A DNA stretch of 64,000 nucleotides, from positions 169,520 to 233,519 of the forward strand of contig CAYTVL010000002.1 of assembly GCA_964441775.1 (NCBI GenBank), written 5' to 3'. Below the pieces are notes generated by a model. That model was not told where the DNA came from. It searched no databases and saw only the letters and a program-made list of their open reading frames with translations. Source of the stretch: an uncultured Enterobacteriaceae bacterium. GTDB taxonomy: Bacteria; Desulfobacterota; Binatia; Bin18. Each line of letters begins with the position of its first letter. Within the stretch, counting starts at the first letter, position 1. Position numbers and translations under genes: made by a program. This document shows positions 1 to 64,000 of this stretch, one piece after another.

Positions 1-303
1 GAGAAGTCTTTGAAAGACCATCGTGGCGATATTGATGAGGAAACGGCGAAGAATATTGAAGCCGCGATGGAAAAGGCCAAGAAAACCATCGAGGGTGAAG
101 ACATTACCGCTATGAGAACGGCGATGGAAGAACTGACGCAAGTGTCGCACAAGCTCGCTGAAGCCATGTATGCCAAGGTTGCCAAAGAACAACACGCGGA
201 TGGTCATGGGGCGGAGGCTGGAAGCGATCAAACTGGTCAAACCGGCAAAGCTGGCGACGGCAAAGATAACGTTGTGGATGCGGATTTTGAAGAAGTAAAG
301 TGA
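1..303 (+). CDS. dnaK: Molecular chaperone DnaK, C-terminal fragment (5' end lies outside the window)
   Basis: Translation ends ...DADFEEVK, a Hsp70 C-terminal lid region with typical acidic/Gly-rich tail, and dnaJ follows directly. Frame is open from base 1. Confidence 0.8.
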   Translation, partial: EKSLKDHRGDIDEETAKNIEAAMEKAKKTIEGEDITAMRTAMEELTQVSHKLAEAMYAKVAKEQHADGHGAEAGSDQTGQTGKAGDGKDNVVDADFEEVK

Positions 304-332
304 CGCAGAGAAACTCAGCATGAGTAGGCGCG

Positions 333-378
333 AAGCCCCCAGTCTTCTTGCGGTTGGAAGAGTGGGGGCTTTTCGTTG
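333..378 (+). terminator. Stem-loop plus T-rich tract between dnaK and dnaJ (candidate intrinsic terminator or attenuator)
   Basis: AAGCCCCCA (333-341) pairs with TGGGGGCTT (363-371), a 9-bp perfect stem, followed by TTCGTTG. It lies 30 nt after the dnaK stop. Confidence 0.4.
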
Positions 379-399
379 TATAAGGGATGGACGCGAGGT

Positions 400-1524
400 A
401 TGGCAACGAAATCCGATTACTATGAACTGTTGGGCGTAAAGCGTGATGCTGGCGAAGAGGAACTCAAAAAAGCCTATCGGAAAGCTGCATTGCGTTACCA
501 TCCCGATCGCAATCCTGGCGACAAAGCTGCCGAGGAGAAATTCAAAGAACTCTCCGAGGCCTACTCCGTGCTCAGCGATCAGAGCAAGCGCGTGCAGTAT
601 GATCGATATGGTCACGCGGCGTTTGAACAAGGCGGGGTCGGTGGTGGTTTTGGTGGCTTTGATTTTTCCGGCAACTTTGAAGATATTTTTGGTGATATCT
701 TCGGCGATATTTTTGGTGGTGGTGGTGGACGTGGCGGTCGACGCCGTACGCGTCGTGGCGAAGATCTCAGCTACAATTTAGAAATCTCTTTTGAAGAGGC
801 GGCGTTTGGAACGGAGAAGACCCTCACCATTCCGCGCATGGCCGTTTGCGAGACCTGTCAAGGCAAAGGCGCGAAGCCGGGCACGACGCCGAAAACGTGC
901 TCTACGTGCCGTGGCAGCGGACAGGTGCGTTTTCAACAGGGGTTTTTTACCATCGCACGCACGTGCAGCCAGTGCGGCGGTCAAGGGACGATGATTACCG
1001 ATCCGTGCGGGACGTGCCGTGGTACGGGAGCCACTAGGAAAACTTCGACCCTCCAAGTAAAAATTCCCCCCGGCGTGGATACCGGTGCACGACTGAAGCT
1101 GCGCAATGAAGGTGAGGCGAGTCTTACGGGTGGGCCGCCGGGCGACCTGTACGTTCTTCTGCGAGTCCGGGAACATCCGCTCTTTTCTCGGCAAGACAAC
1201 GATGTGATTTGTGAAGTGCCGGTCAGTTTTCCTCAGGCCGCGTTGGGCGTCGAAATTGAAGTCCCCACATTAGAAGGAAAGCTGAAAATGAAAGTGCCGG
1301 CAGGGACGCAAGCCGGCAGTGTGTTCCGTTTACGCGGAAAAGGCGTGATGGATTTGCACGGTGGCGGCCGCGGCGATCAACTCGTTCGCGTGACGGTTGA
1401 GACGCCGCGCAAATTGACGGAAAAACAACGAGAACTTTTAGAAGAGTTTGCTCGCCTGGATGGGGCAGAGGTGCATCCCCTGAGCAAGGGTTTCTTCGAG
1501 AAAGTCAAAGAACTCTTTGGGTAA
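400..1524 (+). CDS. dnaJ: Molecular chaperone DnaJ
   Basis: J-domain (DYYELLGV...[12 protein letters not shown] motif), G/F-rich linker, four CxxCxGxG zinc-finger repeats and a C-terminal substrate-binding domain. The ATG at 400 was chosen over the ORF-track TTG at 376. Confidence 0.9.
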
Positions 1525-1539
1525 AAACGCGGAGACAGG

Positions 1540-2520
1540 ATGAAACTCCGTGAGATGGGAGAGTTCCCTTTTCTCCATCGCCTCCGCCGTCGGATTCCCT
1601 CCAACTCCCGCGTGTTGCTGGGGATTGGGGATGATTGCGCGGCGCTCTCTCTCCCCGGAACGACGGTTATCACCACTGACGCCATGATTGAAAATGTCCA
1701 CTTTCGTCGCGATTGGACGGGCTTCTCAATGGTCGGAGAAAAAGCCTTTGCTACGAATGCCAGTGATATCGCGGCAATGGGCGCAGAACCTACATTTGCC
1801 TTGCTGAGCATCGGGGCGCCGCAAGAATGTGAAGTCGAAGATCTCGACAACTTTTTTGACGGATTTCTTCAAGCGGCGGAGACGTATCGTGTCGCATTGA
1901 TTGGCGGGAACATGAGCGCCGCGCCCTGCTTCATGATTTCCGTGACCATGCTTGGTCAGGCCTCGCATCGAGTGGTGCAACGGGCCGGCGCCCAACCTGG
2001 AGACGATGTCTATATCACGGGCACCCCGGGAGATGCGGCTGTAGGGTTACGCATGTTGCAAGAAGGCCGAGATGATGCTCCAGCCCGCGCCGTGAAAGCG
2101 CGCTTTTTGACGCCAACCGCGCGAGTGGAGGTCGGGCGAGAACTCGCTGCTCGGAACCTTGGCACTGCGATGATCGACGTGAGCGACGGCGTATTACAAG
2201 ACTTGGGACATCTCTGCGCAGCAGGCCACGTTGGCGCTCTCATTGAAGCCCCGGCGCTGCCATTGTCCTCGGCCTATCGCACCTTGATTGGCGAGTACGA
2301 GTGGAGTCTCGCTCTCACTGGGGGTGAAGATTATGAATTGCTCTTTTCTGCGCCTGTGGCTTGTCGCGCGGCAGTAGCAGCGCTGGCCCAACAGTGCGAT
2401 TGTGCGATCACCCGCATCGGGCGCATCGCGCCGCAGGCGGAAGGTCTTCGGGTCACCGGACTAGATGGAGCCCCCTACTTGATTCCACGCGCGGGCTACG
2501 ATCATTTTCGCGAGATGTAA
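1540..2520 (+). CDS. thiL: Thiamine-monophosphate kinase ThiL (AIR synthase-related fold)
   Basis: N-terminal GEFPFLHRL, GDDCAAL and TTDAMIENVHF motifs typical of ThiL. GGAG Shine-Dalgarno 5 nt upstream of the ATG. Confidence 0.75.
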   Translation: MKLREMGEFPFLHRLRRRIPSNSRVLLGIGDDCAALSLPGTTVITTDAMIENVHFRRDWTGFSMVGEKAFATNASDIAAMGAEPTFALLSIGAPQECEVEDLDNFFDGFLQAAETYRVALIGGNMSAAPCFMISVTMLGQASHRVVQRAGAQPGDDVYITGTPGDAAVGLRMLQEGRDDAPARAVKARFLTPTARVEVGRELAARNLGTAMIDVSDGVLQDLGHLCAAGHVGALIEAPALPLSSAYRTLIGEYEWSLALTGGEDYELLFSAPVACRAAVAALAQQCDCAITRIGRIAPQAEGLRVTGLDGAPYLIPRAGYDHFREM

Positions 2521-2534
2521 TGAGGAGCGATAGC

Positions 2535-3314
2535 ATGGATCGTGCTCGACTTGTTGATTTACTTACCCAAGTGCAACGCGGCGAGGCGACCGTTGAGCAA
2601 GCGCTCGACGCGCTGAAAATGTTGCCTTTCGAGGACTTGGGTTTTGCCCGAGTTGACCACCATCGTGCGCTACGCAAAGGGTTTCCTGAAGTGATTCTCG
2701 GACAAGGGAAAACGGCGCGACAGATTGCGAGTATCGCGCAACGGCTGGCTGCGCATGGGCAACAGGCTGTGATCACACGGCTGGACGAACACAAAATGCA
2801 AGAAGTGCGCGCCTCCGTGCCGACGCTGCGGTATTATCCAGAGGGTCGTATCGGTGCTTTGGGAGTCCCGCCTGTTCCTCCAGTAGGCCAAGGAGCCATC
2901 CTTGTCGTTTCCGCCGGCACGGCTGACCTGCCTGTGGCCGAAGAAGCGGGTGTGACTGCTGAGCTGCTCGGCAACCGCGTCGAACGTTTGTATGATGTCG
3001 GCGTTGCTGGGTTACATCGTCTCCTCGGAAATCTAGAAAAATTACACGAAGCCTCCGTGCTGATCGTGGTGGCTGGCATGGAAGGCGCCTTGCCGAGCGT
3101 CATTGGCGGCTTAGTGGATCGACCCGTGATCGCCGTGCCCACGAGCATTGGCTATGGCGCTAGTTTCAATGGATTAGCGGCGCTCTTGGCCATGCTCAAT
3201 TCCTGCGCTGCTGGTATTACGGTGGTCAATATTGACAACGGCTTCGGCGCCGCCGCAGCGGCGACGCTGATGAATCGTCTCTCGTGCCCACGAAACGCAA
3301 ATCCTCCGGCCTGA
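2535..3314 (+). CDS. larB: LarB-like PurE-family protein (nickel-pincer cofactor biosynthesis carboxylase homolog, AIR carboxylase fold)
   Basis: N-terminal region (VDHHRALRKGFPEVI) followed by a PurE-like domain (GAILVVSAGTADLPVAEEA...VVAGMEGALPSV). The in-frame ATG at 2535 sits 14 nt after the thiL stop. The longer ORF from 2361 overlaps thiL and is rejected. Confidence 0.65.
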   Translation: MDRARLVDLLTQVQRGEATVEQALDALKMLPFEDLGFARVDHHRALRKGFPEVILGQGKTARQIASIAQRLAAHGQQAVITRLDEHKMQEVRASVPTLRYYPEGRIGALGVPPVPPVGQGAILVVSAGTADLPVAEEAGVTAELLGNRVERLYDVGVAGLHRLLGNLEKLHEASVLIVVAGMEGALPSVIGGLVDRPVIAVPTSIGYGASFNGLAALLAMLNSCAAGITVVNIDNGFGAAAAATLMNRLSCPRNANPPA

Positions 3315-4615
3315 CGCAGGGGCGCGCCAAGCGGGCTCTGCAAGTCGGCTCGCTGACGACCTCGGTCGGCGGCAGCTATCTCTGGCACGCGCTCAAAAGC
3401 CCGTTTCAATCCGCTGACGCACAAGAACAAGACCTGCTTGATCTACATCTGAAAAATGCCTTGCGCATTGTGGAGAGTTCGCAGGAGCTGCGCGGCGCGT
3501 TTATGAAGCTCGTACAAATGCTGAGCATGCGCACCGATATTCTTCCTTCCGAAGTCGTCGGTATTCTTTCGGTAGTGCAGTCTTCCGTACCGCCGATGGA
3601 CTACAATTTGATCCGCGAGCAAGTCAAAAAGGAACTGGGCAAATATCCAGAGCAATTGTTTAGAAGTTTCTTCCATGAGGCTTTCGCTGCAGCCTCGCTC
3701 GGTCAGGTGCATCAGGCTCGGTTGAAAAGCGGCGAGGAGGTTGTTGTCAAAGTCCAGTATCCCGGCGTGGACGCCACGGTGAGGCAAGACCTCAAGAATA
3801 TGAAGGCCTTGTTGCACGTGTGTACTTTAATTACGCGCGACGTCTTACGCCAGAAGTTCGACGCCAGCGAACTGTATCAGGAGATGGAAGAGCGGCTGTA
3901 CGAAGAACTGGACTATGTCCACGAAGCAAAAAACATGGCGCTCTTCCAGCGTCTGTTTGCCGATGACGATGAGATGATCATTCCGCGCGTGTACCCGGAC
4001 TTTTCTTCTCGCCGCGTGCTAACGATGGAATTTATTGACGGCTACAAACTACAAGACATCGCCGCACCGGGGGTAGATAAGGAATTACAGGATTGGGTCG
4101 TCCTCAAATATTTCCAAATCACGTGGCGGCAAATCTGCGAGTTTGGCGTCCTGCATACTGACCCGCACCCAGGCAATTATTTAGTGACGTACCATCCGAA
4201 GCTGGCGATGCTCGATTTCGGCAGTGTCCGCATTTTCCCTGAAGAGATTCGCAAAGGCTATCTTGATTTAGCCCGCGCCATTCTCAATCGCGACGAAAAA
4301 ACTATGGCGCGCTGTTTTGTCATGCTTGGTTATCTGGAGCCAAATCAAGACCCTGCTCCGCTCGCGCGCGTGATGTACATTATGTTCGAGGGGCTGGTGA
4401 CGGATCATGATTTCGACCCGCGTAATTTTGATTCCGTCGCCAAAACCGTGGAGATCGCCTCGATCGGCATAGAGAATCGCATCTTCAATGCCCCAGGGCA
4501 TCGGCTCTTTTTGTTGCGCGCTTTGCTTGGATTGGATGGCTATATCCATCAGTTCGGCACGATCACCAATTGGCATCGGCTCTTTCGCAAATGCCTTGAC
4601 GCTATCAAGAAATAG
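3284..4615 (+). CDS. ABC1/UbiB-family atypical protein kinase
   Basis: ABC1 signature region ([16 protein letters not shown]...[23 protein letters not shown]...DPHPGNYLV). The ORF-track start at 3284 is GTG and overlaps larB by 31 nt. The true start is uncertain, but conserved sequence before the ATG at 3503 argues against that ATG. Confidence 0.65.
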
Positions 4616-6911
4616 ACTTCTTGTTTTCCCTGAGCGGCAACCGGCGCAAGCGCAACGAATTGGCGATCACCGATACCGAGCTCAACGCCATTGCCAGCGC
4701 CGCGAACATGGGATGCAGCAAGACGTGAAATGTCGGATACAGCACGCCGGCGGCGATGGGGATGCCGATAACATTGTAGACAAACGCCCAAAACAGATTC
4801 TGACGGATCACCTGAATCGTGCGCTGCGAGAGATTGATGGCGGCGGCTACCGTGCGCACCTCGCCGCGCATTAAGGTGATGTCCGCCGCTTCTATCGCTA
4901 CATCTGTCCCTGTTCCTAGTGCGATGCCCACATCCGCTTGGACAAGGGCTGGGGCGTCATTGATGCCGTCGCCAACCATGCCGACCCTGTGTCCTTCTTC
5001 TTGCAAGCGTGCGATCTTCGTTGCTTTGTCTTCCGGCAACACCTCGGCGAAAACCTGCGCTATTCCTGCTTGTCGTGCGATAGCGGCGGCGGTCTGCGCG
5101 TTGTCTCCAGTCAGCATCGCGACCTCTAACCCTAGACCACGCAACGTCATAACTGCTTCCGCAGCATGTGGTTTCAAGACGTCGGCCACGGCGATCAAAC
5201 CAGTGGGCTGTCCGTCAACAATGACAAACATCGGCGTTTTCCCAGCGCTTGCGAGAGTGTTGGCTTGCGTCGTTAGAGGCGCCGCATCAATCGCATAGGT
5301 AGTGAGAAGCCGCTGGTTGCCGAGGAGGACCGCTTTGCCGTCGATCTTTGCTGCGACTCCTTGTCCAGGAAGGGCGCGAAAATCCTCTACCTCGCCGAAC
5401 TCTAAGTCCAACTCTCCAGCTTTTCGTACGATAGCCTCTCCCAGTGGATGCTCACTCTGCCACTCGAGACTGGCGGCGAGGCGCAATAGTTCGGCTTCCG
5501 TGGCTTGGAACTTGGAGCTTGGAGCTGGGAGTGGAAGAACGTCTGTCACTTCCGGTTTCCCCGTCGTCAAGGTTCCAGTTTTGTCAAAGACCACAGCCGT
5601 GAGTTGATACACACGCTCAAGTATTTCGCCACCTTTGATCAGAATGCCTTGCTCGGCTCCGCGCCCCGTGCCGACCATGATTGCTGTAGGAGTGGCCAGC
5701 CCCAGAGCACACGGACATGCAATAATTAATACTGCGACGAAATTCATTAACGCGAAATTGAGTCGGGGCTCGGGGCCAAAAGTGCACCAAGCGATGAAAG
5801 TAAGGATCGCAATCGCGATTACAGTTGGGACAAAATAACTGGCGATGATATCCGCCAAGCGCTGAATCGGCGCCTTGGAGCCTTGGGCTTGGCGGACGAG
5901 TTGGACGATGCGAGCCAGCGCTGTGCCTTCCCCTACTTGTGTCGCTTGAAAGGTAAAAGCGCCGGTTCGGTTGATCGTGGCGCCGATGACTGTGTCTCCG
6001 GGCTGTTTTTCCACAGGCAGGCTCTCTCCGGTTAACATGGACTCGTCTACCGCCGAAGCTCCGTTGACAAGAACGCCGTCCACGGGAATCTTTTCCCCGG
6101 GGCGGACAGCGATCACATCGCCGACTTGCACTTGTTCGACTGCTATTTCCTTTTCTTGATTGTTGACAACAAGACGCGCGGTTTTTGGCTGCAATCCGAT
6201 CAAACGGCGAATCGCTTCGGTAGTGCGCCCCTTAGCCCGGCTCTCCATGAAGCGACCAAGCAGGATGAGCGCGATGATGGTCGCGGCAGAATCAAAGTAG
6301 AGCTGTGACGCATGAGCAGTTGAAGTGAAAAATTCCGGGACAAAAACCGCAGCGACACTGTAGAAATACGCGGCTGAAGTACCGACGGCGACCAGGGTGT
6401 TCATGTCGCTCGCGCCATGCCGCGCCGCCGTCCACGCCGCTCGGTGAAATTGCCACCCGCACCAAAACTGCACGGGCGTCGTCAGCAACAGCAACACGAG
6501 AGGGTGAGAAAGAACCGGAATCGCAACCACATGTGGCATCGAGCCCGCCATAACCAGTACGGCAATGATCCCGCTGATGATGAGTTTTAACCGCAACTCG
6601 TTAAGTTCATCGTGCTCGGGTTGGTGGGCGGTTGCGCCCGTAGGTGTCCGATCAACAACCTCGTAGCCGGTCGCCGTAATTGCTTGCTGAAGTTCGTCCT
6701 GGCTGGTTTGGTCGGGACGATAGAATACGAAAGCCTCTTCACTGGCGAGATTGACGTTTGCACGCTCCACGCCAGGAACCCGCTGCAGAGCCTGTTCAAT
6801 TTTATTGACGCACGAGGCGCAGTGCATGCCGTGGATACCAATGAGGACGTGAGCCGGGGCCGTGGGCTGAGTAGATTGAGGATGTCCGTGCGCCGTTGTC
6901 TCTGGTTGCAT
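4605..6911 (-). CDS. copA: Copper-translocating P1B-type ATPase
   Basis: N-terminal HMA domain ([12 protein letters not shown]), membrane CPC motif ([11 protein letters not shown]), DKTGTLT phosphorylation motif and GDGINDAP hinge. Confidence 0.9.
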
Positions 6912-7275
6912 AGTTGTTCTCTTGGTCCAAGCTAGCCTAGTCCCAACAACAGTGATACGAGAGACCAGGTAGGTATCTACTCATTGAGCGAGATCCCATT
7001 TTGCAATCTGCTGAACAGTGAAAACATTTTCGCATGACGATGTTTCCGCCTACTGTGTACGTTTGATGGAGCGGTCAAGTTTACCCCTCATTTTGTGAGT
7101 CATTCAAGGAGTCCAGCAGAGAGAAAGAAAATGCTGAATTGTAAGACCTGACCCTTTGCTTTTTTCGCTATGCTGATGAAGCGGCTTGACGCCCAGCGCC
7201 TCGACTTTTATGTAAGGAACAATGAGGCGTACAACAGCCATGCTATTATCGATGGATCTCTAGACGGAGACTGAT

Positions 7276-10200
7276 ATGGCGTCGAAACATTTACTGGAGG
7301 CATTGCCGTCAGAAACTACCCGCTCGTCCTTTGCTGTAGTCGCCCTAGTCACCTCAGCGGGCGGCTTAGAAGCCTCGAGCGCTATCCTGCGCACTTTGCC
7401 GTCTGACTGGCCTACGGCTGTGCTGGTGGCTATGCACCTCAGTGGTCAGGGAAGCGCCTTGGTGGAGATCCTTAGTCGACACAGTTCCCTTCCCATCGTC
7501 TGGGCTGAGGATGGCGGTGCCCTCAGCCCAGGATGCATCCAGCTCTGCCCGCCCGGCAAGCGCCTAGAGGTCTTGCCCGATGGGACGTGCGCACTCAGTC
7601 CTGTTGAGCGAGTGGGGCGCGACAAACCCCTGGACTTCTTCTTGGAGTCGTTAGCCGACAGCTTTGGGGCACGAGTACTCGCGGTCGTGCTCACTGGCAT
7701 GGGAAACGACGGCGCTGTGGGCGCACGCGCTGTGAAACAAGCGGGCGGTGTGGTCCTTGTACAGAGTGAAGACACCGCTGAACGGCCCTCTATGCCCCGC
7801 GCAGCGATTGAAAGCGGGGCAGCCGACCTCGTGTTACCACTCTCTGAGCTTGGCTCGGTGATCGTGCGGGTCGTGGGGGGTGGAAAATTACCCCGGCCCT
7901 GCTCGGAGGTCGAAGCGGCCGAGGCGCTCTTCGCTGGAGGCGGTGAGTTAGGCGCGCTCATGCGGGAAAAGGATTGGTCCACCACGCCACTTGGCCCCGT
8001 ACTTAAGTGGCCTCGGGCTTTGAAGACGGCTGTACGCATTGCGTTGACTTCCCGCCATTCCATGGGCGTCTGGTGGGGCAAGGAGCTGATCTATCTTTAC
8101 AACGATGCGCACAAGGCGACGCTGCGCGACAAACATCCACAGGCGCTCGGCTCGCCCGCTGCGTCTGTGTGGCGCGAAGTCTGGGACAAGCTGGGCCCCC
8201 GCGCCGTCACCACGCTGGCCGGGGTCACCGGCACCTTTGACGAAGCCTTCTTCCTCCTTATGGAACGCAATGGCTATCTGGAGGAAACTTACTATACCTT
8301 CTCCTACAGCCCAGTGCCTAACGACGACGACGGCCCCGGCGGTCTGCTCTTCGCGAACACGGAGGATACGCCGCGCATCATTAGCGAGCGGCAAATCGCC
8401 TTGCTACGCGAGGTGGCGGCGCACACGGTGGATGCGCGGACGGTCGCGGATGCCTGCACCCTGAGTGCGGAGAGCCTGGCGACGAATCCGCACGATGTGC
8501 CTTTTGCCGTGCTCTATCTGTTGGACCCGGAGCGGCGGCGTATGGTGATGGCCAGTGCCGTGAACCTGGAGCATGGTCACCCCGCTACGCCGGAAGTCGT
8601 CGGTCTTGATGACGCTTCACTATGGCCCTTTGCTGAGGCGCTGCGCACCAACGCCCCCTGCCTGCTTCGAGAATTGTCCCCGACATTGGGGGTGCTCCCG
8701 ACTGGCGCATGGGATCGACCACCGAAACAGGCCGTGGTATTGCCGGTGGCGTCGTCTGGGCGGATGGGGCGGGCGGGGATCCTCATCGTAGGGCTCAGTC
8801 CCTACCGACTCTTTGACGATAGCTACCGGGGCTTCTTAGAATTAGTAGCCGGGCAAATTGCGGCTGCATTGGCCAACGCTCACGCCTACGAGGAGGAGCG
8901 CAAGCGCGCTGAAGCGTTAGCCGAGCTCGATCGCGCTAAGACGGTCTTCTTCTCCAACATCAGCCACGAATTTCGCACGCCCCTCACGCTCCTGCTGGCC
9001 CCGCTGGAAGAATGGCTGCGCCGCCGTGATGAGTTGCCGCCCACGCTAGCGTCGGAGATCGATGTGGCCCTGCGCAACGCCCGTCGCCTGCTCAATTTGG
9101 TGAATACGCTGCTGGATTTCTCACGCGTCGAAGCCGGTCGGCTGCGCGCTCACTTCGCGCCGACCGATCTGGCTGCGCTCACGACTGACCTCGCTAGCCT
9201 CTTTCGCAGCGCAGTAGAGCGAGCGGGATTGCGACTGCGGATAGACTGCCCACCGTTGCCTGAGCCCGTCTGGGTGGATCACGAGATGTGGGAGAAAATC
9301 GTCTCGAATCTCCTCTCCAACGCCTTGAAATTTACCTTTGAGGGCGAGATTGACGTAACGCTGCGCGTGTTGCTCAAGCACGTGGAGCTGGTGGTGCGAG
9401 ACACGGGGGTCGGCATTCCTCAGGCGGAGATTCCTCACCTTTTCAAACGTTTTCACCGGGTGCAGGGAATGCGGGCGCGCACGTATGAAGGGAGCGGGAT
9501 CGGGCTGGCGCTCGTGCACGAACTCGTACGCCAGCATTACGGGCGCATCCGGGTGCAGAGCAAGGAGAACGAAGGCGCGACCTTCACGGTCTGGCTCCCG
9601 CTTGGCGTACGCCAGACCGTCGAGACGGAGCCAATCCCAGACATGGGACGCGGCGCGATTGCGGTGGCCGCCACGATGGCCGAGGAGGCTGCCCACTGGA
9701 ACGGAGCGGACGAAGAAACGACGTCCCCGCCCGCCGTCATTCAGAACCCACTGGAGCTGCCGCCCAATGTCCCGCTCCAGATGCGAGCCAAGGGAGCACG
9801 TGTCCTGGTGGTGGATGATAACGCTGATATGCGCGTCTATTTGCAGCGCCTGCTCACCGCGTACTGGCAGGTGAGCACGGCCAAAGACGGGGCCGAAGCG
9901 CTCACGCAGATGACCAGCGTCTGTCCGGATCTTATCCTCGCAGACGTGATGATGCCCAACTTGGACGGCTTCGAGTTGGTGCGCCGACTGAGGCAGGATG
10001 AGGCATTCAAACACATTCCTATTATCCTAGTCACCGCACGCGCTGGTGAAGAGGCCGCGATCGAGGGGTTGCTGGCCGGTGCTCACGACTATCTCGCCAA
10101 GCCGTTTTCCGCGCGGGAACTGGTGGCCTGTGTCGGGGCGCAATTGGAACTGGCGCGTTTGCGCATGGACGCCGCCCGTCGGGAACAGGCGTTGCGCCAG

Positions 10201-11502
10201 GCTGTGGAAGCGGCGCATGCACAGCTTTTCAACACGCTGGAAAGCATTACCGACGGTTTCTATACGCTGGATCGGGAGTATCGCTTCACCTATGTCAATC
10301 AACGCGCCAAGGACCTGTGGCGCGGCGCTCGCCCAGAGGTGCTGGGCAGGCGGATCTGGGACGAGTTTCCCGACGCGCAAGAGCTGATTTTTGGCGAGCA
10401 AATCAGTAGAGCGATGGAAGAGCAGATCTCCGTGCATTTCGAGGGCTACTATCCACCGTGGCAGGCCTGGCTGGAGGTGTACATCTACCCGTCCGGCGAG
10501 GGCATCGCCGTCTTTTTTCATGATATCACGGACCGCAAGCGCGCCGAGGCGGCGGTGCGCGAGGACGAAGCCTGTCGATGCGGCCAGCGCCTGGCGTTGG
10601 AGGCGGCGCTCAACGGGGAGCCGTTGCAAAAGTCGCTCGGCACGCTGGTGCACACCGCGACCTACAGCCTGAGCATGGGCACGCAAGCGGCCTTCTATCT
10701 GGCTAACGGCGAGGGCACTTCGCTGCACCATGTGGTCGGCATGTCCGAGGCCTATGCCGAGGCGATCAACGGGTTCAGGATCGGTCCGGAGTCGCTGGCC
10801 TGCGGCCTCGCGACGTACACCGGGCAGCCGGTCCTCACGACCGACGTCACACAGGAAACGCGCTGGCAGCCGTGGTTATGGCTTGCCGAACGCTTCGGCT
10901 ACCGGAGCTGCTGGAGCTTTCCGATCTATGCCTCAAGCGGGCAGTTCGTCGGCTCCTTCGCCGTGTACTCACCGCAGCCGCGCGCGCCGACGAAGCGGGA
11001 CTTGGATCTGGCGTCGCTGCTCAGCCACACGGCATCGATCATCCTCTCGCAATATAAGGAAGCGGAGGCGCGCACGCAGGCTGAGCAAGCGCTGCGCGAA
11101 GCTGACGCACGGTTTCGCACGATGGCTGACGCCGCGCCGATGCTGATGTGGGAAACCGACGCGAGCGGCACGACGTTTATCAACCAGCAGTACTGCGAGT
11201 TTTTCGGCGTCGATTTCGAGACCGCGCGCCAGAGGGGGTGGATGGAGTATCTGCACCCGGACGATGCCGCCGGGTGCGTCGCTGCGTACCAGGAGGCGGT
11301 CGCGCGGCGCGCACCGTTCACGTACGAGTGCCGTATGCGCCGCGCCGACGGCGAGTATTGCTGGCTGCTCAGCACGGGACAGCCGCTCAGGAGAGACCGC
11401 TTCGTCGGGGTTGCCGCCGACATCACCGAGAAGAAACGCGCCCAAGAAGCCTTCCGCGTCTCGGAGGAGAGAGACCGCGAGCGGGTAGAGTCCATTGACT
11501 AG
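7276..11502 (+). CDS. Multidomain hybrid sensor histidine kinase: CheB-type methylesterase domain, PAS, GAF, HisKA/HATPase, receiver, then PAS-GAF-PAS
   Basis: CheB-like catalytic region (VTSAGG...GMGNDG...AAIESGAADLVLPL), HisKA H-box (FFSNISHEFRTPLT), HATPase N/G boxes (VRDTGVGIP, GSGIGLALV), receiver (VLVVDDNADMRVY...ADVMMPNLDGFEL...KPF). ATG at 7276 with GGAG Shine-Dalgarno. Confidence 0.85.
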   Translation: MASKHLLEALPSETTRSSFAVVALVTSAGGLEASSAILRTLPSDWPTAVLVAMHLSGQGSALVEILSRHSSLPIVWAEDGGALSPGCIQLCPPGKRLEVLPDGTCALSPVERVGRDKPLDFFLESLADSFGARVLAVVLTGMGNDGAVGARAVKQAGGVVLVQSEDTAERPSMPRAAIESGAADLVLPLSELGSVIVRVVGGGKLPRPCSEVEAAEALFAGGGELGALMREKDWSTTPLGPVLKWPRALKTAVRIALTSRHSMGVWWGKELIYLYNDAHKATLRDKHPQALGSPAASVWREVWDKLGPRAVTTLAGVTGTFDEAFFLLMERNGYLEETYYTFSYSPVPNDDDGPGGLLFANTEDTPRIISERQIALLREVAAHTVDARTVADACTLSAESLATNPHDVPFAVLYLLDPERRRMVMASAVNLEHGHPATPEVVGLDDASLWPFAEALRTNAPCLLRELSPTLGVLPTGAWDRPPKQAVVLPVASSGRMGRAGILIVGLSPYRLFDDSYRGFLELVAGQIAAALANAHAYEEERKRAEALAELDRAKTVFFSNISHEFRTPLTLLLAPLEEWLRRRDELPPTLASEIDVALRNARRLLNLVNTLLDFSRVEAGRLRAHFAPTDLAALTTDLASLFRSAVERAGLRLRIDCPPLPEPVWVDHEMWEKIVSNLLSNALKFTFEGEIDVTLRVLLKHVELVVRDTGVGIPQAEIPHLFKRFHRVQGMRARTYEGSGIGLALVHELVRQHYGRIRVQSKENEGATFTVWLPLGVRQTVETEPIPDMGRGAIAVAATMAEEAAHWNGADEETTSPPAVIQNPLELPPNVPLQMRAKGARVLVVDDNADMRVYLQRLLTAYWQVSTAKDGAEALTQMTSVCPDLILADVMMPNLDGFELVRRLRQDEAFKHIPIILVTARAGEEAAIEGLLAGAHDYLAKPFSARELVACVGAQLELARLRMDAARREQALRQAVEAAHAQLFNTLESITDGFYTLDREYRFTYVNQRAKDLWRGARPEVLGRRIWDEFPDAQELIFGEQISRAMEEQISVHFEGYYPPWQAWLEVYIYPSGEGIAVFFHDITDRKRAEAAVREDEACRCGQRLALEAALNGEPLQKSLGTLVHTATYSLSMGTQAAFYLANGEGTSLHHVVGMSEAYAEAINGFRIGPESLACGLATYTGQPVLTTDVTQETRWQPWLWLAERFGYRSCWSFPIYASSGQFVGSFAVYSPQPRAPTKRDLDLASLLSHTASIILSQYKEAEARTQAEQALREADARFRTMADAAPMLMWETDASGTTFINQQYCEFFGVDFETARQRGWMEYLHPDDAAGCVAAYQEAVARRAPFTYECRMRRADGEYCWLLSTGQPLRRDRFVGVAADITEKKRAQEAFRVSEERDRERVESID

Positions 11503-11531
11503 GGCTTCTACACTCTCATCGGCCAGCTCTA

Positions 11532-12743
11532 TCACCTCTGCTCTGCAAACACTTGATAGCCCTCCGCACGAAGGGTGGTGAGCACTGCAGTGATATGCGG
11601 CGGCCCCAGTGTTTCCAATGTCAAAGTGATTTCTGACTCGCCGATTTCCGCGCGGCTGAATCCGCGCGTATGGACAATCTCTTGAATATTTGCTCCTTGC
11701 TCGGCGATAAGAGTGCTGACACGGGCTAATGCTCCAGGACGATCGGGCACGATCAAGCTAATGCGAGCTAGGCGTCCTTCTTGCACCAACCCTTTTTCGA
11801 TCACCCGAGCGACCACATTCACATCGATGTTGCCGCCGGACAATAGCAGTACGGCTGTTTGTCCTTGCAAGTTCAATGGACGATTCAACAAGGCCGCCAG
11901 GGTCGAGGCCGCTGCTCCTTCCACCACGGTTTTTTCATTTTCCAAGAGCAATAAAATGGCAAGAGCGAGCTCAGCTTCACTAACAGTGACAATTTCATCG
12001 ACATACCGTTGCACGAGCGGCAGGGTGAGGTCGCCCACGCGCCGCACGGCAATCCCATCGGCCAAGGTAGTTGCCGGCGGCAGCGTCACCGGGCTGCCCG
12101 CCATTAACGCCGCTTTCATGCCCGCCACCCGTTCAGTTTGAATGCCCAGGACACGACCCTTGAAACCGCGCTCCTTCAGCGCAACTGCGACACCGCCGAT
12201 CAAGCCGCCTCCGCCCACCGGGACAAGCACGGCGTCGAGATGCGGGACCTGTTCGAAAATTTCTAGGCCGATCGTGCCTTGTCCGGCGATGATCGCCGGA
12301 TCATTGAACGCCGGAATGAACACGCTGCCGCGTTCCTCCTGCAAGCGTTGGGCTATAGCGAGCGCCTCGTCAAAGTCGCTGCCTGAAAGAATCACCTCGG
12401 CCCCGTAGCGGCGCGCCCACGAAACTTTGATCAACGGGGCAAAGCGGGGCATGACGATTGTTGCCGGGGCGCCAAGGCGTTGCGCGTGGAAAGCCACGGC
12501 CAGTCCATGATTACCCGCACTGGCGGCAATCACGCCGCGTTGCCGTTCTTCCTCACTAAGCGAAAGCAGCTTATTTAAGGCGCCGCGTTCTTTAAAGGAG
12601 CCCGTCATTTGCAGATTGTCAAGTTTGAAAAAGACCTGCGCCCCGGTGAGCTGACTCGTCGTTGCGGAATAGGCGCAAGGAGACTCATACAGCACCCCCC
12701 CAATCCGCGTGCGTGCTGCTTGGATGTCAGCGAGTGTGATCAT
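11532..12743 (-). CDS. ilvA: Threonine ammonia-lyase (threonine dehydratase), PLP-dependent, with C-terminal ACT-like regulatory domain
   Basis: PLP-lysine motif region FFKLDNLQMTGSFKERGALNKL, GAIAASAGNHG glycine loop and a C-terminal ACT-like segment. Confidence 0.85.
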   Translation of the reverse strand: MITLADIQAARTRIGGVLYESPCAYSATTSQLTGAQVFFKLDNLQMTGSFKERGALNKLLSLSEEERQRGVIAASAGNHGLAVAFHAQRLGAPATIVMPRFAPLIKVSWARRYGAEVILSGSDFDEALAIAQRLQEERGSVFIPAFNDPAIIAGQGTIGLEIFEQVPHLDAVLVPVGGGGLIGGVAVALKERGFKGRVLGIQTERVAGMKAALMAGSPVTLPPATTLADGIAVRRVGDLTLPLVQRYVDEIVTVSEAELALAILLLLENEKTVVEGAAASTLAALLNRPLNLQGQTAVLLLSGGNIDVNVVARVIEKGLVQEGRLARISLIVPDRPGALARVSTLIAEQGANIQEIVHTRGFSRAEIGESEITLTLETLGPPHITAVLTTLRAEGYQVFAEQR

Positions 12744-12794
12744 GATGTGTTGTTTGTAGCGAACCTGTAGGAGGATGCCAACGGGAGACGGCAG

Positions 12795-13568
12795 TTAAGA
12801 AAATCGCGAACGAAACAGGCGTTGCCGGCGGGTGGCGTTTGCTAGAGAGCGAAACAAGAGCCCACGAAAAATCATCAGCGCAAACAAAATGAAGGCGCTA
12901 AGAATGGGGGAGAGTAGATTGATGAATGAACCTGAGAAAGCTCCCCCCAAGGTTGTTGGAAAAGTGAGGCGGCCAAACTGAAGCGGTCCAAGGAGAATGG
13001 GGATAGGAAGGATGAACAGAGAAAACAGGGCGAGGGCGATAAATGGGAAAAACCATTCCACCCCGCTGGTGCGCAGAAAATCCACGCATTCCTGCACCAT
13101 GCTGAAGCCCTCAGTGCGCCCTTGGTAAATAATTTCCGGGATGGGGTTCAGAACGATTAACAAAATTAACTCAATGAGGGAAGAGAGCAACATCGCGGTG
13201 GTGTCGCCTGGTGGGGTGAGCAGCGCCAATACATATTGCACAATAAAAAGCAAAAAGAGAATGTTAATGACCGAACCAAAATAGGGACGCCAGCTCTCTA
13301 TGAGTTCTCGTGGATGCCTGCGGCTGCCATTCACCACGCCGGCAATAAAGTACAGATACGAACTCACGCACATCGCCAAGGCCAAGCCAGTGATGAATCC
13401 ACCCAGGAAGCCCAGCCGCATGGCAAACGTGGCGACGAGAAAGAAGAGAGGCGCATAAAGGAAAGGCAGCAGGGCGACCCACCACGAACGACGCCCCTTC
13501 TCCCACGTCTCTTTTGCCGCCTGCTGATACAGACGGAGCGTCGAAGTGATGAGTACGCCCCAATCCAT
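12795..13568 (-). CDS. Hypothetical polytopic membrane protein
   Basis: 257-aa ORF with about 6 hydrophobic helices, no recognisable catalytic motif, ATG start. Confidence 0.45.
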   Translation of the reverse strand: MDWGVLITSTLRLYQQAAKETWEKGRRSWWVALLPFLYAPLFFLVATFAMRLGFLGGFITGLALAMCVSSYLYFIAGVVNGSRRHPRELIESWRPYFGSVINILFLLFIVQYVLALLTPPGDTTAMLLSSLIELILLIVLNPIPEIIYQGRTEGFSMVQECVDFLRTSGVEWFFPFIALALFSLFILPIPILLGPLQFGRLTFPTTLGGAFSGSFINLLSPILSAFILFALMIFRGLLFRSLANATRRQRLFRSRFS

Positions 13569-13582
13569 GCTTACTCCGGAAG

Positions 13583-13615
13583 AGTGCTGAGTGCTGAGTA
13601 CTGGGTGCTGAGTGT
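13583..13615. repeat. Short degenerate tandem heptamer repeat AGTGCTG in the 5' leader of the membrane-protein gene
   Basis: AGTGCTGAGTGCTGAGTACTGGGTGCTGAGTGT read directly. It sits between the nitroreductase stop and the membrane-protein start. Confidence 0.4.
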
Positions 13616-13650
13616 AGAATGGGGAGAATTCAAGAGAGGCTCCATCCCTA

Positions 13651-14289
13651 TCAGTATGACCGTCCCCAACGGTCTCGAAACGTCACAGCTTCCACGGACT
13701 GCCGTGAGACGGGGCCGAACTTACCCATTGGATATCCAATCGGGAGAATGGCGAAGGTTTCTGCGTTGTCCGGTAATCCCAACACTTCGTTGACTTCTTT
13801 CTCATGCAGTAGATGACGCGTCGTAAGCGTTGAGCCTAGCCCCAGCGCACGCGCGGTTAACAACATGTTTTGAATGGCGGGGTAAATGGAGGCGCCGGAC
13901 ATTTTGGGTAGCCCGATCGCTTTCGCCATGTCGCCGACTAAGCAGCCGACAATCAAGACCGGGGCTTCATGAAAATGTTCGGTGAGATAGACCACCGCGT
14001 CTAACATGCGATTCTTCTGCGCTTCGGTTTTTCCTGGCGGAGGCGGCGCGGCGCGATAGCGAGGTAGTATCTGATCGAGCGCTTTCTTATAGCGAAGCTG
14101 AATCTGCTTTTTGATGTCAACATCTTTGACCACGATAAAACGCCAATGCTGTACGTCGCCGCCGCTTGGGGCGCACAGACCAGCGGCAATGATTTTATGA
14201 ATCAGTTCATCCGGCACCGGGTCGGGTTTCAAGCGGCGCATCGCCCGCATGTTGTGGATGGCTTCGAATACGCCTAGTTCCTCGGCCAT
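13651..14289 (-). CDS. Nitroreductase-family flavoprotein
   Basis: Nitroreductase-fold N-terminus (MRAMRRLKPDPVPDELIHKIIAAGLCAPSGGDVQHWRFIVV). Confidence 0.7.
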   Translation of the reverse strand: MAEELGVFEAIHNMRAMRRLKPDPVPDELIHKIIAAGLCAPSGGDVQHWRFIVVKDVDIKKQIQLRYKKALDQILPRYRAAPPPPGKTEAQKNRMLDAVVYLTEHFHEAPVLIVGCLVGDMAKAIGLPKMSGASIYPAIQNMLLTARALGLGSTLTTRHLLHEKEVNEVLGLPDNAETFAILPIGYPMGKFGPVSRQSVEAVTFRDRWGRSY

Positions 14290-14322
14290 AGCTGCGTCCT
14301 CCTTTTTCTTCTTGTGGATAGG

Positions 14323-15771
14323 CTACACGGCTTCCTGCTGAAGACGACTATGGTGGCGGCTGTACGCAAAGTAAATGGCCATACCGATCGCCATCCACAC
14401 GACGAGACGAATCCACGTATCGAGCGGTAAGCTCACCATTTGTGAGAAACATGTGAGAATGCCCAAGATCGGCACGGCAGGCACGCCGGGGCAACGGAAG
14501 GGCCGGTGCGCCTCCGGTTGCGTGCGCCGCAACACGATCACCCCCGCGCATACAATCACAAAGGCTAAGAGAGTGCCAATGCTGACGAGTTCGCCAACAA
14601 TATCAATGGGCAGGACGCCGGCGAGAAACGCGGCAACGAAGCCCGTAACGGTGATCGTGATATGAGGTGTGCGGAAGCGAGGATGCACCTGCGCAAAGAA
14701 TTGGGGTAGGAGGCCGTCCCGTGACATGGACCAAAAAATGCGCGGCTGACTGAGGAGCATCACCAAGATAACAGAGCTGAGGCCGCCGATAGCGCCGACT
14801 TTGACGATGGGCGCCAGCCACAGCATGCCGGTAGCGTCAACACCGACCGCGACTGGGTCGGGCACGTTCAAGCGGGGATACGGCACGATGCCAGTGAGGA
14901 CAAGCGCCACAATGATATAGAGAATCGTACAGATTCCCAGGCTGCCGAGAATCCCAATCGGCATGTCCCGCTGAGGGCTGCGAGCTTCTTGCGCCGCCGT
15001 GGAGACGGCGTCGAACCCGATATACGCAAAGAAGATGACGCCCGCCCCACGCAAAATCCCGCTAACGCCGAATTCGCCGAAGGAGCCGGTGTTAGGAGGA
15101 ATGAACGGGCTCCAGTTGCTCGTGTGGACATAGCCAACCCCAGCGACAATAAAGAGTGTGAGAATGGAAATTTTGACAATGACAATAATGTTGTTGACGA
15201 ACGCGGACTCTTTCACGCCGATGATCAGTAGGGCGGTGATGGCGAAGATCACAAGAGCTGCGGGAAGGTTGAACAGCGCCATTACCTGAGTCCCGTCTGC
15301 AAGTTGGATGGTTTTACCCGGTGCGGCAGAAAGGGTAGGGGGGAAGGTAATGCCGAAGTCGCGGAGAAAACTGACGACATAACCAGACCAGCCGATAGCG
15401 ACGGTGACCGCCCCGAAAAGATACTCAAGGATCAAATCCCAGCCAATGACCCAGGCAAAAAACTCGCCCAATGTGGCATACGCATAGGTGTAGGCGCTAC
15501 CGGCAATGGGAATCATTGAGGCCATTTCTGCGTAGCACAGCCCGGCAAAAGCGCAGGCCACGCCAGAAAGGATAAAAGAGAGCACGATGGCCGGCCCCGC
15601 GTGCTGCGCCGCCGCGTGCCCCGTGAGGACGAAGATCCCGGCGCCGATGATGGCTCCGATGCCAAGAGCCGCCAACTCAAAGGGGCCTAGCGCTCGGCGG
15701 AGTCCTTCCCCATCTTCGGCTTCTCGCTGTAGGAGTTCGACCGGCTTGGTGGTGAAAATGTCATTTTGCAT
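14323..15771 (-). CDS. APC-superfamily amino acid permease
   Basis: 12-TM profile, N-terminal LRRALGPFELAALGIGAIIGAGIFVLTG signature. In-frame ATG at 15771 chosen (MQNDIFTT...). The longer ORF to 15891 adds a non-membrane extension. Confidence 0.8.
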   Translation of the reverse strand: MQNDIFTTKPVELLQREAEDGEGLRRALGPFELAALGIGAIIGAGIFVLTGHAAAQHAGPAIVLSFILSGVACAFAGLCYAEMASMIPIAGSAYTYAYATLGEFFAWVIGWDLILEYLFGAVTVAIGWSGYVVSFLRDFGITFPPTLSAAPGKTIQLADGTQVMALFNLPAALVIFAITALLIIGVKESAFVNNIIVIVKISILTLFIVAGVGYVHTSNWSPFIPPNTGSFGEFGVSGILRGAGVIFFAYIGFDAVSTAAQEARSPQRDMPIGILGSLGICTILYIIVALVLTGIVPYPRLNVPDPVAVGVDATGMLWLAPIVKVGAIGGLSSVILVMLLSQPRIFWSMSRDGLLPQFFAQVHPRFRTPHITITVTGFVAAFLAGVLPIDIVGELVSIGTLLAFVIVCAGVIVLRRTQPEAHRPFRCPGVPAVPILGILTCFSQMVSLPLDTWIRLVVWMAIGMAIYFAYSRHHSRLQQEAV

Positions 15772-15791
15772 GGTCCCTGCTCGCGGATACA

Positions 15792-15819
15792 AAGAGGGCG
15801 GAACCTCGTCCGCCCTCTT
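15792..15819 (-). terminator. Perfect 11-bp inverted repeat between the SnoaL-like gene and the permease gene (candidate terminator or regulatory hairpin)
   Basis: AAGAGGGCGGA-acctcg-TCCGCCCTCTT, followed on the transcribed minus strand by UUUGUAU. Confidence 0.4.
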
Positions 15820-15851
15820 CTCTTGTGTCTCGACATGATAACGGACTGTGA

Positions 15852-16253
15852 CTATTTCTTTAGTTGTTGAATCGCGGTGTTCGCATCCCAATAGTCATGT
15901 TGCGAGGAAATCTTGCCGCCTCGCAAAGCGAGAATCGACACGCCTTTTACCGTCGTTTGCTTCCCTGCGGCGGGAACGCCAAGGAAGTCGCTTGCGTGTT
16001 TTGCCTGCCAGGTCCACTCCACAGCGCCCCCTTCCGAACCACCGGTGTAGGCTGTGACGGTAAACACGTGCTCACCAGCATTCGGAGTCGTGAAGGCGGA
16101 AAAGAATTTCTTGAGATTGGCCAGCCCGCTCTCCTTATGCGCGAAGGTGATATCTTCAAACTGGACATCCTCGGCATAGAAATTCCCCATCTTCTCTAGC
16201 CCTGCGGCGCTGCTGATAGAGCCGAACCACTCTTTGGCCCAGGTAAGATTCAT
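15852..16253 (-). CDS. SnoaL-like / NTF2-fold protein (ester-cyclase-like)
   Basis: 133 aa with NTF2-like pattern (FYAEDVQFEDITF...VEWTWQAKH...HDYWD). Confidence 0.5.
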   Translation of the reverse strand: MNLTWAKEWFGSISSAAGLEKMGNFYAEDVQFEDITFAHKESGLANLKKFFSAFTTPNAGEHVFTVTAYTGGSEGGAVEWTWQAKHASDFLGVPAAGKQTTVKGVSILALRGGKISSQHDYWDANTAIQQLKK

Positions 16254-16282
16254 AGAACACCTCCTTAGTAATAAATTCTTGT

Positions 16283-16741
16283 CTATTCTGGATCGTAGCG
16301 TACGAGCACTCGTGAACCATCCGCGAGGGCGTCACGAAACTTCTTTTCGTAAGAATTCCAGTCGCTCCCGTATTTCTTAGCGTAACTCTCGAAGAGGACT
16401 TTGTTGACCTCAGGATCCTTGACGATCGACCCTTTTGCCGTGAAGGAAGGGCCGTCGGGTTTGCCCACGAAAATTTTCGCTGTGGCTTTTCCTGCTTTGA
16501 TGCGTTTGACGCGGTGCGTCGTTGGCGGGGAGCACACCCACACCGCGCCATTATGCACCATGAACCAAATTTCTGCAGCCTTGCTCAGCTCGCCACTTTT
16601 GCGAGTGCTGGCCACATAAATGTACTTGCTCGATTCGAGCGCTTTCTGCAGTTCAGGTGAAAGCGAACCGCCATGTACTGGCGTCGTGAATCCCCCAGCA
16701 CAGAACAACAACACTGCCAGAAATCCCGCCAAGCGAGGCAT
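16283..16741 (-). CDS. Secreted hypothetical protein
   Basis: N-terminal signal peptide (MPRLAGFLAVLLFCAGGFTTPVHG) from the ATG at 16741. No recognised catalytic motif. Confidence 0.45.
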   Translation of the reverse strand: MPRLAGFLAVLLFCAGGFTTPVHGGSLSPELQKALESSKYIYVASTRKSGELSKAAEIWFMVHNGAVWVCSPPTTHRVKRIKAGKATAKIFVGKPDGPSFTAKGSIVKDPEVNKVLFESYAKKYGSDWNSYEKKFRDALADGSRVLVRYDPE

Positions 16742-16767
16742 AACACACCCCTTGTCCAACGCACGCG

Positions 16768-17364
16768 TTATTTCTTCTCGCCGGATACCACCGTCACCGA
16801 CTTGATGACGACTGGTTCGTTCGGCACATCTGAACGCCCGGTTTGCACTTTTTCAATTTTGTTGACGACATCCATCCCTTCGACAACTTTGCCGAACACG
16901 GCATAGCCCACACCGTCCTGGGCGCTGGCTTTGTCCAGGAAACTGTTATTCTTGACATTGATGAAAAACTGGGACGTGGCGCTGTCCGGCACGGAGGTGC
17001 GCGCCATTGCCAGCGTGTAGGTCTCATTCTTGAGCCCGTTGCTGGACTCGTTCTTAATTGGCGGCTTGGTCTGCTTTTGTTGCAGGTCCGGCGTCATGCC
17101 GCCGCCTTGAATCATGAACCCGGCGATCACGCGATGAAAGATGGTGCCGTCGTAAAATTTGTCGTTGACATAGGAAAGGAAATTTTTCACCGTTTCGGGG
17201 GCGTCTTGATCGTACAGCTCGATTTTGATGTCGCCGAGCGACGTGGACATGAGAATCACAGGACCTCCTTTGGTTTTCGGTTCATTCCCAGCATGTGAAC
17301 AGGCTGGAAGGGTTAATAGACACACGGCCAGCAGACTGCTGACTACGCTTGATGCTCCACGCAT
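16768..17364 (-). CDS. Cyclophilin-type peptidyl-prolyl cis-trans isomerase, exported
   Basis: Cyclophilin signature [14 protein letters not shown]...NGSQFFI-like core, N-terminal signal sequence. ATG at 17364 (MRGASS...) preferred over the GTG at 17373. Confidence 0.85.
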
Positions 17365-17552
17365 CGGCTGCACCTCTTTCGCTTCAGAATTTTTTATGTC
17401 TCCACCGTGAGCTGTTTTAACCTACGTGGTCTACCAAAGAAAGACCCTGACGGTGGTGTAGGAAGAATGGGAGCATGGGCGCATGGGAGAATCGGAGAAC
17501 AAGGCTTCTTTGCTGTTCTAGAGTATCTAGCTCCATTCCCCGTTTCTCCGGT

Positions 17553-18194
17553 TCAGGTGAGGCTTTCCAAATATTCTATCACCTCATTCACTGACACAAC
17601 GTCGCCGTATTTGGCGCCGATGTCGAAAACATTCGCCTCGTGCGGTTCTTGGGCGCGATCGCCAATCGCTTCCAGCGGCACGATCGGGCGAAAGCCATGA
17701 TTAAGCGCGTCCATGACTGTCGCCCGCACACACCCGCTGGTCGTGCAGCCTGTCACAATCAGTGTGTCCACGCCCTTCATCGTCAAGGTTGAACCGAGGT
17801 AGGTGCCGAAGAAGCCTGAAGCGTATTTTTTGACAATGACGAGATCCTCCGGCTTGCGGTCGAGACGTGGATCAAGGTCAACCAGTTCGCTGCCGAGCGT
17901 GAGCAATCGCAGCGACGGTACTTTTTCCGGCCAGAGCCCGGCGTCGTCTTGGCGATGTGGATCGTAGCCCACCACCGTAAAAATGATCGGGATATTTTTT
18001 TGCCGCGCGATAGCGAGCAGGCGGTTCGTGGCCGCCACCTCAGCATCCAGGTTGCCAGCCAACGGCGAGAGTTCCGGCTTGGTGAAGCCGATTTGAAAAT
18101 CAATCACGACAATCGCCGGTCGTTTGCCGTAGCCCAATTTATGGCCGAGCTGTGCGCGCTCGTAGATGGCGTGTTTGTCTTGCGTTTGCGCCAT
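17553..18194 (-). CDS. Isochorismatase-family cysteine hydrolase
   Basis: PAIVVIDFQIGF...IVTGCTTSGCVRATVMDA pattern (catalytic Cys in TSGCVRAT). Confidence 0.75.
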   Translation of the reverse strand: MAQTQDKHAIYERAQLGHKLGYGKRPAIVVIDFQIGFTKPELSPLAGNLDAEVAATNRLLAIARQKNIPIIFTVVGYDPHRQDDAGLWPEKVPSLRLLTLGSELVDLDPRLDRKPEDLVIVKKYASGFFGTYLGSTLTMKGVDTLIVTGCTTSGCVRATVMDALNHGFRPIVPLEAIGDRAQEPHEANVFDIGAKYGDVVSVNEVIEYLESLT

Positions 18195-18273
18195 ACCTGC
18201 TCCTTTTCCCCTGCTGAAAAAGCTGATAGCTGAGAGCTGAACGTTGACTGCTCACAATTAAGGAGGAATCGAT

Positions 18274-19215
18274 ATGGCCGTCAATAGTGACCTGACCGAA
18301 GCCCAAGTCCGCGAGTTCTTCGAGACGTTGAGTAACTGGGGAAAGTGGGGACCCACCGATCAGCTTGGCGCGTTAAACTACATCACGCCAGAGAAACGCC
18401 AGCGCGCTGGCGCGGAAGTGCGTGATGGACATTCAGTGACCCTTTCGTTGCCGTTAGCGACGCGGCCCGCACCGGACAACCCCACGCCGGTGACCCACCT
18501 CATGGTGCAAACCGGGGCGCGGGGCGAGAGTGGCGGTTTGGTGGATGCGCCCTACAGCGCTGACTATTTTGCCATTGCTCCACATGGTCTGGCCAATACG
18601 CATCTTGACGCTCTTTGCCACGTGTTCAACGCGGGCAAGATGTACAATGGCTATCCGGCTAGCGACGTGAGCAGCCAAGGGGCGCGTAACGGCGCGATTG
18701 ACGCTTTGAAAGATGGCATCGTTTCACGCGGCGTCTTGATCGACGCGCCCCGAGTGTTGGGGCGTGAATGGCTTGAACCAGGCGAAGCCATCTCGCCTGC
18801 TGATCTTGAAGCCGCCGAGAAAGCTGGCAAGTTTCGCGTGGAAGAAGGCGACATTCTTTTCCTCCGCACTGGGCGGCACGTGCGACAGAAAGCGAAAGGT
18901 CCGTGGAATTCGTTCAAAGAAGGACTAGCTGGTCTCGGCGCGGCCTGTTTACCGTGGCTCCACGAACGAAAGGTCGCCTTGCTTGGCTGTGACGGCGTGA
19001 GCGACGTGATCCCCAGCGGGTATCCCAAAGTGACGATGCCGATTCACACCGTGGCCATCGTGACGATGGGCATTCATCTGATTGACAACTGTAACCTTGA
19101 CGACGTAGCCGCCACCTGCGCCACCCGTTCGCGGTGGACGTTCCTGTGCGCCATTGCTCCGTTGGTCCTCATCCGGGGCACGGCCTCGCCGGTGAATCCA
19201 TTGGCGATATTTTAG
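18274..19215 (+). CDS. Cyclase-family protein (kynurenine formamidase-like metal hydrolase fold)
   Basis: HGLANTHLDALCH motif. AGGAGG Shine-Dalgarno 8 nt upstream of the ATG. Confidence 0.7.
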   Translation: MAVNSDLTEAQVREFFETLSNWGKWGPTDQLGALNYITPEKRQRAGAEVRDGHSVTLSLPLATRPAPDNPTPVTHLMVQTGARGESGGLVDAPYSADYFAIAPHGLANTHLDALCHVFNAGKMYNGYPASDVSSQGARNGAIDALKDGIVSRGVLIDAPRVLGREWLEPGEAISPADLEAAEKAGKFRVEEGDILFLRTGRHVRQKAKGPWNSFKEGLAGLGAACLPWLHERKVALLGCDGVSDVIPSGYPKVTMPIHTVAIVTMGIHLIDNCNLDDVAATCATRSRWTFLCAIAPLVLIRGTASPVNPLAIF

Positions 19216-19242
19216 GATAAGGCGAAAAGAGTAAAAGCATTT

Positions 19243-19261
19243 GGCGTGGCAACGCCACGCC
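19243..19261 (+). promoter_or_regulatory. GC-rich perfect hairpin between the cyclase gene and the DUF433 gene
   Basis: GGCGTGGC-aac-GCCACGCC, an 8-bp perfect stem with 3-nt loop and no following T-tract. Confidence 0.3.
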
Positions 19262-19308
19262 GAGTTGGTTAAACTGGGTGGATATTTATTTCTGTAAGGA
19301 GATGAAGA

Positions 19309-19530
19309 ATGGACACCCGCATCAGCGTGGATCCGAAAATTTGCAGCGGTAAGCCATGTATCCGAGGAACCCGGATCATGGTGAAGAATATCCTCGGCAT
19401 GATTGCTGGAGGATACACGATTGAGAGAATACTCGAAGCTTATCCTGAATTGACGCGAGAGGATGTCGTCGACGCTCTTGATTACGTGAGCCAAGTCATT
19501 GACGAGGAAAAGGTTATTCAACGTGTCTGA
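19309..19530 (+). CDS. DUF433-domain small protein (antitoxin-like HTH/ribbon family)
   Basis: 73 aa, ISVDPKICSGKPCIRGTRIMVKNILGMIAGGYTIERILEAYPELTREDV matches the DUF433 consensus. AAGGAG Shine-Dalgarno before the ATG. Confidence 0.7.
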   Translation: MDTRISVDPKICSGKPCIRGTRIMVKNILGMIAGGYTIERILEAYPELTREDVVDALDYVSQVIDEEKVIQRV

Positions 19531-21640
19531 TGGGCTTACTGTTTTACCTAATCAAAAAATACCGCAGACGTTTTCTCCTCGACAATCCCATGCTTTCGTG
19601 TCCCCCAAATACCGAAGGGATATTGATGGGCTCCGCGCCATAGCCGTGCTGCTAGTGGTCGGCTACCATGCTTTTCCCGACTTGGTTCCGGGTGGTTTCG
19701 TCGGTGTCGATGTGTTTTTTGTCATCTCTGGTTTCTTGATCTCGACGCTTATTTTTGACAATTTGAACAAAGGCGTCTTCAGTTTCCGAGAGTTCTATGC
19801 CAGACGCATCAGGCGGATTTTTCCTGCCCTTATCCTGGTGCTCATCGCTTGTCATCTGCTCGGTTGGTTCACCCTACTGGAGGACGAATACCAGCAACTT
19901 GGCAAACATATCGCGGGTGGCGCAGGTTTTGTGTCGAACTTCGTGCTTTGGCAGGAGTCCGGTTATTTCGATACCGTGGCGGAACTGAAACCGCTGCTGC
20001 ACTTGTGGTCGCTTGGTATTGAAGAACAATTCTATATCGTATGGCCGTTCCTGCTCTACGCAACATGGAAGAGAAAATTTAGTCCGTTGTCGCTGGCGCT
20101 CCTGATCGTCTTTTTCTCTTTTTTGCTGAACTTCAACAAAGTTAATAAAGACGCCGTTGCGACTTTCTATTCGCCCGGCACGCGATTTTGGGAGCCGCTT
20201 TTAGGCAGCGCCCTTGCTTACTTGCTCCTCTTCAAAAACAATTTTCTCCAAAACCTCACCCGACGGATAGCCGCAGTATCGGAGCGCGTCATTCAGTTTC
20301 CTCTGCTCTTAAAAAAAGGGGCGACTCTGCGTGAGGAGAGCATGGCCTTGCTTGGTCTACTGCTCATTTTTTTCGCGGCCTTTAGATTACATAAGGTGCT
20401 TCTGTTTCCTGGGGGGTGGGCTCTTCTGCCTACCGTCGGCGCGTTTCTCTCAATTTCCGCCGGTCCTGATACGTGGTTAAATCGTAAAGTGTTGTCTCAG
20501 GATGCACTGGTGTTTATTGGGCTGATTAGCTTCCCTCTGTATTTATGGCACTGGCCTTTACTTTCCTTTGCACGCATCATTGAATCTGGAACGCCTGCCC
20601 CGGCAATCCGCCTCCTCGCTATTCTCCTGAGTATAGTGTTGGCCTGGTTGACCTATGCGTTTCTTGAGAAACCAGTGCGATTCGGCACACACGCCAATGT
20701 CAAAACCTTCATTCTTTGCTTTCTTATGTTCGGCGTTGCTTCAGCAGGTAGTCTTGCATGGAAAGACGTCCTTTCTCCTTATTCAATAGCTTTTGGGCTG
20801 GAGAAGATCATCAAAGCTGCGGGCGAGTGGGAATATCCCGGGCCCAATTTACAGCCATTTCAGTTTCAGGGACGAGACTTTTTGCTCCGACAAAGCCATA
20901 CCAATGTGAAGACCTTATATTTTGGTGATAGCAATATCGAGCAATATGGGCCGAGAATAGATCAATTGATTACTGACAATATGGATAAAGCGAAGTCCGC
21001 CGTTTTTGCTACGGGGGGAGGATGTCCGCCTATCCCCAAAGTGAAGGACAAGAACCATCCTCTTTGTGTCGATTTTGTTGAAAAAGTGATTTCATACGCC
21101 GGGAGCCCGGAGGTCGCGACTATCGTTGTCAGTGCGCTCTGGTTCGGATACTTATCCAACAACTTTAACGGTATCGCTACCTCCTATTATTACGAAGATG
21201 ATGGGGCTTCGAGCGAACTAGGAGTTGAGACCGAAGGATCGGAACGCGCCTATAAGGCCCTTGAACTCATGTTTTCTGAGTTCTCCAGATTGGGGAAACA
21301 AGTGTATCTCGTGCTCAATATACCGACTGGACCAGAAATTGACCCTAAAGTGATGGTGCAACGATCGCTACTGCCGTTGGGCTTCAAGGTAAACACCACT
21401 GGCATGCAAAAATCTGTTTTTCTTGGAAAGGCGAATGGTTTTATTCATAGGCGGCTGATCAACGTTGCCGCCAATAGTGGGGCAAAAGTGATTGACCCGT
21501 TAGATTACCTGTGCACGGGGAATCTATGTCCATCGTTGACAGAAGAAGGAGAGCCTATTTATAAAGATGCCGCCCATATTCGTCCATTTTTTTCACGGGA
21601 AAGAATCACATTTCTAGATGAGACAATTTTAACAGAGTAG
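19499..21640 (+). CDS. OafA-type membrane acyltransferase (acyltransferase-3 domain) with C-terminal SGNH hydrolase-like domain
   Basis: YRRDIDGLRAIAVLLVVGYHAF N-terminal signature, about 10 TM helices, then a soluble C-terminal domain with GDSN-like LYFGDSNIEQYG. The ORF-track start is TTG at 19499. Alternative in-frame GTG starts at 19523 and 19598 (the latter would give MSPKYRRDIDGL). Confidence 0.75.
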   Translation: MTRKRLFNVSDGLTVLPNQKIPQTFSPRQSHAFVSPKYRRDIDGLRAIAVLLVVGYHAFPDLVPGGFVGVDVFFVISGFLISTLIFDNLNKGVFSFREFYARRIRRIFPALILVLIACHLLGWFTLLEDEYQQLGKHIAGGAGFVSNFVLWQESGYFDTVAELKPLLHLWSLGIEEQFYIVWPFLLYATWKRKFSPLSLALLIVFFSFLLNFNKVNKDAVATFYSPGTRFWEPLLGSALAYLLLFKNNFLQNLTRRIAAVSERVIQFPLLLKKGATLREESMALLGLLLIFFAAFRLHKVLLFPGGWALLPTVGAFLSISAGPDTWLNRKVLSQDALVFIGLISFPLYLWHWPLLSFARIIESGTPAPAIRLLAILLSIVLAWLTYAFLEKPVRFGTHANVKTFILCFLMFGVASAGSLAWKDVLSPYSIAFGLEKIIKAAGEWEYPGPNLQPFQFQGRDFLLRQSHTNVKTLYFGDSNIEQYGPRIDQLITDNMDKAKSAVFATGGGCPPIPKVKDKNHPLCVDFVEKVISYAGSPEVATIVVSALWFGYLSNNFNGIATSYYYEDDGASSELGVETEGSERAYKALELMFSEFSRLGKQVYLVLNIPTGPEIDPKVMVQRSLLPLGFKVNTTGMQKSVFLGKANGFIHRRLINVAANSGAKVIDPLDYLCTGNLCPSLTEEGEPIYKDAAHIRPFFSRERITFLDETILTE

Positions 21641-21657
21641 TCTAAGGAGGAATCTTT

Positions 21658-22656
21658 ATGGAGTATCGACCATTTGGACAAACTGGCATTCAAATTTCTG
21701 CGATTGGCATTGGCTGCTGGGAGATCGGCGGTGGCTACGGCAGCATCGAAGAGTCCGAGTTCATCCAAGCGGTGAACCGCGCCCTTGATCTGGGCATCAA
21801 CAGTTTTGATACGGCGGAAGCGTACGGCTTTGGCGCGTCGGAGAAGTCGTTGGCCAAGGCGTTGGGCTCGCGTCGCAAAGAAGCGGTGATCACGACGAAG
21901 TTCGGCATTGGCTACAAGGAAGCGCCAAATTTTCGCGATAGTAGCCGTCAGCGGATTATGGCCTCAATCGAGAAGAGCCTGAGCAATCTCGGCACGGATT
22001 ATGTCGATGTCTATATGGTGCACTGGCCGGATGTGAACACGCCTTTTGAGGACACCGTGACAGCGCTTGGCGACGTGGTCAAGCAAGGCAAGGCGCGCGC
22101 CGTGGGCATCTCGAATTTTCGCTTGAGTCAGATTGAAACCAGCATGGCCGCGCGTCGTGTCGATGTGGTGCAGTACTGCTGGAATATGTTTGACCGCCGC
22201 ATGCAGAAGGAAATTTTTCCTTACTGCGCGAAGAATGGCGTCGGTGTGATGGCCTACGGTTCGCTTGCCTATGGGCTGCTCACCGGGGCATTTACCGAAG
22301 ATACTAATTTTGAGTCGGACGACTGGCGGGCGCGGCGTGGCCGCATGGGCGGGATCAATTTATTTCAACATCTGTTCGGCCCCGATTACTTTCCCAAGAA
22401 CATCCGTGCGGTGTCCGAGCTGAAAGCGATGGCTGCCCGTTACGGAAAGAGCTTACCGCAGTTTGCCTTGCGGTGGACCTTGTCAAATCCAGTGGTGAGC
22501 ACGGCGTTGGTGGGCTGCCGCAATGTTGCTGAAGTTAACGACAACGTGGGCGCGCTGGGGTGGTCGATCTCAGATGCCGACATGAAAGAGATCGACGCCA
22601 TCTTTGCGCGGAACGGAGTCGATACCGCACCGGAGGTGTGGTTGGAACGTGACTAA
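21658..22656 (+). CDS. Aldo/keto reductase
   Basis: AKR signatures (GINSFDTAEAYG, VHWPD, LAYGLLTG). AAGGAGG Shine-Dalgarno. Confidence 0.85.
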   Translation: MEYRPFGQTGIQISAIGIGCWEIGGGYGSIEESEFIQAVNRALDLGINSFDTAEAYGFGASEKSLAKALGSRRKEAVITTKFGIGYKEAPNFRDSSRQRIMASIEKSLSNLGTDYVDVYMVHWPDVNTPFEDTVTALGDVVKQGKARAVGISNFRLSQIETSMAARRVDVVQYCWNMFDRRMQKEIFPYCAKNGVGVMAYGSLAYGLLTGAFTEDTNFESDDWRARRGRMGGINLFQHLFGPDYFPKNIRAVSELKAMAARYGKSLPQFALRWTLSNPVVSTALVGCRNVAEVNDNVGALGWSISDADMKEIDAIFARNGVDTAPEVWLERD

Positions 22657-22742
22657 TTTTTATCGGGTCATTGTATGATCGGGTCATTGAGTCATTTATT
22701 AATTCCGCACTCCTTTTTCAAATGATTCAATGATTCAATCTC

Positions 22743-24860
22743 TCAATGGCTCAGTTCTTCCAGGAGCGCCTTCGCTTCTTGCAAGTCCTTCGTATCAAAG
22801 CCCTCAGTAAACCAGTTGTAAATGTCAGCAAGCATTTGCCGGGCTTCAGCCCTTTTGCCCTGCTGCTGCCATAAACGAACCAAGCTCATCACCGCGCGCA
22901 GCTCCAGTGACTTCGCCTGCTGCTTGCGGGCGACCTCGATAGCTTTCTCAAAACACGCTTCAGCCTCTGCGACTTTTGACTTATGACCTTCGACTTGTAA
23001 CTGCAGCGTTAGCTCCCCTTTGAGCCGATACAGCTCCGCCTCGTGTATCCTCTCCTCATTCTTCTCCACGAGCGTCAGTGCCTCAGCCAGCGCCTGCAGC
23101 CCTTCTTCTGCCTGCCCCATCCCCTCATACGCCTCGGCCAGTAAGGCAAGAAAATACGGCTGCATTAATTCATTCCCTATGCCCCGCCAGGCGGCTAGGC
23201 CTTGGCGCATCCGTGTAATTCCCTCTTCCCTTTGCCCCTGCTCGGCCAGCGCCCAGCCCTGCAGCGCTGTCCCCGCGGGCAAGAAGAACGGAAACCCCTG
23301 CTCATTACACAGCGCAATCGCTGCCTCCGCCCGCTCTTGGCACGCCTGTTCCTCTCGGCGGGCTCGATGAAGTACAGCAGCAAGGCCGAGGGCAAAAGCC
23401 AAGGTATAAGGGTGAGCACGCTCGTGAGCGAGGGTCAGCGCGTCGTGGATGCGCTGTAGGGCCTGGTCCGGAAAGCCCAGATGCCATAGAGCCAGGGCCG
23501 TATAATCGCGGCTCGCCACTCCCGGGTCTTGGCCGTACAGCAGGGCATGGGACTGGTGCTGCTGAGGGTCGTAGAGAGCAATGGTCTGCTCGAAGTGTGC
23601 GCGGGCCGAGGCAAACTCGCCCCGCCAGATCAAGGTATCGCCGAGCGCAAAATGCGCCTGCAGGAGGAGCCCGGGGTCTCGGACGCTCTGTGCCAAGCTG
23701 AGGAGTTGCTCGGCCAACTCGCGCTCTGTCTGGTACTCCGCCCGCAAATGATAAAATCCAAACAGTCCCCACAGCATCGGGAAGAGTTGCGGCGTTTCCC
23801 CCAGCTGCTGGCACAGCTCCCGCGCCCGGGCGTAGGCTTGTCCCATTTCTGTAGCCCCAAAGCCCCTGGCTCCTATCAGCGCCACGCCCAGCATGATTTG
23901 GAGCATGAGCTCTTGCTGGGTGCGCTCAGAGGTATCCGGTAGGGCTTTGAGCACCTCCAGCCCTTTGGTGAGATGGCTGATCGCTTCCTCATTTGCTGAG
24001 CGCGCGATTGCGCGTTGACCTGCCTGCTGCCAGTACGGAATAGCGTGTTCGCTGAGCCCCGCCTCAGTGTAGTGGTGAGCCAGCAGTTCCGGTTGGGTCT
24101 CTTTTGTGTTGGAGAATTGCTCTTCCAATACCTGGGCAATCTGCTGGTGCAGTTGCTGGCGTCGACTCTTCAGCAATGATTGATAGGCTGTATCCTGAAT
24201 CAGCGCATGCTTGAAGAGATAGTGGGCCTGTGGCAGCAGCCCACGCTGGTAGAGCAGCTCCGCTTCCACTAACTGCTTCAAGCCGTGCTGTAACGTCTCT
24301 TCGTCTAACGGGGAGACGGCGTGGAGCAGTTCATAGCTAAACTCCCGCCCCAGGGTCGCGCCCAGTTGGGCGATCTCTCGGACGGTGGCCAAGCGGTCCA
24401 GCCGAGCCATCAAGGAGTCCTGTAACGTGCTCGGAATCGCCAACGGTGGGATGAGCGCACCGCCGTGCGCCCCGACATACCGGTTCCCTTCTTCTCGTAA
24501 CAGCCCTGACTCCACGACGGTCTTCGTCAACTCTTCGACAAAGAGGGGCACGCCGTCCGTCTTAGCCACGATTTGCTGCACTACTTCAGCCGGCAGGGCT
24601 TTGCCGCCCGTCACTCGCTCAACCATCGTCTCGACCTGGCTGCGCCCTAAGCGGCTCAGCGTCAGTTGGCTAAGGTGCGAGCGGTTCCTCCAGGGGGGAG
24701 TGAACTCAGGGCGGAACGTCAATAGGACGTACAGACGCGCGGTTGGAACTTGGTCCACTACCAGGTTCAACACTTCTAATGTGGACGGATCCGCCCAGTG
24801 GAGATCTTCCCAGGGACAGTACACAGTAGCGTTCTCCGCCTCCTCCACCAGCCACGCCAC
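22743..24860 (-). CDS. C-terminal fragment of a disrupted adenylate/guanylate cyclase-AAA ATPase-TPR gene (AAA lid plus long TPR array)
   Basis: Begins (GTG) with ...LVAWLVEEAENATVYCPWEDLHWADPSTLEVL, the continuation of a STAND/MalT-like AAA module, followed by about 550 aa of TPR-like repeats. It is in frame with the upstream fragment once the 171-bp insertion and one TAA copy are removed. Confidence 0.7.
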   Translation of the reverse strand: MAWLVEEAENATVYCPWEDLHWADPSTLEVLNLVVDQVPTARLYVLLTFRPEFTPPWRNRSHLSQLTLSRLGRSQVETMVERVTGGKALPAEVVQQIVAKTDGVPLFVEELTKTVVESGLLREEGNRYVGAHGGALIPPLAIPSTLQDSLMARLDRLATVREIAQLGATLGREFSYELLHAVSPLDEETLQHGLKQLVEAELLYQRGLLPQAHYLFKHALIQDTAYQSLLKSRRQQLHQQIAQVLEEQFSNTKETQPELLAHHYTEAGLSEHAIPYWQQAGQRAIARSANEEAISHLTKGLEVLKALPDTSERTQQELMLQIMLGVALIGARGFGATEMGQAYARARELCQQLGETPQLFPMLWGLFGFYHLRAEYQTERELAEQLLSLAQSVRDPGLLLQAHFALGDTLIWRGEFASARAHFEQTIALYDPQQHQSHALLYGQDPGVASRDYTALALWHLGFPDQALQRIHDALTLAHERAHPYTLAFALGLAAVLHRARREEQACQERAEAAIALCNEQGFPFFLPAGTALQGWALAEQGQREEGITRMRQGLAAWRGIGNELMQPYFLALLAEAYEGMGQAEEGLQALAEALTLVEKNEERIHEAELYRLKGELTLQLQVEGHKSKVAEAEACFEKAIEVARKQQAKSLELRAVMSLVRLWQQQGKRAEARQMLADIYNWFTEGFDTKDLQEAKALLEELSH

Positions 24861-24864
24861 TAAG

Positions 24865-25035
24865 GACTATGGGACAAAACTCCAACACTGGGCGTAAGGG
24901 CAGGGGGTCATTGCGAGCGCAGCGAAGCAATCTTGGCCCAGTTATTTCGGCACTTGCGAGATTGCTTCGTCGTCTGCGACTCCTCGCAATGACAGGCTCT
25001 TCGACCTTCGTTTTTAGGTTTTGTCTCACAGTCCT
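24865..25035. mobile_element. 171-bp palindromic MITE-like non-autonomous element with 17-bp terminal inverted repeats and TAA target-site duplication
   Basis: Left TIR GGACTATGGGACAAAAC (24865-24881). Right TIR GTTTTGTCTCACAGTCC (25019-25035), whose reverse complement matches 15/17. Nested inner inverted repeats (GTCATTGCGAGCGCAGCGAAGCAATCT / AGATTGCTTCG...CTCGCAATGAC). TAA at 24862-24864 and at 25036-25038. Confidence 0.6.
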
Positions 25036-26363
25036 AAGGCCGCCTGCGTCTTCTCCTTCTGCTTTTGCGGACTCCCGCTCAGCGGCGGTGAGTCCTCGGG
25101 ATGTGGGAGCGACAGTAAAGCCGCTATCAAGGGCACGGTGTCCGCCTGCGGGAAGCGATAGTGGCTCAGGGTGTGCTGGAGTTTCTCCAGCTTGACGGTA
25201 GGCGTATCCTCGCGGGCAAATTGGAGCAGACGGTGCAGGTGGTCGATGATCGGATGCAGTGCACTGTTCTGGTGATAGGGCGAGCAGCGAAACTCAATGC
25301 GGGTCACTCCAGCGGGCGCCAGCTGCTCTTTGAACTCCTGCAGCAGCCGAGATTTGCCAATGCCAGGCTCGCCACTGAGCAGCACCACCTGGCCGGTGCC
25401 CTGCTGGGCCTGCTCCCAGCGCTGCTGCAACAACGCGAGTTCCTCTGTGCGGCCCACCAGCGGCGTTAACCCTCGCCTCACCGCTGCTTCAAACCGGCTC
25501 TGGACCTCACTTTCCCGCACCACCCGGTACACGGTCAGCGGCGTGGAGAGGCCTTTTAGCGTGTGTGGCCCCAGCTCCTGGCACTCAAACAAGCCCGCCA
25601 CCAAACGCTGGGTCGCTGCACTGAGCACAACGGTGTCGGGCTGGGCTAAGTCTTGCAGTCGGGCGGCAATGTTGGGCGTCTCGCCCACGATCGCCAGCGG
25701 TTCGGGCCGGTCACTGACCCCCATCTCCCCGGCCACCACCAGGCCCGTGTGAATGCCAATGCGCACCTGTAAGGGACGGGGGAGCTGGATGGTCGGGAAG
25801 GACAGGTGCTGCATGGCCTCGACGATGCCCAACCCTACGCGCACCGCCCGGGGGGCATCGTCTTCATGGGCCGTGGGATAGCCGAAGTACACCAGCAGCC
25901 CATCGCCGATATACTTGGCGAGATAGCCCTCAAAGCGACGGATCACCGAGGCGCAGCGCCGTTGATACTCTCGCTCCACCTCGCGCAGCTCTTCGGGGTC
26001 GAGTTGTGCAGAGAGAGCAGTAGAGCCCACCAAGTCACAGAACATCACGGTGAGTTGCCGCCGCTCGGCCGTGTCCCGGCTGAGGTCTCGCGGCGGGCGA
26101 CTCGCGTCAGCGGGGGCGCTTTGCTCCTGCTGCGCTTCCCCGAGGTCTCGCTTTTCTGTGTCTTTTCCTCTGACCTGGCCGATCCAGACCAGCACCTCTC
26201 CGCCTTCGTCTGCCGCCACGCCCTCGGCTTTGATGAGTTCGCCCTTGAGGTCCTCCACATACTCATCATCCAGCGCGAAGCGGCGTTTCAAAGCCCCATA
26301 GGTCACCCGGCCACGCTGTTGCAGCAGCGCGCGGACGTGGTCCAATACTTCATCAAAAGTCAT
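25026..26363 (-). CDS. N-terminal fragment of the disrupted gene: class III adenylate/guanylate cyclase domain plus AAA ATPase Walker A region
   Basis: Cyclase catalytic region (LTVMFCDLVGSTALS...YIGDGLLVYFGYP...GIHTGLVVAGEMG) then Walker A VVLLSGEPGIGKSRLL. It ends at a TGA supplied by the inserted element. ATG at 26363 has a GGAG Shine-Dalgarno. The ORF-track start at 26411 lies 3 nt from the neighbouring gene stop. Confidence 0.7.
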   Translation of the reverse strand: MTFDEVLDHVRALLQQRGRVTYGALKRRFALDDEYVEDLKGELIKAEGVAADEGGEVLVWIGQVRGKDTEKRDLGEAQQEQSAPADASRPPRDLSRDTAERRQLTVMFCDLVGSTALSAQLDPEELREVEREYQRRCASVIRRFEGYLAKYIGDGLLVYFGYPTAHEDDAPRAVRVGLGIVEAMQHLSFPTIQLPRPLQVRIGIHTGLVVAGEMGVSDRPEPLAIVGETPNIAARLQDLAQPDTVVLSAATQRLVAGLFECQELGPHTLKGLSTPLTVYRVVRESEVQSRFEAAVRRGLTPLVGRTEELALLQQRWEQAQQGTGQVVLLSGEPGIGKSRLLQEFKEQLAPAGVTRIEFRCSPYHQNSALHPIIDHLHRLLQFAREDTPTVKLEKLQHTLSHYRFPQADTVPLIAALLSLPHPEDSPPLSGSPQKQKEKTQAALGL

Positions 26364-26414
26364 GGTAAATCTCCACGATGACCTGACCTCTTGTTCTTTG
26401 TCATTACTCATGAC

Positions 26415-27188
26415 TTATAACCGGCTGCGCATCCCCCCATCGACCCAGATGATCTGCCCGGTGATGAAGCCCGTCGTGTCGGAGGCGAGGTAGACAGCCG
26501 CAGCGGCGATTTCGTCGGGCTGCGCGAGTCGCTTCTGAGGAATGTAACGTATGAGTTGTTGCTGCGCGTCGGTGTTTTCTAAAATGCTGGCGCCTTCGGT
26601 CCACCCCGCGCCAATGACGTTGACGGTGACGCCCTTGCGCGCCCATTCGAGTGCGAGCGCACGGGTGAGGTTCAGCACCCCGCCTTGCGCCGCGCAGTAA
26701 GCGCTGCCGTTGGCCATGCCTCGCTCACTCAAGAGAGAGACAATGTGAATCATTCGTCCGCTGCCTTGTGCAAGCATGGGGCCTGCCGCCGCACGGCACG
26801 CGAGGTAGGGTCCTGTCAGATTGACGTTGAGCACGCGCTGCCATTCGTCAAAAGCAACGTCTCTCACTGGCTTCGCAAACGGCAGGTCATGCGCGTTCAC
26901 GAGAATGTCGAGCCGCCCCAACTCCGAGACCGTGCGTTGCACTAGGCCTTCGACTGCGCCAGCGTCATCCGCCTCTAGCGCCTGAGCGAAGCCTGCACGT
27001 CCTAGGGCGCGAATGTCCGCGAGACATAAATTGATCGCAGCGGTTTCCTCGGAGTTGGACAGTGTAGTAGCCACAGCGACATTCGCCCCAGCTTCGGCGA
27101 GCGCGCGCGCCGTGGCGCGTCCAATCGTGTTGGAAGCGCCGATTACGAGCGCGGTTTTTCCTTGAAGATGAAAACTTCCCGTGCTCAT
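26415..27188 (-). CDS. SDR-family short-chain dehydrogenase/reductase
   Basis: GKTALVIGASNTIGRATARALAEAGANV Rossmann motif. ATG 27188 with GGAGGG Shine-Dalgarno and ATGA overlap with the upstream SDR. Confidence 0.8.
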   Translation of the reverse strand: MSTGSFHLQGKTALVIGASNTIGRATARALAEAGANVAVATTLSNSEETAAINLCLADIRALGRAGFAQALEADDAGAVEGLVQRTVSELGRLDILVNAHDLPFAKPVRDVAFDEWQRVLNVNLTGPYLACRAAAGPMLAQGSGRMIHIVSLLSERGMANGSAYCAAQGGVLNLTRALALEWARKGVTVNVIGAGWTEGASILENTDAQQQLIRYIPQKRLAQPDEIAAAAVYLASDTTGFITGQIIWVDGGMRSRL

Positions 27189-28000
27189 GACTGCCCTCCG
27201 TGTAACGGAATGAGCGGTGCAAAGCTGGTTGGCACTTCCCCGCCTGCGAGCCCGCCGCCTTCCAGGGCGATCATTTCGCCGTTCATGTAGTTCGACGCCT
27301 CGGAAGCAAGAAAGACGCACGCGGGGCCCAGCTCTTCGTCTTTTCCGACGCGACCGACTGGAATGTATTTCCCGCCTTGCCAGAACTGCATCATCGCAGG
27401 GTCGTCATGTGGGAAGATGCCAGGGAGGATCAAATTCGTTTGGATATTCTTATCTGCATAATTAAAGGCCATCGCGCGAGTGAAATTAATCATCCCGGCT
27501 TTGCCGGTGGCGTACATGTAGTTATGTTTCATCGCGCGCACGCCGACACCGGAAGTGACATTGATAATTTTACCGCCGCCTTGCCGTAAGAAGTGCGGCA
27601 GCACGGCCCGACAGCAATAAAAGGCGCTGGAAATGTTGAGGTCGATGCCTTTACGCCACTGTTCGTCGGTAATCGCTTCAACCGGTTTGTTCCAGCCAGA
27701 TGAGGCTCCCCCGGCATTGTTGACCAGGACGTCGATGCGGCCAAACTCAGCAATGACGGAATCCACCATTGTGTTCACTGACGCGGAGTTCGTGACGTCG
27801 GTGGAGAGCGCTACACAGCGACGACCTTTCGCCCGCACCAGAGCCGCCGTTTCATCGATTTGGGCTTGTGTCCGCGCCGCGGCGACAATGTCCGCGCCAG
27901 CGTCGGCTAACGCCAGCGCCATTTCCCGTCCAAGTCCGCGCCCCGCGCCGGTGACGATAATTACCTTGCCGTCCAATCTCAGCGTATCGAGAATCCCCAT
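27185..28000 (-). CDS. SDR-family short-chain dehydrogenase/reductase
   Basis: GKVIIVTGAGRGLGREMALALADAGADIV, NNAG motif, catalytic Y...K. Confidence 0.8.
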   Translation of the reverse strand: MGILDTLRLDGKVIIVTGAGRGLGREMALALADAGADIVAAARTQAQIDETAALVRAKGRRCVALSTDVTNSASVNTMVDSVIAEFGRIDVLVNNAGGASSGWNKPVEAITDEQWRKGIDLNISSAFYCCRAVLPHFLRQGGGKIINVTSGVGVRAMKHNYMYATGKAGMINFTRAMAFNYADKNIQTNLILPGIFPHDDPAMMQFWQGGKYIPVGRVGKDEELGPACVFLASEASNYMNGEMIALEGGGLAGGEVPTSFAPLIPLHGGQS

Positions 28001-28132
28001 GAGTTTCCTCGCTCTTCCTTTTTTGTGAGCAGAATTATCCTCCTGGGGAGCAGAGCTGTCAATTTTCTGCTACAGTTTATTCTCGAGAACTTAGTACTCC
28101 GTCCAGAGAATTTTGAGGGGTTTAGGCTCATC

Positions 28133-28152
28133 ATGCCAGCATAGGCTGGCAT
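28133..28152. promoter_or_regulatory. Perfect palindrome ATGCCAGC-atag-GCTGGCAT in the divergent intergenic region (candidate operator)
   Basis: 8-bp arms with 4-bp spacer, read directly, in the 284-bp region between the divergent SDR and dienelactone hydrolase genes. Confidence 0.3.
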
Positions 28153-28284
28153 CCAGGGAGATGCGTACTGGCTTCTGGTTCTGCCTCCTGGATTCCCGCT
28201 TGCGCGACAATGACGCCGCCGCTGTCTATCCATAAAATTCAAAGTGACAGACGTCTAGGAAACTGAAACTAAGGAGGGGAAACG

Positions 28285-29148
28285 ATGGACGATGATGTAC
28301 GGAGCCTGTTGCCCAAACTGGACCTGACGCGGCGGGAGTTTGTAGTGACGGCGTTAGCGGCGGGCTTTGCGCTCGCGGTCCGTCCGGTGTCCGCGCAAAC
28401 AATTTCCACGGATGCAACAGGTTTAGAAGCTGGAGAAGTGAAGATTCCTACTGCCGATGGTCAGATCCCTGCATATCAGGCCATGCCTGCTAGCGGTGGT
28501 CCGTTCCCGGTCGTGTTAGTGGTGCAAGAAATTTTTGGCGTGCATGAACACATTAAAGATATCTGTCGTCGTTTTGCGAAACTTGGCTACTTTGCCGTCG
28601 CGCCTGAACTCTATGCTCGGCAAGGGGACGTGTCGAAAATGACCGACATTCAAGAGATTGTCTCGACTGTGGTGGCGAAAGTTCCCGACGCGCAGGTCAT
28701 ATCCGATCTTGATGCCGCTGTGGCGTGGGCCGAGAAGTCGGGCAAGGGTGAGGTAGGGAAACTCGGCATTACCGGCTTTTGCTGGGGAGGACGGATCGTG
28801 TGGCTCTATGCAGCCCACAGCTCGCGTCTCAAAGCTGGCGTCGCCTGGTATGGACGGTTAGTCGGCGACACGTCGGCGCTGACGCCCAAGAATCCAATTG
28901 ACATTGTTGCCGACCTCAAGGCTCCAGTGCTGGGCCTCTATGGTGCTGCTGATCAAGGGATTCCCACTGATACAGTGAAGACGATGCAGGACGCGCTGCA
29001 CGCCGCCGGCAACCCGTCGCAGATTGTACTGTATCCAGATACGCCGCATGGGTTCAATGCGGATTATCGCTCAAGTTATCGGAAGGAGGCTGCGCAGGAC
29101 GGTTGGAAACGGTTGCAAGCCTGGTTTAAGCAATACGGCGTCGCGTGA
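28285..29148 (+). CDS. Dienelactone hydrolase-family protein, exported (Tat-like signal)
   Basis: [24 protein letters not shown]-terminus, DLH fold with GFCWGG nucleophile motif. AAGGAGGGG Shine-Dalgarno. Confidence 0.75.
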
Positions 29149-29188
29149 AACTTGAGTCACGCCGGGAAATGCCGATCTTTTGACTATT

Positions 29189-30274
29189 ATGCGAATGCTC
29201 GTTACTGGTGGGGCGGGGTTCATCGGCGCGAATTTTTTCCAGCTCTTCGTTCCTCGCCACCCTGAATATACGTTTATCAATCTCGATAAATTAACCTACG
29301 CAGCCAACCTTTCCAGCTTGAAAGAAGTGGCGGGTTTGCCGAACTACACGTTCGTGCAAGCCGATATCGCGGACGTGCAAGCCCTGCTGGAGGTCTTCCG
29401 ACGTTATGAGCCCGATGTGGTCGTTCATTTTGCGGCGGAGAGTCATGTGGATCGCAGCATTCTCGGCCCTGCTGCGTTCATCCAGACGAATATTGTCGGA
29501 ACTTTTAATTTGCTGGAGGCGTGCCGGGCGACTTGGAGCCCGGTGACGCGCGGCCAGTTCCATCACGTGAGCACGGACGAGGTCTTCGGCTCTCTGAGTG
29601 AAGATGGATGCTTTACCGAAGAGACTCGATACGACCCCAGCAGCCCCTACTCGGCATCAAAGGCGGCGAGCGATCATCTCGTTCGATCGTATCATCGCAC
29701 CTTTGATCTGCCCATCACCATGACGAATTGCTCGAATAATTACGGCCCGCGTCAGTTTCCCGAGAAACTCATTCCCTTGATGTTGTTAAACGCGCTGGAA
29801 GGGAAACCACTACCCGTGTATGGCGATGGACGCAACGTGCGCGACTGGCTGTACGTTGAAGATCATTGCGAAGCCATTTGGATGGTGTTGCAGAAGGGGC
29901 GCGCAGGCGAAACCTACAACGTGGGCGGCAATTGCCAAAAGAGCAATCTTGAAGTGGTGCGCCTACTCTGCCAGGTCGTGGCGGAAGAGACTGGCCGTTC
30001 GGTGGAGGACTTGGAAAAACTGATCACTTTTGTCCCGGACCGCCCCGGACACGACTTCCGTTACGCCATCGACGCTACGCGCATTCGTTCCGAATTGGGC
30101 TGGACGCCGCAAGAAACTTTTGACTCGGGGCTGCGGAAGACCGTGCGCTGGTATCTGAAGAATGCCGCTTGGGTGGAGGGGGTGCGCACTGGAGCCTATC
30201 GCCGTTGGCTGACCGCGAATTATGAGGCGCGTGACCATCTGTTGCCGAAGCGCAAGGAGGGAGGGGGCGCGTGA
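29189..30274 (+). CDS. rfbB: dTDP-glucose 4,6-dehydratase
   Basis: [16 protein letters not shown], catalytic [26 protein letters not shown] at 29189 chosen over the ORF-track TTG at 29180. Confidence 0.9.
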
Positions 30275-31164
30275 TCAAAAAAGGCATCATCCTTGCCGGC
30301 GGTTCTGGCTCGCGGCTGTTTCCGCTGACGTATGCGGTCAGTAAACAACTGATGCCGGTCTACGATAAACCCCTCATCTATTATCCCCTGACAACCTTGA
30401 TGTTGGCCGGCATTACCGAAATTCTCGTTATCACGACTCCTCATGACCAACCGTTATTCCAACTGCTATTGCAGGACGGCGCGCAGTGGGGGCTAGAGAT
30501 TTCCTACGCCGTGCAACCGACTCCTGACGGTTTGGCTCAGGCCTTTCTAATTGGCAAAGAGTTTATTGGGCAAGATGGCTGCGTGCTGATTTTGGGGGAC
30601 AACATTTTTTACGGCCAGGGCTTGTCGCAACAACTCCGCCAGGCGGCCTCTCACACGCGGGGTGCGACCGTGTTTGCTTATCGAGTGACGGACCCTGAAC
30701 GTTACGGAGTAGTCGAGTTTAACGCTGAGGGAGGCGCGATTGGTATTGAGGAGAAGCCCCGCGCGCCGCGTTCTTCTTATGCAGTGACTGGGTTGTATTT
30801 TTACGACAACCAGGTGGTGAGTATTGCGGAGAGCTTGTGTCCGTCAGCGCGTGGCGAACTCGAAATTACTGATGTGAATACTCGGTATCTGGAGCAAGAG
30901 CAGTTGCGCGTCGAGAGACTTGGTCGGGGCTTTGCCTGGCTTGATACCGGAACCCCCACGTCACTCTTGCAGGCGGCGAATTTCATCGAGACGATTGAGC
31001 AACGCCAAGGATTAAAAGTCGCCTGTCCCGAAGAGATCGCCTACCGGCTGGGGTTGATCGATGCTGAAGGACTTTCCAAGCTAGCGGAGCCGCTACGAAA
31101 GAGCGGGTATGGTCAGTACCTGTTGAACCTGCTCCGCAATCGAGACGTGCATGAAGGTTTCTGA
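30271..31164 (+). CDS. rfbA: Glucose-1-phosphate thymidylyltransferase
   Basis: [17 protein letters not shown]...[11 protein letters not shown] signature. GTG start overlapping the rfbB stop. Confidence 0.9.
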
Positions 31165-31708
31165 GACCACCTTACCGGGGGTGCTGTTGATCGAGCCCCA
31201 GGTGTTCGCCGACGCCAGAGGACGCTTTATGGAAACCTGGCGACAAGATCGCTACCGCGCTCACGGGCTGCCGACAGAGTTCGTCCAGGATAATTTTTCT
31301 CTTTCGGTACAAGGAACGTTGCGGGGACTCCATTTTCAATATCCGCACGCACAAGGAAAATTGATTCACGTGTTGCACGGCGAAATTTTCGATGTGGCGG
31401 TCGATATTCGTGTGGGGTCCCCGACCTTCGGTCAATGGATTGGCATGACCTTGACGGGAGAGCGGCCTCAGCAGGTATACATTGCAGAAGGATTTGCGCA
31501 TGGATTCTGCGTAACAAGCGAATCTGCGGTGGTCATGTACAAATGCACGGATGTTTACCACCCGCAGAGTGAGAGCGGCATTGTGTGGAACGATGTTGAT
31601 CTCGACATTCCATGGCCTGTGGTCGCTCCCAAACTGTCCCCCAAAGACACGCAACTTCCTCGTTTGCAAGATATCTCCCGCTCACGTCTCCCAGTCTACA
31701 AAAAATAG
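31151..31708 (+). CDS. rfbC: dTDP-4-dehydrorhamnose 3,5-epimerase
   Basis: Cupin-fold RmlC motifs ([18 protein letters not shown]...LRGLHFQ...YHPQSE). Confidence 0.9.
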
Positions 31709-31743
31709 ACTGTCGGCGAGAAGATGAGCTGCTCTCCCACCTC

Positions 31744-33228
31744 CTATGACCCTGTCCCCGCCACCACAGCCCAGGCGGTGCGTAAAAGGATTTTGAAATC
31801 AAGCCACAATGACCAGTTGTCAATGTATTCAAGATCCATTCTGACCCAGTCGTCAAAGTTGCTAATTTTATTGCGGCCGCGCACTTGCCACAGACAGGTC
31901 ATGCCAGGCTGGATGCTGAGTTTCCGCTTGTGCCAAAACTCGTAGCGATCGAGTTCGTGACGAAAGGCCGGTCGTGGGCCGACCAGGCTCATGTCCCCTT
32001 TTAATACGCTCCAGAGCTGGGGAAGTTCATTGAGACTGTACTTGCGGAGAAAGCGACCGAGAGGAGTGACCCGGGGATCTTTCTTCATTTTGAAAACCGG
32101 GCCCGTCATTTCGTTGTGATGTTGCAAGTTCGCTTTTTGGTCATCTGCGTCAGCCATCATGGTCGTGAATTTGTACCCGGTAAACTCGGCGCCATTGCGA
32201 CCAACGACGCGCCAGCGGTACAACACCGGCAAGTGCGGCGTCGTCAATTTAATCGCGATGGCGATCAGCGCAAACAGTGGTGAGAGTAAGAGCAGTAGGA
32301 TGAAGGAAACAACGAAGTCGAAAAGGCGCTTGAAAAATATGGCTTCGGAGTCCCAGTGTGGCGGCGCCAGCACAACCGCTGGAAGATGGAGCGGTTCAAG
32401 CAGATACAGCGTCTGTAGTGTCCGACGTTCTGTTAAGAGGGCTTCGGGGACAATGCGGAGTAGCACGCCTAAGGCGTCACAGTCCTGAATCACCTGCGCA
32501 ATCCAATCGCCTCCAGCGACAGGGTGGATGGCCAGAACTTCATGGATCGGTTGGTGGATGAGGAGATCACCTAATTGTTCAACCTCGCCGAGAAGAGGAA
32601 TGGTTGAGAGCTGCGAAAGAGGTCGATCCGCTGGAAGGCGCAAGTAACCAAACAAGCGGTAATCGTTGGAAGGGAGAGAAAGACTCTCGGTAAAATATTT
32701 CACCATCCAGTCGATCGCCGATGGTGAACCGACGAGCGCGATGTTTTTGGCGTAGTAGCCTGCGGCGCGGCGACGAAAAGCATAGAAGCGCAAGGCGATG
32801 CGGTAAACAATCAGGCCGATGCTGCTCAAAATAGCAAAAGAAAAAACGAACAATCGACTCCAGTAGGGGTCCTTGAGAGCGAAGAGCACCAAGGCGACCA
32901 AGCTCAACCCTGCGGCCGGGGCTACCAGTCCTCCAAAAAGAATGCGCGTGTACGACTGATTCAGCGGCGGGATGTGGTTCTTCAGCACGCCCAACACAAG
33001 AATGGTCGTCGGGGAGACAACGAGGAGAATCCAAAGCAACCCTGTGAAGGGAGGCAAGACGCCATTCCAGCCCTCTGGGAGCGAAAGCGCTTCAACCCAG
33101 GGAATGCCTCGTAACAACCCTCCTGGTGCGAGAAACACACTTAAACGCGGCACGAAAAGATACGCGATGAGGAACGCGAGGCAAAGGCTGAGGAGATCAA
33201 AGAACCAAAAGAAACGGCGAGGCACCAT
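31744..33228 (-). CDS. WbaP-type undecaprenyl-phosphate hexose-1-phosphate transferase (initiating sugar transferase)
   Basis: N-terminal TM bundle and C-terminal bacterial sugar transferase domain ([19 protein letters not shown]...[38 protein letters not shown]). ATG at 33228 chosen; the longer ORF adds an Arg-rich non-membrane extension. Confidence 0.8.
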
Positions 33229-33334
33229 AGACTTTCCAATTGTAAATACATGAGGGCAGGAGGGGATGGTCCAGGGCTTTACCCTCTCATGTATCAGAGC
33301 GTTGACACGAGTGTGGCCTATAGAGACAACGAGA

Positions 33335-34102
33335 TCAAGTCGAGCCAGGCGCCTTGACCGTGCGCGCCTTGAGGACCTGCCAGACAAACCAGGTGTTGAC
33401 CACTAAATAGCGTTTCCAATAAGCGCGGAAGTCTTGCGAGAGGCGATACAGCCACTCCAGGCCCTTGCCTCTCATCCACTCTGGCGTGTCAGCTTTCAGG
33501 CCGGCCAACACATCAAAACTTCCCCCTACGCCGATACTGACCGGAACCCCGAGCGTCTGGCGATGGGTGTGAATCCATATTTCTTGTTTGGGCGAACCCA
33601 TTGCCACAAACAAGACATCTGGTTTCGTGCGCTGGATGTCAGTAATGACGTGGGCCTCGGTCTCTGGAGTCGTCAGATAACCATGATGAAAACCGGCCAG
33701 GGAAAGTCGCGGATAATCGCTCTGGAGCTTCTGCGCCAGCGTATGGACGACCTCTGGCTGCGCGCCTAAGAGATAGGGGCGGAGTCCCTTTTGCGCCGCG
33801 TAGGGTATGAAGGCTTGGGCTAGCGTCAGGCCGCCAACATGTTCTAGGGGAGGAAGGCCAAGCTGACGCGCGCCCCACACGACTGCCCACTCGGGAATAA
33901 TAAGGTCTGCAGTGAGAACAATCTCACGCAATCGCTCATCCCGCGCCATGAGAAAGAGTTTGTTAGCGTTGACAACGGCGATCTGCCGTGGTTGTCGGTG
34001 CGCGACTGCGCTCGCCATCCAATCGAGCGCTTGCGACATCGTCAAGCGATCAACTGGACAGTCTAGGAAGAGGAGGCGCTCAGGAGATTGGCTGCTCTCC
34101 AC
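33335..34102 (-). CDS. WecB/TagA/CpsF-family glycosyltransferase (GT26)
   Basis: FLDCPVDRLTMSQALDWM...VVNANKLFLMARDERLREIVLTADLIIPEWAVVWGARQLG. GTG start, so the start is uncertain. Confidence 0.7.
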   Translation of the reverse strand: MESSQSPERLLFLDCPVDRLTMSQALDWMASAVAHRQPRQIAVVNANKLFLMARDERLREIVLTADLIIPEWAVVWGARQLGLPPLEHVGGLTLAQAFIPYAAQKGLRPYLLGAQPEVVHTLAQKLQSDYPRLSLAGFHHGYLTTPETEAHVITDIQRTKPDVLFVAMGSPKQEIWIHTHRQTLGVPVSIGVGGSFDVLAGLKADTPEWMRGKGLEWLYRLSQDFRAYWKRYLVVNTWFVWQVLKARTVKAPGST

Positions 34103-35282
34103 GCGGCGCCTCGATTAAGAGTTCGGTCAGGCCTCGCTGCATCCAGGCTTGCGTCCAGCGCATATAGGGAATGCGGATGCGGTAGGCAGGCAGGACCATG
34201 TAGTCAAAGTAGCCAGCCGGATTTTGCAAATGGTTGATGCCCCAGAGGGCGACGCGTAGCGCCAGGTCCCGGGCCTCAGGGTCTCGATCAGCGAAATCCA
34301 AGAAGGTGAGGATGGCTTGCGCGACACAGTGCGCGTCGAGAGGGTAGGTTTTTTCCAGATAGAACTTGGGCGCGCCATCCGGTAAGAACATGCGCTGTTT
34401 CCACAATATATAACCTCGATGTAAGTGCTCATCAAATTCTGTCGTTTCCAGACAGGCGGCCACATGTTTCAACGCCATTAACACATAGCCAGTGTGGAAA
34501 TTATCCACCCATCCTTCATCCGGACCGTCGCCGTAGGGCCAGGTCCCATCCGGACGTTGACGGCGTGCGGTGTAGCGGGCTGCGGCAAGCGCCGCCTGCG
34601 CCAGTTCCGATTCCGTAGTGCAAGCGAAAACTTCGGCTAAAAGCCAGGCTCCGAGCATGTTTGCATTGTGGACACAACGATAGTCGAGGGGAGTGTAGCT
34701 CAAACACATTTCATCTGCTGCTGGACGGGTAGTGTGGAGGTCGTACAGCATGAAGTCGCAGGCGCTCCGCGCTGTGGCCAAAGCCTCACGCTGCTGCTCT
34801 GAAAAGTTGCAAGAGGAGGGTGAAGTCGCTACATCGACAAACGCCAAGCCAATGAATCCCGTGTTCACTACAGTGGGAGTGCCTGCAGGAGCGAAGAAGC
34901 TACGGTTCGGCCAGTCAAAATTGTACCCCCAACAGGGGCCGTGATAGCCTGGAGAAACATGGGTGCGCAGCCAATCAAAGAAAAAACGGACATGGGCCAG
35001 GTCCTCCGCTTGGCCCATCGAGCAGTATTTCCTCCAGTATGACGCCAGAAAGAGTCCCATGCCTTTGGGATTGTAATCTTTGGCAACCTGGAAGAGTGGG
35101 CGAAAATTGATCGGACTGTATTTGAACAAATGCACCCACAGTTGCCCCAACCGCCGCCTGTTGGCAGTGAGACGTTTGAGCAGAGCGCTATTGAGTGCGT
35201 CAAAAGGGTCCCAGCCCTTGAATCCTTCCTGCTCAATCCAGCGGTCGAGTCGCTCAGCCGCAGCCTGCACCTGGTCTTTCAT
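34080..35282 (-). CDS. Hypothetical protein (Trp/Tyr-rich, possibly alpha/alpha-toroid sugar-modifying fold)
   Basis: 400 aa, no motif I can assign with confidence. It is embedded in the glycan run with ATGA overlap to the upstream oxidoreductase. Confidence 0.35.
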   Translation of the reverse strand: MKDQVQAAAERLDRWIEQEGFKGWDPFDALNSALLKRLTANRRRLGQLWVHLFKYSPINFRPLFQVAKDYNPKGMGLFLASYWRKYCSMGQAEDLAHVRFFFDWLRTHVSPGYHGPCWGYNFDWPNRSFFAPAGTPTVVNTGFIGLAFVDVATSPSSCNFSEQQREALATARSACDFMLYDLHTTRPAADEMCLSYTPLDYRCVHNANMLGAWLLAEVFACTTESELAQAALAAARYTARRQRPDGTWPYGDGPDEGWVDNFHTGYVLMALKHVAACLETTEFDEHLHRGYILWKQRMFLPDGAPKFYLEKTYPLDAHCVAQAILTFLDFADRDPEARDLALRVALWGINHLQNPAGYFDYMVLPAYRIRIPYMRWTQAWMQRGLTELLIEAPRGEQPIS

Positions 35283-37459
35283 GGAAGCTTGACTTGCACT
35301 GGTTGCCCCGTAGCGAGGGCGTCCACAATAGCAAAGGTGGCGGCAGTGGTGACGAGCAATTGTTCAAAGGGAATGGGCGAAGGTGCGCCCTGTTTGACCG
35401 CTTCAACCAACGCCAGCATTTCTGCTCGATGTCCCTTGTCTAACGCTGATTTCTTCACTTGGCGTTTCCCGTTCGAAACCAGGGTTAATCGACGAAAATC
35501 ATCGAGCACGACCGCTCGTCCGCCCCCAAGCACCTCTAGCCGCTCTTTTTCCAAGCCTGGATCGCCGTTGGCGGCATAGGTGATTGTCCCCGCGCTGCCG
35601 TTAGCAAAGCGTAACATGACCGTAAGATTGTCTCGGCTGTAGCGCCCTCCATCTGGTAACGCATACGCATAGACCTCAACCGGGGTGCGCCCCACGATAT
35701 ACATGAGCAGATCGACGAAGTGACAGACTTCTCCCACAATGCGCCCGCCACCCTCTTCGGCATCCTGTGTCCAGTGGCTTCGTGGCACATACCCGGCATT
35801 GACGCGGTAATGCAGTAAGAGGGGCTCTCTCGTGCTGGAAACAAACTCACGGAGTGCGCCTACGAGAGGGGCGAAGCGGCGGTTGAATCCTACCAGGAGA
35901 AAGGGCGCAGTCCGCGCTTGCGTTGCGTGTTGATACGCTGTTGCGACTTGCGCGAGCTGATCAGGTGAGAGCGCCAGGGGTTTTTCTACAAAAACCGCTT
36001 TGCCCGCCGCCAGGGCGCGTGCGGTAAGGTCAGCATGGTTATTGTGACGAGAAGCAATGAGCACCAATTGCACGGTAGGGTCGTTCAGCGCCGGTTCTAT
36101 TTCAGAGGTGCATTGGGTAAAGCCGTTTCGTTCGGCAACTGAACGCGCACTTAAACCACTCGACGTGACAACCGTGTGGAGGTGAATGGCTGGATGGCGA
36201 CTGAGATGAGGCAAAAGCATAGATTGGGCGAAATTGCCGGCGCCAATAAGAGCCAGGCCAATCTTTCCCGCACCGTTCTGTACTGGATGCACCTGAATGG
36301 AAACCTCAGGAGAGAAACTTGTTGCTTCTGTCTGCGGCACGCCATAGTCGAGAAGCACGCCCAGATGGGGCTCTCGGGTTTTTCCTTCAATCAGCGTATA
36401 GGCTTGTTCCGCCTCGGACAAAGTAAAGCGGTGTGTGATCAGTGGCTTAACGTCGATTTTGCGCTGGGCCAAGAGGTCCAGGAAAGCCGCCATATTCCGG
36501 CCTTCTGTCCAGCGCACGTAGCCGATGGGATAGTCATGCCCCTTTTCTTCATGCTCCGGGTCGTACCGACCTGGACCGTAAGAACGAGACAAGCGCACGT
36601 CCAATTCTTTTTCGTAAAACGGTGAGCGAGGAACGTCCATGCCGACCGCGCCGACGACAACAACGCGCCCCCGATCACGAGAGAGTTTTCCTGCTAACAC
36701 AATCGGTTCATTTGACGATGTCGCCGCCGTCAAAATGACCGCATCCAGTCCCGCCGGGCTGAAGCGGGAGGCCAACAGCTCGATCTGAGGATCTGCCGGC
36801 GTGGTCGTGGCGTCTGCGCCGAGCTGTTGGGCCAACGCACAGCGAGCCTCGTTAATGTCCAACCCGATTACTCGACATCCTGCCGCTTTCAGCAATTGGA
36901 CAGTCAGCAAACCCAACAGCCCTAACCCGATCACTCCCGCCGTTTCGCCCAAAGTCGGAGAAGCCTGGCGCACTCCCTGTAAGGCAATGGCTCCGATCGT
37001 GGCAAAGGCGGCTTCTTCCAAGCTCACGCCGTCAGGAACCCGTGCACACAGATTGTGAGGAATGTAGGCGACTTCCGCATGGTTTGCATAATTCGCGCCC
37101 GCGCAGCCCACCCTGTCGCCGACTGTCAGTCCAGTAACACGCGAGCCGACCGCTAGTACCACGCCAGCCGACGAGTAGCCTAACGGACTCAGGGCGTCCA
37201 ATTTGCTGATCACTTTTTGATAGGTCGCCGCTAATCCCAACTGGCGGGCCGTGGCGATCACCTGCCGGACTTGGTCCGGTCGAGCCCACGCTTTCCCCAG
37301 CAAGGTTTTCTTCGCCACTTCAACTTTCGCCCGCTCGGTGCCGGCGCTGATGACTGAGAACGCAGTGCGCACCAGCAGCCCTTCGGGATGAAGCCCTGGA
37401 GGAGGGACATCCACAACTTTCAACTGACCACTTCGCTGGATTTGCGTGACTTGTTTCAT
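35279..37459 (-). CDS. Bi-domain oxidoreductase: N-terminal MDR/zinc-alcohol-dehydrogenase-like domain fused to a C-terminal Gfo/Idh/MocA domain
   Basis: MDR GroES-like and Rossmann region (GETAGVIGLGLLGLLTVQLLKAAGCRVIGLD), then LALIGAGNFAQSMLLPHL Gfo/Idh/MocA Rossmann region. Confidence 0.7.
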   Translation of the reverse strand: MKQVTQIQRSGQLKVVDVPPPGLHPEGLLVRTAFSVISAGTERAKVEVAKKTLLGKAWARPDQVRQVIATARQLGLAATYQKVISKLDALSPLGYSSAGVVLAVGSRVTGLTVGDRVGCAGANYANHAEVAYIPHNLCARVPDGVSLEEAAFATIGAIALQGVRQASPTLGETAGVIGLGLLGLLTVQLLKAAGCRVIGLDINEARCALAQQLGADATTTPADPQIELLASRFSPAGLDAVILTAATSSNEPIVLAGKLSRDRGRVVVVGAVGMDVPRSPFYEKELDVRLSRSYGPGRYDPEHEEKGHDYPIGYVRWTEGRNMAAFLDLLAQRKIDVKPLITHRFTLSEAEQAYTLIEGKTREPHLGVLLDYGVPQTEATSFSPEVSIQVHPVQNGAGKIGLALIGAGNFAQSMLLPHLSRHPAIHLHTVVTSSGLSARSVAERNGFTQCTSEIEPALNDPTVQLVLIASRHNNHADLTARALAAGKAVFVEKPLALSPDQLAQVATAYQHATQARTAPFLLVGFNRRFAPLVGALREFVSSTREPLLLHYRVNAGYVPRSHWTQDAEEGGGRIVGEVCHFVDLLMYIVGRTPVEVYAYALPDGGRYSRDNLTVMLRFANGSAGTITYAANGDPGLEKERLEVLGGGRAVVLDDFRRLTLVSNGKRQVKKSALDKGHRAEMLALVEAVKQGAPSPIPFEQLLVTTAATFAIVDALATGQPVQVKLP

Positions 37460-38361
37460 GAGTTCAGCTTAGTTCCGGATTTGGTTTCCAGCTTGGTTCC
37501 ATAAATGAAGAGATACCACCCCAACTTAGCAGCGAGAAACCGTTCAACTTTGTAAGAAATAATGGGGAACGTATTGTGAATAGGCAAGTGGGCGACCGCA
37601 AAGCGGAGGTTACTGAAGTAGGGGCTGAACATGCGAGTGATTTCCGCCTTTGTGTACGAGTATGCGATGGGACATTCCGGACCATCCGTACAATGATGAG
37701 GGAAATGCTTCGTGGAAAAGTAGCGAGCTCCTATCTTCTTATAATTTTGATAGTGCAGTTCCAGATTGCCTGTGCGTTGCTGGTCCGACAAAAAGGGCCG
37801 CCGCAGTATATACGCCAGCACTTGCAGCCGGAGATAGCCTAAAATTCTGACGTAATAGTTGAAGCTGCGTCGATGATACAGCATGATGAGAATCTCGCCG
37901 TTGGGTTTCAAGACGCGGTGAATCTCTTGCAAAGTGTTGGAGAGATTTTGCGTGTGATGCAGCACTCCATGTGAGTACACGAGGTCGAAGGTCTGATCGC
38001 CGAAGTCCGTCATGTGCTCTGCATTTTGCAGTAAAAAGGAACCGGACAGTCCCAGCGCCTCGAAATGCAGCCGCGTTGCTTCCACGGCGGTGGGGGTCAA
38101 ATCGATGCCGGTATAAATCGCCCCGTTCTGCGCAAAGCGGGAGCCGTCGGCGCCGAGTCCACAGCCGACCTCTAAGACGTGTTTCCCACGGTATTGAGCA
38201 AAGGGAACCAGGTCGCTGAGATGCCACTCGGATTGATAACGAAATTCATCGTAGCGGCGAAAAAACTCGGTAGTCGCAAACGGGGCATTGATAAAATGCG
38301 CCCCGCACGGGTGCGTGTTCCAAAACGTCTGTACCGCTTCAAGGTTTGGTGAGAGAGCCAT
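37456..38361 (-). CDS. Class I SAM-dependent methyltransferase
   Basis: VLEVGCGLGADGSRF motif I, LKPNGEILIM post II. Overlaps the upstream AsnB-like gene end by 23 nt. Confidence 0.7.
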   Translation of the reverse strand: MALSPNLEAVQTFWNTHPCGAHFINAPFATTEFFRRYDEFRYQSEWHLSDLVPFAQYRGKHVLEVGCGLGADGSRFAQNGAIYTGIDLTPTAVEATRLHFEALGLSGSFLLQNAEHMTDFGDQTFDLVYSHGVLHHTQNLSNTLQEIHRVLKPNGEILIMLYHRRSFNYYVRILGYLRLQVLAYILRRPFLSDQQRTGNLELHYQNYKKIGARYFSTKHFPHHCTDGPECPIAYSYTKAEITRMFSPYFSNLRFAVAHLPIHNTFPIISYKVERFLAAKLGWYLFIYGTKLETKSGTKLNS

Positions 38362-40351
38362 CCTTTTCCCTTTCGCAAACGAACACGGAGTTATGAGTGG
38401 GGGTGATCACCGGACGATCAATGAACAGTCGCATCCACATTTCAAGAGTGAGCAGCGCCCAGATGCGATAGGCATGATCTTCTCTGCGTTTGCGATCATT
38501 TTCAATCAAGCGTCGGATCGTAACCGGATCAAAGTAGCCACGGGCTCGGATTGTTTCCGGCGACAACAGGTCGTCAACTAAGTTAACAAGATCGGTTTCG
38601 AGCCAGCGACGGATGGGGGCTCCGAATCCAGCTTTCCGGCGTTTCAGGATTGCTGGTGGAAGCAGGTCAGCAACGGCGCGGCGGAGGAGATATTTGCTAG
38701 TGAGTCCACGTATTTTCAAATGGGGAGGAACCCCGGCCATGAATTCAACCAGTTCGTTATCGAGAAACGGCACCCGCATTTCGACTGAGGCCGCCATCGT
38801 CAGTTTATCGCCGTAGGTCAAATTCAATTCCGGCAAGAATGTTTTCAGATCGACATGTAACATCCGGTTCACGAAGTCAGTGTCTGACGCCTCTGCGAAA
38901 TACTGGGAATGACGCCGCCCACTATCGAAGGCGACGAATTGTTGTCGCACGTCGGGGTGATAGAGCGACAGTTGTTGCTCTGCCGAGTAATAGGAGCGAT
39001 TGAAGAGATAACGCTCCTCGGGCGACATATCAACGCCGGCCAGCACTTTGCTGAAGTAGCGGTGAAAGGCCATCACTAACCCTGGATGAATACCCGGAAT
39101 ATGGTCCGCGAGCCACGGCAGCGAGGAAAGTCCGGGCTGCAAGATTCCTGAACGAACCTTCTGTGGAAGCCGGGCGAGGGCTTGAGCGAAACGTTCGACA
39201 AGATGGACCCTATACCCGGCAAAAACTTCATCGGCTCCTTGTCCAGACAACAGGACGGTAACTTGAGGGCGGGCGGCTTCAGCAATGAGGAGGGTCGTAA
39301 TTGCTGCTGGGTCCGCTACTGGCTCGTCGAGATGCCACAGGACACGGGGGAGAAGATCAACCACGTTCGGATCGACTTGCAGTCGATGGAAGCGCGCCCC
39401 AAAATGCTGAGCGACTAATTCCGCATAGTGCTCATCAGCGCCTGCCGCCTGCTCCAGGCGTGCGTCTTCATTGCGAAAGGCGATCGTGTATGCTTCTGCC
39501 GGCGTCTGCGTAATCTGGCTCATCAAGCCCAGCAAAATGCTGGAATCCAACCCTCCAGAAAGGAAGAGCCCAACCGGGACATCAGCAATCAAGTGACGTT
39601 GTACGGCGCGCTCAAGAATCGCGCGGAGTTCTCGAGCGTATTCTTCTGTTGAAGCCTGGGAGGTTTCCGTCCAGCGTAGTTGCCAGTAGGGACGCACTTC
39701 AGAGCGACCGTCGCGCCAGCGTAGATAATGGCCCGGCGGTAATTTGTAGATGTTTTTGAACATCGTGCCCGGGCCTGGCGTCCACAGATGGGCGAGAAAA
39801 TAATGTAGGGCTTCAGGGTCAATCTCGCGGCGCACTCGGGGATCAAGCAGGAGAGATTTAATCTCCGAAGCGAAGAGGAGGCTCCCATTGATCTCGGTGT
39901 AGTACAGTGGTTTGATGCCCAAGCGGTCGCGCACTAACCACAACTCCCGCTGACGGGCGTCCCAGAGCGCGAAAGCGAACATGCCATTCAACTGCTGGAA
40001 GGCGTCGCTTCCTTCGTCCTCGTACAGGCGAAGAATCGTTTCCGTGTCCGTGCCTGAGCGGAACTGATGACCTCGGGCCTCTAAGAGGCGGCGCAATTCG
40101 GGGAAATTGTAGACTTCTCCGTTGTAGGTGATCCGGATCGTGCCCTCGGCGTTGGACATCGGCATGTGTCCCGCCGGAGAAAGATCAATGATGCTCAGCC
40201 GTCGATTACCGAGCCCCACCGTTCGGTCTGGAGAGAGATAGATTCCTCCATCATCCGGCCCCCGGTGCGTGATGACCGCCGTCATCCGTTCGAGCAAGTC
40301 TTTATCGGCAAACCCGGCTGTTCCGCAGATGCCACACAAGGCACACCTCAT
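38339..40351 (-). CDS. Asparagine synthetase-family glutamine-dependent amidotransferase, paralog 1
   Basis: Ntn-glutaminase N-terminus with conserved Cys (LCGICG), SGGLDSS PP-loop. A TTG at 40339 with the next codon Cys would give the canonical M-C-G-I N-terminus; the ORF-track ATG at 40351 gives MRCALCGICG. Confidence 0.85.
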   Translation of the reverse strand: MRCALCGICGTAGFADKDLLERMTAVITHRGPDDGGIYLSPDRTVGLGNRRLSIIDLSPAGHMPMSNAEGTIRITYNGEVYNFPELRRLLEARGHQFRSGTDTETILRLYEDEGSDAFQQLNGMFAFALWDARQRELWLVRDRLGIKPLYYTEINGSLLFASEIKSLLLDPRVRREIDPEALHYFLAHLWTPGPGTMFKNIYKLPPGHYLRWRDGRSEVRPYWQLRWTETSQASTEEYARELRAILERAVQRHLIADVPVGLFLSGGLDSSILLGLMSQITQTPAEAYTIAFRNEDARLEQAAGADEHYAELVAQHFGARFHRLQVDPNVVDLLPRVLWHLDEPVADPAAITTLLIAEAARPQVTVLLSGQGADEVFAGYRVHLVERFAQALARLPQKVRSGILQPGLSSLPWLADHIPGIHPGLVMAFHRYFSKVLAGVDMSPEERYLFNRSYYSAEQQLSLYHPDVRQQFVAFDSGRRHSQYFAEASDTDFVNRMLHVDLKTFLPELNLTYGDKLTMAASVEMRVPFLDNELVEFMAGVPPHLKIRGLTSKYLLRRAVADLLPPAILKRRKAGFGAPIRRWLETDLVNLVDDLLSPETIRARGYFDPVTIRRLIENDRKRREDHAYRIWALLTLEMWMRLFIDRPVITPTHNSVFVCEREKDGSLTKP

Positions 40352-40378
40352 TGCAGGTCATAAAACGTATTTACCTCA

Positions 40379-41350
40379 TCAATTGGTCCTGACGCCGTGT
40401 ACACTTTCCGGAGTTGTGATCCACGTCTTATACCCGCCTTGATCTATGGCGCGTTTGACCTCTGTCAGGCGCTGTGGATTATCATAACGGGGGGAAAACC
40501 AGTCAAAGGTATCCAGGACACTCCATTCTTGCTTCTGCTGCTGACTCAACCCGTCAACATCATCTCGATTCGCTAGCGGCACGAGCCGTTCGCATAAAAT
40601 TTTTCCCACATACGGAATGGCTCGAATGGCTCGGCTTACAGGTAAAAGCTTGGGTACGTACCAGGAGACGAACCGGTACAACTGCTGAGGCGGAATTCTT
40701 TTCAGCAGCGGGCGCAGCAGATACTTGGGGTGCAAAAAAGTTTTCCAGGTGCGGGCATAAAACCAGAACCCGATTTCTCCTTCCGGTCCAGGAAAGTCGA
40801 GAAGCACAGTCACGGCTTGTAACGGGGCCGGGGTGTGCTGGATCACTCCTAGAGAGTAGACAAAATCAAAAATATGCTTTTTGAACGGCGGATGATACAT
40901 GTCGGCCTGTACGACAGCAATGTTAGGATAACGACCAAGATTCTCCTGACAGGCGTCCACCGCTTCTGACAAATCAAAGGCAATGACGCGACTGCCATAC
41001 TTGGCGCACACATCAGCAAAACGTCCCGATCCACAGCCGGCGTCCAAAACGAGTTTATTTTGTAAGCGCTCTGATTGAAAGCCGGTTTCTGCGAAAAACC
41101 GCTGCTCGGAGTGCGGTGTCGAGCGAGTGTCGAGCTGGGTTGTTCGGTGCAGTCGCCACTCCAGGCCGAAGTTCTCAGCGTAGTGATGGGCGACGAACCG
41201 CGCCACGCCGCGCATGACTGGATACTGCTGTCGACAAGAAGTGCAGACAAGCGTCCCCTCAATAACATCTTCTTCGGGATGCTCTCCGAGAAGCTGTAAG
41301 TCGCTTCCACAAGCTGGACAGGCTAAATAGGGGAGGAGCCACTGTCTCAT
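40379..41350 (-). CDS. SAM-dependent methyltransferase with N-terminal Trm112-like CxxC...CxxC zinc ribbon
   Basis: N-terminal LACPACGSDL...LVCTSCRQQYPVMRGVARFV, then methyltransferase motif I LDAGCGSGRFADVCAKYGSRVIAFDLS. Confidence 0.65.
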   Translation of the reverse strand: MRQWLLPYLACPACGSDLQLLGEHPEEDVIEGTLVCTSCRQQYPVMRGVARFVAHHYAENFGLEWRLHRTTQLDTRSTPHSEQRFFAETGFQSERLQNKLVLDAGCGSGRFADVCAKYGSRVIAFDLSEAVDACQENLGRYPNIAVVQADMYHPPFKKHIFDFVYSLGVIQHTPAPLQAVTVLLDFPGPEGEIGFWFYARTWKTFLHPKYLLRPLLKRIPPQQLYRFVSWYVPKLLPVSRAIRAIPYVGKILCERLVPLANRDDVDGLSQQQKQEWSVLDTFDWFSPRYDNPQRLTEVKRAIDQGGYKTWITTPESVHGVRTN

Positions 41351-41430
41351 AGGTGCTGCACGCCTCTGCTATGCTTTGCTCTGTTCATCGAAAGGCAACT
41401 GAACACGTTTCCCTCTTTGCTTGTTCTCTC

Positions 41431-43347
41431 TTATGAGAACGATTGCTGACGAATGAATTGACGTTCCCATAGTTCAAGATTTAATAATGTATACAAGCGG
41501 CGCTGGTGATCCTTACCTTCGTGCAGATGTTCGCGCACCAGCTTTTCGACGATATCTCTGCGAAAGTGGCGCGCCACAAAGGAATCCTGACTGAGCAAAC
41601 AGCCCTCTAGCAGATGCCGCAGCTCGTGCTGGAGCCACTGTTTGAGGGGTGGAAGAAACCCTTGTTTACTGCGGGTGAGAATCGGGGACGGGAGAAGTTG
41701 TTGAAGCGCCTGTTTGAAAATATATTTGCCTTCGCGACCGTGCAATTTGTACTCAAGCGGAATGCGGGCGCAGAATTCAACAAATTCGCGGTCCAGAAGC
41801 GGAGGGCGCGCTTCCAGAGCCCAGGCCATGGAGGCGCGGTCAACTTTTACCAGCAGTTGTTCCGGGAGACGAAGGGTAAAACTAAAATATAATTCGCGAT
41901 CCAATCCGGTACATTGTTGAGCCGAATGCCAAAGAGTTTGGAGCGGCTGAAAAGTGGAAGCAGATGGAGCACTCCCATTCGAGACCCACTGGGTCAGCGC
42001 CGCAAAAGGAAACACCTCTTGCAGGGCCAGGTTTCGCTGCCAATCGCGTTCCCCTAAAATGCGCAGACTTTTGCGCACCCGATAGGGAACGCTCGACTCA
42101 CTGTGAAACGGAGACAATAATGCGGCGCAGGCGAGTAAGCCGGACCGCACGAACTCCGGCAGCCAGAGCGATTCAGCCCAACTATAGGAAAGATGTCGCC
42201 AGGTGTACCCAGCAAAATCTTCATCGCCGCCATCGCCGTTGAGGGCGACCGTGACATGCCGCCGGGCAACCTCGGACATAAAATAGGTCGGAATAGCTGA
42301 CTCTTCAGCGTATGGCTCTTCGTAGTGGCGAATAATCGCCGGCAGATGGTCCGGTTTGATTTCGACGGTCAGTTCTGTGTGATCACAGCCGAAGTGCTGG
42401 GCGACCAAGCGGGCATAAGGCGATTCATCACGGTCGCTACCGGCAAAGCTGACGGAAAAGGTTTTCACCGGACGGGACGAGAGCCGGCTCATCAAGGCCA
42501 CAATGGCGCTTGAATCTACACCGCCGCTCAAGAACGCTCCTAACGGCACGTCGCTAATCATGCGCAACCGCGTCGCTTCTTCCAGTTTTTGCAGAATGAG
42601 AGGCTGCAACTCTTGCGCGGGGATCTGAAGTTTTGGCGTAAAATTCGGCGTCCAGTAGGGCTGAATTTCACGCACGCCATGTGCATCGGCCCATACATAG
42701 TGCCCAGCTTGCAGTTTGTAGATGCCTTCGAAGGCCGTAAGCGGAGCCGGGATATAACCGAGGACAAGATACAGGTGCACGGCGGTAAAATTCACTTGGC
42801 GTGAGATGCAGTGATCCTGCAAGAGAGATTGCAGTGTGGACGCGAACAGCACGCCATCGTCTGTGACGGTGTAAAAGAGCGGCTTTTCGCCGATGGGATC
42901 ACGCGCCAGTAACAATCGCTGTCGCCGACCATCCCACAGGCCAAAGGCGAACATGCCGCGCAATTTATTGAGGTACGGGACAATGCCTTCAGGTCCGTGC
43001 TCCTCATAGAGGTGCAGCAGCACTTCAGTGTCACTATAAGTGTGGAAGGTATGCCTCCCCGTCGTTTCGAGGAAAGAGCGCAGGTCCTGGAAGTTGTAAA
43101 TCTCTCCGTTGAAAGTAATCCAGATCGTTTCATCCTCATTCGCCATCGGCTGATTAGCGCGAGCGTCAAGATCAATAATGCTCAGCCGACGATGAGAGAA
43201 CCCTATCCCGGCGCGAGCATCAAGCCAGACCCCCTGGGCGTCCGGCCCCCGATGCTCCATTTGGTCCGCCATGCGCCGGAGCAGTGAGGTGGCTGCTTCC
43301 GTATCTTCCGGGGCTCGGTGCCATAATTTACCGGCTATGCCGCACAT
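41431..43347 (-). CDS. Asparagine synthetase-family glutamine-dependent amidotransferase, paralog 2
   Basis: MCGIAGK N-terminus, SGGVDSS PP-loop, C-terminal synthetase domain. Confidence 0.85.
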   Translation of the reverse strand: MCGIAGKLWHRAPEDTEAATSLLRRMADQMEHRGPDAQGVWLDARAGIGFSHRRLSIIDLDARANQPMANEDETIWITFNGEIYNFQDLRSFLETTGRHTFHTYSDTEVLLHLYEEHGPEGIVPYLNKLRGMFAFGLWDGRRQRLLLARDPIGEKPLFYTVTDDGVLFASTLQSLLQDHCISRQVNFTAVHLYLVLGYIPAPLTAFEGIYKLQAGHYVWADAHGVREIQPYWTPNFTPKLQIPAQELQPLILQKLEEATRLRMISDVPLGAFLSGGVDSSAIVALMSRLSSRPVKTFSVSFAGSDRDESPYARLVAQHFGCDHTELTVEIKPDHLPAIIRHYEEPYAEESAIPTYFMSEVARRHVTVALNGDGGDEDFAGYTWRHLSYSWAESLWLPEFVRSGLLACAALLSPFHSESSVPYRVRKSLRILGERDWQRNLALQEVFPFAALTQWVSNGSAPSASTFQPLQTLWHSAQQCTGLDRELYFSFTLRLPEQLLVKVDRASMAWALEARPPLLDREFVEFCARIPLEYKLHGREGKYIFKQALQQLLPSPILTRSKQGFLPPLKQWLQHELRHLLEGCLLSQDSFVARHFRRDIVEKLVREHLHEGKDHQRRLYTLLNLELWERQFIRQQSFS

Positions 43348-43387
43348 TTTTCTTCAGTTCCTTGTCAGCGGATTGTCGTTGACATTG

Positions 43388-44626
43388 TCAATGGGTGTTG
43401 AGAGGGGAGGGACTAGGAAGCGGATGCAAGCAGTCTTTCAAGATTTGACCGAGCCCCGCATTGATGGTATGCGGCGAGAAGAGACTTTCGACTGCCTGAC
43501 GATTGGTCTGTCCCATTTGTCGGCGTTTCTCCGGTTGCTCCGCCATCTTGATCAGCGCCTCGGAGAGAGCTTGGACATCGCCTGGCGCGACAAATACGCC
43601 ATTTCTTTCTTCTTGAAGAATTTCGGCAAGCGCTCCTACGGGAGTTGTGACAAGAGGCAAACTTGCCGCCATTGCTTCTAACACCGACATGGGAAACCCT
43701 TCCGAATACGAGGGCAGGACGAAGACGTCCGCAGCGCGAAAGGCGTTGAGTTTTTCTTCTCCAGAGATCAGTCCTAGATAGTGCACCCGTTGACCGTAGC
43801 GCTGCTGCAAGTTTTTCCACAAGGTTTGCATCTCTGTTCCATCAAAATGCAATTGACGTCCACACTCGTCAACGAGAATATTATTTTCAGCGATCAGCCA
43901 TTCTCCAGCACATGCAAACGTGGCTTCCGGAATCGCCTCCAACACTGCCGAGATGGCTTTGAGTAGATCGAAAAATCCTTTGGCTGGCGCCAGATGTCCG
44001 AGGAAGAAGACGGTAAACGTCTGCTCGTGTTTGGTCCGCGCGGAAGGATCTATCGTCAAGAATTCTGGAGTGACGGCGTTGTATAAAACGTAGATATGCT
44101 GGTCTGGAAGAATGTTTACAAACTGTGAGCGCAAACGCTGAGCGAGGACGATAACGCCGGAGAGCTGTTGCACAACTCTCGCAATGAAGCGTTGCCAGAT
44201 TGGGGTGGCTTGGCGATAGAACTGCGCAAAATTTCCTCCACGCATATGAGCGACCACTTGCGCACGCAACGCCCGAGCACTCAAGATAATCATGGCGTCA
44301 CGGAGAAACCCGGTCTTATTTTGCGAGAGGTACAAATAGACAATCTGTGGTCGATGGCGAAACAGGGCAACGAGGAGTTGCAGCCAAAGCTGAAAAGCCA
44401 TCCACAAGAGACGAAGAGAGACCGCGCCTTTGGCTTGATTACTGGCATGCACATTCGTGCGCAAATGGTAGAGTTGAAAGTCCTCACCGAGTCCGAGAGA
44501 GAGCAGCATGTGTCCGTTCATTTCTGGTCCTGCGAACGGAGGAGGGGTCGGAACAGCGAGAAGCACGGAGATAGGGTGTGGATATCTCATGTTGGTGGTG
44601 ACGCTGGGGAATGCTATGGTTGCCAA
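43388..44626 (-). CDS. Glycosyltransferase family 4 (GT-B, group 1)
   Basis: C-terminal GT1/GT4 motif (VFVLPSYSEGFPMSVLEAMAASLPLVTTPVG). ORF-track start is TTG; an in-frame ATG lies at 44590. Confidence 0.75.
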   Translation of the reverse strand: MATIAFPSVTTNMRYPHPISVLLAVPTPPPFAGPEMNGHMLLSLGLGEDFQLYHLRTNVHASNQAKGAVSLRLLWMAFQLWLQLLVALFRHRPQIVYLYLSQNKTGFLRDAMIILSARALRAQVVAHMRGGNFAQFYRQATPIWQRFIARVVQQLSGVIVLAQRLRSQFVNILPDQHIYVLYNAVTPEFLTIDPSARTKHEQTFTVFFLGHLAPAKGFFDLLKAISAVLEAIPEATFACAGEWLIAENNILVDECGRQLHFDGTEMQTLWKNLQQRYGQRVHYLGLISGEEKLNAFRAADVFVLPSYSEGFPMSVLEAMAASLPLVTTPVGALAEILQEERNGVFVAPGDVQALSEALIKMAEQPEKRRQMGQTNRQAVESLFSPHTINAGLGQILKDCLHPLPSPSPLNTH

Positions 44627-44641
44627 TGTAAAAAGGAAAGG

Positions 44642-46033
44642 TCAAGCAGGCGCTTCGGAATTGTTCGCCAGAACTTGTTGGTCCGGTAAAGAAGTGAGGG
44701 CGTGTCGTTCTTCTCGCTCCATGCCCCAAGCCAGAGCGACCAACGTCCAGGTGAGCCCCGCGAGCCGCGTGTGTTCCAAGTAATTGTCTATCGCACTAAT
44801 CAGCAGGAGTGTACCTAAGGTCATCGCCGCCGCTAACGCTACTGCTCGCGTCTCCGGCCATTGGGCCCCGCGCGCACTGCGCATCAGCCGCCACCAGGTG
44901 TATGCGTAGATACTCATGAGTGCCGTGAACCCGACAACGCCAGTTTCCGCAAGCAAGGAAATGTAACTCGTGAACGGCCAATCCACCGTGCCAGATCCGA
45001 GTTGAATGTCTGGTTTGAGCAGTAACGGGATGACAATCTGTTCGGCAAGAGGGGTCATATACGTAGGAGGAATGACGCTATACGTGACGTCATCTGCGCC
45101 TCCCCGGTACGGAAGCGCGGCGAAGGTGCGAAAAGCACGGCTCGTGAACGTGCCCGGGCCGACTCCCACAATAGCGCCCCACGGGTGGCTACTCCATACG
45201 GTGGGCAAAGCCATAGTGACCTGCGCCTTGCCCAGTTTGCTGGGCTCGAAATAAGTAAAAAGATCAAAATAATCTGATTCCGGCAAAGGGACGAACAAGG
45301 TGATAAAAGCAACGAGAGCGAGGGCTCCTGTAGCGAGACGGATTGTCCGGAGCACGTCCTTCATTCTATGAAGTCCTTGACTGAACAACGTGATCCCGAC
45401 CGCTAGCGGGTAGAGAACCCACATGGCCTTAAACCCGGCGAGAAAAAAAAAGGGCGTCAGCCCGAGTGCGAGCATCTTCTGGGCCAAAGACGCGGTTCCG
45501 TGTATCCATTTGCTGAAGATGAGTGACAAAATCAAAGCAAGGAAAAATGCGGTCTGATTTGCATTTGTCCCGAACGTAAAGACGAGTGCATCTGAATTGT
45601 CGGCAAGCTCCCGGACTTGAGACAGGCCCAGCCCCAGACCGAGAAGAGCCGTCCCCCAAAAAATTCGTTCGACCCCACGGACGAGCGGCGCGCCTAAATT
45701 GAGATTATAGATTGCTAGTGCAAACAAGATCGGAGTGAGATACCCGGCAACGTACAGCAGACTGGCTGCAGGTAAGAGTTGTGGGAGATTGAGGAGAGAC
45801 GAAGCAATCCAGGTGAGTCCAAAAATCAGGAGAAACCATTCCAGCCGCATCGTGGCAATGCTGCCGGTGCTAGCGAGGCGATAAACAAACGCCCAGATGA
45901 TCAGCAATGGAAAAAGGAGAAAATCAACGGCATTGAACATGCGTGGCAGCACGCCCCACGTTTCGGTGAACAGACGGATCACCAAAATAAGGAGCAGGAG
46001 GGCGTAAATTGTCCATCGTCCCACTGTTTTCAC
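44642..46033 (-). CDS. O-antigen ligase/polymerase-family membrane protein (Wzy/WaaL-like)
   Basis: About 11 TM helices with a large periplasmic loop, lower-GC gene. GTG start. Confidence 0.5.
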   Translation of the reverse strand: MKTVGRWTIYALLLLILVIRLFTETWGVLPRMFNAVDFLLFPLLIIWAFVYRLASTGSIATMRLEWFLLIFGLTWIASSLLNLPQLLPAASLLYVAGYLTPILFALAIYNLNLGAPLVRGVERIFWGTALLGLGLGLSQVRELADNSDALVFTFGTNANQTAFFLALILSLIFSKWIHGTASLAQKMLALGLTPFFFLAGFKAMWVLYPLAVGITLFSQGLHRMKDVLRTIRLATGALALVAFITLFVPLPESDYFDLFTYFEPSKLGKAQVTMALPTVWSSHPWGAIVGVGPGTFTSRAFRTFAALPYRGGADDVTYSVIPPTYMTPLAEQIVIPLLLKPDIQLGSGTVDWPFTSYISLLAETGVVGFTALMSIYAYTWWRLMRSARGAQWPETRAVALAAAMTLGTLLLISAIDNYLEHTRLAGLTWTLVALAWGMEREERHALTSLPDQQVLANNSEAPA

Positions 46034-46051
46034 AGCATCAGCCCGTTTGGA

Positions 46052-47248
46052 TTAGAATCCATCGTTCGTGACTGTTTTGATCAACGATTGTACCCGGTGA
46101 TCATAGGTGTGTTCCGCTCTGATGTACTCGTAGGTGTCTTGCACCATCCTGTCGCGATAACTATCGTCCGCAAAGCGGTCCAGCGCTTCATCGATATTTG
46201 AGAAGCCTTTTTTGATACCAATATAATGGCGGTCGGTCTTCAAAATGCCATTGTAATGACCTTCGAGAAGAAGTTGACACGTTTTTGTTCCAATTGGCTC
46301 CAGATGTCGGGAAGAGATCGCCTTGCCCGAGATATGTTCCGGTAAATTCTGAAAACAGTGCGTGAACATTTCTTCAAAAGAGGCCGTTGGGTGCATGGTC
46401 AGATAAGTCTTCGCGTTGCCGAGGATCTGTCCTCGTCTATCCAAATAATAGCTTCCTGATTCGGCGCCGATAATGCCTTTGCAGTTCTGGAGAAACTGCG
46501 CCCATTCCGAACGAATCAGGCGGCTCGTCGGGCCAGTGCGTATGTCACACGTCAGGCGATTCGATACACCGTTCATGAAATGCGTGAGCAAATGGGTTCT
46601 TTCTTGATCGCCGATAAAATATGGATACAGGTCTCCTCTGAAGCCGATGTCAATGGTCCGTTGTTGCGTTTGTGCAGGCGACTGATAGACGCTCGGATTC
46701 AGGGCGTGGGGCAGAGCGAGCACTCGGGAGTGAAGACATTCGGCATAGAGCCACTGCGCCGTATCGATGGGGAGCTGGCTACACACATAATCAACTTTAG
46801 TAGACTGAAGAAACCCAAACTTTTCGGCCATAAGGTCGTATTCATTGCCAATGAACATGACCAGCTTGCCCCGCCGCTTTTGAAACCAAGAGATGGTCTT
46901 GAGCAAGAGGGACATACTGTCGCCCGCTGCAGAGTGCAAGATGATGATGAGGGGATACGTAGCAATCGCATGTCGATAGCGTCGGTACTCGAAGAGGTTG
47001 GTGATATTGCAAATCTCAACATCTAATTCTGGTGCTCTGCTCAGCGCGTCGCGCCAGTCAAAAATGTAAGAGAGCCCTTCATAGCGCTGACCGAACAGCT
47101 TCCGCACCCAGCGATAGCGGCGGAGCCACAAGGGGAGATTCCGATTGATTTTGACGCCGAGTAGACCCCGTAAAGTCGTATCGGCAATGATCGCTTTCCA
47201 ACCCGCTCCGTCGGAATCAATCACCAGAGTTTTGATGCGCTCTTTCAT
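46052..47248 (-). CDS. Hypothetical protein, possible CgeB-like GT1_2-type glycosyltransferase
   Basis: C-terminal SSRHLEPIGTKTCQLLLEGHYNGIL resembles the E-x7-E-type GT-B motif of CgeB-family proteins. Assignment is weak. Confidence 0.4.
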   Translation of the reverse strand: MKERIKTLVIDSDGAGWKAIIADTTLRGLLGVKINRNLPLWLRRYRWVRKLFGQRYEGLSYIFDWRDALSRAPELDVEICNITNLFEYRRYRHAIATYPLIIILHSAAGDSMSLLLKTISWFQKRRGKLVMFIGNEYDLMAEKFGFLQSTKVDYVCSQLPIDTAQWLYAECLHSRVLALPHALNPSVYQSPAQTQQRTIDIGFRGDLYPYFIGDQERTHLLTHFMNGVSNRLTCDIRTGPTSRLIRSEWAQFLQNCKGIIGAESGSYYLDRRGQILGNAKTYLTMHPTASFEEMFTHCFQNLPEHISGKAISSRHLEPIGTKTCQLLLEGHYNGILKTDRHYIGIKKGFSNIDEALDRFADDSYRDRMVQDTYEYIRAEHTYDHRVQSLIKTVTNDGF

Positions 47249-48291
47249 ACGGACATGTGCGCAGCATGTTTCGCAATACAGGAGTCGATCAGCGGCAACT
47301 GTTGTCGTGTCCAGGCTACCGTCTGTCGTAATCCCTCGTGAAGTTCCACGCGACAGGCGAAGTCCAGTGCTCGTTTGGCTTTTTCAATGCTGCCAAAACG
47401 CTTTCCGGAGTGATCCCAAGTGCGCTTCGGTCCTAGTTCGATCCCTACGAGATTCCCCGCGAGTTCGTTAATCCTGGTCGCCAGCTCTCGGATGGAGCAC
47501 TCCACTCCACTCGCTAAGTTGTACACTTCTCCGGGCGCGCCTCGCGTTGCGCATAGGATGAGCCCACGGACGATGTCCTCGACATAGATGAAATCGCGGG
47601 TGGCGACTCCTCCGTTTTCTACGATGAGCGGCATATGTTTGAGAGCTCGGTAAATAAACGTCGGGGTTACATTACGCCACACGGTCGCCGGCGTGCCGCG
47701 CCATTTGCCAGCGCCCAGGATTTCACCCGGGCCGTACACATTCTGAAAACGCGCCTTCACGACTGGCAGGCCGTGCTGTTGAAAGTAGTAGTTGGAGTAC
47801 AACTCGCCAATGATTTTGGAAATTTGATACGGGCTGTCTAAATACAGAGAAACCGGCGCGTCTTCCGTCGTTGCGTGAGCGTCATCGAACGTCTTTTCGG
47901 CAACCGTACACCCTGCCGAAGAATAGACGACCTTACGGATCTTCTTAAAGTGTTTCAGCCGCTCGTATAGTTTGAGGGTCGTGAGGGTGTTGTTTTCATG
48001 GTCGGCCAGCGGGTCGTGAATGGAACTTTGGTTGCCGTGATAGGTAGCGAGGTGAAAAATGTAGTCGAGATTATTTTCAAGGCGCGACAAGACGGCGTCG
48101 TCTGTAATCGAGCCTTCGATGAACCTTACCTCCGACGTATCGGGAATGTTCGCTCGTTCTGCGGACAAGAGATTGTCGACGATCACGATTGTTCGTGGAT
48201 GCTCTGCGAGCAGCGTCTTGACCAGGTTACTGCCAACGAACCCGGCCCCGCCAACGACGAGAATAGTGCAATTGGTGAAATCGCCACTCAT
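47245..48291 (-). CDS. NAD-dependent epimerase/dehydratase-family protein
   Basis: ILVVGGAGFVGSNLV Rossmann, catalytic YQISK. ATG at 48291 chosen over the upstream GTG at 48306. Confidence 0.75.
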   Translation of the reverse strand: MSGDFTNCTILVVGGAGFVGSNLVKTLLAEHPRTIVIVDNLLSAERANIPDTSEVRFIEGSITDDAVLSRLENNLDYIFHLATYHGNQSSIHDPLADHENNTLTTLKLYERLKHFKKIRKVVYSSAGCTVAEKTFDDAHATTEDAPVSLYLDSPYQISKIIGELYSNYYFQQHGLPVVKARFQNVYGPGEILGAGKWRGTPATVWRNVTPTFIYRALKHMPLIVENGGVATRDFIYVEDIVRGLILCATRGAPGEVYNLASGVECSIRELATRINELAGNLVGIELGPKRTWDHSGKRFGSIEKAKRALDFACRVELHEGLRQTVAWTRQQLPLIDSCIAKHAAHMSV

Positions 48292-48310
48292 ACGTCTGCT
48301 GCCCACAGTC

Positions 48311-49258
48311 TCAGGAATTTTTGGCGCCTAGGCCTTTGAGGTGCGTATAGGTTTGGGTAATGCCGTACTGCTTGTACCAGTCAATCGCCGCGCGTACTCC
48401 GGTAACGAGCGGCGTTTTTGCTTTCCAACCGAAGTCCTGATTGGTTTTTGCTGGATCGAGCAAGATGGTGTAGGCATCGTCCGGGTGACGGGGACGGACC
48501 TCGATATCTCGTGTCAGCGAGATCCCCAAAGCTTTCAGCGTTGCGTCAAATAATTCTTTGATAGACACATCGCCTCCAGACGACACATGGTACGCGCCTC
48601 GATTCCCCTGACCGTCTAAGGCGAGCAGTACGACTTGAACCAGATCGTCTACAAAAATGAAATCTCGCCGCGTATCCATGACGAAACACGGCTGCTCCGT
48701 CGTCAAGCGATGGTAAAAAGTCGGCAGCGGACCACTGAGATTTCGTGGACCATAGGCATTGGCCAAACGAAACGAAATATAATCGAGTCCACTTAATTGA
48801 ATATAGTGCTCTCCCGCTGTCTTACTAATGGCGTAGCTACTGCCTTCCGGAAGGATCGGGTGCGCCAGCGTGATAGGCTGCTCTAACGGGCGCAGCCCAT
48901 AACAGAGGGCAGTCTGGAAATAGATCAAACGTTTGACGCCGTGTTGCTTCGCCGCTTGGGCCACATTGGCGGTTCCTAATGCATTGGTGGTGGCGTCTTC
49001 CGCCCAGTTCTCTGGGTCCTTGTAGGAGGCTGCGGCGTGCACAACCGTATCGGGACGAAAGTCCGCGAACAGGCTCCGGACCAACGTGGCGTCGGCAATG
49101 GACCCTTCAACGATGTTGAGGCGAGGATCGGGGGTGAGGTTATCGCGGCGACCAGTGGAGTAGTTGTCAATCACTAACACTTGCTCTCCGCGCGCGAGCA
49201 AACGGTCGGTCAGATGTGAGCCAATAAAACCGGCTCCCCCTGTAATCAATACCTTCAT
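48311..49258 (-). CDS. NAD-dependent epimerase/dehydratase-family protein
   Basis: [24 protein letters not shown] at 49258 with AGGAGAGAAGG Shine-Dalgarno. The longer ORF-track N-terminus is rejected. Confidence 0.8.
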   Translation of the reverse strand: MKVLITGGAGFIGSHLTDRLLARGEQVLVIDNYSTGRRDNLTPDPRLNIVEGSIADATLVRSLFADFRPDTVVHAAASYKDPENWAEDATTNALGTANVAQAAKQHGVKRLIYFQTALCYGLRPLEQPITLAHPILPEGSSYAISKTAGEHYIQLSGLDYISFRLANAYGPRNLSGPLPTFYHRLTTEQPCFVMDTRRDFIFVDDLVQVVLLALDGQGNRGAYHVSSGGDVSIKELFDATLKALGISLTRDIEVRPRHPDDAYTILLDPAKTNQDFGWKAKTPLVTGVRAAIDWYKQYGITQTYTHLKGLGAKNS

Positions 49259-49268
49259 TCCTTCTCTC

Positions 49269-51182
49269 CTAACGGGCTGCACGCAGTAGGTGCTGATATT
49301 TCTGTTCTTGATCGTGAAATTCTTGCTGCCACAGTTCGAGACACAGCAAGCCCCAGACTTTACGGCCAAACTTCGGTTCTTTTACCAACCCGTCGAGCAC
49401 TTTCCGGTTATTGGTGAGAGCCCGATTTTGCGCGGCGGTTGACGAGAAAATATCGAAGACGAACTCTCGCGCTTCTCCCTTGAGCCATTCCACCAAGGGG
49501 GTCGGAAATCCCATCTTATCTTCTCGTTCGGTAATGAGCGGGGGCAGCAGAGGCCGCATGGCGTCCTTGAGCACCTGCTTCATGGTCCCATCTTTGAATT
49601 TGATATTAGAGGGCATCGTCGCGGCAAACTCCACGAGCGGGTGATCAAGCAAAGGGACGCGGGACTCGATCCCGTGCGCCATGCTGACTCGATCTTCTAC
49701 ATGCAGTAGCGCTGGCAGCAGGGTTTTGAAGTCAAAGTGTGTCATGAGGTCGAAGTACGATTCCTTGCGCACGTTATCACCGTTAAAGATGCTGCAAAAG
49801 GTCTCGAACGGAGAATAGGCGTTCAGTAACTCCCAATTGATTTCGTCCTCTAAAAGCGGAGCCCGATTCACGAGACGGAAGTAGCGCCGATCCATGCTCT
49901 CAAACAGTCCCTCTCGCCAAAACTCTTGCAGCAAAGGTTTGTAGTTCCGCAGCGCCTTCAAGTTCGGAATGATCGATTCGTACGTGACGACGAAGTTGCC
50001 GCTATGCATGGTCCCTTCGATCGCCGCTTTAATACATTGCTCAAAATAGGCGATGAGGTAGCGAGTGTATCCGCCAAAAATTTCGTCGCCGCCTTGACCG
50101 CCGAGGACGACTTTACGATGTTTACTCGCCAGGTGAGAGACCATGTATTGGGGGAATGATCCCGGACCAGCGATCGGTTGATCCAAATGGTAGATTACTT
50201 TGCGAATGTTATTGATGAAGTCAACAGCAGTAATGTCTATCTCATAGAGAGGAAAACCTCGCCACTCCGCTAAAGCGCGAGCATAATGACTTTCATCGTA
50301 GTCCGGACCAAGGGAAAACTTGCCAGTGAAGGCGACAAAGTCTCCATTCACCTGCCGGCCTGCTAAGGAGGCGACACTGCTTGAATCCAACCCTCCACTC
50401 AAATAGGCCCCGAGCGGAACATCGCTGCGCAGATGGAGACGAACGGATTCTTCCAGGAGGGCTTGGAGCTTTTCCTCGAAGTATTTCGCCGTGTGGTCAA
50501 AATCGAGGTCGTAGTACACTTCCCAATACCGGCTGAGGTGCAAGGAACCGCTTGTGATCGTGAGACTGTGTCCAGGCAACAGTTCGTCGACTCCGGAAAA
50601 AAGCGTCTTGCCAGCGAGGCAAAATTGGAACGCGAGATAATCTTTAAATCCCTCAAGATTGGTTTCAATCCTGTCAACAAAGGGTAACAGAGCTTTGATT
50701 TCCGAAGCAAAATACAACACGTTGCCGACCAGCGTGTAATAAAAAGGTTTAATGCCAAAGCGATCGCGTGCGCAAAAGAGCGTCTGGTGTGCTTCATCCC
50801 ACAAGGCGAAGGCGAACATGCCTCGCAAATGTGTGACGCACTCTGTGCCCCACTTCTGGTACGCCTGCAGGATCACTTCAGTGTCGGAGGTCGTGCGGAA
50901 GTTCTCTTTCCCTAATTCCTCGCGCAACTCGACATAGTTGTAGATTTCTCCATTGTACGTAATCCAATTTCCAGCCTGATCCTGCATGGGCTGCGCGCCG
51001 GTCGCGAGATCAATGATGCTGAGACGCCTGTGCGCGAAGCCAACATGGCGATGAGGATGGCGCCATATCCCCTCGCCATCTGGGCCTCGATGCCACTGCA
51101 GTTGATTGAGGACGTGAAGATGTTGCTCTAGTTGCTGAAGAGGAGAGCCGGAGAGATGGAGAATGCCTCCTATGCCGCACAT
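49269..51182 (-). CDS. Asparagine synthetase-family glutamine-dependent amidotransferase, paralog 3
   Basis: MCGIGGIL N-terminus, SGGLDSS PP-loop. Confidence 0.85.
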   Translation of the reverse strand: MCGIGGILHLSGSPLQQLEQHLHVLNQLQWHRGPDGEGIWRHPHRHVGFAHRRLSIIDLATGAQPMQDQAGNWITYNGEIYNYVELREELGKENFRTTSDTEVILQAYQKWGTECVTHLRGMFAFALWDEAHQTLFCARDRFGIKPFYYTLVGNVLYFASEIKALLPFVDRIETNLEGFKDYLAFQFCLAGKTLFSGVDELLPGHSLTITSGSLHLSRYWEVYYDLDFDHTAKYFEEKLQALLEESVRLHLRSDVPLGAYLSGGLDSSSVASLAGRQVNGDFVAFTGKFSLGPDYDESHYARALAEWRGFPLYEIDITAVDFINNIRKVIYHLDQPIAGPGSFPQYMVSHLASKHRKVVLGGQGGDEIFGGYTRYLIAYFEQCIKAAIEGTMHSGNFVVTYESIIPNLKALRNYKPLLQEFWREGLFESMDRRYFRLVNRAPLLEDEINWELLNAYSPFETFCSIFNGDNVRKESYFDLMTHFDFKTLLPALLHVEDRVSMAHGIESRVPLLDHPLVEFAATMPSNIKFKDGTMKQVLKDAMRPLLPPLITEREDKMGFPTPLVEWLKGEAREFVFDIFSSTAAQNRALTNNRKVLDGLVKEPKFGRKVWGLLCLELWQQEFHDQEQKYQHLLRAAR

Positions 51183-51186
51183 AACC

Positions 51187-52023
51187 TTATTGCTTTCTGA
51201 CCGCTACGTTGATTTCCAGAGGGTAGTAAAACGTTGAATGAATAGCCTTATACACGGGGAGAGACATCCGTTTCACAAGATTGAGGAGTCGAGCGAAGAT
51301 GGCGATCGCTTTCGGAAACGGCTCTGGAAACTTGAGCCTCCAAGGAACCAGACCGGTCAGGGATGTTCCAAGAAATTCGCAGTGAAATATTTTCTCAAAC
51401 AACAAGCGAAGCGAATGTTCGTCGAAGTTCCGGACGTGAATATATTTGTACGGACAGGCCGGGTCAACATACAGACTGAGGTCTTCTCGATAGGGCACGC
51501 GGACGAGGAGGACCCCTCCTTTTTTCAACACAGAGAGAATCTTCGTAATGGCTAGATCAAGATTCAGCACGTGCTCTAGAACATCCGTACACACGACGAC
51601 GTCAAAAAAATCTTCCTTAAAGGGCATGTCTTCGACTAACGCATAACAGACTTCGATGCCTTTTGTTTGAGCAATTGTCAAATAGTTCAGGCTGATATCC
51701 AAGCCATATTTTTGCAGGGAGGGCAAAGTGGAGAGCAGCCGTCCGGTGCCCACGCCCACATCGAGAATTTTGTCGCCAGGGTGCGCATATTTCTGGATGA
51801 GCGCAAGCGTTGACTGTTCTAACTCCACCCACAACTCCTCTGGAATCCAGGGATTCTCTCCCGTTTTGTCGTGGGCCTCGAGATGATCTGCAGAAATGCG
51901 TTGGTAATTATCAGTATAGTCGTTAAACTCGGAAAAAACGGGAATAGGGCCGAAAAAGCTCAACGGCGCCCTGACAAACGCATCACTATCCACGATGAAG
52001 CTCCTGTGTGTAACGGCGCTCAA
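51187..52023 (-). CDS. Class I SAM-dependent methyltransferase
   Basis: ILDVGVGTGRLL motif I, LKKGGVLLVRVP. TTG start overlapping the Wzx stop (TTGA). Confidence 0.65.
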   Translation of the reverse strand: MSAVTHRSFIVDSDAFVRAPLSFFGPIPVFSEFNDYTDNYQRISADHLEAHDKTGENPWIPEELWVELEQSTLALIQKYAHPGDKILDVGVGTGRLLSTLPSLQKYGLDISLNYLTIAQTKGIEVCYALVEDMPFKEDFFDVVVCTDVLEHVLNLDLAITKILSVLKKGGVLLVRVPYREDLSLYVDPACPYKYIHVRNFDEHSLRLLFEKIFHCEFLGTSLTGLVPWRLKFPEPFPKAIAIFARLLNLVKRMSLPVYKAIHSTFYYPLEINVAVRKQ

Positions 52024-53492
52024 CTAAAACAAAAAGATTTCGCGTGTGCGAACGCCGTCCATATTTGTTCTTTCTCAACTTTGTTAAGAAAGGCATACAG
52101 AATGAAGGGTAAAACGCAAGTGGCAAGGAGAGAAACTGTCATTGCTGTTGTGAAAGAATCATTTCGTTGCCATAACATGACGCTTGCAATTGTGAAATAG
52201 ACTAAACAGAAACCGACAAGACGACGCCACTCATAGCGAACCTCGATATACCGGTCTTTTCGATATCGATTCCAAGCGTACATCAACCCGGCGGTAGCCA
52301 CATAACCGAAGAATAAAGTCAAAGCCGCGCCCAGCAATCCGAAGCGAGGAATGAGTAATGCGTTCAACACAAGGGCGGCAAACGCAGCGGCAGCTTGAAT
52401 AAAACTGACATACTTCACTTCCTTGGCAAAATAGATACCTGGAAGGAGCAAAAGAAAGACGCCGTTCAAGAGCTGCGCGCCAGCGGACAACCCGACGACC
52501 TTGTACGCTTCATGAAAGCTTGGTTGCGTCAGGAAGACAACGACAGGCCGCGCCCAAATAAAAAAGAGTAAACTGAGAGCGCCAAACCCCACGACATAGT
52601 AGGTCATAATGCGACCGAAGAGAAAGCACGCTTCTGCTTTCTTATCAGAGAAAGACAAGAAATAGGGCATCCACGCGCTTTGCAAGCCCGAAACTGCAAT
52701 CCCCATCGCTGAGCCAAGGTTGAGCCCTATGGTGTAAATACCGACTGCATCTAAACTGCTATACCACTGTAAAAAATACTTATTCCCCTGCTGCAAAATG
52801 AAAAGGAACGCAAAAGAAGGAATGAAAGGAAGACCGAGCTGTAATAATTTGAGCCCGAGCGCCTGATTCACCCGAAAATGCAATGCTGAGGCGACTGGAA
52901 GCAAAAAAAGTCCGAAACTCATTACACGTCCAAGCATTTCTCCTTCAACCATTCCTTGCATCCCTCTATTGAAGATCACGACGAGAACAACGCTGAGACT
53001 GAGGGAGAGAAAGGTTGAAATGACGGTTAAGGCTACAAAAATTTTCGCCCTTTCTTCAAATTGCAGGTATTGGTAGAAGGGGCTGACAAGAATGTTGAAG
53101 CTGATACTGATCAAAGACAGCAGAATGACATAGTGATAACTCGGAGTGTTAAATATCACTTGACTAAGTATACCGCTAAATATTATCCCGAAAGTTGCGA
53201 GAAAAAGGGTGCTGGCCACGAGCAGCAGAAAAGTCGTCCAGATGGTCGCGGCTTTATGTTCTTGACTGCGCTCCTCGAAATAATACACGCCCGTCGCCGC
53301 CCCAAGTCCAAGGGAAAAGATCGGTGTCGCCACGAAACTGATGGCCGCCAGGAGCGAGAGCACTCCATAATCACTGGGGGTGAGATAGGCAGTTAAAAGA
53401 GGAAGAAGGAGCAGATTGAGAAAACGATTCAGCCCTTGCCCCACTCCATAAATGAGGACTCCTTTCGCGAGTCGTGCGACTTGTCCCGCCAT
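52020..53492 (-). CDS. Wzx-type oligosaccharide flippase (MOP/polysaccharide-biosynthesis family)
   Basis: 490 aa, about 12-14 TM helices. Confidence 0.75.
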   Translation of the reverse strand: MAGQVARLAKGVLIYGVGQGLNRFLNLLLLPLLTAYLTPSDYGVLSLLAAISFVATPIFSLGLGAATGVYYFEERSQEHKAATIWTTFLLLVASTLFLATFGIIFSGILSQVIFNTPSYHYVILLSLISISFNILVSPFYQYLQFEERAKIFVALTVISTFLSLSLSVVLVVIFNRGMQGMVEGEMLGRVMSFGLFLLPVASALHFRVNQALGLKLLQLGLPFIPSFAFLFILQQGNKYFLQWYSSLDAVGIYTIGLNLGSAMGIAVSGLQSAWMPYFLSFSDKKAEACFLFGRIMTYYVVGFGALSLLFFIWARPVVVFLTQPSFHEAYKVVGLSAGAQLLNGVFLLLLPGIYFAKEVKYVSFIQAAAAFAALVLNALLIPRFGLLGAALTLFFGYVATAGLMYAWNRYRKDRYIEVRYEWRRLVGFCLVYFTIASVMLWQRNDSFTTAMTVSLLATCVLPFILYAFLNKVEKEQIWTAFAHAKSFCFS

Positions 53493-53516
53493 CCTCGGTC
53501 TTTATTGTCCTACTCT

Positions 53517-54575
53517 TTAGCGTCCCTTCTCCAAGAGGGTGACACAACGAGCAGCCGTATCACCCTCTCCGTACAGAGCCGGGTGGGTGGTTGGAGGCGT
53601 GAATGATCGGGCAGCGGTGAGGATGTGATCGGTGTTTGCTCCTGTTAACACGTTCCAACCTTCCTGAACCGTTTCAATCCACTCCGTTTCCTCACGTAAG
53701 GTCAGACAGGGGACTCGCAGCCAGTAGGCCTCTTTCTGGATGCCGCCGGAGTCTGTGAGGATCATGCGCGCCGCCTGCTCTAAGCGAACCATATCGAGAT
53801 AACCCACCGGTGCGGTGAGGTGTACGTGCGGCGCTGGACTGTATGGCAGTATAGCCATGGCCTTCCGTGTCCGTGGATGTACAGGAAAGATGACTGTTTC
53901 GTCGAGTTGGTTCAAGGCGGCGAGGATACCGAGCAACCGCTGCGGATCATCAATGTTTTCCGCCCTGTGAATCGTGGCCAAAAGATAGCCGCCCTCAATT
54001 AAGTCAAGCTGTTTTAAGATCCGTGAGTGATCGCGGGCGCGCTCTGCCGCCATCGCCAGCGCATCGGCCATCACATCCCCCACGAGATGAACTCCACGCG
54101 TGATGCCCTCGGTCGCCAAATTGTCAACCGCCGTCTGACTGGGGCAGAGCAACAACTCGGAGAGATGATCCGCCATCACTCGGTTGATCTCTTCCGGCAT
54201 CAAACGATTGAAACTCCGCAAACCGGATTCGACATGGGCCACCGGAATGTGAAGCTTCGCTGCGGCAAGCGCCCCGGCGAGGGTGGAGTTTGTATCGCCA
54301 TAGACGAGGACCCAAGCCGGACGTTCTTTCAAAAAGATTTCTTCGAGACGCGCGAGCATGAGACCAGTCTGGACCCCATGAGAGCCAGAGCCTACTGCGA
54401 GGTTGATGTCGGGCTCTGGAATGCCCAGTTCTTCAAAAAACACCTGGGACATACCATAATCATAATGTTGACCAGTATGCACGAGCATTTCGATGTGCTT
54501 TTGGCGGAGCACACGACTCATCGGAGCCGCTTTGATAAATTGTGGCCGTGCGCCGACGACGGTGACTACTTTCAC
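53517..54575 (-). CDS. UDP-N-acetylglucosamine-type 2-epimerase, non-hydrolysing (WecB/WbpI-like)
   Basis: [18 protein letters not shown]-terminus and GT-B-like epimerase fold motifs. GTG start with GTGA overlap. Confidence 0.85.
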
Positions 54576-55741
54576 TGGCGAGCGCCTTGCTCACGATAAA
54601 AATCGGCAACGTGATGCACCACTAGCGCTTGCTGTTCTTGCGTGAGTTCCGGATAGATGGGGAGGGCCAAGGTCTGGGCTGCGGCGCCTTCGCTCGCTGG
54701 AAAGTCGCCTCGTTGATAACGTAACTCAGCGAAGCAATCTTGCTGATGTAAAGGCACTGGGTAGTAAATCTCCGTCCCAATGTCATGTTGCTTGAGGTGC
54801 GTCAGCAAAGCATCACGTTGAGCGCTGCGAATGATAAATTGGTTGTAGATGTGTCGCAGGTGCTTGCCTTCGACAGGTAAACCCACACCTCGATTGGGCT
54901 CTCCCTCGGGCGCACTGAGCCCTGCTTCCGTAAATAACTGGCGATACACGGCTGCATTGCGCTGTCGTGCTGAGGTCCACTCGTCCAAATAGTGTAACTT
55001 GACCCGCACCACGGCGGCTTGTAGGGCGTCCAGACGAAAATTGCCGCCCACGATTTTGTGGTAATATTTGGGGTGCGCCCCGTGACTGCGCAGCAGCTTC
55101 ACTCGCTCTGCGAGGGTAGGGTCATTGGTGGTCACCATGCCCCCATCGCCGGCGCCTCCCAGGTTTTTTGAGGGAAAGAAGCTGAAACAACCAAGATGAC
55201 CAAGCGAGCCCGCGCGGCGTCCTTGATACTCAGCGCCGATTGCCTGGGCGGCGTCTTCAATGACAAACAGGTTGTGACGACGGGCAACGGCGAGAATAGC
55301 ATCCATCTCGGCCATCTGTCCGAAGAGATGAACCGGCACGACCGCGCGCGTACGCGGGGTCACGGCTGCTTCTAGCCGTGCTGGGTCGAGATTGTAGCTC
55401 AGCGGGTCGATATCCACGAAGACCGGTTTGGCGCCCAGGCGAGAAACGCAACCCGCCGTGGCAAAGAATGTATACGGCGTAGTAATGACCTCATCGCCGG
55501 GCTCAACGCCAATAGCCATCAATGCCACGAGGAGGGCGTCTGTTCCTGAAGATATGCCGATGCCGTAGCGACACTGCGAATAGGCTGCCACCTCTTGCTC
55601 CAGGGCTTCAACTTCCGGACCGAGGATAAAGTACTGGGACTCAAACACGCGGTCCACAGCCGCACGGATTTCTTCGCGAATCGTGGCGTACTGGGCTTTG
55701 AGGTCAAGTAATGGGACTTTCACTAGAGGATACCTTTTCAT
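54572..55741 (-). CDS. DegT/DnrJ/EryC1/StrS-family PLP-dependent sugar aminotransferase (WbpE-like)
   Basis: [16 protein letters not shown]...[14 protein letters not shown]...[10 protein letters not shown] (PLP lysine). ATG at 55741 chosen; the ORF-track extension to 55858 overlaps the upstream gene by 155 nt. Confidence 0.8.
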
Positions 55742-57323
55742 TGGCTTTGTGATAGGTTCGTCGGCAGGAGCGACAGGAGCCCAAGCCGTCTCCTTCAGGG
55801 AACTCGATGCGACTGCCGCACGAGCACATCCAACCGACGATTCTTCCTGGATTGCCAATGACTAAAGCAAAATCCGGCACGTCTTTTACGACGACCGCGC
55901 CTGCGCCGATGAAGGCATATGCTCCAATCGTTGTTCCGCAAATGACCGTACAGTTCGCGCCAAAGGTCGCGCCCCGCTTCGCAAGCGTGGGGAGGAATTC
56001 GTTCTTGCGTTCGATCTCGCTGCGTGGATTAATGACATTCGTAAACACCATAGACGGGCCACAAAAAACGCCATCTTCTAACGTGACGCCTTCGAACACT
56101 GACACATTATTCTGGAGCTTGACGTTCTGCCCGATCTTCACATCTTGGGCGACAAAAACATTTTGACCAACGCTACAGTTTTGCCCGATCTGCGCCCCGG
56201 GCATGATGTGACAGTAGTGCCACACCCGAGTGCCTTCTCCGATCTCTGCCCCTTCGTCAACCGTTGCCGTAGGATGGATGAAGATGTTCGGTGATTGAGC
56301 AGAAGAGGGGGGCGCGGTGATTGTGTTCATACTGGAAGGCTGGTTTCTTCCTGCTTCCAAGGCGTCTTGACACTGTTGCAACACCTGCAGGACGCGAAGC
56401 GCTTCCTCGCCATTGGTGCGCGGCTGCTGTCTGGTGGCTATACATTCCAGAAAATGTCCGCATTCTGCCTGCAACGGCTCCACGGGCTCGACTGGTACGG
56501 GCTCTGCCTCCTGTGGATTTGGTATGGGCAGATTATCCCGCCATTCAATCGTATGAGGATAGAGCAACAGCTTGTCTTGTGGATCAAGGTCGTTGAAGAC
56601 CGCCATTTTGCGGTCTCCCACTACCACCAATCGTTGCTCTTTATATGGATGCAGCCAGGAAACAAAAACGTGAGCATTGACCCCGCTAGGAAAGGTGAGA
56701 CAAGTGACGGTGACATCAGCGATTTGTTGATGCAGGTAGTACCCCCCCTGCGCTTGTACTTGTACAGGCGTTTCTCCGACTAACCCGAGAATGACCGAAA
56801 TATCGTGTGGCGCAAAGGACCAGAGAATGTTTTCCTCCCGCCGGATGCGCCCCAGGTTGAGACGGTGCGAGTAAATATATTGTAAGCGGCCTAGCTCACC
56901 TTGGGCGATGAGTTGTTTCAGCGTGAGAATAGTGGGATGGTACCACAGGAGATGCCCCGCCATGAGGATACGCCCCCGTTGCTGGGCGAGTTGGACCAGC
57001 GACTGACCATCTTCTACGGTGAGCGCCAAGGGCTTCTCGACCAGGACATCTTTATCTGCAAGTAGGGCTTGTCGCACTAAAGACGCATGAGACGCGGCTG
57101 GAGTGGCGATGACGACTCCACGTATCGAAGGATTAGTGAGCACAGTAGCCACAGAAGACGTCGCATTGATCCCTGGATACTGAGCGTGGAGATGCTGGAG
57201 GGTCTGTTCGTTGCTGTCACAGATTGTGTGGAGTGCGCCGAGAGTGTGGAAGTTGCGCACCAGATTGCGGCCCCAATAGCCCGACCCAATCACAGCCACC
57301 CGTGGAGATTCAGAATACCTCAT
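55704..57323 (-). CDS. Bifunctional fusion: N-terminal Gfo/Idh/MocA sugar 3-dehydrogenase (WbpB-like) plus C-terminal hexapeptide-repeat N-acetyltransferase (WbpD-like) with terminal Cys4 cluster
   Basis: [15 protein letters not shown] Rossmann N-terminus, EKPLAL motif, then a left-handed beta-helix hexapeptide region ([31 protein letters not shown]...) ending with CSCGSRIEF...GSCRSCRR. Confidence 0.75.
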
Positions 57324-57379
57324 GACTATCTCGCTGCCGTTTCAAGTACGCTCTCAAAACAGTTGCTGAAAACACGCCT

Positions 57380-58933
57380 TTACACCGTTGTTACTGACGC
57401 CACCACATCGTGGACGAGAGCGATTAGCAGGGCAAGCAGTCCGCCTAAGAACGCCGCCAGTACTGACTTCATCACCAGGCCGCGAGATTGCGGGCTATCT
57501 GGCGGCACCGCCGCCGCGCCAAGCCGCACATCTTCGTCCTCTTGTTGCGCTTTCGCAAGCATGGCCTGGTTGTAGTTTTTCGCTAGATTCTCGTATAAGT
57601 TTCTTTGCTGGGCGACATCTTGTTTAAGCTGTCCAAGCTTCACGTCCTGTTCCCGGGTAATACTGTCTAATTCGGATTTTCGTTCGCGATCAAGCGCGGT
57701 TGATTCAAGGTTACGTTGCTCCTTGAGTTTGAATAAGCTAGCCTCACGCGTTCGTTGGAACTGCTCCAGAGTTGCTAGTACGCGCCGGAAGGTTTTTGTG
57801 TCCTCTACGTTCAAACCACTGACCTCAGATTCAAGCTGGGCCAGCCGAAAAACAAGCTCAGTATAGGCTGGGTTCCTTTCTTGAGTACGTAAACTCCGTC
57901 CCTGGAGCGTGTCGAGGTTCGTATCCCGACTCTTTTGTAAAGCTGTAGCTAACCACAAGGGATCATCCCCCATAGTTTTTTCTAACGTCAAATACTGTGG
58001 CGTTTGCAGCAGTTGGAGGCGTAGCACAATGATTTGCTGTAGTTTTTGTTGTAACGCCGCGTTTTGATGTGCGGAAGGTGGTGTTCCTGACGCACCTCGG
58101 GAGGCGCCAGCTTTTGCTTGGTCAGTGTCCAGGGATTGCGCTTCGGATTCGGTCAGCAAGCGCGCGGTTTCTCCTTGGTAGTTCGCAAGCTGATCAGCCG
58201 TTTCATTTTTGAATGCGGTAAGCTTCTGGTCCCAACGAGTTGCCGCCTCGTTGTAGCGTTTTTGGAAGGCATCTGCTGTGGTGGCTCGTTCGGTTTCCAA
58301 CTGGAGCAAGCGTTCTCGAGCTTGCGGGTATTGGTCTTCAAGGAACCGTACTGTGGCGGCAGTGGAGCCTACCGTGATCTCCCGCAAGCGATCGAGAAAC
58401 ACCTGAGCCCACGTATTGGCAATGGCGGCCGCCTGTGCGGACATACGAGCCCGGAGGGCCACGGCCTGTATCATGGGCGCAAGCGAGGTGGTCTCGGACG
58501 TGCGAGAGACGAAGATACGAGTCTCTATTTCGTTTCCTACGCGAAACAAGTCTCTTGCATTAAGGACATTTTGTTCTATGAGGCGCTTCTTCGTTTCGGC
58601 CAAGACCGCGTCTGATTCGAGCAGTTTCTGATATCCTTGTACGGTCAACGTTGCCGGTTTAAGTTCGGAAGAGAACTTTGATGGCGAGACGACGAGAATG
58701 ACTGAAGCCTCATAAGCGCGGGGAGAAAAAAAGAGCACGACGGCTGTCGTGATTCCAGCGATGAGCGCCGCGCCAGTAAGCAACCTGAAGTGGCGTTGAA
58801 AAAACCGCACGACCTGCGCGAGATTGATTTCGTCAACCTCGGTTTTGTGAGGGGGTCGTGGTTGGCCGTTGGCGAGAACGGCTGTGCTCGGCGCTGTGAC
58901 GGGTTGGTCTAAACGAGCTGAAGATATTTCCAT
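57380..58933 (-). CDS. Wzz-type polysaccharide co-polymerase (chain-length determinant), no kinase domain
   Basis: N-terminal and C-terminal TM helices flanking a long coiled-coil periplasmic region, Wzz-like N-terminal region (EINLAQVVRFFQRHFRLL). Confidence 0.7.
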   Translation of the reverse strand: MEISSARLDQPVTAPSTAVLANGQPRPPHKTEVDEINLAQVVRFFQRHFRLLTGAALIAGITTAVVLFFSPRAYEASVILVVSPSKFSSELKPATLTVQGYQKLLESDAVLAETKKRLIEQNVLNARDLFRVGNEIETRIFVSRTSETTSLAPMIQAVALRARMSAQAAAIANTWAQVFLDRLREITVGSTAATVRFLEDQYPQARERLLQLETERATTADAFQKRYNEAATRWDQKLTAFKNETADQLANYQGETARLLTESEAQSLDTDQAKAGASRGASGTPPSAHQNAALQQKLQQIIVLRLQLLQTPQYLTLEKTMGDDPLWLATALQKSRDTNLDTLQGRSLRTQERNPAYTELVFRLAQLESEVSGLNVEDTKTFRRVLATLEQFQRTREASLFKLKEQRNLESTALDRERKSELDSITREQDVKLGQLKQDVAQQRNLYENLAKNYNQAMLAKAQQEDEDVRLGAAAVPPDSPQSRGLVMKSVLAAFLGGLLALLIALVHDVVASVTTV

Positions 58934-59070
58934 GAGAAAACTCTCTTAGAGAAGAAGGGGAGGAGACCTCAGAGAAAAACGACTTTACTGTATTTGTACA
59001 TATAGCTCCGCCTTCTGAGTTACACCGCAGTACCTCAGTGAAGAAACTAAGGAACATTCTCCCCAGTGAG

Positions 59071-59130
59071 GAGTCTGCAGCTTTTTGTTGTGACGACAAA
59101 ACAATTAGGGTTGCAGACTCTCAACTACCG
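59071..59130 (-). promoter_or_regulatory. Structured leader between the NusG-paralog gene and wzz: 9-10-bp perfect inverted repeat plus an ops-core-like CGGTAG hexamer
   Basis: Minus-strand reading is ...GATCGGTAGTTGAGAGTCTGCAA-(31-nt loop with inner TTTGT/ACAAA stem)-CTGCAGACTC... The hexamer CGGTAG matches the core of the E. coli ops element GGCGGTAGCGTG, but the flanks differ. Confidence 0.3.
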
Positions 59131-59148
59131 ATCAGGCTCGCACGTCGA

Positions 59149-59709
59149 TCACGCACGCTCCAACCGCCAGCCTTCAATTTCGACCGCCACACTCCGTTGT
59201 AACAAGTCTACAGAGACGACCATTCGGCTCTTGCCTCGGTATTCTTGGATAACCCCCTCTACTCCAGAAAGAGGGCCGTCCTTGATTTGCACTCGTTCTC
59301 CAATATGCAAGTACGGGAGCGTTGCGAATGCCAGCCCGGAATCAAGCAGTTTCTGTATCGCTTCAACTTGTTTATCAGGAATCGGGGTAGAAACTAGAGG
59401 ATCTTCCCCTAAGATGGTCACCACCCCGGGGGTTTGTAGCACCAAGAGGCGCCTCTCGGGGATACTGGCGACACGAAGAAAAAGATATCCAGGAAAAAGT
59501 GGGCAATCAAGTATTTTTCTGCGGTCCGTTCTCCGACTCAGATGGGGCACGGTCGGTAGAAAGGTGCGCAACCCTTTCCTCTGCAAATTCTTCTCGACAG
59601 TGTATTCATGCCGACTTCGGGTCCAGACTGCGTACCAGGCCTCGCTCTCCACTTCCTCTTTTCCTTTTGACTTACCACCAAACACTGTATCCGCCGTCGT
59701 GTTTCGCAC
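59149..59709 (-). CDS. NusG-paralog transcription antiterminator (RfaH/UpxY-like, NGN plus KOW domains)
   Basis: NGN region (AWYAVWTRSRHEYTVEKNLQRKGLRTFLP...LFPGYLFLRV) and KOW (IGERVQIKDGPLSGVEGVI). ORF-track start is GTG at 59709; an internal GTG at about 59652 preceded by an AAAGG/GAGGAA purine tract would give a typical ~167-aa protein. Confidence 0.75.
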   Translation of the reverse strand: MRNTTADTVFGGKSKGKEEVESEAWYAVWTRSRHEYTVEKNLQRKGLRTFLPTVPHLSRRTDRRKILDCPLFPGYLFLRVASIPERRLLVLQTPGVVTILGEDPLVSTPIPDKQVEAIQKLLDSGLAFATLPYLHIGERVQIKDGPLSGVEGVIQEYRGKSRMVVSVDLLQRSVAVEIEGWRLERA

Positions 59710-59861
59710 GACAAAAACACGTGAAGGGACGCTGAGGAAAGCGGAGGCGAATATACCCCCTCAAGCTGTCTTTGTCAAATATAGTGAGAGGTGAAAAGGC
59801 TATCGACTTGCTGCTCCGTCTCATGCTAGGAAGTGACGCGAAGCAGTGTGGAGGTAAAGAT

Positions 59862-60818
59862 TTGCGCTATTTCTTGACGGGATGCGCTGGGTTTATCGGT
59901 AGTAATTTAGTAGATCGGCTTTTGTGTAATGGTCACGAAGTAGTCGGCTACGATAACCTCTCTACTGGCCAATCGGAATTCTTGATCGGAGCAAAAGACG
60001 CCACACGTTTCCGCTTCGTGCACGGCGACCTTCTCGATCTGACGTCTCTCACCCGGACAATGCAGGGAAGCGAATGCGTTTTTCATTTGGCGGCGAACGC
60101 GGATGTACGGTTCGGTACACAGCATCCCCGTAAAGATCTCGAACACAATACTATCGCCACCTCTAACGTTCTGGAGGCCATGCGCGCCAACGGGATCAAG
60201 CGTATCGCCTTTTCTTCAACGGGCTCAATCTACGGCGAGCCGGAAGTGTTTCCTACACCTGAGGACGCGCCCTTTCCGGTGCAAACCTCATTGTATGGAG
60301 CCTCGAAGCTTGCGGCTGAGGGCTTAATCGCCGCCTACTGTGAAGGGTTTGGCTTCCAAGGCTACATTTTTCGCTTCGTGTCGATCCTCGGTGAGCGGTA
60401 CACGCATGGGCATGTTTTTGACTTCTACAAACAATTGCGTGAGCATCCGGATCGGCTGCAAGTGTTGGGGAATGGCAAACAGCGTAAGTCCTATCTGTAT
60501 GTGCAAGATTGCCTCGACGCCATGCTGCTCGCTCTGGACAAAGCCCAGGAAAGGGTCAACATTCTCAATCTTGGGGTGGACGAGTACTGTGAAGTTAATG
60601 ACTCCATTGGGTGGATTTGTGAAACGTTAGGCGCGACGCCGCAGCGAACCTACACTGGCGGAGAGCGAGGCTGGATTGGGGACAGCCCGTTCATCTTTCT
60701 CGATTGCTCACGCATACGCGCCTTGGGCTGGCGGCCTCGGCTAAGTATTCGCGAGGGCGTGATTCGCACCGTTCAGTATCTACGCGAGAATCCTTGGGTC
60801 TTCGAGAGGCGCGCATGA
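59862..60818 (+). CDS. NAD-dependent epimerase/dehydratase-family protein
   Basis: A TTG at 59862 preceded by GGAGG with a 7-nt spacer yields the canonical MRYFLTGCAGFIGSNL N-terminus. Catalytic YGASK is present. The ORF-track start at 59772 (TTG) has no Shine-Dalgarno. Confidence 0.7.
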   Translation: MRYFLTGCAGFIGSNLVDRLLCNGHEVVGYDNLSTGQSEFLIGAKDATRFRFVHGDLLDLTSLTRTMQGSECVFHLAANADVRFGTQHPRKDLEHNTIATSNVLEAMRANGIKRIAFSSTGSIYGEPEVFPTPEDAPFPVQTSLYGASKLAAEGLIAAYCEGFGFQGYIFRFVSILGERYTHGHVFDFYKQLREHPDRLQVLGNGKQRKSYLYVQDCLDAMLLALDKAQERVNILNLGVDEYCEVNDSIGWICETLGATPQRTYTGGERGWIGDSPFIFLDCSRIRALGWRPRLSIREGVIRTVQYLRENPWVFERRA

Positions 60819-62107
60819 ACATCGCAGTTGTGGGGTTGTGGCACCTCGGCATGGTCACTGCCGCGTGCCTCGCCTCGGTTGGATATGAGGTAGTTGGAAT
60901 CGATGAGAATCCGGAAACGATTGCCGGCCTCCAAGTGGGACAGTTGCCCGTCTTCGAGCCAGGGGTGCAGGCATTAGTCCGTCAGGGAATGGAAAGCGGC
61001 CATCTTTCTTTTTCAACAGACCTCACTACCGTCTCACGTGCCGAGATTGTGTGGATCGCCTTCGATACGCCTGTGGATGAAGACGATCGGGCTGATGTTG
61101 CTTTTGTTGTCAAACGAATCTCGATGCTCTTTTCTCATCTGCGCGAGGATGCGCTGGTGCTCATTTCTTCGCAGCTTCCTGTGGGCACAACGCGCGAGTT
61201 AGAAGCAGCGTATCGCAGGTTGCGGCCTAACGGGACGACGACCTTTGCCTACTCTCCTGAAAATCTACGCTTAGGTAAGGCTATCGAGGTCTTTACGCGA
61301 CCGGACCGCGTGGTTGTCGGCATACGGAACGAAGCTGATAAACGGCGGATTGGAACTCTCTTCAAGCCATTCACGGAACGCATCGAGTGGATGTCGATCG
61401 AATCTGCGGAAATGACCAAACATGCGCTCAACGCGTTCTTAGCCACGTCAGTCGCCTTTGCGAATGAATTGGCGGAGATTTGTGAACGGGTTGGCGCTGA
61501 TGCCGGAGAAGTGGAACGAGGCTTAAAGACAGATAGTCGTATCGGGCCAAGGGCGTATCTCCGGCCAGGCAGCGCCTTTGCCGGTGGCACCCTTGGCCGC
61601 GACCTGTCGTTCCTTATCGAACGGGGACACCGAGAACAGCTTCCGGTGCACGTATTCAATGGGGTGCAGCACAGTAACGAGACGCATGCGCAGTGGCCAC
61701 GACGGCGACTGCTTGATCTCTTTGGCAGTGTGGCCCATAGAACCATCGCGGTGTTAGGCTTGACGTACAAGCCGGGAACCGACACGCTGCGACGCTCAAG
61801 CGCAGTGGAGACCTGCGCTTGGCTGGTTGAGCAGGGAGCCCGGGTGGCTGCGTTCGACCCCGCAGTAAAAGCGTTACCAGCTGAGTTGCGGGCGGTGATT
61901 GATTTGCGCGCTTCTCTGGAAGCGGCCGTCCGAGGAGCGCAGGCGTTGCTGGTCGCCACGGAATGGCCAGAGTTCTCGAAGTTAACCGCAGATGATATCG
62001 TGGCGTGGATGCAAACTCCTCTTGTGCTTGACCCAGGACGATTCTTAACAGCGCAGGTGGGAGCGGACCGGCGGATTCGCTATCTCACCGTGGGGAAACC
62101 TGCATGA
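60815..62107 (+). CDS. UDP-N-acetyl-D-hexosamine 6-dehydrogenase (UDP-glucose/GDP-mannose dehydrogenase family; WbpA/WecC-like)
   Basis: MNIAVVGLWHLGMVTAACLA Rossmann N-terminus; C-terminal UDP-binding domain. ATG at 60815 in ATGA overlap with the upstream epimerase stop. Confidence 0.85.
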   Translation: MNIAVVGLWHLGMVTAACLASVGYEVVGIDENPETIAGLQVGQLPVFEPGVQALVRQGMESGHLSFSTDLTTVSRAEIVWIAFDTPVDEDDRADVAFVVKRISMLFSHLREDALVLISSQLPVGTTRELEAAYRRLRPNGTTTFAYSPENLRLGKAIEVFTRPDRVVVGIRNEADKRRIGTLFKPFTERIEWMSIESAEMTKHALNAFLATSVAFANELAEICERVGADAGEVERGLKTDSRIGPRAYLRPGSAFAGGTLGRDLSFLIERGHREQLPVHVFNGVQHSNETHAQWPRRRLLDLFGSVAHRTIAVLGLTYKPGTDTLRRSSAVETCAWLVEQGARVAAFDPAVKALPAELRAVIDLRASLEAAVRGAQALLVATEWPEFSKLTADDIVAWMQTPLVLDPGRFLTAQVGADRRIRYLTVGKPA

Positions 62108-62967
62108 AGCTTGCTCAGCGGCGTGCATTGATCACCGGCGCGAGTCAAGGCTTTGGCTTCGCTGTCGCTCGTGCTTTCGTGCAAGAAGGCGCCGATGTGA
62201 TGCTTTGTGCACGCAATGCTGAACAGTTGCAGCGAGCCCAACAAGAACTGTTTCCTCTCGCCTGGGAAAAAAGCAAAATCCTTGCAGTCCCAGCGGACAT
62301 CTCGCAACCGGATGATGTCCAGGGTCTTATCCAGACGACACTGACTGAACTTGGCGGTGTAGAAATCCTGGTGTGTAACGCCGGCGTCTATGGGCCGAAG
62401 GGCGCGATCCAAGACGTCGATTGGAGTGAATGGTCGCAAGCGATCGCGATTAACTTGCTGGGAACTGTGCTGCCTTGTCGCGCCGTCTTGCCGCATTTTC
62501 AGCAACAACATTATGGCAAAATTGTGATCCTCTCAGGTGGCGGGGCAACCAAGCCGCTTCCCTATCTCAGTGCGTATGCCGCCTCGAAGGCTGCCGTAGT
62601 ACGGTTCGGAGAAACCCTAGCGGAAGAGGTGCGACATCTGGGCATTGATGTCAACGCCGTGGCCCCTGGGGCGCTCAATACGCGCTTGCTGGATGAGATC
62701 TTAGCAGCCGGACCGGAGAAAGTGGGCCCAGTCTTTTACGAGCAATCGCTGAAACAGAAAGAGCAGGGCGGTACGCCGTTGGAACGCGGCGCCGCTCTTT
62801 GCGTCTTTCTTGGTTCTACAGCCAGTGATGGGATCACTGGAAAACTCATCAGTGCGGTGTGGGATCCCTGGGAACAATTGCCGGAACATCTTAATGACTT
62901 ACAGGAGTCCGATATTTACACCCTCAGACGGATCGTGCCGCACGAACGTGGAAAAGAGTGGGGATGA
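62104..62967 (+). CDS. SDR-family oxidoreductase
   Basis: ALITGASQGFGFAVARAF, NAG, YAASKAAV. ATGA overlap with the preceding gene. Confidence 0.75.
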   Translation: MKLAQRRALITGASQGFGFAVARAFVQEGADVMLCARNAEQLQRAQQELFPLAWEKSKILAVPADISQPDDVQGLIQTTLTELGGVEILVCNAGVYGPKGAIQDVDWSEWSQAIAINLLGTVLPCRAVLPHFQQQHYGKIVILSGGGATKPLPYLSAYAASKAAVVRFGETLAEEVRHLGIDVNAVAPGALNTRLLDEILAAGPEKVGPVFYEQSLKQKEQGGTPLERGAALCVFLGSTASDGITGKLISAVWDPWEQLPEHLNDLQESDIYTLRRIVPHERGKEWG

Positions 62968-62970
62968 GCG

Positions 62971-63948
62971 ATGCGGGTTGCTATCATCGGCTGTGGTTTG
63001 ATCGGGCAGAAGCGCGCTCGCGCTCTTGCCGGCTGTCGCCTTGTCGCTTGCGCCGACGCTGTCCGCGAAAAAGCTGAAGCCTTGGCCGCGCTCTCTCCCG
63101 GGGTGCAGCCATTAAGCAGTTGGCAAGCGGTTGTCGAGCGGCCTGATGTTGACATTGTTGTCATCGCTGCTACCCATGATGTCTTAGCTGAGATTACCAG
63201 CGCGGCCATCGCCGAGGGGAAACACGTGCTCGTGGAGAAACCGGCGGCTCGCCGCGCTGCGGAACTGGATGCGCTGATCCAAGCCGCGCACCGACACAAT
63301 GTTCTCGTGCGCGTAGGATTTAATCATCGCTATCATCCTGCATTTCGCAAAGCATGGACTTTGTACAATGAAGGCGCCATTGACGACGTGCTCTACGTAC
63401 GTGGGCGCTATGGGCACGGCGGACGTCTTGGCTATGAAAAGGAGTGGCGCGCTCAGCCCGCACTTTCCGGCGGCGGTGAATTGATCGATCAAGGCGTCCA
63501 TCTTATTGATTTGGCGCGCTGGTTCCTAGGGGATTTCACCGAGGTCCAAGGATTCGCGCATACATATTATTGGAACATGCCGGTGGAGGATAACGGTTTC
63601 CTCTTGCTACGCACGGCGACGCAGCAAGCCGCGTTTCTCCACGCCAGTTGTACTGAGTGGAAAAACTTGTTTTCTTTTGAAATATTTGGACGGATGGGGA
63701 AATTAGAGATTGCTGGGTTAGGCGGCAGTTATGGAGTCGAGCGGTTAACGTATTATCGCATGCTTCCACAGATGGGCCCGCCGGAGACGACGAGCTGGGA
63801 ATATCCAATGGCGGATACCTCCTGGGAGGTGGAATTTGCGGAATTCGCGGAAGACATCCACTTACAACGCCACCCAGCCGTGGGATTACGTGACGCTCGC
63901 GCAGCGTTGCAGATTGTCGAGCGCATATACGAGGTGTCTACTTCATGA
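62971..63948 (+). CDS. Gfo/Idh/MocA-family oxidoreductase
   Basis: MRVAIIGCGLIGQKRA Rossmann N-terminus, EKPAA motif. Confidence 0.8.
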   Translation: MRVAIIGCGLIGQKRARALAGCRLVACADAVREKAEALAALSPGVQPLSSWQAVVERPDVDIVVIAATHDVLAEITSAAIAEGKHVLVEKPAARRAAELDALIQAAHRHNVLVRVGFNHRYHPAFRKAWTLYNEGAIDDVLYVRGRYGHGGRLGYEKEWRAQPALSGGGELIDQGVHLIDLARWFLGDFTEVQGFAHTYYWNMPVEDNGFLLLRTATQQAAFLHASCTEWKNLFSFEIFGRMGKLEIAGLGGSYGVERLTYYRMLPQMGPPETTSWEYPMADTSWEVEFAEFAEDIHLQRHPAVGLRDARAALQIVERIYEVSTS

Positions 63949-64000
63949 TTATTACTCGTAGTCCTCTTCGGATCTCTCTGGGTGGGGGCGGGACCGATCT
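63946..64000 (+). CDS. GHMP-kinase-like sugar kinase, N-terminal fragment (continues beyond the window; resembles D-glycero-D-manno-heptose 7-phosphate kinase N-termini)
   Basis: MIITRSPLRISLGGGGTD, the P-R-I-S-(F/L)-G-G-G-G-T-D N-terminus typical of HddA-type GHMP kinases. Only 18 codons are visible. Confidence 0.45.

Follow-up and report, generated by a model that had tools for sequence, protein, structure and literature searches.

Two adjacent minus-strand open reading frames (ORFs) lie in the window (the whole 64-kb stretch of DNA that was analysed), one upstream at 25026–26411 (461 aa) and one downstream at 22743–24860 (705 aa), as an earlier sequence-only reading had reported. They are separated by a 171-bp palindromic element that is bounded by terminal inverted repeats (TIRs) and flanked on both sides by TAA. 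The sequence-only reading gave the same length and flanks, but its positions for the element (24865–25035) and for the two TAAs (24862–24864 and 25036–25038) are all 1 too high. The features of the locus are as follows:

22743..24863, minus strand: interrupted gene, 3′ part, codons 459–1164 plus stop; rest of AAA_16 and TPR array
24861..24863, no strand: target-site duplication, left copy, TAA; on the minus strand this is the host codon TTA, Leu459
24864..25034, plus strand: non-autonomous transposable element, MITE, 171 bp; drawn with the GGACTATGGG end first, following the family alignment
24864..24880, plus strand: left TIR, GGACTATGGGACAAAAC, 17 bp
24907..24993, no strand: MITE core hairpin, GTCATTGCGAG-CGCAG-CGAAGCAATCT ... 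AGATTGCTTCG-TCGTCTGCGACTC-CTCGCAATGAC
25018..25034, minus strand: right TIR, GGACTGTGAGACAAAAC, 17 bp; holds TGA 25028–25026
25035..25037, no strand: target-site duplication, right copy, TAA
25038..26411, minus strand: interrupted gene, 5′ part, codons 1–458; class III nucleotide cyclase domain and first part of AAA_16

The left and right TIRs are identical at 15 of 17 bases, and nested internal inverted repeats are present at 24907–24917/24983–24993 and 24923–24933/24959–24969 (11/11 in each case); the sequence-only reading had described both the TIRs and nested internal repeats. When the 64 kb were scanned for the TIR with up to three mismatches, two matches were recovered, both of them the ends of the element (0.09 expected), and none of 100 shuffles contained two or more. 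When folded as DNA, the element forms an extended hairpin (−44.8 kcal/mol; z = −8.0 relative to shuffles), and it has no coding capacity of its own, the ORFs that cross it being read-throughs of ~107 aa that reach well past both ends. Within the 64-kb window, neither a second copy of the MITE nor a transposase homolog or autonomous insertion sequence (IS) was found. Because both borders carry CTAAGG, the same empty site is obtained with a 3-bp TAA duplication or in other registers; a 2-bp TA duplication was considered and rejected, since it clashes with the TTA-flanked copies described below and would leave the reading frame broken.

As it stands, the upstream ORF encodes 459 native residues followed by Gly-Leu (...TQAALGL), and its stop codon is indeed supplied by the right TIR. 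Excision in silico of 174 bp (171 + 3) gives ...CAG GCG GCC TTA GTG GCG TGG CTG..., which joins QKQKEKTQAAL to VAWLVEEAE and restores a single 1164-aa ORF, in agreement with the claim that removal of the element and one TAA repairs the frame. The restored protein has the cyclase, AAA and TPR architecture that had been proposed for it, with Guanylate_cyc at residues 118–293 and AAA_16 at 317–504, followed by TPRs. The insertion point lies inside the AAA_16 NTPase domain, between Walker A (GEPGIGKS, aa 347–354, in the 5′ part) and a Walker B-like motif (WEDLHWAD, aa 476–483, in the 3′ part). Neither an ATG nor a recognisable ribosome-binding site marks the start of the 3′ ORF, and the GTG at 24860, the codon for Val460, is a start only to an ORF finder.

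Homologs of the restored protein are uninterrupted. All 120 of the best homologs listed (62–73% identical) carry the cyclase and AAA_16 domains in a single protein, with lengths of 1100–1220 aa apart from a few incomplete entries; the best 30 (1130–1190 aa) align with no gap across the restored junction, and in three of these sequences (P0001, P0003 and P0010) the junction residues are identical to those of the restored protein. At the nucleotide level, similarity ends at the MITE borders, at window positions 24865/25034 for locus L218 (72% identity) and 24862/25039 for L220 (72–77%), and L218 has an empty site with a single CTAAGG. The sequence-only reading had proposed to look for an uninterrupted allele in close relatives or other strains; these are homologs at ~72–77% nucleotide identity, and no orthologous empty allele of >90% identity was seen. 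The comparison supports the view that the two ORFs are one gene split by the MITE.

About 20 related elements were found at unrelated sites in at least six MAGs, assigned to Binatia, Methylomirabilota and "Deltaproteobacteria". Twelve of them have perfect 3-bp duplications, all TWA (six TAA and six TTA), so that the 3-bp TNA duplication suggested from the window alone is borne out, with TWA as its consensus. The L082 copy is identical to the window MITE at 171/171 positions, and it lies at a different site with TTA flanks. Family copies vary in length, but the left TIR is the same or almost the same in all of them, and the stretches of 43 bp and 41 bp that form the backbone between TIRs and hairpin are conserved, as is pairing within the core hairpin (95–96% of cells paired). 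The two mismatches between the TIRs recur as well, the sixth TIR base being unpaired in 10/10 aligned copies and the other position forming a G-T pair in 9/10; the asymmetry is thus a feature of the family and not decay. Most of the other copies lie between genes or at their ends, as neutral insertions would.

A larger element with the same ends offers a candidate for the cognate transposase family, which the sequence-only reading had proposed to search for. At L086 5233–6120 there is an 888-bp IS with the same TIRs as the MITE, the left one identical or nearly identical to GGACTATGGGACAAAAC, and a TTA duplication, which codes for an IS5-family transposase. Its ORFs (6049..5648 and 5756..5388) overlap at GCAAAAAAAGGG and contain the slippery site A AAA AAA G (A7G), from which a programmed −1 frameshift is predicted. 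The product matches NF033580, "IS5 family transposase" (121.6 bits, cutoff 110, profile positions 4–203), with a C-terminal piece in a third downstream frame that covers profile positions 207–258; it also matches PF13340, DUF4096 (E = 3.7e-18), and PF01609 slightly under the cutoff (20.9 versus 23). This complete copy has an extra frameshift, and an intact transposase gene was seen only partially, in L053, which is cut by a contig end. L053 and L010 hold further copies of the IS, with an IS5-family transposase, and both end in a MITE-type TIR followed by TTA. IS and MITEs occur together in MAG CAVTCR01 (IS, L086; MITEs, L032 and L078) and in MAG CAZCWX01 (IS, L010; MITEs, L017, L035 and L044). 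Type II MITEs are defined by a likeness to an IS that is confined to the ends (PMC10969869); similarity between IS and MITE here is limited to the ends, and the MITE therefore falls under that definition. With a size inside the MITE range (about 50–500 bp) and no transposase gene, TIRs, a duplication of fixed length, several loci and an autonomous partner, the evidence supports its assignment as a non-autonomous type II MITE of an IS5-family IS, much as the sequence-only reading had supposed.

The core hairpin has a wider distribution. Its module, GTCATTGCGAG...CGAAGCAATC-loop-GATTGCTTCG...CTCGCAATGAC, pairs a short-bulge arm with a long-bulge arm, both of which form small palindromes by themselves. 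Alone, and lacking the 17-bp TIRs, it is present in at least 120 IMG/VR contigs and in plasmids or chromids of Novosphingobium, Methylosinus, Methylocystis, Aulosira and Halomonas; one Novosphingobium replicon has it at 40 or more places. The stand-alone form spans Alphaproteobacteria, Gammaproteobacteria, Cyanobacteria and phage contigs. In three related copies the core module is the fixed-position landing site for a further insertion of 153–177 bp. No Rfam family matching the hairpin and no recurrent neighbour gene were found. It is possible, though we consider it rather doubtful, that the core is a cosmopolitan palindromic module which either has a function tied to its sequence or spreads by an undescribed route of its own, and that the MITE is a chimera disseminated by the IS5 transposase.

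We propose that a 171-bp type II MITE of an IS5-family IS very probably splits the host cyclase-AAA_16-TPR gene. The proposal builds on what is directly visible: the MITE borders, TIRs and target-site duplication, the repaired ORF, the empty sites of homologs, the copies with TWA duplications and the IS with matching ends. The transposase would come from an IS of ~0.9 kb, IS427-like, whose two overlapping ORFs are fused through −1 frameshifting at A AAA AAA G. This DDE enzyme, encoded at another place in the genome, would recognise the 17-bp ends of the MITE and act on it in trans. The MITE would have inserted at a TWA site, the TTA codon of Leu459, with duplication of 3 bp (TAA), cutting the P-loop NTPase domain and depriving the 705 codons downstream of a proper start. 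Since the upstream product is also shortened, the host gene is most likely a null allele, with loss of function. The insertion is probably recent, as had been suggested.

Two other accounts of the structure were weighed against this one. That the ORFs are two genuine genes, one for a cyclase and half an ATPase and the other for an ATPase-TPR protein, parted by a conserved intergenic terminator or regulatory palindrome, might be argued from the length and intactness of both ORFs and from the strength of the hairpin. It has next to no probability given the single proteins seen in 120/120 of the best homologs listed, the 30 gapless alignments, a junction that falls between Walker A and Walker B of one AAA_16 domain and a downstream ORF whose only apparent start is Val460; neither a terminator-like nor a promoter-like site was found. 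Alternatively, the inner palindrome could itself be what moves, as a REP/REPIN-like doublet served by an enzyme of Y1/RAYT type or by another that recognises hairpins, with TIRs and TAA incidental. The TIR-less hairpins in viral contigs, plasmids and chromids and the small palindrome in each arm, like those of REP doublets, are in its favour. The unit that is present or absent, however, is delimited by the TIRs and a 3-bp TWA duplication and not by the hairpin, in the window as in about 15 further copies; the 43-bp and 41-bp backbone is kept in the family, and the transposase-coding IS is bounded by the same TIRs and duplication. A tblastn search of the 217 fetched loci found no RAYT-like gene, a weak point given its approximate query sequence. 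We regard this reading as very improbable.

A further reading accepts the insertion and gives it a function, either as a reversible, phase-variable switch for a STAND protein of defence type or by release of a deregulated cyclase fragment. The cyclase domain (aa 118–293) is complete within the 461-aa upstream product and resembles Pycsar cyclases (up to 62 bits), and in L086 an entire IS from the same family occupies the C-terminal region of a paralog. PADLOC, however, returns only generic cyclase-domain matches to PycC (≤61.9 bits), and the neighbours of the host gene are metabolic and include no effector: an acyltransferase (AT3-SGNH), an aldo-keto reductase and two SDRs. The protein scores under the TIGR03903 cutoff and is without the kinase part, most other copies of the family lie between genes or at their ends, and there is no sign of precise excision. 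A functional insertion is therefore most unlikely, and the defence role and phase variation that the sequence-only reading had raised find no backing, no evidence of the latter having been found.

Insertional inactivation by the MITE, the reading we prefer, is a textbook case, clean but ordinary, in a single gene of a signalling family with very many paralogs, and a large phenotypic effect is unlikely. In annotation, the two ORFs should be merged into a single pseudogene that a mobile element interrupts. Its TIR sequence, with the TWA duplication, characterises a MITE/IS pair that had no name before and can be used to annotate MAGs of Binatia and Methylomirabilota type, in whose assemblies repeats of this kind also break contigs. 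Only the spread of the core hairpin across phyla and phages goes beyond an ordinary MITE insertion, and it is so far unexplained; if the module is functional or self-spreading, the MITE would be a chimera spread by the IS5 transposase.

Judged by its domains, the host gene product is a cyclase-AAA_16-TPR signalling protein, and its gene belongs to a very large family. It shares a class III cyclase, AAA_16 NTPase and TPR array with the TOMM system kinase/cyclase fusion protein (TIGR03903), to which it aligns over profile positions 276–1265, but it does not have the N-terminal kinase region and its score of 671.7 is under the cutoff of 705.75; no TOMM genes adjoin the host gene. A P-loop NTPase followed by a TPR array may also recall MalT-like STAND NTPases: AAA_16 scores 70 bits (cutoff 32.6), TPR_12 stays under its cutoff (26 versus 30.1), and TPR_MalT is far under its own (19.5 versus 45). 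Pycsar anti-phage defence (PycC plus effector) was considered and set aside, the cyclase-domain matches being only local and no effector lying among the neighbours. REP and REPIN sequences (RAYT, Y1) have a conserved 5′ GT[AG]G and are species-specific. The inner hairpin resembles them in that two inverted small-palindrome units form a hairpin of 60–120 nt, which is intergenic and multi-copy, but its units start with GTCA and not GT[AG]G, and it crosses phyla and enters phage contigs and is not restricted to one species.

The nearest annotated relatives of the parent-IS transposase are labelled only "IS5 family transposase", and the closest plasmid-borne ones (Ralstonia, Burkholderia and Streptomyces) are 36–37% identical. 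Members of the IS427 group are ~830–865 bp, with IRs of 13–21 bp and DRs of 2–4 bp, and have a frameshift motif in a two-ORF arrangement (PMC3281130). By these described traits the parent IS fits this group, although the IS1031 group is also possible: like IS1248, ISPpa2 and ISPaes1 of Paracoccus (PMC3281130), it is small (888 bp) and has IRs of 17 bp that begin with GG, overlapping ORFs, A AAA AAA G, DUF4096 at the N-terminus and DDE at the C-terminus, and its 3-bp duplication falls inside the range of 2–4 bp. Most Paracoccus members duplicate 2 bp, whereas the duplication here is TWA. The MITE resembles the type II MITEs Chunjie of Geobacter uraniireducens and MITEAba12 of Acinetobacter (PMC10969869), which are small, non-coding, hairpin-forming elements with TIRs and direct repeats, present in many mostly intergenic copies, sometimes inside a gene or operon, and like their parent IS in the TIRs only. 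It differs from them in belonging to another sequence family, in its hosts, which are uncultured and of Binatia or Methylomirabilota type, in its 3-bp TWA duplication, and in having as its core a palindrome that exists independently in many phyla.

The cyclase-AAA_16-TPR host gene is split into two minus-strand open reading frames (ORFs) by a 171-bp element with TAA on either side. The sequence-only reading had described both ORFs as they stand; the element it reported is also present, with its true position one base to the left of where that reading had placed it, as seen by inspection of the sequence. The features are as follows, in window coordinates.

22743-24860, minus strand: downstream ORF (705 aa)
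24861-24863 and 25035-25037: TAA flanks
24864-25034: MITE (171 bp)
24907-24917 and 24983-24993: outer nested inverted repeat (perfect, 11 nt)
24923-24933 and 24959-24969: inner nested inverted repeat (perfect, 11 nt)
25026-26411, minus strand: upstream ORF (461 aa)

The TIRs (GGACTATGGGACAAAAC and, on the opposite strand, GGACTGTGAGACAAAAC) are identical at 15 of 17 positions, and these are the only two matches in the 64 kb at three or fewer mismatches (0.09 expected; no shuffle yielded two). The whole MITE forms a single long hairpin (-44.8 kcal/mol as DNA, z = -8), and its G+C content resembles that of the window (53.8% and 55.2%). Rfam contains no family matching the MITE (E ≤ 1), the whole window (gathering scores), or L078 and L014, two loci with longer MITE copies, and no tRNAs, further repeats or host-gene paralogs were found in the window.

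That the two ORFs are halves of one gene, as proposed earlier, is well supported. The upstream ORF takes its TGA from inside the right TIR (C-terminus ...TQAALGL*), and taking out 174 bp, the MITE plus one TAA, restores the frame as one 1164-aa ORF, with an empty site reading ...GCCACTAA|GGCCGC.... Pfam recognizes Guanylate_cyc (118-293) and AAA_16 (317-504) in the rebuilt protein, with TPR repeats beyond, and the break after Leu459 separates Walker A (GEPGIGKS, 347-354) from the Walker B-like WEDLHWAD (476-483). A protein-collection search returned thousands of relatives, of which the best 120 are 62-73% identical; each has cyclase and AAA_16, all but a few truncated entries are 1100-1220 aa, and in most of them coverage of the rebuilt protein is 98-99%. 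The junction QKQKEKTQAAL|VAWLVEEAE aligns ungapped with the 30 best homologs, several of which are identical to it residue for residue.

Uninterrupted versions were also found at the DNA level. In L220, the gene of the best hit (72-77% identical), similarity to the window stops at 24862 and resumes at 25039; in L218, a metagenome contig (72% identical) retrieved by a 20-mer that filled and empty sites share, it breaks at 24865/25034 and a single CTAAGG is present. The uninterrupted versions seen are homologs, none more than 90% identical and of unproven orthology. The other of the two metagenome hits, L219, has only 24 nt in common with the window and was set aside. Positions 516-539 of this 1.3-kb contig are an exact 24-mer of the window's left junction (CACCAGCCACGCCACTAAGGACT[G]), followed by GGGCGTAA, which is also present 30 nt into the MITE; the rest is dissimilar to the window. 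Chance, together with a conserved LVAWL coding motif or distant homology of a motif of this type, probably accounts for the match; alternatively, it may be what a rearrangement left behind.

A scan of 185,579 species genomes with GGACTRTGRGACAAAAC gave 96 stretches, mostly chance matches (for example L029 and L045, from Geobacter); true relatives were chosen by blastn or by paired-TIR search, and the other loci were left out. In the resulting family about 10 copies measure approximately 171 bp. Others are longer (222, 324 and 354 bp) or are shorter deletion derivatives (76, 114 and 162 bp), and a single element reaches 888 bp. The loci are unrelated and come from MAGs labeled Candidatus Binatia, Candidatus Methylomirabilota and Deltaproteobacteria, together with two "binchicken" bins whose labels are doubtful. 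Perfect 3-bp flanking repeats, as postulated for the window, are present in 12 copies, TAA in six and TTA in six (all TWA). A 2-bp TA duplication, as in IS630/mariner-like elements, is contradicted by the TTA-flanked copies, and the reading frame would stay broken. The copy in L082, a locus with unrelated flanking DNA, is flanked by TTA and identical to the window MITE at 171 of 171 positions, and such identity at another site argues for recent activity. In the family alignment the backbone linking the TIRs to the core hairpin (24907-24993 in the window) is conserved, and the TIR asymmetry recurs: the sixth position is unpaired in 10 of 10 copies and the second mismatch is a G-T pair in nine of 10.

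The window MITE is the sole copy found deep within a long ORF, the others being mostly intergenic or at extreme ORF ends. Several copies (L035 125-293, L078 1924-2247 and L088 10-180) abut long ORFs, meeting their start or end exactly, and a 423-aa open frame in L035 ends at the TAA target. The usual landing sites in these G+C-rich genomes may accordingly be stop codons of the TAA type and the AT-rich borders of genes. The L034 locus (2398-2695) combines two units: an isolated left TIR with a GTAG-type REP-like sequence (GTAGCCCGGATGGAACGGAGTGAAATCCGGGAG) behind it and, immediately downstream, a complete MITE copy. The core hairpin of that copy has the opposite orientation to its backbone, so that the long-bulge arm comes first.

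The 888-bp element (L086 5233-6120) has TIRs as in the MITE and TTA on both sides, and encodes on its minus strand two overlapping ORFs joined at GCAAAAAAAGGG. Two models recognize their -1 fusion product: PF13340 (DUF4096) and the NCBIfam model NF033580, "IS5 family transposase" (121.6 bits; cutoff 110), which agrees with the IS5/IS1031-like option of the sequence-only reading. The last 52 positions of the NF033580 profile are supplied by a third piece, and a second frameshift is needed (L086 5388-5520) between the DDE middle and C-terminal parts. The same C-terminal stretch is continuous in L053, a second IS copy ended by the contig edge, so the extra frameshift in L086 is attributed to a local defect in a decaying copy or to a sequencing (long-read homopolymer) error. 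The ends in L053 and L010 likewise read TIR, then TTA. The nearest annotated relatives of the transposase are two-piece IS5-family proteins, 36-37% identical, of Ralstonia, Burkholderia and Streptomyces. In size, IR length, two-ORF frameshift layout and short duplication the L086 IS agrees with what PMC3281130 describes for the IS5-family group IS427.

The IS and MITEs are found together in the same MAGs, and a tblastn search of the window with the IS transposase gave no homolog. The MITE resembles the IS at its ends only, so it is of type II in the sense of PMC10969869. The 888-bp IS itself is inserted in a paralog from the cyclase/AAA/TPR family, within the TPR region at the C-terminal end (L086 5071-6414; flanking ORFs ...EAELYRLKGEFLL | ...AKSLELRAAASLGRLWQ...KDLQEAKALLEELNL). 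Given how greatly this family has expanded, that could be coincidence; a mild preference for such targets is the other possibility.

The observation and main interpretation of the sequence-only reading are correct, and the window element is an unnamed type II MITE of an IS5-family IS, a well-known class. In the mechanism we propose, an IS5-family DDE transposase encoded elsewhere in the genome would bind the 17-bp ends, and the MITE would insert at the TTA/TAA Leu459 codon with duplication of 3 bp. The upstream product would retain the cyclase domain but only half of the NTPase domain; the 705 codons downstream lack an ATG and a visible ribosome-binding site. We infer from these sequence features that the function of the host gene has been lost through the insertion, which appears recent: the duplication is perfect, both halves are otherwise intact, and L082 has an identical copy. 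A scan for sigma-70 promoters and intrinsic terminators across the MITE and its surroundings (24600-25300) found nothing, so a role as outward promoter or terminator is unsupported, and polar effects are unlikely because the next gene downstream is on the opposite strand (convergent). A defence function, also raised earlier, is unsupported, since PADLOC reports only generic cyclase-domain similarity to Pycsar cyclases (≤62 bits), and no observation bears on the suggested phase variation. The rebuilt protein is similar to TIGR03903 (TOMM system kinase/cyclase fusion), but lacks the kinase part and scores 671.7, below the cutoff of 705.75. The host gene is flanked by an AT3-SGNH acyltransferase, an aldo-keto reductase and two short-chain dehydrogenases.

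A further structured insertion, 153-177 bp long, is present in three longer MITE copies (L078 1979-2131, L032 1221-1373 and L014 2235-2411), in each case at precisely the same position of the hairpin left arm, GCGAG^CGGAGCGAAGC. The insertions have common ends (..CCATAGCGC..GCGCTAAGC.. and ..TTTGTTTCTGAGCAG) and compensatory changes in a 5' stem; neither TIRs nor an Rfam match were found in them. They may represent another small element, site-specific and lodged inside the MITE.

The core hairpin (GTCATTGCGAG..CGAAGCAATC-loop-GATTGCTTCG..CTCGCAATGAC) is also an independent repeat that extends across phyla, beyond this MITE. The pattern GTCATTGCGAG N4-14 CGAAGCAATC occurs in at least 120 IMG/VR contigs (L097-L216), some with several matches; fewer than one match is expected by chance, on a rough estimate from the 21 specified bases. 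At 46 loci there are 51 complete hairpins (60-119 nt) with the exact bounds GTCATTGCGAG...CTCGCAATGAC; their flanks are unrelated and a nearby IS5-type TIR is essentially absent. The hairpin is also present in plasmids or chromids of Novosphingobium (at least 40 places in one replicon), Methylosinus, Methylocystis, Aulosira and Halomonas. One example is listed here.

L221 20001-20082: core hairpin

Each arm is a small palindrome by itself, and most copies, the window's included, have one short-bulge arm (CGNAG) and one long-bulge arm (TCGC-N3-14-CTC); the long bulge sometimes has its own mini-hairpin, and in some copies the arms are fully paired. Within the MITE family the two core-hairpin helices are 95-96% paired; the three compensatory pairs all occur in one copy (L013) and are weak evidence of covariation.

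A second palindromic repeat in the window (28125-28215; ..TCATCATGCCAGCATAGGCTGGCATCCAGG ... CCTGGATTCCCGCTTGCGCGACAATGAC) is intergenic. Its neighbors are a divergent SDR gene on the minus strand (27185-28000) and the ORF at 28285-29148. The layout of the repeat resembles that of the core hairpin (..TCAT + small palindrome + CCAGG / CCTGG + small palindrome + ATGAC). Over 110 nt it matches L014 4225-4332 at 74.5% identity, and L046, L093 and L096 contain pieces like it.

A literature search on the hairpin sequence gave unrelated primer matches only. An all-vs-all ORF comparison of the 120 viral loci for a recurrent neighbor gene found phage structural genes only, and a RAYT query, a weak test, had no match in 217 loci. 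Of the leads here, only the cosmopolitan core hairpin might go beyond an ordinary MITE insertion. Its closest likeness in layout is to REP doublets (REPINs), from which it differs in its 5' tetranucleotide GTCA, its cross-phylum distribution and having no associated gene found.

Follow-up and report, generated by a model that had tools for sequence, protein, structure and literature searches.

A UpxY-family NusG paralog and a putative ops-type module in the leader of a long glycan operon from Binatia

The first gene of a glycan operon of about 28 kb, located in the window under study (the whole 64-kb stretch of DNA analysed), is, judged from its sequence, a gene encoding a specialised NusG paralog of the UpxY family. 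We consider it probable, on balance, that this is a locus of the UpxY/ops type, in which an ops-type module at 59038-59002 recruits the paralog for read-through of the operon. This conserved element consists of an RNA hairpin and an adjoining 23-nt box (Table 1).

Table 1. Features of the operon and its leader (window coordinates)
Feature	Position	Strand	Remarks
Sigma-70-type promoter, TTGACA-17 nt-TATATT, 5' of the paralog gene	59750..59778	-	11/12 consensus positions
UpxY-family NusG paralog, longest ORF	59149..59709	-	Pfam NGN E 3e-19; NF033644 match
CGGTAG of the earlier note	59125..59130	-	Chance frequency; missing from orthologous leaders
Long-range stem GAGTCTGCA/TGCAGACTC around inner hairpin (P1)	59071..59120	-	Exact 9-bp inverted repeat
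Candidate RNA pause hairpin CUGAG-GUAC..GUGUAA-CUCAG	59015..59038	-	TGTAACy half of the box forms the 3' arm
Ops-type box TGTAACT-CAGAAGGCGGAGCT-AT	59002..59024	-	GCGGAGC core 59011-59005
10-codon mini-ORF MYKYSKVVFL directly 3' of the box	58969..59001	-	Read from sequence
20 downstream glycan genes, wzz-like to EPS polyprenyl glycosylphosphotransferase	31744..58933	-	Presumed antitermination target

The paralog and its operon

The genes of the operon, which runs from 59709 to 31744, are co-oriented on the minus strand, as are all long ORFs of this interval. The earlier note had described a glycan operon of 22 genes led by the NusG-like gene; the co-orientation and the glycan content hold, whereas we counted 21 genes. 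Pfam and NCBIfam annotation characterised the cluster as polysaccharide/glycan, with a Wzz-like protein, a GFO/hexapeptide fusion, a DegT aminotransferase, a UDP-GlcNAc 2-epimerase, a Wzx-type flippase, three AsnB-like amidotransferases, four methyltransferases, two SDR epimerases, a GT4, a WecG/TagA and an EPS polyprenyl glycosylphosphotransferase. Downstream of the leader, the longest ORFs overlap or are separated by gaps of at most 80 nt, and five junctions are 4-nt overlaps (three ATGA, one GTGA and one TTGA), in agreement with the tight spacing claimed previously. No strong candidate for an internal promoter or terminator exceeding shuffles was found in the operon. The paralog gene is the first gene 3' of the promoter, and the 20 glycan genes follow it; a TTGACAA box, followed at a distance of 17 nt by a -10-like element, also precedes its orthologues in four related loci (L002, L004, L089 and L090). 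The paralog gene lies between divergent sugar-nucleotide genes and the wzz-led cluster, and there is no secE-nusG-rplK context among the surrounding genes, which are glycan genes. At the opposite end, rmlB, rmlA and rmlC are convergent to the operon and end at 31708.

Apart from the paralog gene, the window has no NusG-like ORF. The true start of this gene is probably the GTG at 59652 (167 aa), because the closest homologues are 168 aa long. The protein scored 111.8 bits with the NCBIfam UpxY model NF033644 (cutoff 100), over residues 25-181 and model positions 1-162 of 164, which bears out the proposal that a specialised NusG paralog heads this long glycan operon. It fell below the equivalog cutoffs of the RfaH models TIGR01955 (83.4 vs 144.5) and NF006534 (53.4 vs 124) and of the housekeeping NusG model TIGR00922 (51.6 vs 135.7), and below the cutoff of the LoaP model NF033641 (71.2 vs 125). 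The NGN and KOW domains attributed to this ORF were recovered, the former by Pfam and the latter in an AF2 model (pLDDT 80) with an NGN domain and a five-stranded C-terminal beta-barrel; Pfam KOW did not reach E 0.001 in this protein. Foldseek with this model gave full-length matches to NusG and RfaH. The CTD was modelled as a beta-barrel and not as an RfaH-like autoinhibited helical domain, a result to be read with the unreliability of AF2 for fold-switching states, and the need for a recruitment site is therefore not evident from the paralog protein alone.

A conserved box and a covarying hairpin in the leader

About 170 related loci were compared. A PWM built from 33 instances near paralog genes corresponds to the 23-nt consensus TGTrACy-sAGAGGGCGrAGCwrT, in which the core bases G, C, G, A, G and C are each kept in 31 to 33 of the 33 instances, and the middle base of the core is a purine in 32. 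The copy at this locus (TGTAACTCAGAAGGCGGAGCTAT) is the single match in the window, against 0.07 expected, and lies 131 nt beyond the stop codon of the paralog gene and about 100 nt downstream of CGGTAG, the hexamer proposed in the earlier note; the box is retained in the orthologous leaders, 127-131 nt past the stop codon. The proposal of a structured leader with an ops-like element before wzz is thus upheld as regards the existence of such an element, but the site is 59038-59002 and not CGGTAG. Rfam scans yielded no relevant match in the leader: the window had none at the gathering threshold, and relaxing E to 10 added only two matches at chance level.

At a threshold of at least 14 bits, the PWM matched 493 kb of related loci 40 times in the sense and twice in the antisense orientation. 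The matched boxes are located 17-140 nt upstream or 56-290 nt downstream of genes for paralogs that are only 40-52% identical and come from several phyla. In Acidobacteriota, Nitrospirota, Binatia and related groups the box adjoins UpxY-like genes, and in many Acidobacteriota relatives it lies upstream of the paralog gene; at 48 of the family's 80 genome loci no box reaches 19 bits. Exact matches in a metagenome scan numbered at least 120, and a paralog gene was found on the same strand at 41 of 80 metagenome loci picked by the motif alone. About 15 well-flanked metagenome copies have no paralog nearby. The first ORFs 3' of ten paralog-less boxes, eight of them well-flanked copies, encode Poly_export (two), polysaccharide deacetylase (two), a GT4, a UDP-glucose/GDP-mannose dehydrogenase family protein, an epimerase and an NRPS (one each), and a PPTase and a NAD synthase, each with AsnB next. 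Since such copies precede other polysaccharide operons in relatives, these data suggest that the factor also acts in trans.

The purine run GAGAGGG in the box resembles a Shine-Dalgarno sequence, and an ATG is often found 3' of the box (present in L089 and L090, absent in L002 and L004). The mini-ORF is followed by a C/U-rich tract that reaches the wzz start.

The candidate pause hairpin is weak in the window copy (-8.2 kcal/mol, z -1.7). Pairing is seen in 22 of 36 copies across the family (12.4 +/- 2.7 in shuffles), and an independent metagenome set gave 43 paired copies of 75 (26.3 +/- 3.4 in shuffles). The partners covary, with C:G in 45 and T:A in 11 copies at index -4 and G:C in 20 and C:G in 18 at index 0, and the fully compensated arms include GAGCCACA/TGTGGCTC. 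The many G-U pairs indicate pairing at the RNA level. The putative DNA mini-hairpin of the GCGrAGC core is not predicted by nearest-neighbour folding, its presumed stability deriving from what is known of d(GCGAAGC), and since its stem bases are invariant, covariation cannot demonstrate its formation.

Alternative readings of the leader

The earlier note had tentatively placed the recruitment site of the paralog further upstream, at CGGTAG (within GATCGGTAGTTGA, 59133-59121) together with the 9-bp inverted repeat, and had considered the target motif to be uncharacterised. The large hairpin is real: the repeat is exact, occurs once in the window (0 expected in shuffles) and folds, with the nested inner hairpin as described, at -20.4 kcal/mol (z = -4.1). 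The same hairpin and hexamer might be expected in orthologous leaders, and the AGTCTGC...GCAGACT arms are indeed retained in the four closest, with G-U-compatible changes in L004, L089 and L090 and one mismatch in L002. CGGTAG is also contained in the E. coli ops sequence. However, the hexamer is present in none of these four leaders and, with 25 copies in the window where 18 +/- 4 are expected, is at chance frequency; on these grounds it was rejected as a functional ops-like element. It agrees with 6 of 12 ops positions without the G and C that form the GCG..AGC stem. Of the RfaH ops element (GGCGGTAGnnTG), the leader contains no more than this hexamer. The large hairpin has no U-tract 3' of it and is conserved only in the four closest relatives, mostly at the sequence level; apart from single changes compatible with G-U pairing, its stem shows no compensatory changes. 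In the more distant loci, which retain the downstream box, the hairpin and its sequence were not found. It is therefore very unlikely that the paralog is recruited at CGGTAG and the large hairpin. As for the target motif, the GCG-N-AGC core of the downstream box matches the experimentally defined opsX of Bacteroides (PMC11685472).

Other functions may be considered for the box itself. It could be mainly a translation-initiation region, with GAGAGGG as the Shine-Dalgarno sequence 7-9 nt 5' of the start codon of the paralog (in Acidobacteriota) or of a short leader peptide (59001-58969, here). The sequence ...AGCTATG provides the paralog start codon at many loci, an ATG stands immediately 3' of the box in the window, L089 and L090, and a start codon is also located 9 nt from Bacteroides class-2 ops sites. 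However, the conservation of 23 nt, including TGTrACy and CGrAGC, is superfluous for a ribosome-binding site, many copies (including L002, L004, L007, L011, L012 and L013) have no correctly spaced start codon, and the 5' half of the box covaries with the upstream arm; we regard this main function as quite improbable, and the translation-initiation and ops roles may coexist. Another possibility is that the hairpin and its purine-rich tail are recognised in the transcript instead of in the non-template DNA, with the KOW domain as one candidate reader, in line with a proposal made for LoaP. The covariation and frequent G-U pairs imply that the stem matters at the RNA level, and binding of LoaP to an RNA hairpin in a leader has been reported (cited in PMC11685472). 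RNA read-out nevertheless appears unlikely, given that the invariant GCGrAGC core acts as non-template DNA via NGN in Bacteroides and E. coli, that the paralog passes the UpxY model and fails that for LoaP, and that the hairpin-encoding region in Bacteroides works via pausing and upstream duplex DNA, not RNA recognition. Finally, a promoter or dsDNA-regulator site for polysaccharide genes, unrelated to elongation control, would be compatible with the orientation-specific position of the box 5' of gene starts and with the paralog-less copies, which are intergenic and ahead of operons. We find it very improbable: the box has no resemblance to -35/-10 or -24/-12 spacing, is physically linked to NusG-paralog genes at 41 of the 80 loci picked by the motif alone, and is often intra-operonic, in the interval that separates the end of the paralog gene from the gene after it, and the covarying stem with G-U pairs favours a transcribed element.

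Relationship to known systems and proposed mechanism

The UpxY system of Bacteroides fragilis was reportedly described by Chatzidaki-Livanis et al. in 2009. According to Saba et al. 2024 (PMC11685472), Bacteroides UpxY proteins are recruited at leader pause sites in which a pause hairpin is combined with a non-template-DNA hairpin with GCG..AGC stems, the experimentally defined class-1 opsX consensus is YGCGNAGCR, and the E. coli ops counterpart of the hairpin core is GCGGTAGC. The Bacteroides ops sites precede upxY, whose start codon follows at +9 to +111. The present locus resembles the B. fragilis system in that a NusG paralog passing the UpxY model is encoded by the first gene of a capsule/polysaccharide operon, and class-1 opsX in having a leader RNA hairpin just upstream of the GCG-N-AGC core. 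It differs in that the site lies 131 nt 3' of the paralog gene, not 5', and in the core flanks (G...T/A vs Y...R). Furthermore, Bacteroides opsX sites diverge for locus specificity, whereas the near-identical consensus found here is common to phyla and occurs also at paralog-less sites. No UpxZ lies next to the paralog, where the next gene is Wzz-like, no UpxZ family match was obtained among the operon proteins (small ORFs excluded), and no invertible promoter is evident at this locus.

As in E. coli RfaH/ops (JUMPstart element), a specialised NusG paralog would act on long polysaccharide or LPS operons, and sites without an adjacent regulator gene suggest trans action. The E. coli site has 12 nt, a GC-stemmed non-template hairpin and a pause at T then G. 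In ungapped comparison with ops (GGCGGTAGCGTG), the family consensus GGCGrAGCTrTG agrees at up to 8 of 12 positions and the window copy (GGCGGAGCTATA) at 6, and the loop here has one base fewer, which leaves no counterpart of the flipped-out T6. The paralog falls short of the RfaH models (83 vs 144.5 bits) and is encoded in cis, and AF2 predicts no helical autoinhibited CTD for it. Bacillus LoaP and Myxococcus TaA are cis-encoded NusG paralogs of antibiotic clusters, and share with this locus a paralog gene beside a very long target operon and the involvement of a leader hairpin. However, for LoaP an RNA hairpin has been proposed as the recognised signal and intrinsic terminators as the sites of action, the paralog of this locus fails the LoaP model (71 vs 125 bits), and the targets here are glycan genes, though one paralog-less box precedes an NRPS.

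In the UpxY/ops mechanism that we favour, transcription would initiate at the conserved sigma-70-type promoter (59778-59750), and the polymerase would pass the paralog gene and then the lineage-specific hairpin at 59120-59071 before reaching the ops-type module, with the RNA hairpin (3' arm TGTAACy) followed by AGAAG-GCGGAGC-TAT. The analogy to the E. coli ops (GCGGTAGC) and Bacteroides opsX (YGCGNAGCR) elements leads us to predict a polymerase pause near 59004-59002; the sequence fits this in having G at -10, T at -1 and, at +1, a purine or G. The GCGrAGC mini-hairpin on the exposed non-template strand would be recognised by the NGN domain of the paralog, which would displace NusG on the elongation complex and, by antitermination, lead to read-through of the 26-kb glycan operon. 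Because the predicted ops site is 3' of the paralog gene, the regulator would be made independently of its own action and would feed forward on later polymerases. The identity of the GCGrAGC core with the GCG-N-AGC that recruits UpxY in Bacteroides points to a locus of the UpxY/ops kind, and we therefore suggest that this type of system, probably present here in a new lineage, may have its ops site after the regulator gene.

The regulator gene and the operon it heads

The first gene of the long operon (59149–59709, minus strand), which the earlier note had described as NusG-like, does encode a NusG paralog. The NusG NGN domain was matched, and the AlphaFold model (pLDDT 80) comprised an NGN domain and a C-terminal beta-barrel, with a full-length match to NusG and RfaH structures. 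The protein scored 111.8 bits with the UpxY-family model NF033644, above the curated cutoff of 100, and fell below the cutoffs of the RfaH (83.4 vs 144.5), LoaP (71.2 vs 125) and housekeeping NusG (51.6 vs 135.7) models. No other ORF in the window is NusG-like. AlphaFold, which is not decisive on this point, did not predict the autoinhibited helical CTD of RfaH for this protein. The start of the closest homologues (61–71% identity, 168 aa) aligns with GTG 59652, so the product is probably a protein of 167 aa. The TTGACAA box and spacing of the near-consensus promoter (see table) also occur upstream of the orthologues in the related loci L002, L004, L089 and L090, and the paralog gene is therefore taken as the first gene of the transcription unit. 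A hairpin at 59696–59712 on the minus strand (GTCGTG-CGAAA-CACGAC), no more stable than its shuffles, lies in the probable 5' UTR, or within the ORF if translation starts at 59709.

From 59709 to 31744, all long ORFs are on the minus strand; the co-orientation described earlier was confirmed, and the number of genes was corrected from 22 to 21. The spacing is tight, as claimed: the junctions between longest ORFs after the 215-nt leader are gaps of no more than 80 nt or overlaps, with 4-nt overlaps at five of them (GTGA once, TTGA once and ATGA three times). Family scans of the operon ORFs identified a polysaccharide cluster, in which promoter-like and terminator-like matches were no more numerous than in shuffles. 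The three AsnB-like and four methyltransferase genes occur in one operon with the GFO/hexapeptide and ADH-GFO fusions (38339–51182), a gene content indicative of a sugar polymer with heavy amidation and methylation. The 463-aa membrane protein is possibly a Wzy-type polymerase.

Promoter and glycan genes of the operon
Feature	Position	Strand	Basis
Near-consensus promoter TTGACA-17-TATATT	59778–59750	−	sequence match
Wzz-like chain-length protein	operon	−	family scan
GFO-oxidoreductase/hexapeptide-acetyltransferase fusion	operon	−	family scan
DegT aminotransferase	operon	−	family scan
UDP-GlcNAc 2-epimerase	operon	−	family scan
Wzx-type flippase	operon	−	family scan
AsnB-like amidotransferases (three)	within 38339–51182	−	family scan
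SAM methyltransferases (four)	within 38339–51182	−	family scan
SDR epimerases (two)	operon	−	family scan
GT4 and GT1-like protein	operon	−	family scan
ADH-GFO fusion	operon	−	family scan
WecG/TagA transferase	operon	−	family scan
EPS polyprenyl glycosylphosphotransferase	operon	−	TIGR03025, 345 bits
463-aa multi-pass membrane protein	44642–46033	−	no Pfam or NCBIfam match
400-aa soluble protein	34080–35282	−	no Pfam or NCBIfam match

The end of the operon faces convergent rmlB, rmlA and rmlC, and its upstream neighbour is a divergent set of sugar-nucleotide genes. Elsewhere in the window, the best named matches of DnaJ (376–1524) were Candidatus Binatia MAGs (70–79% identity), making a Binatia-related bacterium the probable source. 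Two adjacent minus-strand ORFs, 22743–24860 and 25026–26411, match consecutive parts of TIGR03903, a TOMM system kinase/cyclase fusion (model positions 625–1265 and 275–619, respectively); the two represent either one gene that has been split or frameshifted, or the fusion in two-gene form.

A box conserved in the leaders of UpxY-like genes

The closest orthologous leaders (L002/L003, L004, L089 and L090) share with the window a block 127–131 nt past the stop codon of the paralog gene, which in the window reads GGTGTAACTCAGAAGGCGGAGCTATAT. We compared the best 80 paralog-relative loci from species-representative genomes (38–52% identical), spanning Acidobacteriota, Nitrospirota, Binatia, 'delta' lineages, Planctomycetota and Verrucomicrobiota. 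A weight matrix from 33 instances near paralog genes, with no relative more than 71% identical in protein to the window's paralog, gave the 23-nt consensus TGTrACy-sAGAGGGCGrAGCwrT, hereafter referred to as the box. Scanning 493 kb with this matrix at a threshold of 14 bits revealed a strong strand bias, with 40 matches on the sense strand and 2 weak ones on the antisense strand. The box was located 17–140 nt upstream of the paralog ORF, the typical arrangement in Acidobacteriota, or 56–290 nt downstream, as in the window, which contains a single copy (20-mer 59023–59004; 0.07 expected). An exact-pattern scan of metagenome contigs yielded at least 120 matches, and linkage to the paralog was evident among the matches listed, since 41 of the 80 metagenome loci carried the gene on the same strand, and a further 2 on the other one. 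A block of 23 non-coding nucleotides with about 90% identity cannot be the product of neutral descent, because the proteins are so diverged that the DNA is saturated, and because the box also occurs at variable positions and in unlinked operons.

About 15 amply flanked copies among the matches listed lacked a paralog. The first ORFs after ten paralog-less boxes (eight well-flanked copies and two loci cut off upstream) encoded Wza-like exporters (two), polysaccharide deacetylases (two), a GT4, an epimerase, a UDP-glucose/GDP-mannose dehydrogenase family protein, one NRPS module, a PPTase followed by AsnB, and a NAD synthase followed by AsnB. AsnB-like genes come after paralog-less boxes in L093 and L099. 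In L135, a paralog-less box (core at 1246, in the motif's orientation) precedes an NRPS condensation/adenylation ORF by 38 nt; glycan operons may not be the only targets of the signal.

Of the 80 genome loci, 48 lacked the box at a threshold of 19 bits, and variants such as CCAGAATCGnGGGGCGAAGC occur in some of them; it follows that the signal has diversified and that the consensus falls short of the whole family. Two loci from 'delta proteobacterium' MAGs contain the variant CCAGAATCGnGGGGCGAAGCyATG downstream of the paralog (L010, +67; L029, +70), with the core GGGCGAAGC unchanged and a different upstream half, which would be expected were specificity set by the latter. Three loci with homologues 65–66% identical to the paralog (L005, L006 and L088) are box-free and have GGCAAAAG-type tandem repeat runs 20–150 nt upstream of the gene. 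L087 (62% identical homologue) also lacks the box and has, in place of such runs, only a short GGCAAAAGG-like stretch.

In L016, L019, L020, L024, L055 and about 26 metagenome loci (for example, L091, L100 and L121), the ATG of ...AGCTATG is the start codon of the paralog. An ops-type site and a translation start are therefore fused in many Acidobacteriota, an arrangement that recalls the Bacteroides class-2 sites, with the start codon at +9. In L022 (858 and 1473) and L075 (160 and 1112), a full box stands on each side of a single paralog gene. In the window, a 10-codon mini-ORF (MYKYSKVVFL, 58969–59001, minus strand) starts 9 nt past the GAAGG of the box and is followed by a C/U-rich tract (58940–58975, minus strand), and the orthologous leaders have a common CCCTCTTCTCGCT at the same place. 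This region may encode a leader peptide or be an unstructured stretch of the rut type, or it may be neither.

Hairpin of the module and relationship to ops and opsX

The hairpin of the module has a variable apical part, and its 3' arm is the TGTrACy half of the box. Variable-loop hairpins did not stay in register under MAFFT; we used RNAfold against shuffles, together with partner tables. In the MFE fold, the eight arm bases were paired upstream in 22 of 36 instances, against 12.4 ± 2.7 in dinucleotide shuffles of the upstream 42 nt (maximum 18 of 200), with a mean energy of −11.9 kcal/mol (shuffles −9.8 ± 0.4). An independent metagenome set gave similar values, the arm being paired in 43 of 75 instances (26.3 ± 3.4 in shuffles) at −10.95 kcal/mol (−9.19 ± 0.26). 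The partners covaried at variable positions, with 45 G–C and 11 A–T pairs at index −4, and 20 C–G and 18 G–C pairs at index 0; some arms were fully compensated, for example GAGCCACA/TGTGGCTC and CACTTGCA/TGTAAGTG. G-U pairs were numerous, in favour of a stem formed in RNA. A cruder method, scoring the best 8-mer complement, gave little discrimination (6.89 vs 6.51 pairs) and is not reliable. The window hairpin (59038–59015, −8.2 kcal/mol) alone reached just z = −1.7, and the 3' half, AGAGG-GCGrAGC-wrT, is too invariant for a structure test.

In Bacteroides, UpxY proteins are recruited at leader pause sites termed opsX, built from upstream duplex DNA, a NusA-enhanced RNA pause hairpin and a second hairpin, in the non-template DNA, whose stems are GCG..AGC; the opsX consensus, recognized by the NGN domain, is 5'-YGCGNAGCR, the counterpart in E. 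coli ops being 5'-GCGGTAGC (Saba et al. 2024, PMC11685472). The core GCGrAGC (59011–59005 in the window) corresponds to the GCG-N-AGC element of opsX, and here too a hairpin precedes the core. The consensus 12-mer GGCGrAGCTrTG aligns ungapped to E. coli GGCGGTAGCGTG at up to 8 positions. With the pause at the second T, it presents G at −10 and T at −1, frequently followed by G at +1, and a pause at the first T fits too. In the window 12-mer GGCGGAGCTATA, the +1 base is A instead of G, and 6 of the 12 positions agree with E. coli ops. The pause is predicted to end at 59004–59002. A classic DNA mini-hairpin of exceptional stability is formed by the oligonucleotide d(GCGAAGC), and by this published analogy only, GCGrAGC may form one as well; ViennaRNA returned no fold for GGCGrAGCT with DNA or RNA parameters.

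Unlike in Bacteroides, the site in the window follows the regulator gene, the locus has no UpxZ, and the core is flanked by G...T/A rather than Y...R. Furthermore, a single consensus holds here across phyla, also at paralog-less sites, whereas the Bacteroides sites diverge for locus specificity. No description of the box consensus turned up in Rfam or the searchable literature (a sequence-string search returned only unrelated eukaryotic primers), and the reviews consulted regard it as unknown how cis-encoded paralogs are recruited in bacteria other than E. coli and Bacteroides. Rfam gave no relevant match in the whole window at the gathering threshold, or in 58850–59900 at E values up to 10.

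Proposed mechanism, alternatives and significance

We consider a mechanism of the ops type rather probable. The comparison established the family of the protein, the conservation, strand bias and paralog linkage of the box, and the covariation in its hairpin; pausing, DNA recognition and antitermination are inferred. The promoter would drive the paralog gene and the leader, and RNA polymerase would be held at the ops module by the nascent hairpin and the pause sequence. The exposed non-template GCGGAGC would then allow the paralog NGN domain to dock and displace NusG, and the modified complex would be resistant to Rho and to pausing over the 26 kb downstream. Since the site comes after the paralog gene, synthesis of the regulator would be independent of its own action, and the operon body would be licensed only after the factor has accumulated.

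Four alternatives were weighed, in decreasing order of our confidence. The module might be read out as RNA, as proposed for LoaP; given the opsX-like core, we think this unlikely. A ribosome-binding or leader-peptide function of the purine run and the ATG appears, as the full explanation, somewhat less likely again; such a function and the ops role could both be present, as in Bacteroides class 2. The earlier note had tentatively placed the recruitment site at CGGTAG (59130–59125) and the adjoining inverted repeat. The repeat, GAGTCTGCA/TGCAGACTC, is exactly where reported (59071–59120), is the sole copy in the window (0 expected) and has a folding energy, nested inner hairpin included, of −20.4 kcal/mol (z = −4.1). 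In the four closest leaders (L002/L003, L004, L089 and L090), the arms AGTCTGC...GCAGACT were kept, but CGGTAG was missing from all four. CGGTAG also occurs 25 times in the window (18 ± 4 expected) and matches ops at just 6 of 12 positions, without the stem-forming G and C; as an ops motif it was rejected for its frequency and its lack of conservation. The observation was largely right, and the interpretation was right in kind but wrong in place; we regard a site made up of CGGTAG and this hairpin as improbable. Even less credence is given to the box being a promoter or a duplex-DNA regulator site.

The arm changes of the stem at 59071–59120 in these four leaders are single and G-U-compatible, with one mismatch in L002 and no compensatory changes. 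Judging from this conservation, the stem is probably functional in its own sub-lineage, its possible roles being RNA stability, processing or spacing. A canonical terminator was rejected, as no U-tract follows; nor can the stem be a terminator overridden by the factor, since the conserved recruitment box is downstream of it.

Whether transcription reaches the end of very long and costly operons for surface polysaccharides and natural products is decided by specialized NusG paralogs. Experiments have defined the signals that recruit E. coli RfaH (ops) and Bacteroides UpxY (opsX), and an RNA-hairpin mode has been proposed for LoaP. The locus studied here belongs to the UpxY/ops kind; taken alone, the window shows the expected kind of regulation by an unsurprising mechanism, and the new part is the box conserved across phyla. 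The same GCG-N-AGC logic thus appears, with a remarkably constant 23-nt consensus, in abundant and mostly uncultured environmental phyla. We find the arguments evenly balanced for a wider reading, in which the hairpin and box constitute a single cross-phylum ops signal, acting in cis and in trans, for a large non-Bacteroidota UpxY-like clade, GCGrAGC being the common core from which E. coli ops and Bacteroides opsX derive. This clade would include Acidobacteriota, Nitrospirota, Binatia and 'delta' lineages, the targets would be polysaccharide clusters and occasionally NRPS clusters, and the signal would act in trans at paralog-less sites. If true, the box would be a sequence tag for predicting antitermination regulons in uncultured soil and sediment bacteria. 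If confirmed, it would provide an evolutionary link between the ops and opsX signals, a simple means of annotating the leaders and regulons of exopolysaccharide clusters in metagenomes, and a natural test case in which an ops site located after the regulator gene implies no self-antitermination.

Follow-up and report, generated by a model that had tools for sequence, protein, structure and literature searches.

The three AsnB-like proteins encoded in this cluster are, on balance, probably WbpS/Wbm-type amidotransferases for sugar carboxylates, acting on separate substrates in an operon for a glycan with diacetamido-uronic acids, and the methyltransferases beside them would act separately. In the window, by which we mean the whole stretch of 64,000 nucleotides that was analysed, one minus-strand Wzx/Wzy operon (31744-58933) holds three intact AsnB-like amidotransferase genes, here called Asn1, Asn2 and Asn3, and three class-I methyltransferase genes, MT1, MT2 and MT3. 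The same operon contains genes of a Wbp/Wlb-type diacetamido-uronic acid pathway. All genes of the original prediction are present with unchanged coordinates, those of the operon on the minus strand.

Composition of the gene cluster

The first gene of the operon encodes a Wzz/PCP chain-length regulator (57380-58933; Pfam Wzz and GNVR) and the last an initiating phosphoglycosyl transferase (31744-33387; Pfam Bac_transf and CoA_binding_3, about six TM-like segments by hydropathy). Between them we find a Wzx-type flippase (52020-53492; Pfam Polysacc_synt, 11 TM-like segments by hydropathy), a weak Glyco_trans_1_2 match in a glycosyltransferase-like protein (46052-47248), and a WecG/TagA/CpsF-family glycosyltransferase of the ManNAc/ManNAcA-transferase type (33335-34102; Pfam, and NCBIfam TIGR00696 above its cut-off). 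The candidate Wzy polymerase (44642-46033) is a polytopic membrane protein with at least six TM-like segments by hydropathy and had no family match in the Pfam search. On the plus strand, rmlB-, rmlA- and rmlC-like dTDP-rhamnose genes (29180-31708; Pfam) flank the cluster. The operon product would be a Wzx/Wzy-dependent surface glycan containing 2,3-diacetamido-uronic acids.

Every step towards the diacetamido-uronic acid had been predicted to be encoded here, and this holds for three minus-strand genes by Pfam, PDB and NCBIfam matches. The first, at 55704-57323, encodes a fusion protein in which a Gfo-type sugar 3-dehydrogenase (WbpB role) is joined to a hexapeptide N-acetyltransferase (WbpD/WlbB). 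Its C-terminal half matches WlbB (PDB 3MQG, E=4.7e-71), and the best NCBIfam match of the protein, an archaeal UDP-GlcNAc 3-dehydrogenase, scores under that model's cut-off. For the DegT-family C3-type aminotransferase (WbpE role, 54572-55741) the PDB matches include WbpE (3NU7, about 1e-89) and QdtB (8e-93), and the non-hydrolysing UDP-GlcNAc-type 2-epimerase (WbpI/WlbD role, 53517-54575) is of the wecB type (TIGR00236, score 312.9 against a cut-off of 210). For the 6-dehydrogenase step the claim stands at subfamily level only. The nucleotide-sugar 6-dehydrogenase at 60815-62107 (Pfam, NCBIfam) can be assigned no further by NCBIfam, so the match does not settle its substrate specificity. It belongs to a divergent plus-strand group (59772-63948) together with an SDR epimerase (59772-60818), a short-chain dehydrogenase (62104-62967) and a Gfo/Idh/MocA oxidoreductase (62971-63948), the group being identified by Pfam, NCBIfam and PDB matches, and the dehydrogenase/SDR/Gfo trio of this group recurs in loci L005 and L089.

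Two further minus-strand SDR genes link the cluster to Bordetella. The protein encoded at 47245-48306 is orthologous to WbmF, a proposed UDP-ManNAc3NAcA 3,5-epimerase (PDB 2PZJ, E=1.6e-154, 67% identity over 342 aa). Its neighbour at 48311-49258 is near WbmH (2Q1W, E=1.3e-109) and WbmG (2PZK, 4.3e-90), proposed C4 oxidoreductases in the same conversion. As proposed for Bordetella, the two SDRs would turn UDP-D-ManNAc3NAcA into UDP-L-GalNAc3NAcA, which Asn3 may then amidate at the nucleotide-sugar level. The Asn3-SDR order is repeated in two loci (L173 and L174), and in L172 and L173 the Asn3 orthologues have Wbp genes at their flanks. In the Bordetella wbm locus, three Gln-dependent amidotransferase genes (wbmC, wbmI and wbmZ) adjoin WbmF/G/H and the Wlb pathway (PMC2615507, PMC2279256); all three are candidates for making L-GalNAc3NAcAN, and amidation has been argued to occur at the nucleotide level (PMC2615507). 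That locus resembles the present cluster in having the same uronic acid pathway and three candidate amidotransferases. Given this precedent, and since formation of uronamides by WbpS-type enzymes has been described before, we regard the cluster mostly as a new member of a familiar type. The suggestion of an undescribed system therefore fails for the cluster overall and keeps its force for one part of which we found no description, the four-gene module around Asn1.

The AsnB-like amidotransferases

Asn1 (38339-40339), Asn2 (41431-43347) and Asn3 (49269-51182) all have GATase_6/7 and Asn_synthase domains in Pfam, with E-values of 1e-90 to 1e-97. Asn2 and Asn3 begin with MCGI. Read from its first ATG, the Asn1 frame extends to 40351 and begins MRCALCGICG; because its Leu is encoded by TTG (position 40339), with aGGtG just upstream, this TTG is almost certainly the true start, which would yield fMet-Cys-Gly-Ile. 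The PP-loops read SGGLDSS in Asn1 and Asn3 and SGGVDSS in Asn2. In our alignment the residues matching R49, N74, G75, E76 and D98 of the E. coli glutaminase domain are invariant in the three proteins, and MCGI is kept in 322 of 360 relatives. Judged by these residues, all three look like active Gln-dependent amidotransferases with a nucleophile Cys and an SGGxDSS PP-loop, as had been predicted. Their pairwise identity is 33-37%, and the Asn3 subfamily is very conserved, at 72-79% identity across phyla. By sequence comparison they are three old, anciently diverged orthogroups and not duplicated pairs. As these orthogroups have different partners, the three enzymes probably differ in substrate.

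Most likely, the AsnB-like proteins convert acidic sugars to amides, as happens with the O-antigen locus of Bordetella. The conserved catalytic residues suggest that the N-terminal Cys domain would hydrolyse glutamine, that the PP-loop domain would adenylate a C-6 carboxylate, from the context that of a uronic acid, and that the freed ammonia would turn the adenylated carboxylate into a primary amide. Because the genes sit with a Wbp/Wlb-type pathway, the preferred reading is that their products form uronamides, in analogy to WbpS. In P. gingivalis, a Wbp-pathway sugar no longer occurred in its uronamide form once the asnB homologue PGN_1234 was deleted, and the E. coli O121 homologue WbqG has been reported to be required for uronamide formation (PMC7468200). 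In H. pullorum a wbpS mutant had a truncated N-glycan, the paper's text being inconsistent on the residue found (PMC6025236). The XrtA/eps_aminotran_1 model, said to include WbpS and WbqG, gives scores of 541, 550 and 455, all under its cut-off of 816.9. It also counts against our explanation that the three amidotransferases face only a single visible gene for a nucleotide-sugar 6-dehydrogenase. The other half of the predicted analogy is inexact, since WbpG is not known as an AsnB-like enzyme; it is a PP-loop 'N-acetyl sugar amidotransferase' working with HisH/HisF homologues.

For Asn2, the genomic neighbourhood points to a glycosyltransferase partner. The GT4 gene at 43388-44626 (minus strand; Pfam) is conserved as a neighbour in six of six Asn2 orthologue loci, and Asn2 may act with this enzyme on the residue which it installs. 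GT4 genes are enriched as neighbours of AsnB-like genes generally (23.6% adjacent vs 8% further away, p=1.7e-8).

Association with methyltransferases

A class-I SAM methyltransferase gene lies immediately beside each AsnB-like gene, as predicted: MT1 at 37456-38361, MT2 at 40379-41350 and MT3 at 51187-52023, all on the minus strand and with Pfam Methyltransf_11/25/23 domains. This raises the question whether each amidotransferase and its neighbour form a dedicated tailoring unit, used three times to amidate and methylate one residue; the two proteins might form a complex, or the methyltransferase might N-methylate the new carboxamide. We consider this unlikely. It is in its favour that shuffling an operon of 20 genes, with three of each kind, brings all three AsnB-like genes next to a methyltransferase gene in 1.5% of the random orders. 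Orthologues of the three have an adjacent methyltransferase in 10 of 16 cases against 14 of 182 unselected AsnB-like genes (p=5e-7), but the orthologue loci are not independent samples. The latter frequency (7-8%) is at background level, and in two unselected samples methyltransferases occupy 3.8% and 4.9% of adjacent flanks, with no enrichment (p=0.82 and 0.30). Similarity between MT1, MT2 and MT3 is confined to the SAM-binding core (28-31% identity over about 100 residues), which together with the divergence of the amidotransferases argues against cassette duplication. The gene order is also inconsistent, with MT3 upstream of Asn3 and MT2 and MT1 downstream of Asn2 and Asn1. Of the repeated modular cassette that had been proposed, one strongly conserved pair is left.

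This pair is Asn1-MT1. MT1 shares 23 nt with the 3' end of Asn1 and 4 nt with the 5' end of the next gene, and its orthologues (50-68% identity) adjoin Asn1 orthologues in seven of eight related loci. In L091 and L099 the Asn1 orthologues have no methyltransferase, and as L091 is about 70% identical to methyltransferase-containing relatives, the methyltransferase is dispensable. From these comparisons, Asn1-MT1 is the sole strongly conserved AsnB-methyltransferase pair, and the link is tight but optional. The Asn2-MT2 pairing is conserved in one lineage, with MT2 orthologues (40-43% identity) beside Asn2 orthologues in L004 and L088. MT2 has an N-terminal Trm112-like zinc ribbon, which also favours a dedicated unit; one of the enzymes partnered by Trm112 acts by N-methylation of the amide of a glutamine. 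The only MT3 orthologue found (L173, 51% identity) is two genes away from the AsnB-like gene, which a different methyltransferase abuts. We therefore prefer to see the methyltransferases as tailoring enzymes in their own right, in the simplest case O-methyltransferases for sugars, and not as obligatory amidotransferase subunits. The model for this is Tannerella, where mtfJ/mtfO and asnB are clustered and one residue, 4-O-methyl-ManNAc-uronamide (4-O-Me-ManNAcCONH2), is both methylated and amidated (PMC6120980).

Alternative functions of the AsnB-like proteins

It is quite doubtful that the enzymes join the activated carboxylate to a nucleophile other than ammonia, such as an amino acid, amine, hydroxylamine or methylamine set free from a gamma-glutamyl donor, or form an amidine or lactam. 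O-antigens do contain uronic acids amidated with amino compounds, and among solved structures the hydroxyamidotransferase TsnB9 (7YLZ, 4e-57) comes closest, so enzymes of this type can deliver nucleophiles besides ammonia. In NCBIfam, the models for lasso-peptide and macrolactam cyclases match in part, all under the cut-offs; this and a long C-terminal substrate region diverging from AsnB point the same way. However, the full glutaminase triad and Cys1 are kept in nearly all relatives; to our knowledge the cyclase branches of the AsnB family have lost them. The cluster showed no gene for the synthesis of an alternative gamma-glutamyl donor, and the studied glycan-cluster homologues, PGN_1234 by knock-out and WbqG, are tied to primary uronamides (PMC7468200).

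That the three are ordinary asparagine synthetases, redundant housekeeping copies that happen to lie in a glycan cluster, is highly improbable, although public annotations name them asparagine synthase (glutamine-hydrolyzing) and each scores above the threshold of the generic NCBIfam model with that name (TIGR01536, 462-516 vs 267). For Asn1 with its relatives the residue at the position of E. coli Glu348 (human Glu364) is Gln (116/116 matched), for the Asn2 group it is Asp (108/108) and for the Asn3 group Gln (113/120), a replacement seen in more than 330 relatives; human ASNS with E364Q is inactive (PMC6748925). Since the Glu needed by asparagine synthetases is replaced, the three are not enzymes of asparagine biosynthesis, in agreement with the original prediction. 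They also score 283-304 against the AsnB equivalog cut-off of 499 (NF006949), the alignment shows no conservation of the T-T-I-R segment of E. coli, and orthologues in many phyla are always within glycan clusters with conserved partners.

The Asn1 module

The module consists of Asn1, MT1, a two-domain oxidoreductase and a helical protein, UNK400, and we found no description of it in the literature. This order, with MT1 orthologues, is present in the window and in L093/94, L096, L097 and L098; in L090 the methyltransferase is upstream in an Asn1-type module, and in L095 the contig stops right past it. The third gene (35279-37459, minus strand) encodes 726 aa with Zn-ADH-like MDR and Gfo/Idh/MocA domains (Pfam), each half having separate PDB matches, and this oxidoreductase adjoins Asn1 orthologues in nine loci. 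The fourth (34080-35282, minus strand) encodes UNK400, which is soluble and all-helical and belongs to an uncharacterised family; Pfam and NCBIfam searches gave no match for it. The proteins of the Asn1, Asn2 and Asn3 modules have no TM segments by hydropathy. With MT1, the NAD(P) oxidoreductase and the (alpha/alpha)6-like protein, the Asn1 module would probably oxidise or epimerise, amidate and methylate one residue in the cytoplasm; these roles of the oxidoreductase and UNK400 are tentative ones, proposed from weak resemblances in fold, and the structure model was poor (pLDDT 43.6). The UNK400 family profile has a weak PDB match to squalene-hopene cyclase repeats, and Pec_lyase matches five of ten members and C5-epim_C one of ten, giving a weak resemblance to the (alpha/alpha)6 toroids of pectate lyase and C5-epimerase. 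The family comprises 615 representative clusters at E<=1e-30 and includes fusions to GT2, GT4, DUF354 and Asn_synthase.

Organisation of the glycan cluster

The three AsnB-like genes and the methyltransferases next to them are part of a densely packed operon on the minus strand, which runs from 58933 to 31744 and was annotated from our ORF list with Pfam and NCBIfam. The operon opens with a Wzz/PCP chain-length regulator, a fusion of a Gfo-type dehydrogenase with a hexapeptide acetyltransferase, a DegT aminotransferase, a wecB-type 2-epimerase and a Wzx flippase. After the flippase we find the class-I SAM methyltransferase MT3 (51187-52023), the AsnB-like Asn3 (49269-51182), two extended SDRs, a glycosyltransferase-like protein and a polytopic membrane protein, which has no family match and at least six TM-like segments and is a candidate Wzy. 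These are followed by a GT4 glycosyltransferase, Asn2 (41431-43347), MT2 (40379-41350), Asn1 (38339-40339) and MT1 (37456-38361). The remaining genes encode a two-domain oxidoreductase, which is a 726 aa fusion of Zn-ADH-like and Gfo domains (35279-37459), a 400 aa helical protein without family match that we call UNK400 (34080-35282), a WecG/TagA glycosyltransferase and the initiating Bac_transf enzyme. An SDR epimerase, a nucleotide-sugar dehydrogenase, a short-chain dehydrogenase and a second Gfo oxidoreductase are divergently oriented, and rmlB, rmlA and rmlC lie on the other flank of the cluster. All coordinates of the original prediction agree with the ORF list.

The same prediction had proposed a full diacetamido-uronic acid pathway, and at the level of homology the supply of UDP-ManNAc3NAcA by genes of the WlbA-D or WbpA, B, E, D, I type is indeed present. 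The C-terminal half of the fusion at 55704-57323 matches WlbB, the Bordetella UDP-GlcNAc3NA N-acetyltransferase (structure 3MQG), with 4.7e-71, the aminotransferase at 54572-55741 matches WbpE and other C3 aminotransferases with about 1e-89, and the 2-epimerase at 53517-54575 scores above the cut-off of the NCBIfam wecB model. A Wbp/Wlb-type route to UDP-(Glc/Man)NAc3NAcA thus seems well supported by these similarities, although the step order may differ. The dehydrogenase at 60815-62107 is assigned by NCBIfam to the nucleotide-sugar dehydrogenase subfamily and no finer. The nearest model to the Gfo half of the fusion is the archaeal UDP-GlcNAc 3-dehydrogenase, with a score below its cut-off, and not the WbpB and WlbA structures; C-6 may therefore be oxidised only after 3-amination, in the manner of the archaeal route.

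Read as its longest ORF (54572-55858), the aminotransferase gene would share 155 nt with the fusion gene upstream of it, and a start at about 55741, as originally chosen, is more plausible. The trio of nucleotide-sugar dehydrogenase, short-chain dehydrogenase and Gfo oxidoreductase is found at 60815-63948 in the window, at 16821-19943 in the related locus L005 and at 16268-19439 in L089, near Asn2 orthologues.

The AsnB-like enzymes differ from asparagine synthetases

The AsnB-like proteins had been read as active-looking glutamine-dependent amidotransferases and not as asparagine synthetases, and our analysis bears this out. All three have the features of the class-II (Ntn) glutamine amidotransferase/AsnB superfamily. 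In Asn2 and Asn3 the nucleophile cysteine directly follows the initiator methionine (MCGI). The Asn1 ORF read from its upstream ATG starts with MRCALCGICG, in which the leucine codon is a TTG at 40339 with a Shine-Dalgarno-like aGGtG motif just upstream. This TTG is almost certainly the functional start that exposes the nucleophile cysteine, judging from the sequence, and the Asn1 product would then begin with fMet-Cys and the same MCGI as Asn2 and Asn3. Public gene calls take the upstream ATG (40351), which results in a 670-aa product (P0121).

The alignment shows that the equivalents of E. coli AsnB R49, N74, G75, E76 and D98 are invariant in all three enzymes. The PP-loop SGGxDS is also present in each of them, and is kept in 356 of 360 relatives. 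None of the three keeps the glutamate found in the S-G-E-G-S-D-E motif at E. coli 348 and human 364. Asn1 has Gln at this place, as do 116 of 116 matched relatives, Asn2 has Asp, as do 108 of 108 relatives, and Asn3 has Gln, as do 113 of 120 relatives. In human ASNS, Glu364 touches the aspartyl moiety of the intermediate, and neither E364A nor E364Q is active (PMC6748925). The window enzymes share their two-domain architecture, glutaminase residues and PP-loop with E. coli AsnB and human ASNS at 31% identity, but they are without the aspartate-binding glutamate, carry a C-terminal insertion of about 100 residues and occur in another genomic context. The glutamate exchange together with this context makes a housekeeping asparagine synthetase very unlikely.

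The family models lead to the same separation. Asn1, Asn2 and Asn3 score 303.5, 293.4 and 282.9 against the AsnB equivalog NF006949 and are below its cut-off of 499, while all three pass the cut-off of the generic TIGR01536, the model behind the public name 'asparagine synthase'. The nearest solved structure is the hydroxyamidotransferase TsnB9, with E. coli AsnB next. The top-scoring specific NCBIfam model for Asn1 and Asn2 is TIGR03108 (XrtA/eps_aminotran_1), which spans both proteins from end to end and is associated with EPS clusters, but the scores of Asn1 and Asn2 (541 and 550.3) reach only two thirds of its cut-off of 816.9, and Asn3 scores 455.1. Exosortase and PEP-CTERM genes were not found in the 64-kb window, and we reject an exosortase/PEP-CTERM system on this ground. 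The change from Glu to Gln or Asp is a simple marker that separates these enzymes from true asparagine synthetases, and could be used to correct thousands of 'asparagine synthase' annotations. This signature appears to be undescribed in the literature we searched.

Three orthogroups in one cluster

The original prediction interpreted the three AsnB-methyltransferase pairs as one tailoring cassette used three times, a reading which we have to abandon. The AsnB-like proteins of the window are only 33-37% identical to each other, and alignments between the methyltransferases (28-31% identity) are limited to 87-113 residues of the SAM-binding core. The order of the AsnB and methyltransferase genes also varies from pair to pair. 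A recent tandem duplication of the pair is ruled out by the pairwise identities. Closer relatives are found elsewhere, those in other phyla with 55-79% identity: at 56-70% identity for Asn2, one of them from a Chloroflexota MAG, at 54-76% for Asn1 (more than 100 relatives, from Ardenticatenaceae to Acidobacteriota) and at 72-79% for Asn3 (more than 120, in Pyrinomonadaceae, cyanobacteria and Nitrospirae). Each AsnB-like protein is nearer to these outside relatives than to its paralogues in the window, and they therefore represent three ancient orthogroups that were assembled in one cluster. Several AsnB-like genes in one cluster are not unusual; among the matches listed from one-genome-per-species contigs, 12 of 80 loci have two within ±8 kb and 3 of 80 have three. 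A search of the plasmid collection for annotated relatives with known glycans gave best matches of 42% (Asn1) and 49.5% (Asn3) in an uninformative context, and the E. coli collection gave no DNA match.

Adjacent methyltransferases and glycosyltransferases

The permutation probability that all three AsnB-like genes of the window adjoin a methyltransferase is 0.015, which raises the question whether methyltransferase adjacency is a common trait of AsnB-like genes in glycan clusters. We compared adjacency across distance bins for 98 AsnB-like genes from 80 genome loci (among the matches listed) and 84 from 72 metagenome loci (L008-L087 and L100-L171), using simple ORF calls for the neighbouring genes and custom-built HMMs for their domains. 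An adjacent methyltransferase is found for 7 of 98 genes in the genomes and 7 of 84 in the metagenomes, and its frequency is flat with distance. Only 3.8% and 4.9% of the flanks, respectively, are abutted by an ORF with a methyltransferase domain (p=0.82 and 0.30 compared with bins 0.3-6.3 kb off). General AsnB-methyltransferase coupling is thus not found in these 80 genome and 72 metagenome loci, and we find a coupling to GT4 instead. GT4 genes abut 23.6% of flanks in the genomes and 18.1% in the metagenomes, against about 8% and 11.5% further off (p=1.7e-8 and 0.049). This general AsnB-GT4 coupling appears to be undescribed in the literature searched. In the case of Asn2, a homologous GT4 adjoins the orthologue in all six of the six loci examined.

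Pairing with a methyltransferase is nevertheless more frequent among orthologues of Asn1, Asn2 and Asn3 (10/16 against 14/182, p=5e-7), but these loci are related by descent and the 16 are therefore not independent samples. The claimed pairing survives in part. Asn1-MT1 is a conserved yet optional pair within a larger module; MT1 is absent from L091, though the AsnB of this locus is about 70% identical to those of methyltransferase-bearing loci. The pairing of Asn2 with MT2 is conserved in one lineage. By comparison, the pairing of Asn3 with MT3 looks incidental, and in L173 the MT3 orthologue differs from the methyltransferase that abuts the Asn3 orthologue. MT2 has a Trm112-like CxxC...CxxC zinc ribbon at its N-terminus, fused to the methyltransferase domain.

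The Asn1 module and UNK400

The larger module around Asn1 spans 34080-40339 and appears to be undescribed in the literature searched, where a query for an AsnB/oxidoreductase/heparinase-like module found nothing relevant. The order AsnB, methyltransferase, two-domain oxidoreductase and UNK400 is found in the window, L093/94, L096, L097 and L098. In L090 the methyltransferase lies upstream of AsnB, the contig of L095 ends right after the methyltransferase, and in L091 and L099 no methyltransferase lies beside the Asn1 orthologue. The methyltransferases of the module are MT1 orthologues with 50-68% identity over their full length, and four Acidobacteriota loci have remoter MT1 homologues (about 40%) a few kb from AsnB-UNK400 pairs. 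Hosts of the module are Chloroflexota and Acidobacteriota MAGs and unassigned metagenome contigs. The fusion of Zn-ADH-like and Gfo/Idh/MocA domains (about 720 aa) and UNK400 co-occur beside Asn1-type genes in the window (34080-37459), L090, L091, L093-L099 and L145.

UNK400 belongs to a family with 615 representative clusters at E<=1e-30. It is weakly similar to (alpha/alpha)6 toroids, namely to squalene-hopene cyclase repeats in the PDB, to Pec_lyase (5 of 10 members) and to C5-epim_C (1 of 10), and its single-sequence structure model is of poor confidence (pLDDT 43.6). Members of the family are fused to GT2, GT4, DUF354 or a C-terminal Asn_synthase fragment (P0432, P0450, P0452, P0461, P0463), and the family may accordingly take part in assembling or modifying glycans. 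The module therefore points to an uncharacterised protein family that is tied to glycosyltransferases.

Asn3 and the Wbm-type SDRs

The two SDRs next to Asn3 resemble enzymes of the Bordetella wbm locus. The one at 48311-49258, which adjoins Asn3, matches WbmH (2Q1W, 1.3e-109) better than WbmG (2PZK, 4.3e-90), and is one adjacent close homologue of the WbmG/WbmH-type C4 oxidoreductases; a third SDR at 59772-60818 resembles GalE-type epimerases. The SDR at 47245-48306 matches WbmF (2PZJ) with 1.6e-154 and 67% identity over 342 residues, and keeps the AGC, HLATYHGNQ and RFQNVYGPGE segments in the alignment, which may hold the Cys/His/Asn features of a 3,5-epimerase (Cys133, His90 and Asn213). 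In the proposal of King et al., UDP-D-ManNAc3NAcA is turned into UDP-L-GalNAc3NAcA by WbmF, WbmG and WbmH (PMC2279256). The order of Asn3 and the WbmH-like SDR, in part followed by the WbmF-like SDR, is repeated in L173 and L174. The Asn3 orthologues in L172 (Calothrix) and L173 are flanked by Wbp genes, and so are the Asn1-type orthologues of L090 and L091.

The Asn3 subfamily is 72-79% identical among the window, Acidobacteriota, cyanobacteria (Calothrix sp. 336/3) and Nitrospirae, which is unusually high for a glycan-tailoring enzyme. This conservation suggests a universal nucleotide-sugar substrate, frequent horizontal transfer, or both.

Proposed function of the amidotransferases

The sequences show intact machinery for glutaminase activity and adenylation and the loss of the aspartate-binding glutamate, and the genes lie within a diacetamido-uronic acid cluster with Wbm-type SDRs. 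Genes to make a uronic acid substrate belong to this same cluster, namely an NDP-sugar dehydrogenase gene and genes of the WbpB/D, WbpE and WbpI types. Each AsnB-like enzyme would adenylate the C-6 carboxylate of a sugar and amidate it with Gln-derived ammonia. The AsnB-like, methyltransferase, oxidoreductase and UNK400 proteins have no transmembrane segment, and this chemistry is therefore expected in the cytoplasm. Asn3 would act on a UDP-sugar, in view of its SDR partners, of how extremely conserved it is, and of the nucleotide-level amidation argued for Bordetella and proposed for WbpS. For Asn2 the substrate would be the residue that its GT4 handles, and for Asn1 a residue on which the oxidoreductase and the toroid protein work. 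For the methyltransferases the simplest reading is that they are sugar O-methyltransferases, in analogy to Tannerella (PMC6120980), and carboxamide N-methylation or carboxyl esterification are possible alternatives.

A more far-reaching idea is that the Asn1 module is a self-contained pathway, which oxidises or C5-epimerises, amidates and methylates a residue already present in the lipid-linked glycan. We regard this as rather unlikely. A possible variant is that its methyltransferase N-methylates the new carboxamide, which would result in an N-methyl-uronamide.

Comparison with known systems

The closest comparison is with the wlb and wbm loci of Bordetella bronchiseptica and parapertussis, which make a homopolymer of L-GalNAc3NAcA/L-GalNAc3NAcAN. 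The route to UDP-ManNAc3NAcA is of the same type, including the WlbB-type acetyltransferase, and the window has its WbmF orthologue and WbmH/G-like SDR right beside an AsnB-like gene. The single wbm locus also holds three Gln-dependent amidotransferase genes, wbmC, wbmI and wbmZ, which are candidates for the C-6 amide (PMC2279256, PMC2615507), and the same group reasoned that the nucleotide-sugar steps probably end with amidation (PMC2615507). The wbm locus differs in having three Wbm-type SDRs, against two adjacent ones in the window, and in its homopolymer-type assembly, whereas the window combines Wzx/Wzy/Wzz export with several glycosyltransferases. The product of the window is therefore expected to be a heteropolymer repeat unit. 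A Chloroflexota source is probable for the window, and the nearest relatives are found in Chloroflexota and Ardenticatenaceae MAGs.

WbpS of P. aeruginosa O6, WbqG of E. coli O121, PGN_1234 of P. gingivalis and WbpS of H. pullorum are likewise AsnB-like and encoded with uronic acid genes. That AsnB homologues form uronamides is established or has been argued strongly for WbpS, WbqG and PGN_1234, and the substrate of PGN_1234 is a 2,3-diamino-uronic acid from a Wbp pathway as in the window (PMC7468200). The full H. pullorum N-glycan requires wbpS, and WbpS resembles the Asn3 family in its high conservation across distant bacteria, the H. pullorum and P. aeruginosa proteins being 63% identical (PMC6025236). 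These systems have a single amidotransferase and not three, and the window enzymes score below the cut-off of TIGR03108, to which the known enzymes are assigned.

The O-glycosylation cluster of Tannerella forsythia (mtfJ, mtfO, gtf, asnB, wecB, wecC) also combines an AsnB homologue and SAM methyltransferases with ManNAcA genes. In its glycan one residue, 4-O-Me-ManNAcCONH2, bears an amide as well as a methyl group, and the methyl group is lost on deletion of either mtfJ or mtfO (PMC6120980). The Tannerella cluster has one AsnB, which is parted from the methyltransferases by the Gtf gene and was assigned by the authors to the Pse acetamidino group and not to the uronamide (PMC6120980), and its product is a protein O-glycan and not a Wzy-polymerised polysaccharide. 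Since both uronamide-forming AsnB homologues and a triple amidotransferase locus in Bordetella are known, we consider the cluster a Wzy-dependent representative of a kind already known.

Uronamides neutralise acidic surface polysaccharides and alter their antigenicity, and they are part of antibody epitopes in Bordetella and P. gingivalis. To our knowledge, the three Bordetella amidotransferase candidates have never been told apart, and we know of no AsnB-like sugar amidotransferase whose structure is solved or whose substrate level is defined. In the window, three distantly related orthogroups can each be recognised by a neighbour of their own: the Wbm-type SDRs, the GT4, and the oxidoreductase/toroid module. 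These neighbours give testable predictions as to which amidotransferases work on nucleotide sugars and which on assembled glycans.

Other features of the window

About 10 kb off the cluster, 19499-21640 encodes an AT3 domain with an SGNH acyltransferase, the typical architecture of glycan O-acetyltransferases. A hybrid sensor of 1408 aa (7276-11502) has CheB methylesterase, GAF, HisKA/HATPase, receiver, PAS and GAF domains. An ORF with adenylate/guanylate cyclase and AAA ATPase domains (25026-26411) and a TPR ORF (22743-24860) come in this order on one strand, and the pair (22743-26411) resembles one large cyclase/STAND-type regulator split in two.
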